In this document: one piece after another, positions 1 to 32,000 of the stretch
Numbering within the stretch: the first letter of the stretch is position 1
Layout of the letters: the number at the start of each line of letters is the position of its first letter
NCBI GenBank assembly: GCA_041494705.1
Contig: JBGQBI010000004.1
Span: 90,001-122,000 of the forward strand
Reading direction: 5' to 3'
Source: Candidatus Methanoperedens sp.
GTDB lineage: Archaea; Halobacteriota; Methanosarcinia; Methanosarcinales; Methanoperedenaceae
DNA: 32,000 nt
Position numbers and translations under genes: made by a program
The notes under the pieces: generated by a model
Seen by the model: only the letters and a program-made list of their open reading frames with translations
The model's database searches: none
What the model was told of the DNA's origin: nothing

Positions 1-88
1 GTTGTTTCAATGCCCTGTCAAGGTTTGCAAGATAATCATTCAAAAAGTGATACCTCGCTTTATATGCCTGTCGTTTGATGATTCATAG

Positions 89-610
89 TTAAGTTGCAAT
101 TAATTCCTGGCCTTTTTCTACGACCAGACCGATGGGAGTTGGAAGCTTATATCCTGCCGAAACGAGTGATTTTTTTGCCTGTTTGAAACCTGCCGGGTTA
201 ATATACACCGTCATGAGTTTCTGGCCGGCCCTTACCCTGGCAGCCGTACCAACAGGTTTCCCGAATGCCAGGCGCATTCCCTGTGAAACACGGTCGGCGC
301 CTGCTCCTGTCGCCTGTTTGTTCTCCCTTAAGACTTCATGCGGGTGGACCCTGATTTTTAAATGATAATTGGGCTGCCCGAGAACCTCAAGTAAAATCCT
401 GTTCGCTGCGATACGGGCTGATTCGAGAGCGCTGTGCCGTATATTGCATGCTTCTTTTGCTACGAGGGACATATGCACCGGGAAATCATCTTTCAGGTTT
501 CCCATGTCATAAGTTACGATTTTGCTTCCCGGAACACCGCCCATGTATTCGCGTCTTGTAAATGAGCGCTGGGTGATTTTAGTGTACATTCTTCCTGGTT
601 TTCTTGCCAT
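89..610 (-). CDS. rpl10e: 50S ribosomal protein L10e (uL16 family)
   Basis: 173 aa ORF. The N-terminus [31 protein letters not shown] and the body ...[25 protein letters not shown]... are typical of archaeal L10e. A GGAGGA Shine-Dalgarno (plus-strand tcctcc, 619-624) lies 8 nt upstream of the ATG. Confidence 0.95.
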
Positions 611-805
611 TTGAGTAATCCTCCGATAATTGGGATGTGCGTATTAAAAACATATCACACGATTTGGTTTCCAGATGACTTTGAGGTTTATAAGCTTTAT
701 TGAAATGGCCACCTGTCAAAAATTCCGGCGAAACATTTTCAGGATACTACAGGCTGCAAGCCTTATAACAATTCTTTTATAGATTGCAGGATATCAAAGA
801 AGCCG
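611..805. promoter_or_regulatory. Divergent intergenic promoter region for rpl10e (-) and gatE (+)
   Basis: 195 bp non-coding spacer between divergent starts. A TATA-like TTTTATA at 775-781 is centred about 28 nt upstream of the gatE ATG (806), with no SD in between, which suggests a leaderless or near-leaderless gatE mRNA. On the minus strand there is a CTTATAAA-like box around 688-695 and the SD at 619-624 for rpl10e. Motif-level reading only. Confidence 0.4.
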
Positions 806-2689
806 ATGAGTCACGACTACAGGGCGCTCGGATTAAAAGCCGGACTTGAAATCCACCAGCAGCTTGACACAAAAGAAAAACTCTTCTGCGGCTGTCCCAC
901 CCTTCTTCGTGATACCAAAGAATCCAATTTTGAATTCATGAGATACCTGCGCCCCACACAGAGCGAGATGGGAGTGGTTGATAAAGCTGCGCTTGAGGAA
1001 ATAAAACTCATAAAAAGATTCATCTATAAGGCTTATGATACGACCTGCCTGGTCGAAAATGATGAAGAGCCGCCGCGTGAATTGAACCAGGAAGCAGTGG
1101 AGCTTGCTCTCATGATTGCACGCATGCTGAACATGAATATCGTTGACGAGCTATATACCATGCGAAAAATAGTGATTGACGGCTCGAATACATCAGGTTT
1201 CCAGAGGACAGGGCTTGTTGCTACTGGCGGTTACCTTGATTCAAAAACGGGTCGCGTGGGAGTGGATGTGCTTTGCCTTGAGGAAGAAGCCGCGCAGAAA
1301 GTGGAAGATAAAGGCGATTCGGTGATTTATTCTCTTGACAGGCTAGGTATTCCGCTTGTTGAGATTGGGACAGCGCCCGATATCGTATCGCCTGCGCATG
1401 CACGAGAAGTCGCCGAGCAGATTGGTATGATACTGCGCTCAACCGGCAGGGTAAAGCGCGGACTTGGCACTATCAGGCAGGATGTCAACGTTTCAATTGC
1501 AGAAGGGGCAAGAGTCGAGATAAAAGGAGTGCAGGAACTGTCCCTGATAGAAACCATTGTGGAGCAGGAAGTAGCAAGACAGGAAGCTTTGATAGGAATC
1601 AAAAAGCAACTTAATAAATTAAATGCATCTGTTTCTGATAGAATCGTGGATGTAACATCTGTTTTTGCAAATACCACCTCCAAAGTAATTTTAAAGGCAT
1701 TAAATACAGGGGTTGTTTATGCTGTGAACCTGCCCGGATTCGCGGGCTTTGCGGGAAAAGAGCTCCAGCCCGGGAGGCGCCTGGGGACTGAATTTTCCGA
1801 CCGCGCTAAGAAATCAGGTGTTGGAGGCATATTCCATACAGACGAACTGCCGAATTATGGCATCACACAGGACGAGATCGATGCGCTCCGGAAAGCAGTG
1901 GGCGCACAGGATAAGGACTGTGTGGTCATGGTTGCAGATACAAAAGAAAAGGCAAAAGGAGCGCTTGAAGCGGTGATTATCAGGGCAAAAGAGGCGCTCA
2001 GGATAGTGCCGGAGGAAACAAGACGGGCGCTCCCTGACGGGAATTCGGCTTACATGAGACCACTCCCGGGTGCGGCGCGTATGTACCCTGAGACCGATGT
2101 TCCGCCTGTGGCGATAACCGAGGAAAGAATCAACAATATCAAATTGCCTGAACTTATCGGCGAACGCAAGGAGAGGTATATGCAGCAATTTACCCTAAAC
2201 GAAGAGCTTGCAAACCAGATTGCAAAATCAGGAAACTTTGTGCTTTTTGATAGGATTATGCGGCAAATACCACAAGCCAATGCAACTATAGTCGTGCGAA
2301 CCCTTGAAACCGTTTTAAATGAACTTGAAAAAGAAGGTATATTGGTAAATAAAATTACTGAAGAACATCTGATGCAGTTTTTCAAACTCCAGTCCGAAGG
2401 AAAGATACCAAATGAAGCTATTGGCAATGTACTGAAAACGATTGCCAGCAAAACTGAATTAACAGTTGATAATGCGGTTCAATCTCTTGGTATAGGCGGC
2501 GTGGGCGCGGGTGAACTGGAGATTGCTATAGATAAGCTGATCGACTCCAAAATGGATTTTATCAAAGAAAAAGAATTGAATTCTGTGGGTCCGTTGATGG
2601 GAATTGTAATGAAAGATTTCAGGGGCAAGGTCAGCGGCGAAGAAGTGAGCAGGATACTGAAAGAAAAAATATCAAAGAAAATAGGATAA
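806..2689 (+). CDS. gatE: Glutamyl-tRNA(Gln) amidotransferase subunit E (archaeal GatDE system)
   Basis: 627 aa. The N-terminus ...GLKAGLEIHQQLDTKEKLFCGCPT..., the motifs ...DRLGIPLVEIGTAPDI... and ...RQDVNVSI..GARVEIKGVQ..., and a C-terminal YqeY-like tail match GatE in both length and architecture. Confidence 0.95.
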   Translation: MSHDYRALGLKAGLEIHQQLDTKEKLFCGCPTLLRDTKESNFEFMRYLRPTQSEMGVVDKAALEEIKLIKRFIYKAYDTTCLVENDEEPPRELNQEAVELALMIARMLNMNIVDELYTMRKIVIDGSNTSGFQRTGLVATGGYLDSKTGRVGVDVLCLEEEAAQKVEDKGDSVIYSLDRLGIPLVEIGTAPDIVSPAHAREVAEQIGMILRSTGRVKRGLGTIRQDVNVSIAEGARVEIKGVQELSLIETIVEQEVARQEALIGIKKQLNKLNASVSDRIVDVTSVFANTTSKVILKALNTGVVYAVNLPGFAGFAGKELQPGRRLGTEFSDRAKKSGVGGIFHTDELPNYGITQDEIDALRKAVGAQDKDCVVMVADTKEKAKGALEAVIIRAKEALRIVPEETRRALPDGNSAYMRPLPGAARMYPETDVPPVAITEERINNIKLPELIGERKERYMQQFTLNEELANQIAKSGNFVLFDRIMRQIPQANATIVVRTLETVLNELEKEGILVNKITEEHLMQFFKLQSEGKIPNEAIGNVLKTIASKTELTVDNAVQSLGIGGVGAGELEIAIDKLIDSKMDFIKEKELNSVGPLMGIVMKDFRGKVSGEEVSRILKEKISKKIG

Positions 2690-2734
2690 TCAAAGAATTT
2701 GCTGTTTTTCCAATTTCTTTAAAAAAAGTTTAAA
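2690..2734. terminator. Bidirectional oligo-T terminator region between convergent gatE and aglB
   Basis: 45 bp AT-rich gap. A T5 run at 2705-2709 follows the gatE stop on the plus strand. An A7 run at 2721-2727 (T7 on the minus strand) lies 7 nt downstream of the aglB stop. Archaeal terminators are typically oligo-T tracts. Not experimentally supported. Confidence 0.35.
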
Positions 2735-5293
2735 TTAAACAAGATCGAGGGTTAAGGCATTGCCATCAAGAACATCTTTTTCCTTTACATCGATTTGCTT
2801 TGAAACATTGCCCACAGTCAGAGTATAAGGACCTGTTGGTTTTGTATCGAACTGCGTCTCTCCGGGGATTTGGCCGAGCGTCGAATATGGAACCGTAAAG
2901 GCATAGGTTCCGTTCGAGGAGGTTGTCTGCGAATATGATACGGTTCTTCCGATATTTGTTTTGATGGTATTTGTCAGCGTGATTGTGGTATTTTGCGGTG
3001 AATGCCCTGTGATTTTTGCGCCTTTTACATATTCGAAAACCTTAACAAGCCCTGAATTCTCTACTGGAATATGCCCTCCGTATAATGTATTATAAATATA
3101 TTTGAACTGCTGTTCCATATATCCTCCTTCTGTGTTTGGATTTGGAGGAGACTCGTGCACCAGTCTATAGTACTTTAAATTATTACCGTCAAAAATATGG
3201 AGCTTTGCCTCCATATTATCGTAATACTTCGAGGAAGGTACAACCTGAGGTCCCTGGCTCGTCTGGATCTGCACGCGATATCCATAGTCTTCATTCCAGG
3301 TTCCAAATACATCCATTATGCCATATGCCATGTAACCATCGCTCACAATATAGCGTGCTCCTGGTTTCCCGTTGACTCCTAAGGCATTAAGTACCCCATT
3401 CGCTTCGTCCTCGCTTTTGGCAGTTAAAAATGAAGATGCACCGGGTGCATGCTGGCTACCGCCACCGATGCCGCCCTGGAACGGATTTGCATTAGGTATC
3501 CTGTGCGCCCAGTATGTGATTGTGTGACCGTAGTCCCACCAACTCATTACGCCGTATGCAGTTTCAGGATATGGGTAGGTGCCGTTGGGTTTTTTGTAAA
3601 TAGCGTAATAGTCTAACCCAGGGTCAGGCGTGTTATAGCGCATCCAACTAAGAGTTTCAAACCACTCGTTGTATCCCCCGCCTGAGGGCTCACTTCCCCC
3701 TAACCATTGTGCTGATAGCGTTGTCGTTTTATAAGGAGAAGCATCAGGTGGCAGAAATAGAGTCACTGCTATCACAAGAATTAAAGAAAGAACATGCTGA
3801 ATCCTTGTTTTTTTCACACATTCAATAATATCAAACGAGTCAAATTTCTTCCAGTCACCAAAATCCAGAATTTTGGAACCTAAGAAGCCTATTAGTATCG
3901 CAACATTTACTGCATAGTAATATGCAAATCGGTTCTGGGCGAGCGTTATGGCAAGAACAAAAACGCTCCAGACAACTATTAATGTGTATTCGGCGTTCGA
4001 TTTCCTGATTATATAATAACAGAGAGCAAGAATTGCAATGTAAGCAAGATAATAATTATATCCGAAATTTCCCATTATCATCTCAGGAGTGATCGGCGTA
4101 GCTTCTGATATTGTCAGGTTCCCGCCTGTATTTCCGTTGAATATATAACCCAAAGCGCCTATTGTAGCGTCATAAAGGTCTGGTATTAATATTTTTATAG
4201 CTATCAGCCCAATCAATATAGAGCCGAATATAAACAATAAATAATGCAATCCACGGTATTCCCGTTTATTCATTTCCCTGGAAACAAGACTTAGAAATGC
4301 AAAAATCAGCGCTGCCCCACCTGTTACTGTCAGATGCAAAAGAGAATAATGCCCGGAATCAAATCCATTACTTAGCTCAACATACGGTATTACCATTATC
4401 ATCGCCACTACATAGGCTATTATACCCACAATGCCCAGATATTCCGTAGATTTACCTCTAAAATGATCTATAACATACTGGATAACAACAAAAATGGCAA
4501 AAACAACAGCAAAGAAAACGCCATCAGTCCAATTAAGAAGATATGCTCCGAAGGAGATACCTGCAAAAAGAGAATATATTAAAGGGGTTTTTAATGCCGC
4601 CCAATCCTTATTCAGCCAGTGGTCAAAAGTAATGTTTTCCGCTTTTTTAATGGCTATAACGAAAAACATCATCGTTAGGGTTAACCAGAAAACCTCAGCT
4701 ACGTGGTTATCCGTGAATCCAAGCACTGACCTTGAAAGCCACTGGCCAGGCAATATTGCTATTAAGAAAGCTCCAAGCAGTCCTGATTTCTCATCCAGCA
4801 ATTCTTTGCCTATAAAGTAAACAGGGAATACTACCAGAGCCCCCAGAACTGCAGGATAGAAGGCACCCACTGCATCAATAGTGGACTGAGTCGGCATACC
4901 ACCATTAGTAATTAAGCCTGCAATCAGGGCAAAAAAGGCATTTATCTGGTCAAATAAAGGACCCCAATGCAAATAATATCCATATGGATAATTAGTGAAC
5001 GCATCATAGAAAATACGGTGAGGAAAAAAGTGAATGGTGTTTTCCACGAGCCTCATATGGAAGACAGAGTCGTCTGCTGCAAAAGCTACAAAATTATCAC
5101 GGAATACATTTTTGATGGGGATTATCCCCCTGATATAGAATGAAAGCAGGAATATTGCAAAGAGTATAATATACGAAAGAGATTTTACTGTGAAAAACCT
5201 GTCAGTTTTACTCAGTTTTGTCTCTTCTTTCCTTTTCTCAGGTTTTTCCTTATACTTTTTATTCGCCTTTACTTTTGCCAAAGTACACCTCAT
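2735..5293 (-). CDS. aglB: Archaeal oligosaccharyltransferase AglB (STT3/PglB family)
   Basis: 852 aa. The N-terminal half is polytopic membrane. The first-loop acidic motif is ...AADDSVFHMRLVEN..., the second is ...GFTDNHVAEVFW..., and the diagnostic WWDYG motif is present (...YGVMSWWDYGHTITYW...). The C-terminal portion is soluble and beta-rich. An alternative TTG start at codon 5, preceded by GGTG, is possible. Confidence 0.93.
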   Translation of the reverse strand: MRCTLAKVKANKKYKEKPEKRKEETKLSKTDRFFTVKSLSYIILFAIFLLSFYIRGIIPIKNVFRDNFVAFAADDSVFHMRLVENTIHFFPHRIFYDAFTNYPYGYYLHWGPLFDQINAFFALIAGLITNGGMPTQSTIDAVGAFYPAVLGALVVFPVYFIGKELLDEKSGLLGAFLIAILPGQWLSRSVLGFTDNHVAEVFWLTLTMMFFVIAIKKAENITFDHWLNKDWAALKTPLIYSLFAGISFGAYLLNWTDGVFFAVVFAIFVVIQYVIDHFRGKSTEYLGIVGIIAYVVAMIMVIPYVELSNGFDSGHYSLLHLTVTGGAALIFAFLSLVSREMNKREYRGLHYLLFIFGSILIGLIAIKILIPDLYDATIGALGYIFNGNTGGNLTISEATPITPEMIMGNFGYNYYLAYIAILALCYYIIRKSNAEYTLIVVWSVFVLAITLAQNRFAYYYAVNVAILIGFLGSKILDFGDWKKFDSFDIIECVKKTRIQHVLSLILVIAVTLFLPPDASPYKTTTLSAQWLGGSEPSGGGYNEWFETLSWMRYNTPDPGLDYYAIYKKPNGTYPYPETAYGVMSWWDYGHTITYWAHRIPNANPFQGGIGGGSQHAPGASSFLTAKSEDEANGVLNALGVNGKPGARYIVSDGYMAYGIMDVFGTWNEDYGYRVQIQTSQGPQVVPSSKYYDNMEAKLHIFDGNNLKYYRLVHESPPNPNTEGGYMEQQFKYIYNTLYGGHIPVENSGLVKVFEYVKGAKITGHSPQNTTITLTNTIKTNIGRTVSYSQTTSSNGTYAFTVPYSTLGQIPGETQFDTKPTGPYTLTVGNVSKQIDVKEKDVLDGNALTLDLV

Positions 5294-5433
5294 TAACTCG
5301 GTTATAAGTGGGACTCGCAGCTAATAAAGATTATGGAAACGAATGTATAGGTTATTCAGTATAACTTATGACGCTCGCAAAAAACCAAAAGATAACCTTT
5401 TAAAACAAATAAAGCCTACAAGTGAATATTTAA
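5294..5433. promoter_or_regulatory. Divergent promoter region for aglB (-) and the GT2-GT4 operon (+)
   Basis: 140 bp AT-rich spacer. TTTTAAAA at 5398-5405 lies about 30 nt upstream of the GT2 ATG (5434). TATA-like TTTATTA and CTTATAA elements on the minus strand lie upstream of the aglB ATG. Motif-level only. Confidence 0.35.
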
Positions 5434-6576
5434 ATGAACCTCATAATACCAATAACACTATTCATTTTAATAGCGATACCTTATTCCATCTACATCGGAT
5501 TGATTCTTAAATACGGTAATAATGGATTTCCTGTTAAAAAATCTGGAAATAAGCCGACAATTTCAATGATTATCCCGACCTATAATGAAGAACTACTCAT
5601 AGGGAAAAAGCTTGATAATATCTTCAAACTGGATTATCCCCAGGGACTTATCGAGGTTGTAATAATTGATTCTTCAACCGATAGGACACCGGAAATAATA
5701 AAGGAATATCAAAAAAGATACAATTGCATAAATTTAATAACAGAAAAAAGGCAGGGCCTTGCAACCGCCCTGAACACAGCTTATGCAGCAGCTCGTAATG
5801 AAATTGTTATCAAAACAGACTGCGACAGCATGCTGGAAAAAGATGTGTTACAGAAAGTTGCGTCTGATTTTTCAGACCCGCAAATCGGCGGTGTAACCGG
5901 TAAACAGGTAGTGATTAATGAATCTAAAGTTGAGGTAGGTTACAGATCGCTGCAATCAAAAGTACAGATTGCGGAATCATGGATTGATTCAACCATAATC
6001 TTTCATGGGCCGTTCTCAGCATACAGAAAAGGCCTGGTTAAAACCATCGACCCCGATTCAGTGGCAGATGACAGCGAACTGGCAATAAAGGTTCGAAAGC
6101 AGGGATATAGGACAATCATCGACCCCGATATTATATTTTATGAAGCGAGCCAGAGTGCTTTTTTTAAACGAAGAATGCAGAAAGACAGGCGCGGGCGGGG
6201 GCTTATCAGGCTTTTGCTGCGTCATAAAGATGTGCTGTTTAATCCGGAATACGGAAATTACGGGAAGCTCGTGTTTCCGATGAACTACTTTATGATGATA
6301 CTTTCGCCGTATCTGATATTATTATTGTTTTTACTCTGTTTCATTATTTTATACCAATATAGTCTGATGGTTGCGGCGTCTGCCTTTATCTTACTGTTTA
6401 TTTTCATCTATCTGGGCCAGGCAAATAAGCTTTACATTTTTGAACCTGTCTACTCCTTCCTTGACACACAGATCTCTTTGCTTGTAGGTGGAATGAGCCT
6501 GATTTTCGGTAAAGAATCGGGAGGCACCTGGGAGGTTGACCAGGAACTCAGGGGTGCTTACCTGAAACATGAGTAA
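5434..6576 (+). CDS. Membrane-anchored family 2 glycosyltransferase (COG1215-like; candidate dolichyl-phosphate-sugar synthase or synthase-type GT)
   Basis: 380 aa. It has an N-terminal TM helix, a GT-A core (...ISMIIPTYNEE...), a DxD-like KTDCDS, then ...ADDSELA... and ...QKDRRGRG... in the position of the QxxRW region, followed by 3-4 C-terminal TM helices. Confidence 0.85.
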   Translation: MNLIIPITLFILIAIPYSIYIGLILKYGNNGFPVKKSGNKPTISMIIPTYNEELLIGKKLDNIFKLDYPQGLIEVVIIDSSTDRTPEIIKEYQKRYNCINLITEKRQGLATALNTAYAAARNEIVIKTDCDSMLEKDVLQKVASDFSDPQIGGVTGKQVVINESKVEVGYRSLQSKVQIAESWIDSTIIFHGPFSAYRKGLVKTIDPDSVADDSELAIKVRKQGYRTIIDPDIIFYEASQSAFFKRRMQKDRRGRGLIRLLLRHKDVLFNPEYGNYGKLVFPMNYFMMILSPYLILLLFLLCFIILYQYSLMVAASAFILLFIFIYLGQANKLYIFEPVYSFLDTQISLLVGGMSLIFGKESGGTWEVDQELRGAYLKHE

Positions 6577-7612
6577 GATCGCAATGGTATGCCACAGGTA
6601 TTATCCTGATATCGGTGGAGTGGAGACACATGTGCAGCAAATAAGCGAACGGTTAACGAAGCGCGGTTTTGATGTTGAAGTGATATGCACTGACCCAACC
6701 GGGAAATATCCGCAACAAGAATTTTATAATGGGGTTAAAATAACCCGCTTTAGATCACTTGCCCCGAAAAATGCCTATTTCTTTGCGCCGCAAGTATATT
6801 TTTATTTAAAAGACCGTGATTTTGACATAGTGCATGCACACAATTACCACGCATTCCCTGCTCTTTTTGCATCCATCGCAGCAAAGAGAAGATTCGTTTT
6901 CACGCCACATTATCACGGCGGAAGCCACTCTATACTGAGAAACCTGCTTCACAAACCTTATCAGTGGATTGGCAGCTTCATTTTTAAAAAAGCGGAGAAG
7001 GTGGTATGTGTATCAAAATATGAGATGAAGCTTATCGAAAATGATTTCCAGGTTCCACGATCAAAGCTTGTCCATATCCCCAATGGATTAAACCTGGAAG
7101 AGTTTAAAGCTATAAAAGAACTGGAAAAAGAATCAAAAATTGTTCTATATGCAGGCCGGTTGGAATCCTACAAGGGGATACGGTATCTAATAGAAGCGCT
7201 GCCCCTGCTCGATGGCTACAGACTCAAGGTAATCGGAAAAGGAAGCTATGATAAGAAACTGCATGAATTAGCCCAAAAGCTGAATGTAAGCGACAGGATT
7301 GACTGGTTAAAAGATATTGAAAGGGAAGAGTTACTATCCCACTTTAAATCCGCCGATGTTTTTGTTAACCTCTCTACATTCGAGGCATACGGCATTACAG
7401 TGGCTGAGGCTCTAGCATGCGGTACTCCATGCATAGTGGCAACGGGAGGAGCGCTGGAAGAATTCGTTGGCGATGGATGCGTGGGTTTGAGTTATCCGAT
7501 AGATATAAACGCACTTGCTCACACTATTGAGAGCAGAAAAAGAATCGTTCCAAGGAAAATGCCGGACTGGGATGATATTACATCCGAATTGATCCGATTA
7601 TACTCAAGATGA
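6569..7612 (+). CDS. Family 4 (GT-B) glycosyltransferase
   Basis: 347 aa. The N-terminus is ...CHRYYPDIGGVETHV... and the C-terminal donor-binding signature is ...STFEAYGITVAEALACGTPCIV.... Its start overlaps the upstream GT2 stop by 8 nt (ATGAGTAA), indicating an operon. Confidence 0.85.
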   Translation: MSKIAMVCHRYYPDIGGVETHVQQISERLTKRGFDVEVICTDPTGKYPQQEFYNGVKITRFRSLAPKNAYFFAPQVYFYLKDRDFDIVHAHNYHAFPALFASIAAKRRFVFTPHYHGGSHSILRNLLHKPYQWIGSFIFKKAEKVVCVSKYEMKLIENDFQVPRSKLVHIPNGLNLEEFKAIKELEKESKIVLYAGRLESYKGIRYLIEALPLLDGYRLKVIGKGSYDKKLHELAQKLNVSDRIDWLKDIEREELLSHFKSADVFVNLSTFEAYGITVAEALACGTPCIVATGGALEEFVGDGCVGLSYPIDINALAHTIESRKRIVPRKMPDWDDITSELIRLYSR

Positions 7613-7621
7613 ATTTACTCT

Positions 7622-9124
7622 TCAACACGTACCGCGGAAGAGTATTTTTGCGTTTTTCAATATCGACAGGGGTTCTTTTTTCAGCCTTAAGAAAGTTTCT
7701 GAAGCTAACAGGGAAGAAGGATTATGTATTACCAGTTCCAATGCCGCAAGCAGCATCGCATTTTTCCTCCAGGCTAAAAGTTTTTCGGGGTCATAATCTT
7801 CTGTACGCAGTAGCGGTTTCTGCATAGCCATCAGATAATCAACAGGCTCGGGCTCTTCTTTTATTAAATATCCTTTTGCTCTGGCATCCCTGTACATCTC
7901 GGTTCCAATCAGAGGGACGGCAATATTAAAATATGGTCTCACCCCTTTTCGGGCAAGTTTCCTGGAAAAATTTATGGTTTTTGTTACAGTTTTTTCTGTT
8001 TCTCCAGGAATTCCTAATATAAAGAAGGCACTTAGATCAATTCTTTTATCTCTTATCATTTTTACAGCATCTTCTAATTTTCTAAGGTCCATGTTTTTTC
8101 TGATAGTATTATATAGGAAATCCTGGTCACCGGATTCTACTGCTATGGTTAGACCCGAACATCCGGATTTTTTCATCGAATCGACAAGGTTCTCGGTAAG
8201 TCGGTCTGCTCTGATTCCGTTGGGTGTTTCCCATGTAATATCAATGCCTCTGTCTATTATTCCATTGAATATTGCTTCGGCTCTTGCAGGGTCAAATGTA
8301 AGATTATCATCTTCAAAGAAAATGTGTTTAACACCATACTTTTTAACAAGGTATTCAAGTTCATTAAGAACGTTGTCAGGCGACCTTGAGCGCCACTTCC
8401 TTCCTGATACCAGATTAACTGAACAAAAGTTACACATGAAAGGGCATCCCCTGCTGGTTATTACGGACATCCATTTTTTACTGGTCACTGACCTTGGAGA
8501 CATACCCGCCTTTCCACTATTGAAATACTCATCCATAGGAAGGAGATCATATGCCGGCAGGGGCAATGAATCCAGATCCATAATTGGTGGCCGCTGTCCT
8601 GTGAAAGCTATCTTATCTTCAACCCGGTAATGGATTCCTTTTACACCCGCAATATCGATGCGACCTTCAAAGCAGCGCATCAGGTCAAGCATCGTATATT
8701 CTCCTTCTCCCTGAGCTACGAAATCTATGTTCAAATCCCTTAAAACCATGCCAGGCGCAGCAGAGGTATGAGCGCCTCCTGCTATCACAGGCATATCAGG
8801 CAATTCATTTTTAACCGCGCTTGCCACTTCATGGAGATTGTTTGATTGGGAGGTGAACATGCAAGAAATACCCACGGCATCTGGTGAAAAGCCTGATACG
8901 ATAGCAGTGATCTGCTGAAGCGGCAGACCAACCCTGATGATGCCATTCTCCCCTAAATGCCTGACACGCCAGCCCTCTGCTAAAGCGTCAATAATTTTTA
9001 CCTCAATCCCATGCATTTGCAGATATGAAGCAATATACGCCAGTCCCAGAGGAAAGGGAACGCGAATACTATCTTCATAACCTTTTACTGTAGTCCACGG
9101 GGGATTGATAAGGCAAAGCTTCAT
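7622..9124 (-). CDS. B12-binding-domain radical SAM protein (class B-like), paralog 1
   Basis: The ORF track gives 7622-9145 with a TTG start. I prefer the internal ATG at 9124 (MKLCLINPP...), which is preceded by GAAGGA and aligns with the N-termini of the other three paralogs. The N-terminal Rossmann-like B12-binding pattern is ...PLGLAYIASYL..VKIIDA..PDAVGIS..PVIAGGAHTS..DFVAQGEGEYT.... The radical SAM cluster motif is SRGCPFMCNFCS (CxxxCxxC). There is no extra Cys-rich SPASM region. Confidence 0.9.
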   Translation of the reverse strand: MKLCLINPPWTTVKGYEDSIRVPFPLGLAYIASYLQMHGIEVKIIDALAEGWRVRHLGENGIIRVGLPLQQITAIVSGFSPDAVGISCMFTSQSNNLHEVASAVKNELPDMPVIAGGAHTSAAPGMVLRDLNIDFVAQGEGEYTMLDLMRCFEGRIDIAGVKGIHYRVEDKIAFTGQRPPIMDLDSLPLPAYDLLPMDEYFNSGKAGMSPRSVTSKKWMSVITSRGCPFMCNFCSVNLVSGRKWRSRSPDNVLNELEYLVKKYGVKHIFFEDDNLTFDPARAEAIFNGIIDRGIDITWETPNGIRADRLTENLVDSMKKSGCSGLTIAVESGDQDFLYNTIRKNMDLRKLEDAVKMIRDKRIDLSAFFILGIPGETEKTVTKTINFSRKLARKGVRPYFNIAVPLIGTEMYRDARAKGYLIKEEPEPVDYLMAMQKPLLRTEDYDPEKLLAWRKNAMLLAALELVIHNPSSLLASETFLRLKKEPLSILKNAKILFRGTC

Positions 9125-9201
9125 TTTTCCTTCTTTGATTCTCAAAGATATTAGGTCTTTCCTAAGTAAAGCATAAGTAATACTAAATCAAAAGAGCATC
9201 G
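9125..9201. promoter_or_regulatory. Short divergent promoter spacer between radical SAM paralog 1 (-) and the GT-C gene (+)
   Basis: 77 bp AT-rich spacer (…aagtaaagcataagtaatactaaatc…) between divergent start codons. The promoter assignment rests on position and AT-richness only. Confidence 0.3.
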
Positions 9202-11016
9202 ATGAATTCAGGCGATTCTAACATAGGAAAAAATACGCCAAAAACCTCAATACCATATTTGCAGCTAATATTGGACAGAGCACAAAAAAATAAATATCTT
9301 ATTGGGGTAATTTTATTATTTCTAATAAGTGCGCTTTCTGATTATATCTGGCTGAAACTTGACTCTATGCCGCCGGGGTGGGACGAGTCGGACCACCTTA
9401 CGAAGAGTCTTCAATATTATAACATTCTAACAAACCCTGGATCGGGTGCGATTTCAAATCTTATACAGGTTGATAATTACTACCCTCCTTTTTATCACCT
9501 TTCAACAGTGCTGTCATATTTCTTGTTTGGAACATCCATGGCTGCAGCTGTTTCAATAAATATATTCTATTTTGGTATTCTGTTGTTTTCAGTATATGGC
9601 ATAGGCAAATATCTTTATAACAAGGAAACCGGTCTCCTGGCTGCTGTTTTTATTTCTCTTTATCCCAGCATGGTTGGAATGCGTCGGTATTATCTGATAG
9701 AGATAGCACTTATCGCTACTGTAGCCCTCTGCATTTATTTGCTCCTCCTGTCTGACCATTTCAGGAACAGAAAATATTCTATCGGGTTTGGGATTGCATT
9801 TGCAGTCAGCATTCTCACCAAATGGACGGCATTATTTTTCATAATAGGGCCGCTGGGCGTTGTACTATATGAGTCTTTTATCAAAAATAGATCTTTTTTC
9901 AAAAAATCCACAAAAAAAATCTGCACTTATTGCGGAAAAGAAGTTACCAATAAAGAAATTATCTATAGTAAAGAATCTTTTTGCTCATCAAACTGCAAAA
10001 CTTTATGGAAAAAAGGACAAAAAAAGAACGTTACCGGAATAGGTTCAACCCCGGCAACCAATTTTATTTTGATGGGGGCTGCCGCTCTTTTTTTTTCGTT
10101 GATATGGTACGCGCCGCACATAAGCGAAGTCTACCGCACGATTGTATGGGGGAATGAATACTGGGGAACTACAGAGGGCCAACCGGAGGTCTTTACGCTT
10201 CAGTCCATGCTATTCTATGTGTTCTCCCTGATAAACTTCCAGGTTTCTTTCATTTTTTTTATCCCGTTTCTGATAGGTTTGGTAATTATCCTGAGGCATC
10301 ATTTAAAATCGAATTATTTTCTTCTTTCCTGGATTGCACTGCCCTTTATCCTGATGACGTTCTTGCGGCATAAAAATGATAGATATACTATAGCATTCAT
10401 TGCCGCGGTTGCTATTATCTCTGCATTCTGGATTGCCTCTCTTAAAAGTAAAAAAACAAAAGCAGCGGTTATCTTGGTCATCCTGCTGGCCGGGGGGATA
10501 CAGCTATTCACCCTTGCCGAAGGTCTTGATGTTTCAAAAGACTTTCATATTGAAACCATGGCCGGTGGGCTTGATCTGTATTCAACCGCGTTATACGGCA
10601 CACGCCCACCCGCGAGTCAGGACTGGAAGGTAGAGGATGCACTGGACAGCATTATGGCTGATACCAGAACCAATCCCAGAATGTATAACAGAGTAGGCTA
10701 TATCGGCATAGTACCGGACATGGCTTTTACCAACGGTCTGACCTATGGTTATTATTCTTATATGAAAAAGCTTCCATTTAATGTTTTAAGCGTCCCGTAC
10801 TTTGAAGCCCTGGAACCCTTTGCACAGAACTTTTTGAACTTTGATTATCTCATTTTTAAATCAGGAGAGACTTCAGGATTTTCAAGAAAGAAGCTGGTGA
10901 GTGATATGTACGATTATTTTAAACAGCATAACTCAAGCTACGTTCTTATTAAAGAATACAATCTACCGGATAATTCAACATTAACTGTTTACAGGAACAC
11001 CTATATTCCCAAATAG
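9202..11016 (+). CDS. GT-C fold glycosyltransferase, PMT_2/ArnT-like (AglS-like candidate), with an inserted CxxC...CxxxC zinc ribbon
   Basis: 604 aa polytopic membrane protein. The first-loop acidic motif is ...PPGWDESDH.... It also carries ...YPPFYHL...FG.S...A... and ...ILTKWTALFF..., as in the dolichyl/undecaprenyl-phosphate-sugar-dependent GT39/GT83-type enzymes. The C-terminal domain is soluble. A Lys-rich loop carries CTYCGKEVTNKEIIYSKESFCSSNC (nt 9922-9996). Confidence 0.75.
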   Translation: MNSGDSNIGKNTPKTSIPYLQLILDRAQKNKYLIGVILLFLISALSDYIWLKLDSMPPGWDESDHLTKSLQYYNILTNPGSGAISNLIQVDNYYPPFYHLSTVLSYFLFGTSMAAAVSINIFYFGILLFSVYGIGKYLYNKETGLLAAVFISLYPSMVGMRRYYLIEIALIATVALCIYLLLLSDHFRNRKYSIGFGIAFAVSILTKWTALFFIIGPLGVVLYESFIKNRSFFKKSTKKICTYCGKEVTNKEIIYSKESFCSSNCKTLWKKGQKKNVTGIGSTPATNFILMGAAALFFSLIWYAPHISEVYRTIVWGNEYWGTTEGQPEVFTLQSMLFYVFSLINFQVSFIFFIPFLIGLVIILRHHLKSNYFLLSWIALPFILMTFLRHKNDRYTIAFIAAVAIISAFWIASLKSKKTKAAVILVILLAGGIQLFTLAEGLDVSKDFHIETMAGGLDLYSTALYGTRPPASQDWKVEDALDSIMADTRTNPRMYNRVGYIGIVPDMAFTNGLTYGYYSYMKKLPFNVLSVPYFEALEPFAQNFLNFDYLIFKSGETSGFSRKKLVSDMYDYFKQHNSSYVLIKEYNLPDNSTLTVYRNTYIPK

Positions 11017-11056
11017 GAAACTATTATAGTTCTAAAAATTATTAATGGCTTAGAAT

Positions 11057-12229
11057 ATGAAAGTCGCTTTCTTCGCATTTGACATTTTTTCACCATCTGA
11101 TACTGCCGGATTTGTGCATACCATTGAAATAACAAAAAAGCTGTCCTCACTCGTTGAATTAAAATTATTCGCAGCCCCTTCAATTAAAAGAGCTTTAAAC
11201 CCTTTCCTGTGGGAAGAAAGAATAGAGGGGCTGAACATAAATTATGCAAGATTTACACTATGGTTCAAACCATACCTTATACCGTTTATCCCTTTTAATT
11301 TTTTAAGTTATTATAGGGTATACACGAAGACAAAGCAGTTTCATCCCGACATAATCCATGAACGTTTCCATTCACCAAATCCTTTTGGATACCGTATTTC
11401 CAGGAAAATAGATGTGCCAAGAGTACTGGAAGTAAACAGTCCGTATATAGAAGATGAGGCTTATAAAAATCCAATATTTAAAAAAATCGCAGAAAAAGAC
11501 AGGAGAACGCAATTTGAACATGCAGACGCTATTATAACCCAGACCGAGACTTTGAAAAAGATTATCTCGAATGTTACCGACGTTCCAATTTATGTAGTGC
11601 CAAATGGTGTAAATACAACGAAATTCAAGCCGGGTGATTCTTCTGAGCTTAGAAATAAACTCGGCATACCTGAAGATGCTGTGGTGATAACATTCAGCGG
11701 TTCCTTTAGAAAGTGGCATGGAGTCCATCTTATTCCAAAAATAGCCGAAAAACTGATGAAGTCGTATGATGATTTATATTTCTTAATGATAGGTTCCGGA
11801 CAGTTATTTGAAAAAATTAAAAATTCCGGAATGAAGAATACATTTTTTCTCGGTTCTGTAAATTATAATAAGCTTCCGGCTTATTTGAATATTTCAGATA
11901 TTTGCATAGCTCCGTTTGATGCTTCCGAGTTCAAATACTTTGAAAAACTCGGGTTTTGGTGGAATCCGCTAAAACTTTTTGAATACCTGAGTATGGGAAA
12001 ACCCGTAGTGTCTTTTGATTTTGATGAAGTAAAAAAGATAGTAGCAGATGGAGGGCTTCTTGCAAATCCAGGTGATTTGAACGATTTCGTAGAAAAGCTT
12101 GAGTATTTAGTGAATAACAGAAAGGAAAGGCAGAGACTCGGAAATAATGCAAGAGAATTGGCATTAAAGGAATACGACTGGAAAAAACGCGCAGAAGAGA
12201 CGGTTAAAATTTATCAGAAGGTGTTGTAA
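11057..12229 (+). CDS. Family 4 (GT-B) glycosyltransferase
   Basis: 390 aa. The central motif ...VITFSGSFRKWHG... and the C-terminal ...NPLKLFEYLSMGKPVV... (the E-x7-E-like region) match the GT4 architecture. Confidence 0.8.
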   Translation: MKVAFFAFDIFSPSDTAGFVHTIEITKKLSSLVELKLFAAPSIKRALNPFLWEERIEGLNINYARFTLWFKPYLIPFIPFNFLSYYRVYTKTKQFHPDIIHERFHSPNPFGYRISRKIDVPRVLEVNSPYIEDEAYKNPIFKKIAEKDRRTQFEHADAIITQTETLKKIISNVTDVPIYVVPNGVNTTKFKPGDSSELRNKLGIPEDAVVITFSGSFRKWHGVHLIPKIAEKLMKSYDDLYFLMIGSGQLFEKIKNSGMKNTFFLGSVNYNKLPAYLNISDICIAPFDASEFKYFEKLGFWWNPLKLFEYLSMGKPVVSFDFDEVKKIVADGGLLANPGDLNDFVEKLEYLVNNRKERQRLGNNARELALKEYDWKKRAEETVKIYQKVL

Positions 12230-12289
12230 CTGGAAAAAGAATCACTTGGGAAAATAATTTTTAAATCAAGTTCTATAGTATTCTTTGCT

Positions 12290-13747
12290 TTGATCATAAC
12301 ACGCCTTTTCGGGTTTTTATTTAATTCCCTGCTAACAAAAAATATATCGCAGGAAGAATACGGTAATTATACTTTTGCCTGGTCTATCGCTCAATTGGGA
12401 GTAGGGTTCTTGCTTATGGGAATCCCTTCAGCAACTGCATATTACATCGCTTTTAATCGGGGGAAAGGAGATTTTGAAAAAATAAAGGCATATACAAAAA
12501 CAGGTTTTATGATGGTCATCATTCTTGTTTTATTTTCTGTGCTGGGATTTATCGCAGTAAACCGACTTTTTCCAGATATATTTTCCATGAACAAGCAACT
12601 TCTTTTATTCATGCTTTTAATGTTTGCAATCCACGGGACAGGCTTCTTTTTCAGCCTGGTAATTAGCGGTCATCGAAAACCTGAGATAGGGGCCATATTT
12701 GCCGCCACAACGCCTATTGTTTCATATTTTTCTGTAATAGTCCTTTCTTATCTTGGATATGGTTTTTACGAAATTCTTATCGGCATTGCAGCATCCCTGA
12801 GTATTCAATATTTCTTATGCGCATTATATGTGCTGAAAAACTGGGGATTTGACGGGAAGTTCCAGCCAAGGTTGATGAAAGGCCTGATAAAATTTGGTGT
12901 TCCTTTGATTTTCATGGATGTTTCTAATGGATTATTGTGGTCAGCAGGAATTTATGCTATAAAGTTTTATGACAGTTTCGCAAACGTTGGGATCTTCTCA
13001 GCAGCAAGCATGATCACGGGCGTGATGTTGATATTTCCACAGGCTTTGCTATCCATATTTTCACCTGTGGTGAGTGAGTTATTTGGGAAAGGAGATAAAG
13101 AAAAAATAGAGCACATTTCCTCGTATATCATTGAACGGCTTTTGATGCTATCTTTTCCATTGATTGCCATATTGCTGCTGTTCCCGGAAGGAATACTCAA
13201 AATAGTGTTCACACAGGATTATTCTTCAGGAGCCTTGGCTATGCAGATCCTTTCACTCTCTGCATTTTTAACTGGTATTTACCTTTTTTTTGTTACTGTG
13301 ATAAACTCATCCGGGCACCCACAGCAGAATTCCAAACTCATGCTCATAGGGGCGATCTCAAATGTCATTTTCAGTATTATCTTTGTTAAATACTATGGAA
13401 TTGCCGGTGCGAGTATGGCCTCACTTGTATCATCAGCTATCATTCTGGCGATATCTTTCAAATGGGCAAGACATATTGTAAAAATAATAATATACAAAGA
13501 TAGGATCTTAAAAATCATGATTGCACTTGCATCGGTCCTGCCTTTAATATATATTGTGAAAATAATTTATACAAATTTGTTTTTGGCATTTGTACTATCA
13601 TTAGTGATTCTTTTAATAGGTTATTTTATCATTCTGATGTTGTTGAAAACATTCAGGGAAGACGATATAGCCCTGGTTAGAACTGTTTTTGGAGAAACAA
13701 AGTTAAGCGCTGCTATAATAAAAATATTGCAAAAATGCATTTCGTAA
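12290..13747 (+). CDS. Wzx/MOP-superfamily oligosaccharide flippase (AglR-like candidate)
   Basis: 485 aa from a TTG start, with about 12-14 TM helices. The N-terminal region ...TRLFGFLFNSLLTKNISQEEYGNY... is typical of polysaccharide biosynthesis (Wzx) proteins. The conserved N-terminus appears to continue upstream to 12230 (see findings), so the true start is uncertain. Confidence 0.85.
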   Translation: MIITRLFGFLFNSLLTKNISQEEYGNYTFAWSIAQLGVGFLLMGIPSATAYYIAFNRGKGDFEKIKAYTKTGFMMVIILVLFSVLGFIAVNRLFPDIFSMNKQLLLFMLLMFAIHGTGFFFSLVISGHRKPEIGAIFAATTPIVSYFSVIVLSYLGYGFYEILIGIAASLSIQYFLCALYVLKNWGFDGKFQPRLMKGLIKFGVPLIFMDVSNGLLWSAGIYAIKFYDSFANVGIFSAASMITGVMLIFPQALLSIFSPVVSELFGKGDKEKIEHISSYIIERLLMLSFPLIAILLLFPEGILKIVFTQDYSSGALAMQILSLSAFLTGIYLFFVTVINSSGHPQQNSKLMLIGAISNVIFSIIFVKYYGIAGASMASLVSSAIILAISFKWARHIVKIIIYKDRILKIMIALASVLPLIYIVKIIYTNLFLAFVLSLVILLIGYFIILMLLKTFREDDIALVRTVFGETKLSAAIIKILQKCIS

Positions 13748-13749
13748 AC

Positions 13750-14553
13750 TCATTGTTTGAAACCGTATATGGTTATTTCAGTCCCTGCACCGCTGAAATT
13801 CAAGAGCATAAAGCGTACAATTCCTTCTCCGATAATTGGAATCTTTGAAATGACTTTGACCAATGCCCTTACAGGCTTCTGGGAAATTGTCTCAAAACCG
13901 CACTCAAAGCCTCGTGGAATGACCTTAATATTTACAATTCCGGCGCGAAGAAAAGCGCCCGTATATTGATAATAAGGGTAAGCATGCTCATTTGCCCCGA
14001 AAATTACAGCAGGGTGATTTTTTCTGAATGTTTCGTCACTTGTGAAAAAAGGACGGATGTGCTCCCCTCCTGCGATTACAAGCCCGCCTTTTTTTGCGCA
14101 TCTTGCCATCTCAGCAACCATCCTGTCCAGGTCGCTTGCATGATGCAGTGCCTGGTGACAGAAAACCACATCAAAGACACCTTCTTTGAGAGGTGAGCGC
14201 TCGCAGTCTCCCAAGACGGCCTGGAAGGGCATTTTATCTCTATTTTTTTTAAATATACCAAGACCGCACAGGTCGCTTGAGTTCATTTCGAGGGCAATAA
14301 CATTGTAGCCCCTCTTTGCGAAAATATAAGAGGTCCAGCAGGTGCCGGATGCGAAATCGAGTAGTTTGCCGGATTTTGATTTTAGTATATTATACAGAAA
14401 ATTAAAATAAGTAGATTGCTGCCCATTGTTCACTCGTTCAAGAAAGCTCTCGTAAGAGCCATCCCAGCCTGATTCCTCTGCGAATGTGTGGTAGCCTGAT
14501 ATCTCAGATTTTTTCAAATTGTGCATGGTGGTTAGGTAGAAATCAATATCCAA
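13750..14553 (-). CDS. Class I SAM-dependent methyltransferase
   Basis: 267 aa. Motif I-like sequence is ...KLLDFASGTCWTSYIFAKRGYNVIALEMN.... Later motifs are ...FDVVFCHQALHHASD... and ...KKGGLVIAG.... The track start is TTG at 14553, and an ATG at 14526 is an alternative. Its stop lies only 2 nt from the convergent flippase stop. Confidence 0.8.
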   Translation of the reverse strand: MDIDFYLTTMHNLKKSEISGYHTFAEESGWDGSYESFLERVNNGQQSTYFNFLYNILKSKSGKLLDFASGTCWTSYIFAKRGYNVIALEMNSSDLCGLGIFKKNRDKMPFQAVLGDCERSPLKEGVFDVVFCHQALHHASDLDRMVAEMARCAKKGGLVIAGGEHIRPFFTSDETFRKNHPAVIFGANEHAYPYYQYTGAFLRAGIVNIKVIPRGFECGFETISQKPVRALVKVISKIPIIGEGIVRFMLLNFSGAGTEITIYGFKQ

Positions 14554-14592
14554 GAAATATTCAAAAATATCTTCTATTGCAAGTAGGGATTA

Positions 14593-15636
14593 CTATTCAA
14601 ATAATTTCTTGTTTTCATTAACCCATTCGATCAGCTTACTTACTCCTTCCCTTGGACTCAGCTTGGGCGTCCATCCCAATTCTTTTTGCGCCTTCCTTAT
14701 ATCAGAAATATACACTTTCTGGTCGCTAGGTCTCCAGTTTGCATATGAGACTTTTGAGCGTTTGCCTGTGATAACCTCAAGGTAGTCTAACAACTCAATC
14801 AATGACATGGTATTCTCTGCGCCACCGCCCATATTATATACGCCGTGGTGCAGTCTGTCTTTTTTCTGTACAAAAGCATCAAAAGCAGCCACAAGGTCTG
14901 TAACGTAGAGCATGTCCCTCACTTGTTTACCATCTCCGTATATTGTGATGGGTTTTCCAAGCATAGTTGCTATAGTAAACCATGCTACCCAGCCCTGGTC
15001 CTCCACACCGAACTGCCTTGTACCGTAAATGCAGCTCATCCTGAACACTGCGGCATCTATCTCATTACGCCGTGCATAATCCTGAACATATACATCTGCT
15101 GCGAATTTGCTGGCTCCATAGGGTGTGTGCTCGCAAAGGTCTGTGGAGAAAGTCTCATGGATTCCATTTTGGAAGTTCTTATCAGCGAATCCATATCTGG
15201 TCTTTTTTTCTTCCACCTTTATCTTATTCACATTATCCCCATACACTTTGTTAGTGGAACAGAACACAACCGATGCGCCTGTTTTTCGTGCGGCCTCGAG
15301 CACATTGAATGTACCAAGTGCATTTATCTCAAAGTCTGTCCTGGGATCTAGCACAGATGTTGTGACAGCGGTCTGTGCCGCTGTATGAATAATTACATCG
15401 ACTCCATTTGCGGCTTTCTCAAGATTTTCCGGATTACGGATATCATTTTTTATGAGGGTTATATTAAAATTGTCTTTCAGATAGTTCCAGTTGTGCATGG
15501 CATTTGACGTACTATAGTTGAGCAGTTTTGCCCGTGATACGTTATCATAAACAACTACCTCATCACCGCGCTTAGCATAATATTCGGCTGTGTGCGAACC
15601 TATAAAACCTGCACCGCCGGTTACCATTATCTTCAT
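14593..15636 (-). CDS. NAD-dependent extended SDR, CDP-paratose 2-epimerase (tyvelose epimerase)-like
   Basis: 347 aa. The cofactor motif is MKIMVTGGAGFIGSH. The catalytic elements STNKVYGD and ...HTPYGASKFAAD... (YxxxK) are intact. Family-specific strings are ...FRMSCIYGTRQFGVEDQGWVAWF..., ...GDGKQVRDMLYV... and ...RPSDQKVYISDIRKA..., which I recall as characteristic of the RfbE/tyvelose epimerase family. A GGTGA SD lies 5 nt upstream of the ATG. Confidence 0.85.
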   Translation of the reverse strand: MKIMVTGGAGFIGSHTAEYYAKRGDEVVVYDNVSRAKLLNYSTSNAMHNWNYLKDNFNITLIKNDIRNPENLEKAANGVDVIIHTAAQTAVTTSVLDPRTDFEINALGTFNVLEAARKTGASVVFCSTNKVYGDNVNKIKVEEKKTRYGFADKNFQNGIHETFSTDLCEHTPYGASKFAADVYVQDYARRNEIDAAVFRMSCIYGTRQFGVEDQGWVAWFTIATMLGKPITIYGDGKQVRDMLYVTDLVAAFDAFVQKKDRLHHGVYNMGGGAENTMSLIELLDYLEVITGKRSKVSYANWRPSDQKVYISDIRKAQKELGWTPKLSPREGVSKLIEWVNENKKLFE

Positions 15637-15761
15637 TCATTTCACCATGCTTTAGACATCATTGGAGTATTTTATTGTTTTCTTTTAATCCTTTCTCAAA
15701 AAATATTTAGCTCTTTTTTATAGCAATTTACGTCGCTTTAAAGGCCCGCGGAATTTATCAA
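15637..15761. promoter_or_regulatory. Intergenic break in the minus-strand gene array (probable terminator plus internal promoter)
   Basis: This is the only gap over 100 bp within the minus-strand array. Read on the minus strand, it contains an ATTTTTT tract downstream of the GT4 stop and a CTATAAAAAA TATA-like box (plus 15714-15723) about 80 nt upstream of the epimerase ATG. Motif-level only. Confidence 0.3.
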
Positions 15762-16925
15762 TCAGTATCTTAGAACCTCTTCATAAAGTTTTAACGTGCG
15801 GTTGGCTATGTTATCCCATGAACAGATATGTGCGGTCGTCCTTGCAGCTTTACCCAACTTTTTCATGAGCTTTTCATCCTCGGCCAGAATTAGAATTTTG
15901 TCTGCAATTTCCTGTGGATTATTCACATCATCTATCAGAAATCCATTTTTACCATTTTCTATTAAGTCTTCTCCTGCGCCGCTTGGACCTACTATGACAG
16001 GAAGCTCACATGCCATAGCTTCTACTGTAGGAATCCCAAAACCTTCATACTTTGTTGGAAAAACAAATATATCAGCCAGATTATAGTGTTTTGTTAGTTC
16101 CATATTATTAGAATTGGTTTTAGATCCTGTGAAAATAACATTCTTTTCAAGTCCATATTTTTTAACCAATTCTCTATAAAAAGAATCATCTTTTCTAGCA
16201 CCCTCTACTCTTGCCTTTCCTACTATCAGCAGTTTAATATTTTTATATCCTTCATTACATATTATTCTCATAGACTCTATTAGCTCGACCATTCCTTTTC
16301 GGTAGAATTCGGTGGCTACGATTATTAAAACTACATCATCGTCTGAAATATTGTATGTCTTTTTTAAAAATGTATCTGGTAGATTAGGCTTAAATTCATC
16401 TAAATCTACACCTAGAGGTATGACTTCAATATCCTCATCAGGAACATTATAATACTTCATCAATTCACGTTTACCAGATGTGGCATCTGCAATTATTTTC
16501 CTGTAATTCCTGTATTTAGAATAATTCAATTTCTCAATTGTCAAAAGAAATTTATCCATTAGCCCCAGCGGCCTAAGCTCCCCTATATTCTTCATCGCTT
16601 CAAGAGCTCCTCTATGTATGGAATGCGCTGTGACCACGTCAAGCCATGCGCTCTCAAGACCTTCGGTATGGATTATATCGAACCCGCTCCGCATAAGCTT
16701 TGAAAGTGCTGACATCTCAAGAAAGTATGCACCTGCCTCAAAAATCAATGGTCCAGGCGGCAGGGGAGTTTTATGAAATATGATGTTTTCATTTCCTACA
16801 TCTTCCCATTTGGACGAGAAAACATGCACTTCATGCTCATCTGCGAAGTGCTCTGCAAGCTCTGCAACGTACCTGCCTATTCCTCCGTTTTTAGTATAAA
16901 TTCTCGAACTCATTGCGATCTTCAT
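15762..16925 (-). CDS. Family 4 (GT-B) glycosyltransferase
   Basis: 387 aa. The N-terminus is ...GGIGRYVAELAEHF.... The C-terminal signature is ...FVFPTKYEGFGIPTVEAMACELPVIV.... The start follows the upstream methyltransferase stop with a 1-nt gap (TAGCATG). Confidence 0.85.
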   Translation of the reverse strand: MKIAMSSRIYTKNGGIGRYVAELAEHFADEHEVHVFSSKWEDVGNENIIFHKTPLPPGPLIFEAGAYFLEMSALSKLMRSGFDIIHTEGLESAWLDVVTAHSIHRGALEAMKNIGELRPLGLMDKFLLTIEKLNYSKYRNYRKIIADATSGKRELMKYYNVPDEDIEVIPLGVDLDEFKPNLPDTFLKKTYNISDDDVVLIIVATEFYRKGMVELIESMRIICNEGYKNIKLLIVGKARVEGARKDDSFYRELVKKYGLEKNVIFTGSKTNSNNMELTKHYNLADIFVFPTKYEGFGIPTVEAMACELPVIVGPSGAGEDLIENGKNGFLIDDVNNPQEIADKILILAEDEKLMKKLGKAARTTAHICSWDNIANRTLKLYEEVLRY

Positions 16926-16926
16926 G

Positions 16927-17622
16927 CTATTTCTTCCTCGTTACCAAGATATTTCCAATAGTATCGCCTTCTCTATAAAACATTTTGTCAAAAATCGTGA
17001 ATAACAATTGTAAAAACATGCATATCACATGAGCAGGTGCACGAAGAAGAACAGTGCGTCGATTTCCTTTCTTATCAATCGCCAGGGAGTAAAAAATAAA
17101 ACTGCTTAATCTCTGTCCTATCAGCGAGAAAAATCCTCCCAGCGGTTTTATGTACATTACCTCAAAATTATTTTTTTCTGCAAGGTATTTTAGACCGTAC
17201 CTTGTATATCTGTAATAATCATGAGGTGTCTCATGCAGCCCCCAGCTCTGTGGAGTCGTGAGAATCAAGACTCCTTTTTTTTTAAGAACCCTGTTAATTT
17301 CATTAAAAGCAAGGGACGGCTCAGGAACATGCTCAAGAACCTCGGTGGCGAGCACCGTATCGAAGACCTCATTTTTAAAAGGCAGAAATGGAAGGATTGA
17401 ATACACCTCTGCATTCTTTAACTCTTTGTTGGCTGAAACGTTGGAGGGATAATCTATTCCTATATGTTCTTCCACTGCATCAGCAAAAACCTCTCTATAT
17501 GGTTTCGTGCCGCATCCCACGTCGAGCATGCGTCCTTTTGCATATATTCTGGATTCGTTCAAGGAATCTAAGATTAATTGCCTTATGATTTTATATTGGT
17601 TAAGCCATGAAACTGACTTCAT
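16927..17622 (-). CDS. Class I SAM-dependent methyltransferase (Methyltransf_11-like)
   Basis: 231 aa. Motif I is ...RMLDVGCGTKPY.... Later motifs are ...FDTVLATEVLEHVPEP... and ...KKKGVLILTTP.... A hydrophobic C-terminal segment is present. Confidence 0.85.
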   Translation of the reverse strand: MKSVSWLNQYKIIRQLILDSLNESRIYAKGRMLDVGCGTKPYREVFADAVEEHIGIDYPSNVSANKELKNAEVYSILPFLPFKNEVFDTVLATEVLEHVPEPSLAFNEINRVLKKKGVLILTTPQSWGLHETPHDYYRYTRYGLKYLAEKNNFEVMYIKPLGGFFSLIGQRLSSFIFYSLAIDKKGNRRTVLLRAPAHVICMFLQLLFTIFDKMFYREGDTIGNILVTRKK

Positions 17623-17625
17623 ATG

Positions 17626-18735
17626 TTATGTAGAATTTATTAAATCAGAAATATACCTAATTTGTTCTTCTTTTAAATCAGGATGCATGGGCAGAGATAA
17701 AATCTCACTGGAATATTTCTCAGTAAAAGGGAGAGAAATGTTTTTAAATTCTCCAAATGCTTCCTGCCGATGGATAGGCACTGGATAATGTATAAGCGTA
17801 TTAATTCCTGCATTAACAAGCTTCTTCTGCATCTCATCTCTATCGCTGCATCTTATTACATATAAATGATAGACATGCTTTGAATATTCTTTTTCCACTG
17901 GTTTCACCACATTTTCCAATAATCTATCGTAAATCCTTGCATTCCTGCGCCGTTTTTGATTCCATTCATCCAGTTTTTTTAGTTTGACATCCAGAATCGC
18001 AGCTTGTAGTTCATCCAGCCGGCTGTTAAAGCCCTTAATCAGGCTATGATATTGTTTCTTCATGCCGTAATTCCTGAGCATCCGCAACTTTTCTTCCAGT
18101 TCTTTGTTGTTTGTTACCGCCATACCTCCGTCTCCATATCCACCAAGATTCTTGGTTGGGTAGAAGCTGAAGCATCCTACATCACCAAGAGCCCCCACTT
18201 TTTTCCCTTTATATTCCGCTCCATGCGCCTGACATGCATCTTCAATCACCTTTAACTCATATTTTTGCGCCATCTCGGTTATAGGCTGCATGTCAGCAGG
18301 CTGACCGTATAAATGAACCGGAAGTATCGCTTTTGTCTTTTCGGTTATGTTTTCTTCAATTTTATTAATATCTATGGTATAGGATTCAGGGTCTATATCC
18401 ACAAAGACCGGTTTTGCGCCTGTATACGTAATGGCAAGAACCGTAGGTGTAGCCGTGTTTGATACGGTGATAACCTCATCGCCCTTCCCTATTCCACATG
18501 CAAGCAGTGAAAGATGAATGGCATCTGTTCCGTTTGCCACGCCTATACCATGTTTTGCCTGGCAGTAGGTCGCAAAGTTTTTCTCAAATAATTCTACTTT
18601 CTTTCCTAAAATATACCAGCCACTGTCTAAAACTTCTTTTATCACGCTATCGACATCATCTTTTATAGAATGATACTGGCCGCTCAGGTCTGTGAAGGGT
18701 ATTTTATTACCAATATTCTTTTCTGTGTTTTTCAT
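17626..18735 (-). CDS. DegT/DnrJ/EryC1/StrS-family PLP-dependent NDP-sugar aminotransferase
   Basis: 369 aa. Family strings are ...[17 protein letters not shown]..., ...[22 protein letters not shown]... and ...DACQAHGA.... The PLP-lysine region is ...[17 protein letters not shown].... The gene overlaps the upstream SDR gene by 29 nt. Confidence 0.92.
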
Positions 18736-19711
18736 AAAACTCTACTGTCTTTTTAATTCCTTCTTCAAGTCCTATCTTCGGTTCCCAGCCAAGCGTCTTT
18801 TTTATTTTTCCATAATCTGCAGTATAACTACCTATTTCGATCTTTTTCCTCTCATCAGGAAAAGGAACAAGCTCAAAACTTCCTTTCTGTGCAATATTTA
18901 TTATCAACCTTACAAGATCTTTTAAATTTGAAGGCTCGCCGCCCAGATTAAATACTTCCCCCTCAGAACGTTTGCTATCGCCAGCAAGCAATAATGCCCG
19001 GACAACGTCATCCACATAATGGAAATCCCTTATCTGAAGCCCATCGCCAAATATCTTTATCACTTCATTATCCATTGCCTGGCGTATAAACCAGTTCAGG
19101 AACCCCTGCCTGCTGTGTTTCATCAGATGCCTTGGTCCATAGGTATTTGTAAGCCGCAGCGACGTTGCCCTTATCCCATACGTCCTATAGTATAATAGAT
19201 GATACTGTTCAGCAGCATGTTTCGATATGCCGTTTGTATCTACAGGGGTTATAGGGTGCTTTTCATCAACAGGAGTATATACGATTTTTCCGTATTGTGA
19301 ACGTGTGCCTGAAAAGATTATCTTCGCCCCGCAGTTGTATTTTCTGCAAGCTTCAAGAAGCGTCAATGTTCCAAGACCATTAATTTCAAGGTCTTCAAAT
19401 GGATTTTCCATGCTTTCCACATGGCTTAATTGCGCCGCTAAATTGAAGATATAGTCCTTATCTTTTACCACCTGGTTTACAGCGGCATTATCTCTCATAT
19501 CTGCAAAGTTGAGTTTGATTTTATCTTCTATCCCTTTGATGTTGAAAAGATTCCCGCCTCCCTTAGGGTAAAGTGCGTCTATAATCGTAACATCCGAGCC
19601 AAGTTTTATCAGTTCATGGGCAAGATTGCTTCCGATAAACCCAAGTCCGCCTGTTATGAGAACTTTTTTTCCCCTGTAAGTATGATCTAAATTAATGGCT
19701 TCCACCACCAT
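18707..19711 (-). CDS. Extended SDR NDP-sugar epimerase/dehydratase/reductase homolog with an atypical active site (Asn in place of the catalytic Tyr)
   Basis: 334 aa. The cofactor motif is ...[15 protein letters not shown].... The S/T region is ...FSGTRSQYG.... Where YxxxK is expected, the sequence reads ...[13 protein letters not shown]..., which aligns residue-for-residue to ...PSSPYSASKAGGD... of the adjacent RmlB. It overlaps rfbB by 25 nt. Confidence 0.85.
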
Positions 19712-20640
19712 TCATTCTCTACATACCATCTGATTGTTTCACCAAGTGCTGCCTTAAAATCATGTTTCGGCTTCCAGCCGAGTTTTTTTATCTTTGTTAT
19801 ATCTAACGAATAACGCCTGTCATGACCTTTGCGGTCGGGAACAAATTCTATCAAGCTTTCAGGCTTACGCAGTTCCTTCAAAATCATAGTGGTTATATCA
19901 ATATTCGTTATCTCGTTTCCCGAGCCGATATTGTATATCTCTCCTTCTTTGCCTTTATGCATCACTAAATCTATTGCATCGCAATTATCCAGCACATACA
20001 GCCAGTCCCTTACATTTTTACCGTCGCCGTAAAGGGGTAGCTTTTTATTTCTCAGGGCATTTGTTATAAAAAACGGGATTAGTTTCTCAGGGTACTGATA
20101 AGGGCCAAAATTGTTGGAGCTTCTTGTGATTATAACGGGAAGCTGATGCGTAATGAAATAAGAATGCACGAGCATGTCGCCTCCAGCCTTGCTTGCAGAA
20201 TAAGGGCTTGAAGGTTCGAGACGGTCAGTTTCCTTGAATGAACCAGCATCTATGCTGCCGTATACTTCATCCGTAGATATCTGGACATACTTTTCAACAT
20301 CATATTTCCTTGCAGCTTCCAGGAGTCTGTAAGTACCGAGTACATCTGTGGTAACAAAATCCCCAGCATCGATTATCGACCTATCCACATGGGTTTCTGC
20401 TGCAAAATTAACTATAATGTCAACATCTTTGCAAACATTTTCAACCGTCTCTTTATTGCATATATCCCCTTTTATAAAGCTGTATTTTTTATTTTTTTCC
20501 ACATCTTTTAAATTTTGAAGATTCCCCGCATAGGTGAGCTTGTCCAGATTTATGACTTCATACTCCGGGTGTTTTTTCAGGATGCTGAGTATGAAATTAC
20601 TTCCGATAAAACCTGCTCCGCCTGTTATTAATAATTTCAT
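19687..20640 (-). CDS. rfbB: dTDP-glucose 4,6-dehydratase
   Basis: 317 aa. Diagnostic strings are MKLLITGGAGFIGSNF, ...NLDKLTYAGNLQNL..., ...FAAETHVDRSI..., ...ISTDEVYG..., ...SPYSASKAGGDMLV... and ...GDGKNVRDWLYV.... This is the classic RmlB/RfbB signature set. Confidence 0.93.
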   Translation of the reverse strand: MKLLITGGAGFIGSNFILSILKKHPEYEVINLDKLTYAGNLQNLKDVEKNKKYSFIKGDICNKETVENVCKDVDIIVNFAAETHVDRSIIDAGDFVTTDVLGTYRLLEAARKYDVEKYVQISTDEVYGSIDAGSFKETDRLEPSSPYSASKAGGDMLVHSYFITHQLPVIITRSSNNFGPYQYPEKLIPFFITNALRNKKLPLYGDGKNVRDWLYVLDNCDAIDLVMHKGKEGEIYNIGSGNEITNIDITTMILKELRKPESLIEFVPDRKGHDRRYSLDITKIKKLGWKPKHDFKAALGETIRWYVENEWWWKPLI

Positions 20641-20646
20641 GTTTAC

Positions 20647-21723
20647 CTACAATTGTATCTCTGAATTTTCGCCAATAATAAACCTATATCCTTTTGGAAG
20701 GGAATTTTTAGAAACAATACTGGTATACCTTCCGATTAAACTATCCACGATTTTTTCATCAAATTCAATCCGCGTGTCACCGATTATGATTGAAGATTCT
20801 ACCTCTCCTCCAATAATAGTTGTATTGTCTCCGATGGAAGTATAGGGACCTATATAGCCCGGACCAATTTTGCAGTTCTTACCTATTATTACCGGTCCCC
20901 TTACTACAGTCCCATTTTTAATGATGCTATCCTGCCCCAGTTCAATATTACCTATCAGTTTAGCTCCCTCTTCTATTGCTCCTTCTATTTTATGGTTCAT
21001 ATCGCTCAAAATAAGATGGTTGGCATGAAGGATCGCCTCTGCAGTTCCTGTATCATCCCACCAATCTGTTACGATATGGGAAATAACTTTATATTTTTTT
21101 GATAAAATTATGCTGCGAATGGCGTCGGTTATTTCATACTCCCCGCGCCAGGATGGTTTGAGCGTCTCTATGACCTTGAAGATATGCGGGGTAAACATAT
21201 ATACCCCAATCAGTGCCAGATCGCTTTTCGGGACTTTTGGCTTCTCCTCCACATCGGTTACTACCCCTTTATCATCCAGTTGCGCTATGCCGTATTTCTG
21301 CGGGTCAGGAACACGGGAAAGAAGTATTCCAGCCTCAGCGCCCGAGTTTTTAAATTCATTCACGAAATTGACTATTCCGCTTTTTAATATATTATCTCCG
21401 AGATAAACCACAAAAGGTTCCTCGCCCATAAAATCCCTGGCGCAAGAAACAGCATGAGCAATGCCACGCGGTGCATCCTGTTCAATGTATGTGATCCTTG
21501 CATCCCACCGTGAGCCATCGCCTACCGTATTCTTTACTATATTTATGCGCTCCTCGGTATATCCCACGATAATACCGATATCTGTTATGCCCGCCTCAAT
21601 AAGGTCTTCAATGACATAAAATAGCACAGGCTTATTCGCTATAGGGATAAGCTGCTTTGGTCCGGTATGGGTGAGTGGTCGCAGGCGTGTGCCCAGACCG
21701 CCTGCAAGAATTAAGCCTTTCAT
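20647..21723 (-). CDS. rfbA: Glucose-1-phosphate thymidylyltransferase, long form (nucleotidyltransferase domain plus C-terminal left-handed beta-helix)
   Basis: The track ORF starts at a TTG at 21741. I prefer the ATG at 21723 (MKGLILAGGLGTRLRPLTHTGPKQLIPI...), which is preceded by a GAGGA SD 4 nt upstream. A C-terminal hexapeptide-repeat region (...IGKNCKIGPGYIGPYTSIGDNTTIIGGEVESSII...) matches archaeal long-form RmlA-type enzymes. Sugar and nucleotide specificity are inferred from the adjacent rfbB. Confidence 0.88.
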   Translation of the reverse strand: MKGLILAGGLGTRLRPLTHTGPKQLIPIANKPVLFYVIEDLIEAGITDIGIIVGYTEERINIVKNTVGDGSRWDARITYIEQDAPRGIAHAVSCARDFMGEEPFVVYLGDNILKSGIVNFVNEFKNSGAEAGILLSRVPDPQKYGIAQLDDKGVVTDVEEKPKVPKSDLALIGVYMFTPHIFKVIETLKPSWRGEYEITDAIRSIILSKKYKVISHIVTDWWDDTGTAEAILHANHLILSDMNHKIEGAIEEGAKLIGNIELGQDSIIKNGTVVRGPVIIGKNCKIGPGYIGPYTSIGDNTTIIGGEVESSIIIGDTRIEFDEKIVDSLIGRYTSIVSKNSLPKGYRFIIGENSEIQL

Positions 21724-21761
21724 GAAATCCTCATTTTTCAATCATCAATATCGCTTCCATA

Positions 21762-21866
21762 CTAAATAGATTTGGAAAAATCCAGCCCTTCATCAATATA
21801 TTTATATTCCGGTCTGATGCCACTGCTATCTAAAGAGTAAACATAATCTTCATGTCTGTTGGTCAT
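21762..21866 (-). CDS. Hypothetical 34-aa small ORF (MTNRHEDYVYSLDSSGIRPEYKYIDEGLDFSKSI)
   Basis: Hand-translated; it falls below the ORF-track length cutoff. Its ATG begins 1 nt after the TAA stop of the upstream GT4 gene (TAAAATG), and it fills most of an otherwise unexplained 126 bp gap in a tightly packed operon. I recognise no homology, so it may be non-coding. Confidence 0.2.
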   Translation of the reverse strand: MTNRHEDYVYSLDSSGIRPEYKYIDEGLDFSKSI

Positions 21867-21867
21867 T

Positions 21868-23115
21868 TTAGACATATTGGTATTGATTTAACTTCTCCTT
21901 ATTTCTACGTATTACCTCTTCATACACCTTTATCGTACCCTCTACCATACTCTCTACACTGAACTTCTCCACAATTTTTTTTCGTGCAGCCTTGCCGAGA
22001 CGCTGTGCAAGTTCCTTATCTGTGAGTACTTTTCGAACAGCCTCTGCCAGCTTTTTAATATCGCCTGTAGGGACAAGGAGACCATCAACACCGTCTTCAA
22101 TTACCGTGGGAACGCTGCCAATATTTGATACCACAACTGGTTTTTCACATGCCATCGCTTCAAGGATGGTGAGGTCGTAACCGTTCTGGCGGATGGTGGG
22201 ATTCACGAAAAGGTCGCAGGCGTTGAAGTAATCAGGAAGCGATTCGAAAGAGAGCATGCCAGTAAAGATGACATTGTTTTCAAGGTTTAGTTTTTTGACC
22301 CGTTTTCTTAATTCGGGAGCATAGCTTCCATCACCGACGATCATTAATTTTGTGTCAGGAAAGATTTTCAAAATTTCAGGAAAAGCATAAATGATATTTT
22401 GTATCCCTTTGTCTTTTTCAAGACGTGCGATAGAAAGGAGAAGATTTTCCCCCGGAGCTATGTTATGTTTCTGACGAATTATTTCATTTTTACGTGGTGA
22501 AAAGGGTGTAGGATCGATACCGTTAAATACTTTAAATATTTTGGCTTCATTGATAAAAAATATTTTTTTAATTATCACAGCCTGCTCATTGCTTGTGGAT
22601 ATAACCGCATCAGACAGACGTATGAGCGGCAATCCATATATAAAATATTGATAAATATGATCTAAAATAAACCCTATCGATTTAATATAATGCACAGGAG
22701 CTTTGATAGACATAAGACGCAATCTTGTTTTGATCTCATCGTAAGTAGTACCATGCATGGATACGATCGAAGGCAAAGAACATTTTTTATTTAGTCCTTT
22801 TTTCAAAAAATAATATCCGCCTGCACTCTGGCTGTGGACGATGTCAAAAGGTTTCAATGAATGCAGCTCCATGAACTTGTCAACACTTTTTTCCCACCAC
22901 CCGCCTCTAAAATAACTCCCGGTGATCGTCGTTGGCAAATAATGAATTTTCACGCCATTTACTTCTTCATAAATTTTGCCTTTCGGATGCTTTGTAGTGA
23001 TAACTACCACTGTATGACCTTTTTCTGCTATTTTTTCTGAAAGCATTAGAATATGGTCTTGCATCCCTCCCTTACAATGAGCTGGCATCACGCGGGTGAA
23101 CATTGCAATATTCAT
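21868..23115 (-). CDS. Family 4 (GT-B) glycosyltransferase
   Basis: 415 aa. The N-terminus is ...GGMQDHILMLSEKIAEKGH.... The C-terminal signature is ...LFVNPTIRQNGYDLTILEAMACEKPVVVSNIGS.... Its start overlaps the upstream methyltransferase stop by 4 nt. Confidence 0.85.
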   Translation of the reverse strand: MNIAMFTRVMPAHCKGGMQDHILMLSEKIAEKGHTVVVITTKHPKGKIYEEVNGVKIHYLPTTITGSYFRGGWWEKSVDKFMELHSLKPFDIVHSQSAGGYYFLKKGLNKKCSLPSIVSMHGTTYDEIKTRLRLMSIKAPVHYIKSIGFILDHIYQYFIYGLPLIRLSDAVISTSNEQAVIIKKIFFINEAKIFKVFNGIDPTPFSPRKNEIIRQKHNIAPGENLLLSIARLEKDKGIQNIIYAFPEILKIFPDTKLMIVGDGSYAPELRKRVKKLNLENNVIFTGMLSFESLPDYFNACDLFVNPTIRQNGYDLTILEAMACEKPVVVSNIGSVPTVIEDGVDGLLVPTGDIKKLAEAVRKVLTDKELAQRLGKAARKKIVEKFSVESMVEGTIKVYEEVIRRNKEKLNQYQYV

Positions 23116-23855
23116 TTTTTTACACCTTTTATGACTATTTCGATTCCGAATGTTTTTGAGATTTTGTTGTTTGTTAATTTATCCAGCGGCATAATGAACA
23201 TCAAATCGATCAATTTCCCAAAAGGGACTAATAATCGCGATAATCTACAGATCGAATGCGCGGGATTGAAACCAGAATGTTCAATTCCATAAAGATTATT
23301 TAATTTAAATGTTTGTATCAATTCAAGTTTTTTAAATGATTTTTCATAACCATAAACATATCTTTTTCCAACTATTTTCTTGTACAGTGTATGTGGAAAA
23401 CAATACCAATTAGGCACTGCAACTATTACCTGGCCTTTTTTTCTCGTTAAACGTACCATTTCGTTTACAATTGCATTATAATTGATAAAGTGTTCAATCA
23501 CACCGTCGTTATAAACTACATCGAACGCATCATTTTTAAAAGGCATTCTAAAGGCATCTCCCTGAACAAGATATAGATTTTCTATACCCCTGCATTGCAT
23601 TCCTTTTCTGGTAAGTTTCAAGGCATTTCGAGAGATATCCATTCCAATTATCATTGAATTTTTATATTCTCTTGCAAGAGCTATACAATACCTACCGGTG
23701 CCTGACCCGGCCTCAATAATTTTTTTATCTTTGGATGTAATCCATTGGGATATACAGGGAAATGCTTTTTTTGCGAACGAATCGAAAGCAGTTTCTTTGA
23801 CAGCATTTTTTTCCATCAATCCCCATTGTGCATCCCAAATGTCATCTACTTTCAT
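23112..23855 (-). CDS. Class I SAM-dependent methyltransferase
   Basis: 247 aa. Motif I is ...KIIEAGSGTGRYCIALA.... Later motifs are ...FDVVYNDGVIEHF... and ...KKGQVIVAVPN.... Confidence 0.85.
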   Translation of the reverse strand: MKVDDIWDAQWGLMEKNAVKETAFDSFAKKAFPCISQWITSKDKKIIEAGSGTGRYCIALAREYKNSMIIGMDISRNALKLTRKGMQCRGIENLYLVQGDAFRMPFKNDAFDVVYNDGVIEHFINYNAIVNEMVRLTRKKGQVIVAVPNWYCFPHTLYKKIVGKRYVYGYEKSFKKLELIQTFKLNNLYGIEHSGFNPAHSICRLSRLLVPFGKLIDLMFIMPLDKLTNNKISKTFGIEIVIKGVKK

Positions 23856-23861
23856 ATTCCT

Positions 23862-24403
23862 CTAATCAATGTTTTTTATTATTTTGGCAGGCGTTCCGGC
23901 TGCTACGGAATATTCCGGGATGTCCATATTCACCAGGCTATTAGCACCAATAACAGAACCTGTTTTGATTGTTACACCCTTCAAAATCGTACAACCTTTT
24001 CCAATCCATACATTACTTTCTATCACAACAGATGCAGTTTTTAGTTCCTGTTCCCGTATCAACTTTCCTTTTTTGAAATTATGGTCATGGTCTCTAATAG
24101 AGGTATATTCTCCTATCAAGACATCATCACCAATATTAATAGAATTGTAAGAAATAACAATTACCCCATATGCCAGATGCACATTGTTTCCAATGTTTAT
24201 CCGACCTTTATTTCCTCCTACAAAAGAGTTCCTGCCAAACCAGACATTGTCACCACAATAAATTTTCGTGTCCCCCCCCATCCATTATAACCTTCAAAAA
24301 ATACATTTTTTCCAAGGCGTGTAAAATGTCTTGAATAATAAATGTTCATTAGATTATTACGCATATAATTATATATATTTTTAATATACAATTTAAGCCC
24401 CAT
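23862..24403 (-). pseudogene. Hexapeptide-repeat (LbH, WcaF/WbbJ/LacA-like) acetyltransferase interrupted by a frameshift in a G8 homopolymer
   Basis: Two ORFs in different frames overlap at the tract. The 5' part (24218-24403) is MGLKLYIKNIYNYMRNNLMNIYYSRHFTRLGKNVFFEGYNGWGG.... The 3' part (23862-24281) is ...DTKIYCGDNVWFGRNSF..INIGNNVHL..INIGDDVLIGEYTSIRDHDHNF..NVWIGKGCTILKGVTIKTGSVIGANSLV..AGTPAKII. Adding 1 G (or removing 2) gives one continuous protein of about 180 aa with a normal family N-terminus. The 5' ATG abuts the stop of the upstream radical SAM gene (TAAATG). Confidence 0.75.
24272..24279 (-). repeat. G8 homopolymer (C8 on the plus strand) at the acetyltransferase frameshift site
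   Basis: Read directly from the sequence: ...cgtg tCCCCCCCCa tcc.... It is the longest G/C run I noticed in a locally very AT-rich region. Confidence 0.95.
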
Positions 24404-25912
24404 TTATTTTAATAAATTGATAATCCTGTCTTTAATAAATTTTTCTTCTTCCTGGTACTTAAAAAAATTAAATTTCCATCTCAATTTAGGTGAAATAGAA
24501 TAAATCATACCTAAATTCGATTCAGTCAATTTTTTTATGGTTTTTAAATCATAAACCAGATACTTCGAATTTTCAGATAAGAAACGTATGAACTCGGGAT
24601 CGTCAACCCAGGGAAGATCATCAAGACTATTATATCCGGTATTTTTATTGGCATTAGCCCATTCACGAAGGGATTCAGGCTCATATAATCCTAATTTTTT
24701 ACATTGTTCATACAATTCTCCTCCCGGATAGGGCCTGAATATAAAATTATCATAATGTCTTGCTGTAGGACATATCTTGTTTATTTGCCTCATAATTATA
24801 ATATTTGTTTTCATTTCTTCTATAGTTTTCCCCGGTAGTGCTATCATCCATGAATATACAGGAATGATACCTGACTTGGCGCATACTTTTGCAGAATTTA
24901 ATAAGTCTTCTGTAGTTATATCTTTTTTAAGGCTTTTCAAAACAGCGTTAGAACCGGATTCTGCGCCCATAGTTGCAAATTCAAATCCTACGCTCTTTAA
25001 TTCTTTAGCGAAATCCACAGTCACATAGTTTTCTTTAAAATAATTAGCTCGGATGTTAGTTCCCCATTTAACATCGATTTTTCTCTCCTTCATTTTTTTA
25101 ATTATTTCTTCCGCTCTTTTTTTATTTACAAAGAAATTTTCATCCAGAGGCCGGATCATATCCAGCTTATATTTATCAACAATAAATTCAAACTCATCAA
25201 GGAACCTGTCCGCATCCTGAGCCCTCCAACCGGATTTGGTAACTTTATTTATACAGAAAGTACACCTGTACGGGCACCCGCGGGAAGACAACATGACCAG
25301 TTTTCTAATCTTTTTAGTATCTGAGAATATTATAGGAACAGGTCTTTCCAAATAAAATCTTAAATCTAAAAGATCATGATTGAGAAAGGGAAGTTTATTT
25401 ATGTCTAAGAAATCCCTTGGTTGAGTTACAAATCCATCATAAGCAATTCCTTTAATCTCTTCAAACTTGGAATTTTTCTTTTCAATTTCATTGATTAACT
25501 CTAAAGCTGATGCCTCTCCTTCTCCATAAACCACAAAATCAACCAGAGGGTCATTTGATGTTTGCGCAGGGAATAAAGATGGATGAACCCCACCCCAAAT
25601 GATCGGAATATCCGGATACTTGCTCTTAATAAATTGGCTAATCGACAGCGCGTTTGAAACTTGTGCCGTCATAACCGATATGCCAACGCAGATAGCGTTA
25701 CCAAGTTCTTTTTCAAGTATTTTCAGATAGGAGTCATCGCCTACTTCATGGTACGGCACTACATCTAAAATTTTTACAGAATAACCTTTTTCGTGTAGAT
25801 ACGTCCCAATTGCCAAAACTCCCAACGGTTCTCTAATTCTGACATCCTCTAATCTAGTATAATTTAGATTTTGTCTTGCGATTGCAGGATTAATTAGTAT
25901 TATTTCAGCCAT
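24404..25912 (-). CDS. B12-binding-domain radical SAM protein (class B-like), paralog 2
   Basis: 502 aa. The N-terminus is MAEIILINP...PLGVLAIGTYL..VKILDV..ICVGISVMT..PIIWGGVHPSLFP..DFVVYGEGEASALEL.... The cluster motif is SSRGCPYRCTFC. It is most similar to paralog 4 by eye (shared WGGxHPSL, GEGE, and KxxW-R after the cluster motif). Confidence 0.9.
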   Translation of the reverse strand: MAEIILINPAIARQNLNYTRLEDVRIREPLGVLAIGTYLHEKGYSVKILDVVPYHEVGDDSYLKILEKELGNAICVGISVMTAQVSNALSISQFIKSKYPDIPIIWGGVHPSLFPAQTSNDPLVDFVVYGEGEASALELINEIEKKNSKFEEIKGIAYDGFVTQPRDFLDINKLPFLNHDLLDLRFYLERPVPIIFSDTKKIRKLVMLSSRGCPYRCTFCINKVTKSGWRAQDADRFLDEFEFIVDKYKLDMIRPLDENFFVNKKRAEEIIKKMKERKIDVKWGTNIRANYFKENYVTVDFAKELKSVGFEFATMGAESGSNAVLKSLKKDITTEDLLNSAKVCAKSGIIPVYSWMIALPGKTIEEMKTNIIIMRQINKICPTARHYDNFIFRPYPGGELYEQCKKLGLYEPESLREWANANKNTGYNSLDDLPWVDDPEFIRFLSENSKYLVYDLKTIKKLTESNLGMIYSISPKLRWKFNFFKYQEEEKFIKDRIINLLK

Positions 25913-25916
25913 CGTT

Positions 25917-27332
25917 TCACCCTATCATTTTTCTATAGGACGACCACACAATTTCAAATAAATGCATTTTTTTTAATGCACCTATTAAACTATATTTTAA
26001 TAATTCTGATATATTTTTAGTATAAAGGGAATAATAAATAAAATAGCAGTTATAATAATAATTGATTTGGGACGTTGTTAGTTGTGGGTAATTCAATATC
26101 GATTTTTCATAATATGTATCGATTTTATTTTTTTTATCAAGCACTACCCAGTCATTCTCATAACAGAGTTCTCCCAATTTGGTTCCGCGGAATGGATAGA
26201 AAACGGAGACTTGTATAGCATCAGGTTTTATTTGGGAATTGAGAACTATTGTTTGTTTGATATCCGCTGTAGTTTCGAATGGCAATCCAACCATATTAAA
26301 AGAATACGTTTCTAAATTATACTTCTTCGCAAGCTTAAAGGCCTCAGTTATTTGGTTGTTCGTATTATGCCTATTTAAAACTTTTGAGCGTATTTCTTCA
26401 CTTCCGGATTCTATTCCTATCTGCAATCTTTTGCAACCTGCATCAGCGATTTTAGATATTAAATCTTCTTGGCAAGTTTCAGGGCGGGCATTAGCATAAA
26501 AAGGCAAACCAATTTCTTTTTTATATTTTTCGGCAAATTCGGTTATCCATTTTTTGTTTAAAAGCATGGTATCGTCATAAAACCCGATGGAGTTGAACTT
26601 GTAAATTTTCTGAAGTTCCTTAATTTCCTCTATCACCCTGTCAACCTTACGAAATCTGACATATCTATCCTTCACAGGATACAAGTTTCTCACATGCTCA
26701 TTTATACAATATGTGCAGTTAAATGGACACCCCCGACTGCACATGATTCCGATCTTTTTAAGTGCGCCAGTCTCACTATTGCCGCTAAACTCATGACCCA
26801 CGATGGTCTCTTCATCAAAAATCGACCTATCCGGAAAAGGTAAACTATCAATGTCTGGAGGGGAATCAAGCTCATTTCTAATAATTTTATCGTTATCTTT
26901 AACCCAAATCCCTTTTATTTCATCAATTTTTTTGTTGTTTTCCATTAAACGTACAAGATTTGTAAGAGTTTCTTCCGCCTCGCCCCTTGCCACATAATCG
27001 ATGCTGGATAAATTGATAATCTCTTCAGGTGCAAGAGTTGCATAAGGTCCACCAACGATTATTTTTGCATTAGACTCTTGTTTAATTATCTTGCTCAGTT
27101 TCTCCACATATTTAGCCCCGAATTCAGTTATAGAAAAACCAACAAGGTCCGGATTAAATTTTTTAAGTTCTATTAAGACTTTCTCAATGTAGTTTTTTTT
27201 ATCTCTTTTCTTTAGATGAATCAAATTTACTTTATGCCCATCTTCTTTTAGAACCGCTGATAGGCTGGCAACCCCTAGCTGGAAATCCCCCTTTTCACTT
27301 TCAAAGTTTGGGTAAATAAACTGGATTCTCAT
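25917..27332 (-). CDS. B12-binding-domain radical SAM protein (class B-like), paralog 3
   Basis: 471 aa. The N-terminus is MRIQFIYPN...QLGVASLSAVL..VNLIHL..PDLVGFSITE..IIVGGPYATLAPE..DYVARGEAEETL.... The cluster motif is CSRGCPFNCTYC. Its start overlaps the upstream GT4 stop (ATGA), and its stop is 4 nt from the start of paralog 2. Confidence 0.9.
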   Translation of the reverse strand: MRIQFIYPNFESEKGDFQLGVASLSAVLKEDGHKVNLIHLKKRDKKNYIEKVLIELKKFNPDLVGFSITEFGAKYVEKLSKIIKQESNAKIIVGGPYATLAPEEIINLSSIDYVARGEAEETLTNLVRLMENNKKIDEIKGIWVKDNDKIIRNELDSPPDIDSLPFPDRSIFDEETIVGHEFSGNSETGALKKIGIMCSRGCPFNCTYCINEHVRNLYPVKDRYVRFRKVDRVIEEIKELQKIYKFNSIGFYDDTMLLNKKWITEFAEKYKKEIGLPFYANARPETCQEDLISKIADAGCKRLQIGIESGSEEIRSKVLNRHNTNNQITEAFKLAKKYNLETYSFNMVGLPFETTADIKQTIVLNSQIKPDAIQVSVFYPFRGTKLGELCYENDWVVLDKKNKIDTYYEKSILNYPQLTTSQINYYYNCYFIYYSLYTKNISELLKYSLIGALKKMHLFEIVWSSYRKMIG

Positions 27333-28468
27333 TTTATTCTAACATTGGTTTCATAGATTTTAATGTATCTATCTGCTATTGACTCCCAATCGTACTTTTT
27401 CTCTACCAGAAGCCTTCCACATCGCTCCATATTTTCTTTTATCTCATTGTTCTCAAATAACCATACTATCTTTTCGGCCAGTTCATTGATGTTTTCTGGT
27501 TTAAAAAGTATTCCATTCTCACCATTACGAATTATTTCTGGAACCCCATCCACATCTGCCGCAATGATCGCTTTTCCAGCAGCCATTGCTTCAAGATTTG
27601 TGATCCCGAAGGGTTCTATTCTTGAAGGAAGAACGAAGAACTCACAGCCATTATATAATTTAATCACTTCCTTTCGCTCAACAAAACCAAGCATTTTTAC
27701 CCGTTCTTTCAGACCGAGTTCGTTTACCAAATGGGCACATATTTGCCATTCTTCACCTGTGCCTGCAATTATCAAATCAAGTTCCAGTTTTTTATCTGCG
27801 ACTTGTTTAAAGGCTTTTATCAAAATATCAAAGCCTTTCTTATGAACAAAACGTCCGATTGAAAATATGTATGGTCTTGCTTGAAGATATTTTTCTTTTA
27901 ATTCAAACTCCTGTAAATCAATACCATTAGGTATTGGCTGAGATTTATTTTGGATTTCCGGGGCAATTTGATTTGCATCGTTTAACAGACTTCTTGAACA
28001 TCCAGTTATAAAGTCAGCGCTATTTAATAAATTTTTCAATACCCCTTTGCATATTTTTGACTCATAAGGAAACTGCTGAACATCATTTCCATGCACACTT
28101 ACTACTAACGGGTAATTTAACAACTTTTTTGACAGTAGAGTATATGACCCATTCGCATATATAAAATGAGCATTTACTATTTCTGGCTTGACTCTTTTTA
28201 GCAACCAGAGTAATTTTATGTTTGCAATTATACCTAGAGTCAAAAAACCAAATATTGATTTAATTCGTAGTGTAGGTAAAATAAAATCCAATCTATATAT
28301 CTCTATACCGTCAATTAAATCTCGCGAAGCCAGATTGCGAGGTGTTTTCGCAGCAATTACTGTTACTTTGTGACCTCTATTTGTAAATTGTTTTGCTAGA
28401 TTGTAGACCACCATTTCTACCCCACCTATATTAGGCAAGTATAGATCAGTAATTAATATTATTTTCAT
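27329..28468 (-). CDS. Family 4 (GT-B) glycosyltransferase; first gene of the long minus-strand operon
   Basis: 379 aa. The N-terminus is ...LYLPNIGGVEMVVYNLAKQFTNRGH.... The C-terminal signature is ...FFVLPSRIEPFGITNLEAMAAGKAIIAADVDG.... A GAGGAA SD (plus 28476-28481) lies about 8 nt upstream of the ATG. Confidence 0.87.
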   Translation of the reverse strand: MKIILITDLYLPNIGGVEMVVYNLAKQFTNRGHKVTVIAAKTPRNLASRDLIDGIEIYRLDFILPTLRIKSIFGFLTLGIIANIKLLWLLKRVKPEIVNAHFIYANGSYTLLSKKLLNYPLVVSVHGNDVQQFPYESKICKGVLKNLLNSADFITGCSRSLLNDANQIAPEIQNKSQPIPNGIDLQEFELKEKYLQARPYIFSIGRFVHKKGFDILIKAFKQVADKKLELDLIIAGTGEEWQICAHLVNELGLKERVKMLGFVERKEVIKLYNGCEFFVLPSRIEPFGITNLEAMAAGKAIIAADVDGVPEIIRNGENGILFKPENINELAEKIVWLFENNEIKENMERCGRLLVEKKYDWESIADRYIKIYETNVRIK

Positions 28469-28652
28469 GGGATATTTCCTCTTTCTTCAGCGTAGTGGTC
28501 GTATTTGCAATTTCGACATTAATATTATGATTGATAGGAATCCTATTCCAGACTTTTTAATTGTATTATCCGCAAGTAAAATATTTATTATGCATTTTAA
28601 CATATAATATGTGAGATAGGTATAATAACATAGGGGTAATTTTAGTTCCGCA
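28469..28652. promoter_or_regulatory. Divergent promoter region for the minus-strand operon and the plus-strand membrane protein gene
   Basis: 184 bp very AT-rich spacer with several TATA-like elements (…acattaatattatg…, …aaatatttattatgcattttaacatataatatg…). The assignment rests on position and composition. Confidence 0.3.
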
Positions 28653-30353
28653 GTGATATATTTGATAAATTTATTAATGTACTGGTTTTATATCAGCATA
28701 ATCATTTTAATGTCATTTATTCCTGGCTTTGCCATTGCCAGCCGTTTCAAAAATCTAAGCGTTTTAGAGAAATTAAGCGTCAGTTTTGGTTTTTCTTTTG
28801 TAATTATTGTATTACTTGTACCTTTTTTTGCATTTAAACTTAATTTTATAGCACAACTCATTTTTATTTACATAATGATTTTTTCAGTATTGTATTTACT
28901 AAAAAAGAGATCAGAGTTAAAATTTGAAATAAACTCAAGGATTATAATGTCGGTACTAATTATCGGTCTGATCTTAAACTTCTTTCTCCAGACCCTCTGG
29001 GAATACCCTGTCACTGGCGGAGATTGGATTAGCCACACATTATTTATCCCATATGATTTTAATTCAGGTAATTGGACACTACCACATGACCGTACACCTT
29101 TTTTTAATCTTCTTATTTTTTCATATCATCATTTATTGGGTACATCTCTCTTCCAATACTGGATTTCACAAATCATCAGCGTGGTTGCAAACAGCATTTT
29201 TATTCTTCCAGCCTTTTTGATAGCGAAAAATGTATTTAATGATAAGGTAGCTAAAATATCAGCTGCTTTCATGGTTATAACGCCATGGCTTGTCTGGCAG
29301 TCAATTTATACATGGCCAAAAAACTTAGCGATGTATTTCATCCTACTTATGGTGTATTTTATGTTTTTCAAAAAGGAAAACAAACCTCTAAGTTATGGAC
29401 TTTCCGGTTTATTTGGTGCATTAGCATTTTTAACGCATAACTACACTATATTCTATATTCTCACAGCATTGCTGGCCTTTATTTATATCAAAAAAATTTA
29501 CCAACACCCTTTAATTATTCTTCAGGAATTGTTTAAAGAAAAATTTATTTATTTTTTTATTGTGATAGTAGTAGCAATAGTGCCGTATATTGTGTGGATG
29601 TATGCCTCTTATGGAGAAATAGTTAAAAGTCGTCTTCTTTATTATCCCTTTTCAGTTAACGGTTACGTGCAAGCGTCTTACAGTGATCCTCAGGAAATAT
29701 TCAATACTTTTTTCAAAACACCGATAAGTTCAATAATAGATATTCGGATTTCAAATGCGATTGTTACATTATTGCCTGTTGTGCTCCCGATTAACCCCAT
29801 TGCAACACATTTCCCAACATATTATCCAGCTTTATATTATATGCAAGATTATCCGGGTGGGCTTTCTTTTTTGATGTACATACTAGTAGTTATTTGGTTC
29901 TCAAGATACCTGTTTAGAAAAACAAATACGAATGCAGTTTTGGTAATTCTTGTTATAGTACCTTTTCTGGTAACCCTCTTCATAGCCGGATGGAAAGACT
30001 GGGGATTACTCACTTATGCACTGGGTCCCACAATTCCAATTTTAATAATGCTTGGAACTAATGAATTGTATGGATTTAAGACTTCATGGATTAGAACTGC
30101 ATATGCGTATTTAATGTTTATAGTATGCCTGATGGAAGGTTTGATTTTCGGAGTGCTTATCAATGATCTTTATTTGGCAACCGGTGGAATAAAGGATGTG
30201 ATAGATGTTGGCGCTCGCATTCCCGGCTTTCAAATATCTTCTTTCATTTCGGCTCACTTTTTATTGAAGGGAATTGAAGATTTTTCAACGAATGCGGCGA
30301 TATCCATTTTGATAATTATTGTTACAATATATTATCTGTCAAAAAAAAGCTAA
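28653..30353 (+). CDS. Polytopic membrane protein, GT-C-like (candidate lipid-linked-sugar glycosyltransferase or glycan polymerase)
   Basis: 566 aa with at least 12 predicted TM helices. The loop ...YPVTGGDWISH..., then ...RTPFFNLL...LGTS... and ...LAFLTHNYT... parallel the order of the DE / PPxxxL / FGxS / LTKxxA elements in the GT-C protein at 9202-11016. The family call is pattern-based only. The start (GTG 28653 versus ATG at codon 9) is uncertain. Confidence 0.55.
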   Translation: MIYLINLLMYWFYISIIILMSFIPGFAIASRFKNLSVLEKLSVSFGFSFVIIVLLVPFFAFKLNFIAQLIFIYIMIFSVLYLLKKRSELKFEINSRIIMSVLIIGLILNFFLQTLWEYPVTGGDWISHTLFIPYDFNSGNWTLPHDRTPFFNLLIFSYHHLLGTSLFQYWISQIISVVANSIFILPAFLIAKNVFNDKVAKISAAFMVITPWLVWQSIYTWPKNLAMYFILLMVYFMFFKKENKPLSYGLSGLFGALAFLTHNYTIFYILTALLAFIYIKKIYQHPLIILQELFKEKFIYFFIVIVVAIVPYIVWMYASYGEIVKSRLLYYPFSVNGYVQASYSDPQEIFNTFFKTPISSIIDIRISNAIVTLLPVVLPINPIATHFPTYYPALYYMQDYPGGLSFLMYILVVIWFSRYLFRKTNTNAVLVILVIVPFLVTLFIAGWKDWGLLTYALGPTIPILIMLGTNELYGFKTSWIRTAYAYLMFIVCLMEGLIFGVLINDLYLATGGIKDVIDVGARIPGFQISSFISAHFLLKGIEDFSTNAAISILIIIVTIYYLSKKS

Positions 30354-31786
30354 CCCTTTATCCAGAAGTCCATCAATTTTGATTCCAGCATAAATTTAAA
30401 AAAAAGATTTTTCACTCTGAATCTTGCTATGGGCTTATAAATATCAGAGAGGATTCCTTTCGAAGAATAAACCATCCCTCTACTTCCATGCAGGAAAAGT
30501 GAGGAATAAAATAAATACTTCAACATTTTCATCCTCTGGTCGGATATCCATGGTATATTACCATAGTTGGACCCACTCCATCCTTCCAGGGTGGATGGAA
30601 CTCTATATCCCTCATTTATCGCCTTACCGAAAATTTCTGTACCAGGATATGGTACGTAGTTGCAAAGCGGTGATGAGATTGCATTTGGTGAACCATCTAT
30701 TAATTCAAAAACTAATTCTACTGTTTTTTTCAGGTCTTCTTCAGTTTCTGTGGGAAAACCTGCCATGAAATTATACTGGCAGACAATATTGAATTTTTTG
30801 AGTTTTTTCGCCACCTCTCTGACCTGGGAAATTGTAATATTTTTTCTTACTAGATTCAAAATTCTCTCAGATCCAGATTCAATTCCAAAATGAAGTTTTC
30901 TGCATCCACTCTTTTCTATCAAACTTAGAAATTCATCATTCATCTTAATAGCTATTTTTACATTTATTCCCTGACTTTCCCATGTAAGATCCCAACCTTC
31001 TTTGATGATACCTTTTGCGATCTCTTCCACTCTTTTTAAATCTATGAAAAAATCATCGTCGACTATATATAAATTCTTAACACCATATTTTTCCACCCCT
31101 CTTTTTATCATCGCTAAAGTTTTTTCAGCAGATAAGGCCCGCCACTTTCTCTTGTTATATGCAGGATTGTAGCAATAGGCACAGTTATTCGGGCATCCTC
31201 TTGAAGTTTGTATGTTTAGTGTCGGTCTACCTTCAAATAATGGTAAATACTTTTTTACCTCAACCAAATGATAAGGTAGGTCTGGAAGTGTATTCAAATC
31301 AACAAAAGGACGTGGATTGTTGTTCTTGATTACACCGTTTGACTTAAACCAAACTCCTTCTATTCCATCTAATGCGATACCTTTATCCAGATGTTTTACA
31401 AGTTCATAAAAAGTGATCTCACCTTCGCCTGCAACCACAATATCAACGAATTCGTTTTCGAGAGTTTCAGCAGGCAAAAGACTTGGGTGAATACCTCCCC
31501 AAACAACCGGTACTTTCGATTCTTTTTTAACTATTTTGGATGCCTCTAAGCCATGTTTAATCTGCACTCCCGTCATTGACGTCACACCGACACAAATTAC
31601 ATCCTTCTTCAACTCTTCTTTCAGTGTGTTTTTCCATTCCAAATCAGTTCTTTGGTCAATTATTCTTACTTTGTATTCTTTTTCAACTAACGTTGATACA
31701 CATAACAAAGCAAGCGGTAGAGATGGTGATGTTCTCACTTCGTCCCAATCTCCTACTATCGGCTGAATTAGAATAACATTTCTCAT
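30350..31786 (-). CDS. B12-binding-domain radical SAM protein (class B-like), paralog 4
   Basis: 478 aa. The N-terminus is MRNVILIQP...PSLPLALLCVSTL..VRIIDQ..ICVGVTSMT..PVVWGGIHPSLLP..DIVVAGEGEITFYEL.... The cluster motif is TSRGCPNNCAYC. A GAGGA SD lies 5 nt upstream of the ATG. Its TAG stop overlaps the TAA stop of the convergent membrane protein gene. Confidence 0.9.
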   Translation of the reverse strand: MRNVILIQPIVGDWDEVRTSPSLPLALLCVSTLVEKEYKVRIIDQRTDLEWKNTLKEELKKDVICVGVTSMTGVQIKHGLEASKIVKKESKVPVVWGGIHPSLLPAETLENEFVDIVVAGEGEITFYELVKHLDKGIALDGIEGVWFKSNGVIKNNNPRPFVDLNTLPDLPYHLVEVKKYLPLFEGRPTLNIQTSRGCPNNCAYCYNPAYNKRKWRALSAEKTLAMIKRGVEKYGVKNLYIVDDDFFIDLKRVEEIAKGIIKEGWDLTWESQGINVKIAIKMNDEFLSLIEKSGCRKLHFGIESGSERILNLVRKNITISQVREVAKKLKKFNIVCQYNFMAGFPTETEEDLKKTVELVFELIDGSPNAISSPLCNYVPYPGTEIFGKAINEGYRVPSTLEGWSGSNYGNIPWISDQRMKMLKYLFYSSLFLHGSRGMVYSSKGILSDIYKPIARFRVKNLFFKFMLESKLMDFWIKG

Positions 31787-31948
31787 TTGTGTCCTCTATG
31801 CTCAATAAATAGAGTATATCGATATATAATTTTCCGGTAGTTAGTTATGTTTTGGTAACCGCTATTTCTGCATGCATTGCGAAAAATTTATTACCTGCAA
31901 ACTGCCACTAGTGCTACAAGCTTGGGAAAGATCAAATTTCAAGAAAAG

Positions 31949-32000
31949 ATGCGAAAAAAAATCGCATTAAAGGATTTGAATATGAAAAAAACAATTGAAT
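31949..32000 (+). CDS. Possible 5' end of an unidentified gene running off the window
   Basis: In-frame ATGs at 31949 and 31982 (MRKKIALKDLNMKKTIE...). The second is preceded by AAGGA 7 nt upstream. The fragment is too short to identify or to confirm as coding. Confidence 0.2.
   Translation, partial: MRKKIALKDLNMKKTIE

Follow-up and report, generated by a model that had tools for sequence, protein, structure and literature searches.

A mosaic glycan gene island beside the AglB gene of Candidatus Methanoperedens encodes four distantly related radical SAM proteins with B12-binding domains and a predicted tailoring role

Candidatus Methanoperedens is a methane-oxidising archaeon in which a 26-kb island of sugar-chain genes adjoins the gene of the oligosaccharyltransferase AglB. 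The window, i.e. the whole stretch of 32,000 nucleotides analysed here, includes AglB itself (TIGR04154, 749 bits versus a cut-off of 450; 73% identical to AglB of a Ca. Methanoperedens MAG). AglB anchors the island, and a 140-nt spacer separates it from the divergently oriented GT2 gene. The coding fraction of positions 5434–31786 is 0.973. The gene inventory given for this region in the initial annotation was borne out exactly by the open reading frame (ORF) list and Pfam scans, which show one GT2, five GT4 and two GT-C (PMT_2) glycosyltransferases, Wzx, RmlA, RmlB, two further SDRs, a DegT aminotransferase, a hexapeptide acetyltransferase, three class I methyltransferases and four proteins combining B12-binding and radical SAM domains (R1–R4).

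2735..5293, minus strand: AglB, archaeal oligosaccharyltransferase, archaeosortase-A-associated type (Pfam STT3, AglB_core-like and AglB_L1)
5434..6576, plus strand: GT2 glycosyltransferase (PF00535, 89.5 bits)
6569..7612, plus strand: GT4a, GT4 glycosyltransferase (PF13439 and PF00534; 8-nt overlap with the GT2 gene)
7622..9145, minus strand: R1, B12-binding-domain and radical SAM protein (PF02310, 78.9 bits; PF04055, 89.7 bits)
9202..11016, plus strand: GTCa, GT-C-fold glycosyltransferase, PMT_2 family (PF13231, 43.7 bits; PF02366, 36.5 bits; both above cut-off)
11057..12229, plus strand: GT4b, GT4 glycosyltransferase (PF00534, 83.6 bits)
12290..13747, plus strand: Wzx-type oligosaccharide flippase, MOP superfamily (PF01943, 60.4 bits; PF01554)
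13750..14553, minus strand: MTa, class I SAM methyltransferase (PF08241, 61.3 bits)
14593..15636, minus strand: SDRa, SDR-family NDP-sugar epimerase/dehydratase (PF01370, 170.9 bits)
15762..16925, minus strand: GT4c, GT4 glycosyltransferase (PF00534, 131 bits)
16927..17622, minus strand: MTb, class I SAM methyltransferase (PF08241, 62.1 bits)
17626..18735, minus strand: DegT/DnrJ/EryC1-type PLP sugar aminotransferase (PF01041, 427 bits)
18707..19711, minus strand: SDRb, SDR-family NDP-sugar epimerase/dehydratase (PF01370, 184 bits)
19687..20640, minus strand: RmlB, dTDP-glucose 4,6-dehydratase (TIGR01181, 477 bits versus a cut-off of 365)
20647..21741, minus strand: RmlA (long form), glucose-1-phosphate thymidylyltransferase (TIGR01208, 443.5 bits versus a cut-off of 320)
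21868..23115, minus strand: GT4d, GT4 glycosyltransferase (PF00534, 154 bits)
23112..23855, minus strand: MTc, class I SAM methyltransferase (PF13847, 79.8 bits)
23862..24281, minus strand: hexapeptide-repeat acetyltransferase, WbbJ/WcaF-like (PF00132, 48.5 bits)
24404..25912, minus strand: R2, B12-binding-domain and radical SAM protein (PF02310, 61.9 bits; PF04055, 63.5 bits)
25917..27332, minus strand: R3, B12-binding-domain and radical SAM protein (PF02310, 67.4 bits; PF04055, 93.1 bits)
27329..28468, minus strand: GT4e, GT4 glycosyltransferase (PF00534, 156 bits), opening the GT4e-R3-R2 operon
28653..30353, plus strand: GTCb, GT-C-fold glycosyltransferase, PMT_2 family (PF13231, 36 bits versus a cut-off of 26.1)
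30350..31786, minus strand: R4, B12-binding-domain and radical SAM protein (PF02310, 50.9 bits; PF04055, 99.3 bits)

The GT2 and GT4a genes form the conserved core of the island beside AglB, with GT2 orthologs (84–86% identical) adjoining AglB in the related loci L003, L011 and L081, and GT4a orthologs (73–78%) in the same three. Orthologs of Wzx (72–77%) occur in L003, L081 and L170, and that of GTCa (86%) in L081; GTCa is expected to take its sugar from a lipid-phosphate-linked donor on the outside of the membrane. Among the assembly genes, GT2 has no NCBIfam family and SDRa no NCBIfam equivalog above cut-off, while the top match of DegT (PseC, 286 bits) and the WbbJ match of the acetyltransferase (90.8 bits) lie below theirs; the acetyltransferase gene is missing from the otherwise syntenic L170. 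The region is best read as a variable surface-glycan island of the Ca. Methanoperedens chromosome. The island is mosaic in make-up and probably extends past the window end, beyond R4.

R1–R4 are four old, mutually different enzymes of cobalamin-type architecture, with pairwise identities of only 25–31%. In all of them PF02310 and PF04055 exceed the Pfam cut-offs (51–79 bits for PF02310 versus 32 for B12-binding), and each has a single CxxxCxxC motif: CPFMCNFC at residue 234 of R1 (C234/238/241), CPYRCTFC at 213 of R2 (C213/217/220), CPFNCTYC at 202 of R3 (C202/206/209) and CPNNCAYC at 198 of R4 (C198/202/205). Pfam and motif scans revealed neither a SPASM domain nor any further conserved cysteine motif in R1–R4, confirming the architecture initially assigned to them, and the three CxxxCxxC cysteines are the only invariant ones in an alignment of the R4 family (n = 46). 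The N-terminal pattern first reported for the whole set, xxGGxH...GEGE, is present in R1, R2 and R4, whereas the corresponding residues of R3 are GGPY...GEAE. The DxHxxG motif is absent from R1–R4, which agrees with base-off binding, the mode found in every solved class B enzyme. All four begin straight at the Rossmann beta-1 strand with no signal peptide, which is taken as support for a cytoplasmic location. The true start of R1 is probably the ATG at 9124 and not the TTG at 9145, since close homologs (77–95% identical) are 500 amino acids long.

No curated NCBIfam cut-off is reached by any of the four, so that their chemistry is not readable from homology. The top matches, all far below cut-off, are a Sden_1168 P-methyltransferase family for R1 (262 bits versus 575), BchE for R2 (129 versus 481) and HpnJ for R3 (134 versus 578) and R4 (148 versus 578), with further sub-threshold matches to TIGR04072 (ladderane lipids) and TIGR04014 (MgmA). 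The best PDB match by sequence is AprD4 for both R1 (E = 1e-20, the best value in the set) and R3 (E = 3e-17). The proposal that R1–R4 lie outside characterised families is upheld by these scores. R3 represents its own 50% cluster, the next representatives being at most 43% identical, while R4 has at least 120 homologs (43–97% identity) and belongs to a large cross-domain family.

The presence of four distantly related class B radical SAM genes in 26 kb is a clustering beyond chance, as judged from the window and its relatives: two of them are translationally coupled to a GT4 gene, and their cassettes reappear in related loci. The R1 start faces GTCa across a short divergent spacer, a placement repeated in L081 and L082, and the R1 gene is missing in L003. 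In the operon GT4e-R3-R2, where R2 comes last, GT4e and R3 overlap by 4 nt (translational coupling) and R3 and R2 are 4 nt apart; together with MTc, this cassette is kept in L170 at 68–82% identity (GT4e 68%, R3 80%, R2 82%, MTc 74%). MTc is a conserved partner of R2: an ortholog immediately follows R2 in L170, and another, at 42% identity, immediately precedes the L088 homolog of R2. The protein P0222 is a fusion of an R2-like sequence with a class I methyltransferase domain; given this pairing or fusion with a conventional methyltransferase, the reaction of R2 itself may differ from methylation. R4 is convergent with GTCb (4-nt overlap), a pair repeated in L085 (85% identical), where MT, DUF2341, PMT_2, GT2-LPG_synthase_TM and SDR genes follow on the far side of R4; a PMT_2 gene occupies the same position in L086. 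Since R1 is absent from L003, the GT4-R3-R2-MT block travels together and R4 stays with a GT-C gene, the radical SAM genes behave as accessory cassettes moving independently through a mosaic island, not the one fixed system first proposed.

Homologs in other genomes are enriched in glycan clusters, so that the refutation by lack of enrichment which the initial annotation had named does not apply. Such clusters surround six of the eight distant homologs looked up (44–62% identity), those in L083 and L087 lying outside any glycan context; among these clusters are L088 and L089, holding the 56% and 49% homologs of R2, L089 being a bacterial NeuB/GT8/sulfotransferase cluster, and a compact Hadarchaeales operon (L172) consists only of SDR-GT2-rSAM-GT4 amid housekeeping genes. 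R4 relatives at or above 40% identity were located in 28 metagenomic loci, where the 120 genes within three positions include 26 radical SAM genes, of which 15 encode a B12 domain, 23 glycosyltransferase genes (10 GT2, 8 PMT_2 and 5 GT4), 9 methyltransferase, 5 SDR and 3 Wzx genes. GT-C genes are not commoner there than at least seven genes away (8/120 versus 4/114, Fisher p = 0.38), so that a strict module of radical SAM and GT-C genes is unsupported. R4-family clusters are often rich in radical SAM genes, some with SPASM, L092 having about nine. AglB lies at most four genes from an R4 relative in L097 and L110. The association of these genes with AglB and glycan genes, noted initially, is real from locus content, but a system specific to AglB or to archaea is contradicted: of the 79 AglB genes whose surroundings were compared in related archaea, only 5 have such a gene at a distance of up to 10 kb, bacterial relatives occur in bacterial polysaccharide clusters, and the contexts of L083 and L087 are non-glycan. 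This occurrence in sugar-chain clusters across uncultivated archaea and bacteria suggests an uncharacterised radical decoration of cell-surface glycans.

Related clusters also contain an HMGL-like aldolase/synthase (17/127) and a Glu/Leu/Phe/Val dehydrogenase (4/127) among the immediate neighbours of radical SAM genes, and a split transketolase (L085) and a ThDP enzyme (L090) occur near such genes. The HMGL-like partner is tied to a subfamily below 40% identity and not to close R4 relatives.

A glycan-tailoring role of R1–R4 is well supported by context, and R1–R4 are predicted class B tailoring enzymes, the prediction comprising a sugar substrate, the cytoplasmic side, cobalamin use and methylation. 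The full scheme, in which the island feeds AglB-dependent N-glycosylation and R1–R4 C-methylate sugars via methyl-cobalamin, is given about an even chance. In the cytoplasm, the GT2 and GT4a core and a dTDP-4-keto-6-deoxyhexose branch (RmlA, RmlB, SDRs, DegT, acetyltransferase) would assemble a lipid-linked oligosaccharide, to be flipped by Wzx, extended outside by the two GT-C enzymes and transferred to protein by AglB. Before the flip, the enzymes encoded on the exchangeable cassettes (R1 beside GTCa; GT4e-R3-R2, with or without MTc; R4 beside GTCb) would act on a nucleotide sugar or a dolichyl-phosphate-linked intermediate. Reductive SAM cleavage at the CxxxCxxC [4Fe-4S] cluster would yield a 5′-deoxyadenosyl radical taking hydrogen from an unactivated sugar carbon, and methyl-cobalamin would quench the substrate radical to give a sugar branched by C-methylation; O- or N-methyl groups would come from the class I methyltransferases. 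C-methyl or branched sugars, as initially suggested, are a guess at the product. No structure of a Methanoperedens glycan is known and, to our knowledge, C-methyl sugars have not been described in any archaeal N-glycan. A literature search found no paper tying aglB or archaeal N-glycosylation to B12 radical SAM enzymes, in keeping with the initial statement that no described agl pathway uses them, and a review of these enzymes from 2026 mentions neither glycans, polysaccharides nor sugars.

Methylation is the most likely reaction a priori, because C-methyltransferases are present in every characterised SSN group of B12 radical SAM enzymes (PMC12931638) and the nearest curated family of R1 is a P-methyltransferase. 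Tailoring by non-methylating radical chemistry, with or without cobalamin, is a possible if rather unlikely alternative, covering sugar-diol deoxygenation or dehydration (as by AprD4 on paromamine), epimerisation, oxidation and ring contraction or rearrangement. It is favoured by AprD4 being the best PDB match of R1 and R3 by sequence and of the R4 model by fold, and by HpnJ or BchE heading the NCBIfam lists of R2, R3 and R4; these two non-methylating enzymes belong to the largest, unexplored group, and no features set them apart from methylases, so that sequence does not separate such members (PMC12931638). Moreover, with three conventional methyltransferases already present and R2 paired or fused with one, the radical SAM enzyme may create a position that is methylated later. 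However, the AprD4 and HpnJ models score far under their cut-offs on R1–R4 (37–104 bits versus 500 and 109–167 versus 578), sequence alignments to AprD4 extend over the radical SAM core alone while the N-terminal domain is well above the B12-binding cut-off, and among the known functions of the class methylation is the most frequent (PMC12931638).

That the enzymes are only co-located or co-regulated with the glycan genes and act on something other than a sugar, such as a lipid carrier (dolichol or archaeal), a membrane lipid or glycolipid head group, or the peptide chain of the glycoprotein, is improbable. Many class B enzymes do use lipids or peptides, such as HpnP/HpnR, the ladderane radical SAM enzyme, PoyB/C and Mmp10/MgmA (PMC12931638), the TIGR04072 and TIGR04014 matches point the same way, L083 and L087 lie away from glycan clusters, and clusters with many radical SAM genes, some with SPASM, are also typical of peptide and natural-product clusters. 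Yet the translation of R3 is coupled to that of a GT4 gene, the minimal Hadarchaeales operon encodes only sugar-related partners (SDR, GT2, GT4), most distant contexts are glycan, Pfam scans detected no precursor-peptide or lipid-synthesis genes within the window, and every model of a lipid or peptide family scores far under its cut-off. Still more doubtful, and very improbable, is the making or modification of a non-carbohydrate substituent, e.g. an acyl, amino-acid-derived or alkyl group put on the DegT amino sugar: the island does encode an amino-deoxy sugar (RmlA, RmlB, DegT) and an acyl/acetyltransferase, and keto-acid or two-carbon genes (HMGL-like, dehydrogenase, transketolase, ThDP) accompany radical SAM genes in related clusters, but Pfam scans found no such keto-acid gene in this window and the HMGL-like partner is not that of close R4 relatives.

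The AF2 model of R4 (pLDDT 91.8) matches AprD4, TsrM, OxsB, MgmA, CysS and TokK in Foldseek (TM 0.59–0.76), AprD4 being the best structural match (TM 0.70–0.75). The superposition on TsrM, OxsB, MgmA, CysS and TokK speaks for sugar C-methylation via methyl-cobalamin, the preferred reading, and the top rank of AprD4 speaks against it. AprD4 is a sugar 1,2-diol dehydratase that binds no cobalamin (PMC12931638), and its sequence match is confined to the radical SAM core, whereas the matches reaching the N-terminal domain are the true cobalamin binders TokK, OxsB and MgmA. The initial term ‘cobalamin-type’ stands for the architecture but not for a demonstrated cofactor, the R4 model superposing on AprD4 as well as on true cobalamin enzymes. 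Analogues for ring chemistry are found in HpnJ, acting on hopanoid glucosamine, and OxsB, acting on deoxyribose.

The gene map of the window was established from the ORF list combined with Pfam scans, and every item of the gene inventory offered in the initial annotation proved correct. Lower-case letters distinguish the GT4 glycosyltransferases, the GT-C (PMT_2) proteins, the methyltransferases (MT) and the SDR enzymes, and R1 to R4 designate the four radical SAM proteins with a B12-binding domain.

89-610, minus strand: ribosomal protein L10e
806-2689, plus strand: GatE
2735-5293, minus strand: AglB, with STT3, AglB-core and L1 domains (TIGR04154, 749 bits against a cut-off of 450)
First block of the island, in order: GT2, GT4a, R1 (minus strand, 7622-9145), GT-C a, GT4b, Wzx flippase
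Second block, minus strand, in order: MTa, SDRa, GT4c, MTb, DegT, SDRb, RmlB, RmlA, GT4d, MTc, hexapeptide acetyltransferase, R2 (24404-25912), R3 (25917-27332), GT4e
Last two genes: GT-C b (plus strand), R4 (minus strand, 30350-31786)

The stretch 5434-31786, divergent from AglB, is 97.3% coding; scans for tRNAs and Rfam families had no match anywhere in the window. RmlA and RmlB are equivalogs (TIGR01208, 443.5 bits, cut-off 320; TIGR01181, 476.9 bits, cut-off 365). Since NCBIfam finds no RmlC or RmlD equivalog in the window, the end product of the dTDP-sugar pathway should not be rhamnose; with DegT and the acetyltransferase present, an acetamido-dideoxyhexose is the probable product of this nucleotide-sugar branch. 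GT4a and GT4e remain far under the cut-off of 400 of TIGR04157 ('glyco_rSAM_CFB'), with 98 and 76 bits. The mechanical ORF of R1 begins at a TTG and encodes 507 aa, close homologs having 499-501 aa; an ATG lies seven codons downstream (window 9124-9145; residue 8, MKLCLINPP), and the true start is probably at 9124.

With its AglB gene, the locus is a candidate AglB-dependent N-glycosylation locus; in relatives, too, the GT2-GT4a core is found next to AglB. Transfer of the island product to protein Asn by AglB is predicted from this adjacency; alternatively, the product may be a glycolipid or an exopolysaccharide.

R1 to R4 belong to the class B architecture, all four defining features tested having been found (the fold on R4 only). 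PF02310 is matched with 78.9 (R1), 61.9 (R2), 67.4 (R3) and 50.9 bits (R4), for a gathering score of 32.1, and PF04055 lies C-terminal to it with 63.5-99.3 bits (cut-off 29.5). Each protein has a single CxxxCxxC, at residues 234 (R1), 213 (R2), 202 (R3) and 198 (R4), whose three cysteines are invariant across the R4-family alignment of 46 sequences. The initial annotation had denied all four a SPASM-type Cys cluster, and rightly: SPASM (PF13186) gives no match, and each has only 7-8 cysteines and no second Cys motif. The GGxH...GEGE pattern that it described for them fails in R3, which reads GGPY...GEAE, and otherwise stands. The His-on motif DxHxxG is absent from all four, which fits the base-off binding of cobalamin, without protein ligand, in all solved class B members (PMC12931638). 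Cobalamin use by R1-R4 is nevertheless putative, being read from the domain, as AprD4 and ArsL have a related domain but bind no cobalamin (PMC12931638).

The four proteins are mutually only 25-31% identical, and in database searches with R1, R2 and R4 each of the 360 top hits is closest to the paralog used as query; R1-R4 are therefore four old subfamilies rather than recent duplicates. The Pfam/TIGRFAM check proposed along with the initial annotation recovers both domains and matches no characterised family, none of the four reaching any curated NCBIfam cut-off, as detailed below.

Scores of R1-R4 against curated NCBIfam families (bits)
Sden_1168/PhpK P-methyltransferases (NF038361, cut-off 575; TIGR04479, cut-off 600): R1 262 and 125, others 93-125
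HpnJ (TIGR03471, cut-off 577.6): R1 167, R2 109, R3 134, R4 148
BchE (TIGR02026, cut-off 481): R1-R4 122-139
AprD4 diol-dehydratase (NF033070, cut-off 500): R1 104, R2 37, R3 71, R4 69
MgmA/QCMT MCR glutamine C-methyltransferase (TIGR04014, cut-off 360): R1-R4 48-106

The nearest curated family is the Sden_1168 P-methyltransferase for R1 (262 bits over residues 11-430), BchE for R2 (129 bits) and HpnJ for R3 (134 bits) and R4 (148 bits). Sequence matches in the PDB are weak (E = 1e-20 to 1e-6) and comprise AprD4, MgmA (9ccb, E = 3e-19 to 3e-13), TokK, OxsB, TsrM and CysS. Structure modelling covered R4 alone among the four paralogs; its AlphaFold model, computed from the 46-sequence family alignment, has a pLDDT of 91.8. 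This model superposes about equally on AprD4, TsrM, OxsB, MgmA, CysS and TokK (Foldseek E = 1e-22 to 1e-17, TM (query) 0.59-0.76), AprD4 being the best fold match (TM 0.70-0.75), which confirms the class B architecture and does not distinguish the reaction type.

Identities of 73% between the window's AglB and that of Candidatus Methanoperedens MAGs, and of 94-97% for GatE and L10e with Methanoperedens contigs L006 and L012, define the window as chromosomal Methanoperedens DNA. GC content falls from 0.46-0.49 in L10e/GatE (window 1-2700) to 0.33-0.36 in MTc, R2, R3, GT4e, GT-C b and R4 (23000-32000), consistent with lateral exchange of the distal part of the island. The low distal GC also raised the question of a Borg extrachromosomal element. 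This was rejected, given that the window has no tandem repeats, that no break separates AglB from L10e and GatE, housekeeping genes so similar to those of chromosomal Methanoperedens contigs, and that such a cluster is unmentioned in the Borg paper.

Related contigs preserve the island piecemeal. L003, whose AglB is ~70% identical, keeps GT2, GT4a, GT-C a, Wzx and MTa and has a GT4 in place of R1. In L081, R1 and the genes around it are retained (78-88% identity), after which the contig diverges. L170 keeps GT-C b (53%), GT4e (68%), R3 (80%), R2 (82%) and MTc (74%), without R4 and without the acetyltransferase. In L085, R4 (97%) and GT-C b (85%) are set between flanking genes that differ on both sides and include another B12-domain radical SAM protein (695 aa), a radical SAM-SPASM protein and a split transketolase. 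From this mosaic it follows that the radical SAM genes ride on exchangeable cassettes. L085 further suggests that the island extends past the window end with MT, DUF2341 giant protein, PMT_2, GT2-LPG_synthase_TM and SDR genes.

A GT2-LPG_synthase_TM fusion, the domain layout known from dolichyl-phosphate-hexose synthases of the Haloferax AglD type, recurs beside PMT_2 in Methanoperedens-type islands (L085:1224-2975, L086:6428-9943, L170:2346-4085); none is found inside the window, and one is likely to follow shortly beyond its right boundary. Giant secreted-type proteins of 1257, >1875 and 1399 aa, with DUF2341, Laminin_G_3, Big_3_5 or Metallophos domains, adjoin radical SAM and glycan genes in Bathyarchaeia (L084:14754-21416) and Methanoperedens (L085:4948-9147) and may be glycoprotein targets. 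Three contigs filed as Ratteibacteria, Pedobacter and Thermodesulfobacteriota MAGs (L013, L021 and L069) carry an archaeal AglB 42-48% identical to that of the window, and these bacterial labels are probably binning errors.

Enrichment of the homologs near glycan genes in other genomes had been named beforehand as a point on which the glycan reading could fail, and it was found: six of eight distant homologs lie in glycan clusters (L084, L086, L088, L089, L171 and L172; 44-62% identity), the other two being surrounded by housekeeping genes (L083) or by unknown and CRISPR genes (L087). L084 is from Bathyarchaeia. L086 groups four B12-domain radical SAM genes with GT2, GT4, two PMT_2, MT, NTase and SDR genes, and L089, from a KSB1 bacterium, has NeuB, GT8, DegT and a sulfotransferase. 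The cleanest case is L172, a four-gene SDR-GT2-rSAM-GT4 operon (rSAM, radical SAM) with housekeeping genes around it in a Hadarchaeales MAG.

A metagenome scan with the R4-family alignment yielded 80 loci, 28 of them with an R4 relative at least 40% identical, and the neighbours were classified by pooled Pfam scans. The 120 genes within three positions of the R4 relative in these 28 loci include 26 radical SAM genes (15 with a B12 domain, 5 with SPASM), 10 GT2, 8 PMT_2, 5 GT4, 9 methyltransferases, 5 SDRs and 3 Wzx. About one quarter of the neighbours are thus glycan genes and about one fifth further radical SAM genes, far above the ~1% expected for each class by general knowledge; genes seven or more positions away are unsuited as background, for the clusters are more than 20 kb long, and glycosyltransferase and radical SAM genes are still abundant at that distance. 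AglB occurs within four genes of an R4 relative in L097 and L110, and only 5 of 79 AglB neighbourhoods of Methanosarcinales and relatives hold a class B radical SAM gene within 10 kb. The association is with glycan clusters in general and not with AglB as such.

Around the R4 relative of one metagenomic contig, about nine genes for class B radical SAM enzymes follow one another almost without interruption, an extreme case of clustering (L092:3517-17330). R4 relatives less than ~40% identical (L120-L151) have a ~318-aa gene immediately upstream on the same strand (e.g. L120:3769-4725, L127:9009-9965, L139:9042-9986, L144:9005-9985). It would be HMGL-like (PF00682), the commonest family among immediate neighbours (17/127) and one not in the top family list for relatives at least 40% identical; this looks like a separate, conserved pair of an aldolase/synthase and a B12-domain radical SAM enzyme.

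Within the island, GT4e shares 4 nt with R3, and a gap of 4 nt separates R3 from R2; the three genes are expected to be co-translated. An MTc-like methyltransferase gene directly adjoins the R2 homolog in L170 (74%) and L088 (42%), and the 763-aa protein P0222 of Omnitrophota is a natural fusion that combines an R2-like enzyme (residues 8-489; 37% identity with R2) and a C-terminal class I methyltransferase (567-738). Adjacency and fusion together indicate that R2 and a conventional methyltransferase work together. Other long relatives, namely P0112 (858 aa, with SPASM) and P0429, P0435, P0448, P0451 and P0482 (737-1063 aa), may be further fusions. R1 and R4 are each beside a GT-C (PMT_2) gene, in the window and in close relatives. 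A strict module of this kind was rejected (PMT_2 makes up 8 of 120 genes within three positions of R4 relatives against 4 of 114 at seven or more, p = 0.38), and a fixed pairing of radical SAM and GT-C genes is a possibility only.

As the sequences of R1-R4 open directly with Rossmann strand 1, with no signal peptide ahead of it, we infer that the four proteins must act in the cytoplasm; their substrates would be nucleotide sugars or dolichyl-phosphate-linked intermediates before flipping by Wzx. The reading to which we give about an even chance, and which is argued entirely from gene context, is that R1-R4 are glycan-tailoring class B enzymes yielding C-methyl (branched) sugars. In such a reaction, a 5'-deoxyadenosyl radical would take a hydrogen off an unactivated sugar carbon and methyl-cobalamin would then supply the methyl group of the branched sugar. 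Methylation is favoured a priori since C-methyltransferases occur in every characterised group of the family (PMC12931638), and the curated family nearest to R1, also a methylase, is counted toward it.

The main rival, unlikely in our estimate, retains the sugar substrate and supposes a non-methylating reaction, i.e. deoxygenation, ring contraction or epimerisation; it draws on the affinities of R1-R4 to AprD4, HpnJ and BchE and on the pairing of R2 with a conventional methyltransferase. A lipid or a peptide as substrate is a weaker candidate, which we regard as improbable. That the four enzymes build a non-sugar substituent seems more improbable still. Beyond the window, we tentatively propose, at somewhat less than even chance, that surface glycans are diversified in a widespread, uncharacterised way by exchangeable cassettes of the type 'GT + class B radical SAM (+ methyltransferase)'. 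The hosts would be anaerobes among both archaea and bacteria (Methanoperedens, Bathyarchaeia, Hadarchaeales, Woesearchaeota, Omnitrophota, KSB1 and Elusimicrobiota). Through these cassettes, lipid-linked or nucleotide-activated intermediates would receive sugars that are C-methylated, deoxygenated or rearranged in their skeleton.

Most of the ~84,000 radical SAM proteins with a B12 domain have no known function (PMC12931638). If true, the cassette reading would represent the first radical SAM chemistry in archaeal N-glycosylation. Should sugars be modified in this way, the surface glycans of archaea and candidate phyla would carry carbon-level changes that standard glycomics mis-assigns, and strain-level swapping of cassettes would amount to surface-antigen variation, perhaps against viruses, in the organisms that oxidise methane in a nitrate- and metal-dependent manner. 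New radical carbohydrate chemistry could be sought in two small, testable systems, the compact Hadarchaeales operon and the GT4-R3-R2-MT cassette.

Among known systems, the relatives of R1-R4 that were scored in the PDB and NCBIfam are all distant. AprD4 (PDB 6fd2), which serves apramycin biosynthesis as a radical SAM 1,2-diol dehydratase, has a sugar ring as its target (paromamine), and no other PDB entry matches R1 and R3 better by sequence; its sequence alignment with R1, R3 and R4 spans the radical SAM core only. HpnJ and BchE are non-methylating members of the largest B12-domain radical SAM group; they resemble R2-R4 in two-domain layout and length, R1-R4 score 109-167 bits for cut-offs of 481-578, and the window has no hopanoid or bacteriochlorophyll genes. 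HpnJ remodels a lipid-linked amino sugar. As to the Sden_1168/PhpK P-methyltransferases approached by R1, phosphonate genes (PEP mutase etc.) are absent from the window in Pfam scans. Class B methyltransferases acting on sugars are known from antibiotic pathways (GenK, GenD1/GntE, Fms7 and MoeK5, names listed in PMC12931638). R1-R4 share with GenK-type enzymes, compared here by description, a B12-type Rossmann domain at the N-terminus ahead of a CxxxCxxC radical SAM core, and differ from these antibiotic enzymes by residing in an archaeal primary cell-surface/N-glycan island. GenK-type enzymes methylate unactivated sugar carbons and are clustered with glycosyltransferases and sugar aminotransferases; GenK, GenD1/GntE, Fms7 and MoeK5 all belong to bacterial secondary metabolism, with aminoglycoside or phosphoglycolipid intermediates as substrates.

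The Agl pathways described so far, those of Haloferax (AglJ/G/I/E/D/R/S), Methanococcus (Agl enzymes) and Sulfolobus (Agl3/Agl16), have in common with the island the AglB-linked GT2/GT4 enzymes, a flippase, an outside-acting GT-C, nucleotide-sugar enzymes and SAM methyltransferases. To our knowledge, none includes a radical SAM enzyme. The corresponding statement on cobalamin-type enzymes in the initial annotation withstood a search of the full-text literature (subscription-only papers lying outside its scope), where nothing relevant was found for aglB or N-glycosylation with radical SAM and no prior description appeared; nor did that literature, or a 2026 review (PMC12931638), describe a radical SAM enzyme in a prokaryotic surface-glycan pathway. 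R1-R4 stand outside every characterised family; their enzyme class is known, its role in such a pathway would be new, and the combination recurs widely in uncultivated anaerobes.

Follow-up and report, generated by a model that had tools for sequence, protein, structure and literature searches.

Phase variation of surface glycans is a paradigm drawn from bacterial pathogens and is without demonstration in archaea; the literature that was searched for phase variation at simple sequence repeats in archaea yielded no case. The best-known examples come from Campylobacter jejuni, Neisseria and Haemophilus. In their poly-G/C contingency loci a G tract within the 5' part of a surface-glycan decoration gene toggles the reading frame by one G, in genomes that carry many long tracts whose length is variable both between and within strains (PMC6321876, PMC5084427). 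A phase-variable enzyme of this kind is NeuO, the polysialic acid O-acetyltransferase of the E. coli K1 prophage CUS-3, a left-handed beta-helix protein whose gene has a 5' frame-toggling repeat in the form of a heptanucleotide VNTR with many copy-number alleles (PMC3046976, PMC13001214). A simpler relation between a homopolymer and a surface-related gene is found in Listeria monocytogenes, where a one-base change at or beside the coding 5' poly(A) tract of inlA truncates an otherwise intact gene in a way that is revertible in principle (PMC2831843).

The gene described here has features of each of these systems. It lies in a genome of Candidatus Methanoperedens sp. (2.06 Mb in 6 contigs, 44% GC, with an archaeal SSU rRNA and a completeness of 99.5%), within a stretch of 32,000 nucleotides of contig JBGQBI010000004.1 that was analysed as a whole and is called the window below. 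The original prediction, made from the letters of the window, was that a hexapeptide acetyltransferase gene in an archaeal glycosylation cluster is switched off by a run of eight G, possibly as a phase-variable switch of glycan acetylation. The cluster is indeed of the kind proposed. In addition to AglB and the genes of a sugar-nucleotide branch (Table 1), the window holds a Wzx-like flippase, 4 GT4s, 2 PMT-like GT-C proteins, 3 methyltransferases and 4 B12-binding radical SAM genes, and the SSU rRNA of the genome is archaeal. As at the Campylobacter, Neisseria and Haemophilus loci, a 5' intragenic G tract lies in a surface-glycan decoration gene and one G toggles the frame; as with NeuO, the product is predicted to be a left-handed beta-helix and the context is that of a surface glycan; and as with inlA, a one-base change at or beside a coding homopolymer truncates an otherwise intact surface-related gene and would be revertible in principle. 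We think it probable that the deletion of one base at the G run or next to it is genuine, happened very recently and is fixed in every assembly available, and that it inactivates or truncates an accessory acyltransferase acting on glycans. The best description of the allele is that of a young and ordinary loss-of-function mutation in a dispensable gene of glycan decoration, as opposed to an evolved contingency switch.

Table 1. Position of the split acyltransferase gene and of its neighbours in the window.
Feature	Position	Strand	Remark
AglB/STT3 oligosaccharyltransferase	2735..5293	-	identifies an archaeal locus for N-glycosylation
Sugar-nucleotide branch: NTP-transferase (RmlA-like), 4,6-dehydratase (RmlB-like), SDR, DegT aminotransferase	17626..21741	-	
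SAM methyltransferase gene	23112..23855	-	same operon; 6 nt past the acyltransferase stop
3' fragment ORF, 139 aa	23862..24281	-	almost all of the left-handed beta-helix, with the invariant Asp and His
5' fragment ORF, 61 aa	24218..24403	-	ATG abuts the upstream stop (TAAATG)
Interval bound to hold the one-base deficit, TGGGGGGGGACACG	24267..24280	-	14 nt, against 15 in in-frame orthologues
G8 homopolymer (C8 on the plus strand)	24272..24279	-	1 of only 2 G/C8 runs in the 2.06-Mb genome
B12-binding radical SAM gene, upstream	24404..25912	-	translationally abuts the acyltransferase start

Two further observations concern the surroundings of the gene. The four B12-binding radical SAM paralogues of this one AglB locus are all on the minus strand (7622-9145, 24404-25912, 25917-27332 and 30350-31786), two of them in tandem immediately upstream of the acyltransferase, an arrangement that hints at unusual (C-?)methylation of the glycan sugars or at some other radical chemistry on them. 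The part of the window from 23000 to 32000 has a GC content of 30-36%, against 44% in the genome. With this composition, and with no orthologue of the acyltransferase in 48 other species of the genus, it has the look of an accessory segment that was acquired horizontally or turns over fast.

On the minus strand the DNA at the break reads ...GAA GGT TAT AAT GGA TGG GGG GGG ACA CGA AAA..., with T at 24280 and A at 24271 on either side of the G run. Homology to orthologues follows the upstream frame as far as ...FFEGYNGWGG and the downstream frame from TKIYCGDNVWFG; because the frame of homology switches between ...GWGG and TK..., the lesion must lie inside 24267-24280, and the split of the hexapeptide gene and its exact place are thereby supported directly. 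A random indel in the 543-nt gene would fall within this 14-nt interval with a chance of ~2.6%. The homology of the 61-aa reading frame with intact orthologues covers its first 44 codons (24272-24403), which correspond to their N-terminal helix and first coil, and its last 17 codons are an out-of-frame tail. The 61-aa and 139-aa frames are thus the two parts of one gene, which was intact until very recently. Several details of the original prediction held up at this point: the frame changes between the two ORFs at the G8 tract, the 5' fragment starts right after the upstream stop (TAAATG), and the addition of one G gives ...WGGDTKIYCGDNVWFG... and a single protein of 180 aa. The tract, which is in frame as G9 (or G6) and out of frame as G8, stands at nt 125 of 542 and so within the 5' quarter of the gene. 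The upstream ATG at 24403 is likely to be the true start, because the N-terminal piece is conserved at the protein level as far as L006, a metagenome contig considered below. The ATG that opens the 139-aa frame is formed by the Gly-Trp codons GGA TGG, and has a weak AAGGT 8 nt upstream, to be compared with the anti-Shine-Dalgarno sequence ...GGAUCACCUCCU.

The larger fragment carries most of what identifies the enzyme. PF00132 (Hexapep) matches the 139-aa fragment with an E of 5e-13 and 48.5 bits against a cut-off of 27, and the 61-aa 5' ORF searched alone gave no family match. The NCBIfam matches (WbbJ, LacA and WcaF as the best, and NeuD/PglB) are partial and sub-threshold, all of them far under the equivalog cut-offs, and a phmmer search of PDB sequences matched VCA0836, LacA, SACOL2570, QdtC, Maa and NeuO (3jqy). 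The AlphaFold (AF2) model of P0005, an orthologue with 70% identity, has a pLDDT of 96 and consists of a helix at residues 2-34 followed by a left-handed beta-helix, with the WGG motif (residues 52-54 of P0005) predicted inside the first coil; the top Foldseek matches of this model are AntD, VCA0836, NeuO, Maa and LacA, with a probability of 1.00. The second His of a DHDH motif, located in the 3' fragment, aligns with the His of GHP in LacA, the catalytic His115. Across 50 homologues there is no variation at Asp115 and His118 (P0005 numbering), two residues of the loop that follows coil 4. From these matches and the model, the split gene would encode a left-handed beta-helix (hexapeptide-repeat) acyltransferase of the LacA/Maa/WbbJ/AntD branch. 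The best structural matches are AntD, the dTDP-4-amino-4,6-dideoxyglucose N-acyltransferase of Bacillus cereus (PDB 3vbi), and the O-acetyltransferases LacA and Maa (E 3e-10, TM 0.6-0.7), although the sequence identity is just 25-30%. For the predicted sugar acyltransferase, AntD-like N-acylation of an amino-deoxy sugar is as plausible as O-acetylation, because genes of the RmlA-like, RmlB-like, SDR and DegT aminotransferase types stand in the same operon; these are the likely source of an amino-deoxy sugar, and the neighbouring RmlA, RmlB and DegT genes would supply an AntD-type substrate.

Homopolymers are the chief site of indel errors on long-read platforms, and a sequencing or assembly error would leave a true tract of G9 (or a missing base that is present in the cell) and an intact gene. 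The lack of decay in the gene would fit such an error, as would the fact that the assemblies sharing the allele may stem from one project (runs SRR35969287 and SRR35969293). The public assemblies speak against it. The exact 139-aa product was found on 8 contigs from three concordant sources (NCBI, JGI/IMG and Logan), one of them 2,065,243 bp long, each contig being a consensus sequence, and all of the public contigs that span the junction (8/8) have the same OFF allele with G8. The upstream gene was found on the same 8 contigs, and the downstream gene on these and on one short contig from SRR35969287, whose end falls short of the tract. In run SRR35969293, a 32.7-kb contig that Logan assembled from the raw reads matches the window at 100% identity along 6420 bp, G8 included, and such agreement implies that the reads are accurate. 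An intact version of the protein at >=90% identity was sought among 5.8 billion clustered proteins, and none was found. Furthermore, ORF junctions in the genome are not enriched at long homopolymers (8-10%, compared with 10.8% at random sites), a crude test with a background of ~10% that excludes only a heavy load of homopolymer errors. A consensus error is unlikely because of the agreement among contigs, the identical Logan contig, the lack of an intact version, the junction test and the completeness of 99.5%, and we give the reading with an intact gene only a small probability; the split allele is probably real in the DNA. A systematic homopolymer miscall common to the assemblies of one project, or a minority subpopulation with G9, would count against the deletion that we favour. 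The short contig mentioned above (L093, Logan SRR35969287, 5470 bp), from a sibling run of the same series, carries the downstream genes and stops inside the acyltransferase ~150 nt 3' of the G run, an end that could reflect low coverage or an assembly bubble near the tract.

That the gene was once intact, as originally proposed, is borne out by orthologues that read through the site and by the constraint kept on both pieces of a gene with a single lesion. A protein with 88% identity to the joined 180-aa sequence (P0003) reads through as ...FFEGYNGWGGSTKIFCGDNVWFG..., and the 190-aa P0005 does so as ...FFEGDNGWGGSTKIHCGNNVWFA.... Both fragments, when the window is compared pairwise with its relatives, have dN/dS values of 0.07-0.15, which directly supports past purifying selection, and the changes unique to the window lineage are 16 synonymous and 6 non-synonymous, like those of intact lineages. 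A second lesion was sought in the gene and none was found. The substitution pattern thus points to a very recent break, with purifying selection acting until essentially the present. A long-dead or decaying pseudogene, which was considered separately, is ruled out by the dN/dS values, the single lesion and the 16:6 ratio; were the gene a pseudogene at all, it would be a very young one. A working switch or a recoded gene would show the same complete lack of decay.

The tract was compared in metagenome contigs (L003-L006 and L010-L012), among which L012, identical to L010, was the only close relative added by a second metagenome scan with P0003 as query. Exact patterns of the tract with 5-11 G matched nothing among the genome and metagenome contigs searched, a set from which records of this genome and of near-identical ones may be missing. 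Orthologues were also sought in the 48 other species representatives of the genus, and none was found. The in-frame DNA is TGG GGG GGC AGT ACG in L003 and L004 and TGG GGG GGA AGT ACG in L006, so that these relatives have a G7 which passes in frame through TGG GGG GGN and merely encodes Trp-Gly-Gly. A comparison of tract length among relatives had been proposed along with the phase-variation idea, and it yielded this coding-imposed G7 without any expansion, and an interrupted G5AG3 in L005. The 33-residue N-terminal helix, with its motif I-x-N-I-[YF]-N-Y-x-R-N-x-L-M, is kept from the window to L006. In L006 itself (869-3883, ENA ERZ27247124, 70% identical) the acyltransferase precedes a 61-aa ORF, one radical SAM gene and a methyltransferase, and this different gene order means that the module was rearranged between lineages.

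The locally most similar relative is L005, positions 1933-1985 of a Logan contig from SRR22387830, which reads TGGGGGAGGGAACACG. One base has been inserted at the G run in question (+1; TGGGGGAGGGAAC) and two more 12 codons further downstream (+2), so that 12 codons of the first beta-helix coil are out of frame (WGREHENLLWRQIIWFG), with a hidden frame that still reads NTKIYCGD; the remainder of the gene is still under purifying selection. The shift in L005 was mended by a second-site +2 indel and not by reversion of the tract. The same contig bears on the nature of the base lost in the window. Three one-base deletions yield the observed 14 nt, namely G9 to G8 (...WGGDTK), loss of an A from GGG AAC ACG, and loss of the interrupting A from GGGGGAGGG. 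The proposal that the missing base was necessarily a G was rejected, as the two A losses give the same 14 nt. The hidden frame of L005, ...GGGGNTKIYCGD, has an Asn codon after a run that is already 8 long, and this comparison speaks for a lost A more than for a lost G. Of the four lineages with this stretch preserved, two (the window and L005) carry an indel at precisely the same place, which suggests that the place is a genuine indel hot spot.

These comparisons bear most directly on slipped-strand phase variation, in which the G8/G9 tract would turn glycan acylation ON and OFF, reversibly and under selection, and would happen to be mostly OFF in the populations that were sequenced. The position of the tract in the 5' quarter of the gene, the restoration of a 180-aa protein by one extra G, the single lesion with persisting purifying selection and the indels at the same spot in two lineages are all what such a switch would produce, and its target would be a surface-glycan modifier, the class of gene that is most often phase-variable in bacteria. 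The eight spanning contigs are uniformly G8, however, no ON allele is present in the protein collection, and the orthologues have only the G7 that is forced by their Trp-Gly-Gly codons. L005 adds two contrary points, in that its shift was mended at a second site instead of by reversion of the tract, and that it favours the loss of an A over that of a G.

The genomic hallmarks of a phasome are absent as well. G/C runs of 5, 6, 7 and 8 number 1200, 207, 22 and 2 in the genome, which is about six- to eleven-fold fewer for each added base with no excess at 8, and dinucleotide shuffles of the window contain G7 as frequently as observed. Nearly all of the 22 G/C7 runs lie inside long intact ORFs. 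The other G8, at C3:321551-321558 (GGATGGGGGGGGCGGGGATG), has no ORF of more than 71 codons across it. The original prediction had called the G8 conspicuous in DNA of 25-30% GC; the local GC content is in fact 34%, and a tract of this length is not a statistical outlier. With two G/C8 runs the genome has no repertoire of long G/C tracts, and the reading frames of MutS (870 aa) and MutL (588 aa) are open, so that both proteins appear intact. This is unlike Campylobacter, Neisseria and Haemophilus, where tracts are many and variable, whereas here there are two G/C8 runs, intact MutS and MutL, a coding-imposed G7 in orthologues and 8 identical assemblies. The contrast with NeuO is similar, since its many heptanucleotide copy-number alleles have as their counterpart here a single G run of one observed length. 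The uniform OFF state (8/8), the lack of a tract repertoire, the intact MutS and MutL, the G7 of orthologues and the second-site repair in L005 leave the proposed phase-variation switch without support, and we regard it as unlikely. The allele is revertible in principle, because a slip from G8 to G9 could restore the frame; an evolved contingency switch is unproven. If true, such a switch of N-glycan acylation, in a methane-oxidising archaeon of the Methanoperedens type, would give archaeal protein glycosylation its first demonstrated simple-repeat contingency locus, and the recurrent indels at this spot in sister lineages would be its evolutionary trace.

Two further readings would leave the strain with an active enzyme in spite of the G8 DNA. 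A full-length enzyme might be made by recoding, either through -1 ribosomal frameshifting on G GGG GGG or through an RNA polymerase that stutters and adds a G. In the zero frame, G_GGG_GGG is formally an X_XXY_YYZ heptamer, and recoding would account for the otherwise perfect preservation of the gene. The contigs L003, L004 and L006 are nevertheless in frame through the site, so that a shift site is not conserved; conserved programmed frameshifting, as a candidate in its own right, is ruled out by these in-frame orthologues. The fold z-score downstream of the tract is -2.35, a value driven by distant hairpins, and a convincing stimulatory structure at the right spacing, 5-9 nt downstream, was not found. 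At efficient -1 sites the A-site codons are rich in A/U, and the transcriptional slippage known to be productive takes place on A/T runs of >=9; G-rich codons in the A site and runs of G serve both processes poorly. Recoding is therefore the most doubtful of the explanations weighed here, and we consider it very improbable.

Alternatively, the 139-aa beta-helix fragment might be translated from its own ATG and is predicted, in this reading, to retain acyltransferase activity. The conserved Asp and His and every coil except the first are still present in it, its ATG has the AAGGT 8 nt upstream, and L005 shows purifying selection on a gene in which 12 codons of the first coil are out of frame. 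The Shine-Dalgarno match is a weak one, however, and the fragment is missing the 33-residue N-terminal helix that is conserved from the window to L006; in trimers of the LacA/Maa type, the N-terminal segments contribute to the acceptor site. An active fragment consequently seems improbable. Its own ATG, the weak AAGGT and the conserved Asp and His are the reasons why the loss of function is presumptive.

A recent one-base deletion thus continues to be the explanation that we prefer, and it can be stated as a sequence of simple steps. One base would have been lost at, or right beside, the G run that encodes Trp-Gly-Gly in the gene for a cytoplasmic sugar acyltransferase, in the accessory, AT-rich part of the AglB N-glycosylation operon. 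The position of the lesion is the one predicted by replication slippage or by an indel bias at the homopolymer. The deletion would have left the 44 codons of the N-terminal helix and first coil on one side and the 139 codons of the catalytic beta-helix on the other, so that the full-length enzyme would no longer be made, and the glycan of this strain would most likely be short of one acyl group. We infer the loss of activity, the effect on the glycan and the origin by slippage from the position and consequences of the break. The closest parallel is inlA, from which the present case differs in that the homopolymer is a G run, the organism is an archaeon, no reversion has been observed and the lost base may have been beside the run.

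The same gene has been damaged in another way in the lineage closest to the window. This lineage is represented by JGI metagenomes 3300029959, 3300027958 and Ga0074199 (L010, L011 and L012, respectively) and is separated from the window by a dS of 0.40. In L010 (503-2544), the 5' 180 nt of the acyltransferase gene, tract included, have been replaced by the gene for a 592-aa DDE transposase, and homology to the window begins only at 24223 in this lineage. The transposase junction is identical in L010 and L012, and L011 has the same gene layout and the same start of homology. The transposase truncation, the scar in L005, the absence from 48 species and the tests against a switch together give the pattern of a dispensable and repeatedly lost decoration gene.

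For annotation, the consequence is a routine one: the gene calls for a frameshift flag, as a null or truncated allele specific to this strain, and its interest would rise only if reads were to show mixed tract lengths. N-glycans have been proposed to decorate the extracellular cytochrome nanowires of a related Methanoperedens (PMC13748539). Three separate hits, namely the frameshift described here, the IS truncation in L010-L012 and the compensated double shift in L005, suggest a fast turnover of the decoration gene, and such a turnover fits a diversifying pressure on archaeal surface glycans.

What the first reader, a model, noticed from the sequence alone, without database searches (positions are those of the whole stretch)
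24404..27332. Tandem radical SAM pair translationally coupled inside a 13-gene sugar-pathway operon
Paralogs 3 and 2 sit head-to-tail with a 4-nt gap. Paralog 3 overlaps the stop of the leading GT4 gene (ATGA). The stop of paralog 2 abuts the acetyltransferase ATG (TAAATG).

The same-strand array then continues with overlaps or gaps of 6 nt or less, apart from one 126 bp spacer that holds a small ORF. The order is methyltransferase, GT4, RmlA, RmlB, SDR, aminotransferase, methyltransferase, GT4.

This degree of coupling argues that the two radical SAM enzymes are stoichiometric members of the same pathway that makes and transfers a modified 6-deoxy-amino sugar, not passengers. Two consecutive divergent paralogs suggest two sequential or regiospecific radical steps.
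Basis: partly seen in the sequence, partly recalled or inferred. Interest (0 to 1): 0.7.

Follow-up and report, generated by a model that had tools for sequence, protein, structure and literature searches.

The report
Radical SAM pair in archaeal glycan cassette

Summary
The layout is real. On the minus strand, GT4 (27329-28468) overlaps rSAM3 (25917-27332) by ATGA. rSAM2 (24404-25912) follows after 4 nt, and TAAATG joins it to a hexapeptide acetyltransferase. That acetyltransferase is frameshifted at a G8 run, the small ORF has no support, and this spacing is ordinary for operons.

The window is a Candidatus Methanoperedens chromosome. The array lies in a variable glycosylation island beside AglB that holds four B12-domain radical SAM genes.

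Related loci show a conserved unit: GT4a-rSAM3-rSAM2-MT1, with the acetyltransferase optional. It recurs in three lineages with three different downstream blocks, one lacking RmlA and DegT. A fourth lineage keeps GT4a-rSAM3 and RmlA-RmlB-SDR-DegT but swaps rSAM2 for unrelated radical SAM genes. So the pair is not tied to the 6-deoxy-amino-sugar genes.

The rSAM3 family is large: 6053 clusters at E<=1e-30. It includes fusions to GT4, GT2 and class I methyltransferase domains.

Both proteins have the class B fold (TsrM, AprD4, MgmA, OxsB, TokK, CysS) but reach no curated family cut-off.

Best reading: radical tailoring, probably C-methylation, of a sugar already on the lipid-linked glycan. The chemistry is inferred, not shown. 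This is a new variant of a known kind, of moderate interest.

The parts
27329..28468 (-). GT4a: GT4-family glycosyltransferase and first gene of the cassette. Its stop overlaps the rSAM3 start (ATGA).
   Evidence: Pfam Glycos_transf_1 156 bits and Glyco_transf_4 82 bits. Junction checked. Orthologs of 68-83% identity sit directly upstream of rSAM3 in L083, L085 and L092.
25917..27332 (-). rSAM3: class B (B12-domain) radical SAM enzyme, 471 aa, with cluster motif C202-x3-C206-x2-C209.
   Evidence: Pfam B12-binding 67 bits and Radical_SAM 93 bits. The cysteines are invariant in 30 homologs. AlphaFold pLDDT is 91, and the nearest folds are TsrM, AprD4, MgmA, CysS, OxsB and TokK. No NCBIfam cut-off is reached. 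dN/dS is about 0.10.
24404..25912 (-). rSAM2: a second class B radical SAM enzyme, 502 aa, with motif C213-x3-C217-x2-C220. It is only 27% identical to rSAM3.
   Evidence: Pfam B12-binding 62 bits and Radical_SAM 63.5 bits. Invariant cysteines. pLDDT 89, with fold hits to TsrM, OxsB, AprD4, MgmA, CysS and TokK. Orthologs of 82-89% identity follow rSAM3 in L083/84/88 and L092/93. dN/dS is 0.05-0.09.
23862..24403 (-). Hexapeptide-repeat (WbbJ/WcaF-like) sugar O-acetyltransferase, frameshifted in this genome. It reads as two ORFs, 24218-24403 and 23862-24281.
   Evidence: Sequence read. Pfam Hexapep hits the C-terminal ORF only, and NCBIfam's best hit is WbbJ. Intact orthologs read ...NGWGGSTKI... 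straight across the break.
24272..24279 (-). G8 homopolymer (C8 on the + strand) at the frameshift site. It is the only G/C run of 7 or more in the 32-kb window.
   Evidence: Alignment with L088, L089, L090 and L091 shows differing states at this site.
23112..23855 (-). MT1: class I SAM methyltransferase and last gene of the conserved cassette. Its stop overlaps the GT4b start (ATGA).
   Evidence: Pfam Methyltransf_31/11/25. It is 91% identical in L083 and 74% in L092, always directly after rSAM2 or the acetyltransferase remnant.
21868..23115 (-). GT4b: second GT4 glycosyltransferase. Homology with L083 and L092 ends at its start, so it marks a cassette boundary.
   Evidence: Pfam. blastn breakpoints lie at about 23107-23109.
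21724..21867 (-). 144-nt spacer containing an AT-rich TATA-like stretch and a T5 run. It may be an internal transcription boundary. The 37-aa ORF (21762-21875) is unsupported.
   Evidence: The ORF has no Pfam hit and was not called in L001/L002. Whether it acts as a promoter or terminator was not determined.
20647..21723 (-). RmlA (long form): glucose-1-phosphate thymidylyltransferase.
   Evidence: NCBIfam TIGR01208, 443.5 bits against a 320 cut-off.
19687..20640 (-). RmlB: dTDP-glucose 4,6-dehydratase.
   Evidence: NCBIfam TIGR01181, 476.9 bits against a 365 cut-off.
18707..19711 (-). SDR1: NAD-dependent epimerase/dehydratase-family enzyme of unassigned specificity.
   Evidence: Pfam Epimerase 184 bits. 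No NCBIfam cut-off is reached.
17626..18735 (-). DegT/DnrJ/EryC1-family sugar aminotransferase.
   Evidence: Pfam PF01041, 427 bits.
16927..17622 (-). MT2: class I methyltransferase. In L085 a B12-radical SAM gene occupies this slot.
   Evidence: Pfam. Comparison with L085.
15762..16925 (-). GT4c: third GT4 glycosyltransferase and the end of the tightly packed array.
   Evidence: Pfam. A 125-nt gap follows.
30350..31786 (-). rSAM1: third B12-radical SAM gene. It converges on, and overlaps by 4 nt, a PMT_2 (GT-C) membrane protein at 28653-30353 (+).
   Evidence: It is 93% conserved in L083.
7622..9145 (-). rSAM0: fourth B12-radical SAM gene of the island.
   Evidence: Pfam.
2735..5293 (-). AglB: the archaeal oligosaccharyltransferase that anchors the island.
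   Evidence: Pfam STT3, AglB_core-like and AglB_L1. A source names it 'oligosaccharyl transferase (archaeosortase A-associated)'.
12290..13747 (+). Wzx/MATE-like polysaccharide flippase. It forms the conserved right flank of the variable region.
   Evidence: Pfam Polysacc_synt and MatE. It is 73% identical at the DNA level in L092.

Best explanation
The finding lies in a strain-variable protein-glycosylation island of a Candidatus Methanoperedens (ANME-2d) chromosome. The island is flanked by the oligosaccharyltransferase AglB and a Wzx-like flippase.

The two radical SAM genes are ancient paralogs from two large uncharacterised subfamilies of class B radical SAM enzymes (cobalamin-binding domain plus [4Fe-4S]/SAM barrel). 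They belong to a portable four-gene cassette, GT4a-rSAM3-rSAM2-MT1, with an optional O-acetyltransferase.

Proposed mechanism, with shown and inferred steps marked:
- GT4a adds one sugar to the growing lipid-linked glycan on the cytoplasmic face (family shown, step inferred).
- rSAM3 and then rSAM2 abstract unactivated C-H hydrogens of that residue with a 5'-deoxyadenosyl radical. Most likely they transfer methyl from methylcobalamin, giving C-methyl branches (chemistry inferred).
- MT1 adds a heteroatom methyl group (inferred). The acetyltransferase adds O-acetyl where it is intact, which is not the case in this genome.
- The finished glycan is flipped and transferred by AglB (inferred from proximity).

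The dTDP-sugar block (RmlA-RmlB-SDR-DegT-MT2-GT4c) is a separate, exchangeable module that supplies and transfers a different residue.
For: **Organism and locus**
- The L10e and GatE protein clusters are named Methanoperedens, and the exact proteins lie on a 2.07-Mb contig.
- AglB, the flippase, five GT4 genes, one GT2 and two PMT_2 genes are in the window.

**Class B architecture**
- Pfam domains score above the gathering thresholds.
- The CX3CX2C motif is invariant.
- Confident models match TsrM, AprD4, MgmA, CysS, OxsB and TokK.

**Cassette behaviour**
- GT4a-rSAM3-rSAM2-MT1 is found in the window, in L083/84/88 and in L092/93. Gaps are 0 or -4 between GT4a and rSAM3 and 4 nt between the rSAM3 stop and the rSAM2 reading frame.
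- The downstream genes are unrelated in each case, and the blastn breakpoints fall at gene boundaries.
- L085 keeps GT4a-rSAM3 and RmlA-DegT but has other radical SAM genes in the rSAM2 slot and in the MT2 slot.

**Selection**
- dN/dS is 0.05-0.21 for all cassette genes.

**Link to glycosyltransfer**
- All 8 looked-up contexts of rSAM3 homologs (44-100% identity) have a GT4-family gene immediately upstream on the same strand.
- Fusion proteins join this radical SAM family to GT4 (P0028), GT2 (P0479, P0457) and class I methyltransferases (P0035, P0476, P0510, P0463).
- The rSAM2 family has a methyltransferase fusion (P0255) and an MT-rSAM-GT4 arrangement in L094.
- Of 80 distant loci, 27 carry GT4, 28 carry a further radical SAM gene and 23 carry an SDR within 10 kb, by an insensitive blastp test.

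**Precedent**
- The sugar-directed class B methylases GenK, GenD1 and MoeK5 methylate carbon centres in gentamicin and moenomycin tailoring (PMC9204698; PMC4340712). From my own knowledge, their substrates are already-glycosylated intermediates, not NDP-sugars.
Against: - No biochemical or glycan-structure data exist for this organism.
- Neither protein reaches any curated NCBIfam cut-off. The best hits are HpnJ and BchE at about 109-134 bits against cut-offs of 480-580.
- Several of the nearest relatives by sequence or fold are not methylases. AprD4 is a diol dehydratase that binds no cobalamin. HpnJ and OxsB are ring-contraction enzymes. BchE is a cyclase.
- AprD4 gives the best TM-score for rSAM3 (0.72/0.75) and the best PDB sequence hit (2.6e-17).
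- Outside Methanoperedens the upstream GT4 genes are only about 25% identical to GT4a. Part of the adjacency may simply reflect how common GT4 genes are in glycan loci.
- Fusions taken from metagenome assemblies can be artefacts.
- The link to AglB rests on proximity (about 19 kb) only.
Confidence: 0.6

Rival explanations
1. One reading: both radical SAM enzymes act on nucleotide-sugar intermediates of the RmlA-RmlB-SDR-DegT pathway, as stoichiometric steps in making a modified dTDP-6-deoxy-amino sugar that the flanking GT4 enzymes transfer.
For: - The genes are on the same strand and tightly packed with bona fide RmlA and RmlB and a DegT aminotransferase.
- DegT-family genes lie within 10 kb of rSAM3 homologs in 5 of 8 looked-up lineages.
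Against: - The rSAM3-rSAM2-MT1 cassette persists in L092/L093 with no RmlA or DegT in the operon. It persists in L083 with a different nucleotidyltransferase plus an AsnB-like gene and no DegT.
- L085 has RmlA-RmlB-SDR-DegT without rSAM2.
- A 144-nt spacer separates the two blocks.
- The fusion partners are glycosyltransferases and methyltransferases, never nucleotide-sugar enzymes.
- From my own knowledge, C-methylation of NDP-sugars is normally done by TylC3/EvaC-type class I enzymes on 4-keto intermediates.
Confidence: 0.12
2. The enzymes tailor the glycan by radical chemistry that does not transfer methyl. Candidates are an AprD4-like 1,2-diol dehydration giving a deoxy sugar, an HpnJ/OxsB-like ring contraction giving a carbocyclic or contracted sugar, or an epimerisation or oxidation.
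For: - AprD4, which acts on the sugar of paromamine, is rSAM3's best PDB hit by sequence (2.6e-17) and by TM-score.
- HpnJ is the top NCBIfam hit for rSAM3 and rSAM1.
- L086 and L097 place a GT4, the rSAM3 homolog and a PIG-L deacetylase together. This is the same enzyme triad as HpnI/HpnJ/HpnK of hopanoid cyclitol-ether synthesis (PMC9204698 for HpnJ).
Against: - All these similarities are far below the family cut-offs (AprD4 model 71 bits against 500, HpnJ 134 against 578).
- Methylases (TsrM, MgmA, CysS, TokK) match equally well.
- In L085 a radical SAM gene sits in the operon slot that a class I methyltransferase occupies here, which hints at equivalent roles.
- The window has no reductase partner resembling AprD3 and no PIG-L next to the pair.
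Confidence: 0.22
3. The radical SAM enzymes do not act on sugars at all. They would modify the lipid carrier or the acceptor protein (as the methanogen enzymes Mmp10 and MgmA methylate protein side chains) and merely share an operon with glycan genes.
For: - MgmA, a protein glutamine C-methylase, is among the nearest structures.
- Class B radical SAM enzymes that modify lipids exist, such as HpnP and HpnR (PMC9204698).
Against: - No candidate peptide or protein substrate gene sits beside the pair.
- The family is recurrently fused to GT2, GT4 and methyltransferase domains and embedded between glycosyltransferases across bacteria and archaea.
Confidence: 0.05

Closest known systems
GenK, GenD1 and MoeK5: cobalamin-dependent radical SAM C-methyltransferases that tailor sugars of gentamicin and moenomycin
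   Same: - Same two-domain class B architecture.
- Encoded among glycosyltransferases and class I methyltransferases.
- They methylate carbon centres in gentamicin and moenomycin tailoring (PMC9204698, PMC4340712). From my own knowledge, they act on a sugar already attached to an aglycone or lipid, which is the mode proposed here.
   Different: - Those are antibiotic pathways of actinomycetes. This is a cell-surface or N-glycan island of an archaeon.
- Methyl transfer is not shown for the window proteins.
HpnJ (TIGR03471), with HpnI and HpnK of hopanoid cyclitol-ether synthesis
   Same: - Top NCBIfam hit for rSAM3 and rSAM1.
- A class B radical SAM enzyme proposed to remodel a lipid-linked amino sugar (PMC9204698). 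From my own knowledge, a glycosyltransferase (HpnI) installs that sugar and a PIG-L deacetylase (HpnK) acts before HpnJ.
- The GT + rSAM + PIG-L triad recurs in L086 and L097.
   Different: - Scores of 134-148 bits against a 578-bit cut-off mean these are not HpnJ orthologs.
- There is no hopanoid pathway in archaea (own knowledge), and the window has no PIG-L next to the pair.
AprD4 (PDB 6FD2): radical SAM 1,2-diol dehydratase of apramycin biosynthesis
   Same: - Best PDB match for rSAM3 by sequence (2.6e-17) and TM-score (0.72/0.75).
- Its substrate is a glycosidically linked sugar.
   Different: - Only 16% identity.
- The NCBIfam AprD4 model gives 71 bits against a 500-bit cut-off.
- AprD4 does not bind cobalamin (PMC12931638). 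From my own knowledge, it works with the reductase AprD3, and no such partner is evident here.
Structurally characterised class B enzymes TsrM, TokK, CysS, OxsB and MgmA/QCMT
   Same: Shared Rossmann-like cobalamin domain plus radical SAM barrel (Foldseek probability 1.0, TM 0.5-0.72).
   Different: - Identity is 15-21%.
- The substrates differ (tryptophan, carbapenem, pantetheinyl intermediates, nucleoside, protein glutamine).
- The C-terminal substrate-binding domains are not shared.
Archaeal Agl N-glycosylation gene clusters (Haloferax, Methanococcus)
   Same: An AglB-linked island holding GT2 and GT4 genes, a flippase, nucleotide-sugar enzymes and methyltransferases.
   Different: No radical SAM enzyme turned up in the archaeal N-glycosylation literature searched. 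This island carries four.

Membership tests
Class B (cobalamin-dependent) radical SAM enzymes | Radical SAM core with a CX3CX2C [4Fe-4S] motif | tested here: met
   PF04055 scores 93 and 63.5 bits against a 29.5 cut-off. C202/C206/C209 and C213/C217/C220 are invariant across 30 and 32 homologs.
Class B (cobalamin-dependent) radical SAM enzymes | N-terminal Rossmann-like cobalamin-binding domain | tested here: met
   PF02310 scores 67.4 and 61.9 bits against a 32.1 cut-off. The predicted folds superpose on TsrM, OxsB, TokK, CysS and MgmA.
Class B (cobalamin-dependent) radical SAM enzymes | Actual binding of, and dependence on, cobalamin | not testable with these tools
   AprD4 has the same domain but binds no cobalamin (PMC12931638), so the domain alone does not prove it.
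Class B radical SAM C-methyltransferases (GenK/GenD1/MoeK5/Fom3 type) | Methyl transfer from methylcobalamin to an unactivated carbon (5'-dA and SAH co-products) | not testable with these tools
   This needs an enzyme assay. The only indirect hints are fusions with and neighbourhood to class I methyltransferases, and a slot swap with MT2 in L085.
HpnJ (TIGR03471) / BchE (TIGR02026) | Score at or above the curated equivalog cut-off | tested here: not met
   For HpnJ, rSAM3 scores 133.6 and rSAM2 108.6 bits against 577.6. For BchE they score 122.4 and 129.1 against 481. The source label 'anaerobic Mg-protoporphyrin IX monomethyl ester cyclase' is therefore an over-annotation.
AprD4 family diol dehydratase (NF033070) | Score at or above the curated cut-off | tested here: not met
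   71.3 bits (rSAM3) and 36.7 bits (rSAM2) against 500.
dTDP-6-deoxyhexose pathway (RmlA, RmlB) | Equivalog-level matches for the thymidylyltransferase and the 4,6-dehydratase | tested here: met
   TIGR01208 scores 443.5 against 320.25, and TIGR01181 scores 476.9 against 365.1. No RmlC or RmlD equivalent was found, and DegT is present.
dTDP-6-deoxyhexose pathway as the home of the radical SAM pair | Co-inheritance of the radical SAM pair with RmlA/RmlB/DegT across related loci | tested here: not met
   The cassette occurs without RmlA or DegT in L092/L093, and with a different sugar block in L083. RmlA-DegT occurs without rSAM2 in L085.
Archaeal AglB-dependent N-glycosylation cluster | AglB oligosaccharyltransferase, flippase and glycosyltransferases in one island | tested here: met
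   STT3, AglB_core and AglB_L1 at 2735-5293, Polysacc_synt at 12290-13747, and GT2 and GT4 genes.
Archaeal AglB-dependent N-glycosylation cluster | The operon's product is the glycan that AglB transfers | not testable with these tools
   This is inferred from about 19 kb of proximity only. PMT_2 (GT-C) genes in the island leave room for other acceptors.
Homopolymer contingency (phase-variable) locus | A coding homopolymer tract whose length varies and switches the frame | tested here: inconclusive
   A unique G8 breaks the frame, and the site differs among lineages. However, two assemblies of this genotype, which may come from the same strain, both carry G8, and read-level heterogeneity could not be examined.

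The most novel reading that the evidence does not exclude
The GT-linked B12-domain radical SAM families seen here have about 6000 clusters (50% identity) at E<=1e-30. They occur across DPANN, Asgard and methanotrophic archaea and many bacterial phyla, and are sometimes fused to GT2, GT4 or methyltransferase domains. They could be an unrecognised class of cell-surface glycan tailoring enzymes. Such enzymes would install C-methyl branches, or deoxy or carbocyclic modifications, on lipid-linked glycans, adding radical chemistry to N-glycan and surface-polysaccharide diversity. In Methanoperedens they appear to be swapped between strains like serotype cassettes.
Probability: 0.35. Interest if true: 0.7.

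Novelty: new variant of a known kind. Interest (0 to 1): 0.45.

Why it matters
Class B radical SAM enzymes are known as tailoring enzymes of antibiotics, cofactors, lipids and peptides. The searches made here found no report of one in archaeal protein glycosylation.

If the cassette model holds, archaeal and many bacterial surface glycans contain radical-installed modifications that standard glycan annotation would miss. The large, unnamed enzyme family would gain a substrate class.

The model also changes the experiment worth doing. The assay should look at lipid-linked or protein-linked glycans, not the dTDP-sugar pool.

For Methanoperedens, a poorly understood methane-oxidising archaeon, it points to strain-level surface variation. 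That variation could matter for interactions with viruses, Borgs or partner organisms.

Tried and rejected
- **Genome-contig scan.** It gave family-wide context statistics but not close synteny. Exact-protein look-ups supplied the close synteny instead.
- **NCBIfam.** No cut-off was reached for any radical SAM protein, so no function could be transferred.
- **PDB sequence and fold searches.** These confirm the class but do not separate methylase from non-methylase.
- **Literature searches.** They found nothing on radical SAM enzymes in archaeal N-glycosylation or in polysaccharide loci.
- **Promoter scanning.** I did not use the sigma-70 promoter scan, because the host is archaeal. A simple TATA-box and oligo-T scan of the spacers was inconclusive.
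- **Rfam, tRNA and tandem-repeat scans.** Nothing was found.
- **Recent tandem duplication.** Rejected, because the two proteins are 27% identical and rSAM2 is closer to rSAM1.
- **Sequencing error as the cause of the acetyltransferase frameshift.** Made less likely, because two other assemblies share the G8. They may derive from the same strain, so it is not excluded.
- **Orthologous upstream GT4 in distant loci.** Rejected, because those GTs are only about 25% identical to GT4a.

Full report
**1. Observation**

ORF listing and direct reading confirm a minus-strand array:
- GT4a, 27329-28468
- rSAM3, 25917-27332
- rSAM2, 24404-25912
- a hexapeptide acetyltransferase
- MT1, 23112-23855
- GT4b, 21868-23115
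- a spacer
- RmlA, 20647-21723
- RmlB, 19687-20640
- SDR1, 18707-19711
- DegT, 17626-18735
- MT2, 16927-17622
- GT4c, 15762-16925

GT4a/rSAM3 overlap as ATGA. A 4-nt gap separates rSAM3 and rSAM2, preceded by a GGTGA Shine-Dalgarno-like motif. TAAATG joins rSAM2 to the next ATG. Every other junction is an overlap or a gap of 6 nt or less, except one spacer.

Pfam and NCBIfam confirm each family assignment. RmlA-long and RmlB exceed their equivalog cut-offs.

Three details differ from the finding:
- The acetyltransferase is split by a frameshift at a G8 run (24272-24279) into 61-aa and 139-aa ORFs.
- The spacer is 144 nt to the ATG that gene callers use.
- The 37-aa ORF in the spacer has no support.

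Tight spacing of this kind is normal for operons. It argues for co-transcription, not for stoichiometry or shared substrate.

**2. Where this is**

The window also encodes ribosomal protein L10e, GatE and AglB. The L10e and GatE proteins fall in 90%-identity clusters named Candidatus Methanoperedens. The exact proteins lie on a 2.07-Mb metagenomic contig. This is therefore a chromosomal glycosylation island of an ANME-2d archaeon.

The island contains AglB, a Wzx-like flippase, one GT2 gene, five GT4 genes, two PMT_2 (GT-C) membrane proteins, three or more class I methyltransferases, and four B12-domain radical SAM genes: 7622-9145, 24404-25912, 25917-27332 and 30350-31786. The four radical SAM proteins are only 25-31% identical to each other. 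rSAM2 is closer to rSAM1 than to its neighbour rSAM3. The tandem pair is not a recent duplication.

**3. What the proteins are**

Both have a B12-binding domain and a radical SAM domain above the Pfam gathering scores. Both have an invariant CX3CX2C motif.

AlphaFold models are confident (pLDDT 91 and 89). They superpose on the class B enzymes TsrM, MgmA/QCMT, CysS, OxsB and TokK, and on AprD4. The sequence-level PDB hits agree:
- rSAM3: AprD4 at 2.6e-17 and MgmA at 2.6e-13.
- rSAM2: TokK at 1.4e-9, then TsrM, MgmA and CysS.

PDB 9CCB is identified as QCMT in PMC12931638.

No NCBIfam model reaches its cut-off. The best hits are HpnJ and BchE at about 109-134 bits against cut-offs of 480-580. 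The 'Mg-protoporphyrin cyclase' label carried by some sources is therefore an over-annotation. Class membership is established. Reaction type is not.

**4. Comparative evidence: the decisive part**

Exact-protein look-ups gave the contexts of close relatives.

| Locus | Identity to window | Arrangement |
|---|---|---|
| L083/L084/L088 | 83-93% aa | GT4a-rSAM3-rSAM2-MT1, then AsnB-like, GT4, MT, a short nucleotidyltransferase, an RmlB-like gene, SDR, MT, GT4 |
| L092/L093 | rSAM2 82% | GT4a-rSAM3-rSAM2-MT1, then GT2, unknown, GT2, MT, GT4, SDR, MT, flippase; no RmlA or DegT |
| L085 | rSAM3 80% | GT4a-rSAM3 and GT4b...RmlA-RmlB-SDR1-DegT; two unrelated B12-radical SAM genes replace rSAM2-AcT-MT1, and a further one sits where MT2 is here |
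| L089 | rSAM3 81% (partial gene) | rSAM3 followed directly by the acetyltransferase, then a different radical SAM gene |

blastn places the homology breakpoints at gene boundaries, around 23107-23109 and 24375-24404. The flanks (rSAM1/PMT_2 on one side, flippase/MT3 on the other) are conserved. This is the pattern of a hypervariable glycan locus built from exchangeable cassettes.

The radical SAM pair travels with GT4a and MT1, not with the dTDP-amino-sugar genes. All cassette genes are under purifying selection (dN/dS 0.05-0.21).

**5. Family-wide evidence**

rSAM3 has 6053 cluster representatives (50% identity) at E<=1e-30 and 28147 at E<=1e-10. They spread over DPANN, Asgard and Methanoperedens archaea and many bacterial phyla.

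In all eight looked-up lineages with rSAM3 homologs of 44-100% identity, a GT4-family gene lies immediately upstream on the same strand. Outside Methanoperedens those GTs are only about 25% identical to GT4a. The adjacency is therefore at family level, and may partly reflect how common GT4 genes are in such loci.

Fusion proteins are stronger evidence:

| Fusion partner of the B12-radical SAM | Protein(s) |
|---|---|
| GT4 | P0028 |
| GT2 | P0479 |
| two GT2 domains | P0457 |
| class I methyltransferase | P0035, P0476, P0510 |
| methyltransferase plus kinase | P0463 |
| class I methyltransferase (rSAM2 family) | P0255 |

None is fused to a nucleotide-sugar enzyme. A 56% homolog of rSAM2 sits in an MT-rSAM-GT4-GT4 run (L094). 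Among 80 distant loci, MT-rSAM-GT4 triplets recur.

**6. Mechanism proposed**

*Shown:* the domain families, the cassette behaviour, the selection and the fusions.

*Inferred:*
- GT4a adds a residue to the lipid-linked glycan.
- rSAM3 and rSAM2 use 5'-deoxyadenosyl radical chemistry on that residue.
- MT1, and the acetyltransferase where intact, finish the decoration.
- The glycan is flipped and transferred by AglB.

C-methylation is my preferred chemistry for three reasons. The known sugar-directed class B enzymes (GenK, GenD1, MoeK5) are C-methylases that, from my own knowledge, act on already-glycosylated intermediates (PMC9204698; PMC4340712). Radical SAM genes and class I methyltransferases occupy equivalent operon slots in different strains. 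Methyltransferase fusions are frequent.

The alternative is non-methylating chemistry: AprD4-like dehydration or HpnJ/OxsB-like ring contraction. It remains a serious rival because AprD4 and HpnJ are the nearest named relatives of rSAM3. In addition, GT4 + rSAM + PIG-L triads resembling HpnI/J/K occur in L086 and L097.

**7. Literature**

Full-text searches found no radical SAM enzyme described in archaeal N-glycosylation and none in polysaccharide loci. A 2026 review of B12-radical SAM enzymes does not mention sugars or glycans in its main text. The kind of enzyme is known. This setting and these subfamilies are not characterised.

**8. Side observations**

*The acetyltransferase.* The G8 run that breaks its frame is the only G/C homopolymer of 7 or more in the window. 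The same G8 is present in two other assemblies, which may derive from the same strain. Relatives show several other states:
- an intact gene with G7C or G7A (L090, L091, L089)
- a double, compensated frameshift (L088)
- an internal 451-nt deletion (L083/L084)
- no gene at all (L092)

The gene is dispensable and is repeatedly inactivated. Whether the tract switches within a population could not be tested.

*The rSAM2 start codon.* In the L083/L084/L088 lineage the rSAM2 start codon is ACG instead of ATG, yet the first 29 codons remain under purifying selection (dN/dS about 0.10). This suggests non-AUG initiation, possibly helped by coupling to the rSAM3 stop 4 nt upstream.

**9. Verdict**

These are genuine pathway members, but the pathway is a portable glycan-tailoring cassette, not the 6-deoxy-amino-sugar route.

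I rate it a new variant of a known kind. Interest is moderate (0.45). It would be higher if the family proves to install C-branched or otherwise radical-made sugars in cell-surface glycans.

Noticed in passing
window 24272-24279 (within 23862-24403, minus strand): The only G/C homopolymer of 7 or more in the 32-kb window is the G8 that frameshifts the sugar O-acetyltransferase. Relatives show an intact gene (G7C or G7A), a compensated double frameshift, an internal 451-nt deletion, or no gene. This could be an indel hotspot or a contingency site, which is hardly documented in archaea.
   Followed up: partly
L083 11421-11510, L084 and L088, corresponding to window 25823-25912: In a related lineage the rSAM2 start codon is ACG instead of ATG and no in-frame canonical start lies upstream. 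Even so, the first 29 codons (the first beta-strand of the B12 domain) have dN/dS of about 0.10. This implies non-AUG initiation 4 nt after the rSAM3 stop.
   Followed up: partly
L085 11510-14445 and 20479-21416, compared with window 23116-25891 and 16927-17622: In another Methanoperedens genome two unrelated B12-radical SAM genes replace rSAM2-AcT-MT1. A further one sits after DegT, exactly where the class I methyltransferase MT2 sits in the window. L085 has at least four B12-radical SAM genes in 21 kb.
   Followed up: partly
window 7622-9145 (-) and 30350-31786 (-): Two further B12-domain radical SAM genes lie in the same island. Each is next to a PMT_2 (GT-C) membrane glycosyltransferase. 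rSAM1 and the PMT_2 gene at 28653-30353 converge and overlap by 4 nt, and this pairing is conserved in L083.
   Followed up: partly
L086 7503-11203 and L097 4179-7955: Homologs of rSAM3 (46-51% identical) sit between a GT4 gene and a convergent PIG-L deacetylase. This is the same enzyme triad as HpnI/HpnJ/HpnK, which converts a lipid-linked GlcNAc into a cyclitol ether in hopanoid producers.
   Followed up: no
proteins P0028, P0035, P0255, P0457, P0463, P0476, P0479, P0510: These are natural fusions of this radical SAM family with GT4, GT2 (once or twice), class I methyltransferase, and methyltransferase plus APH-like kinase domains.
   Followed up: yes
window 21724-21867: The 144-nt spacer between GT4b and RmlA contains an AT-rich stretch (AATATAAATATATT) and a T5 run. 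It coincides with the border between two independently exchangeable gene blocks, so it may carry an internal archaeal promoter or terminator.
   Followed up: partly
window 18707-19711: A second SDR overlaps RmlB by 25 nt and DegT by 29 nt. It resembles the dTDP-glucose 4,6-dehydratase family but scores far below the cut-off (180 against 365 bits). There is no RmlC or RmlD, and its role in the amino-sugar branch is unassigned.
   Followed up: no
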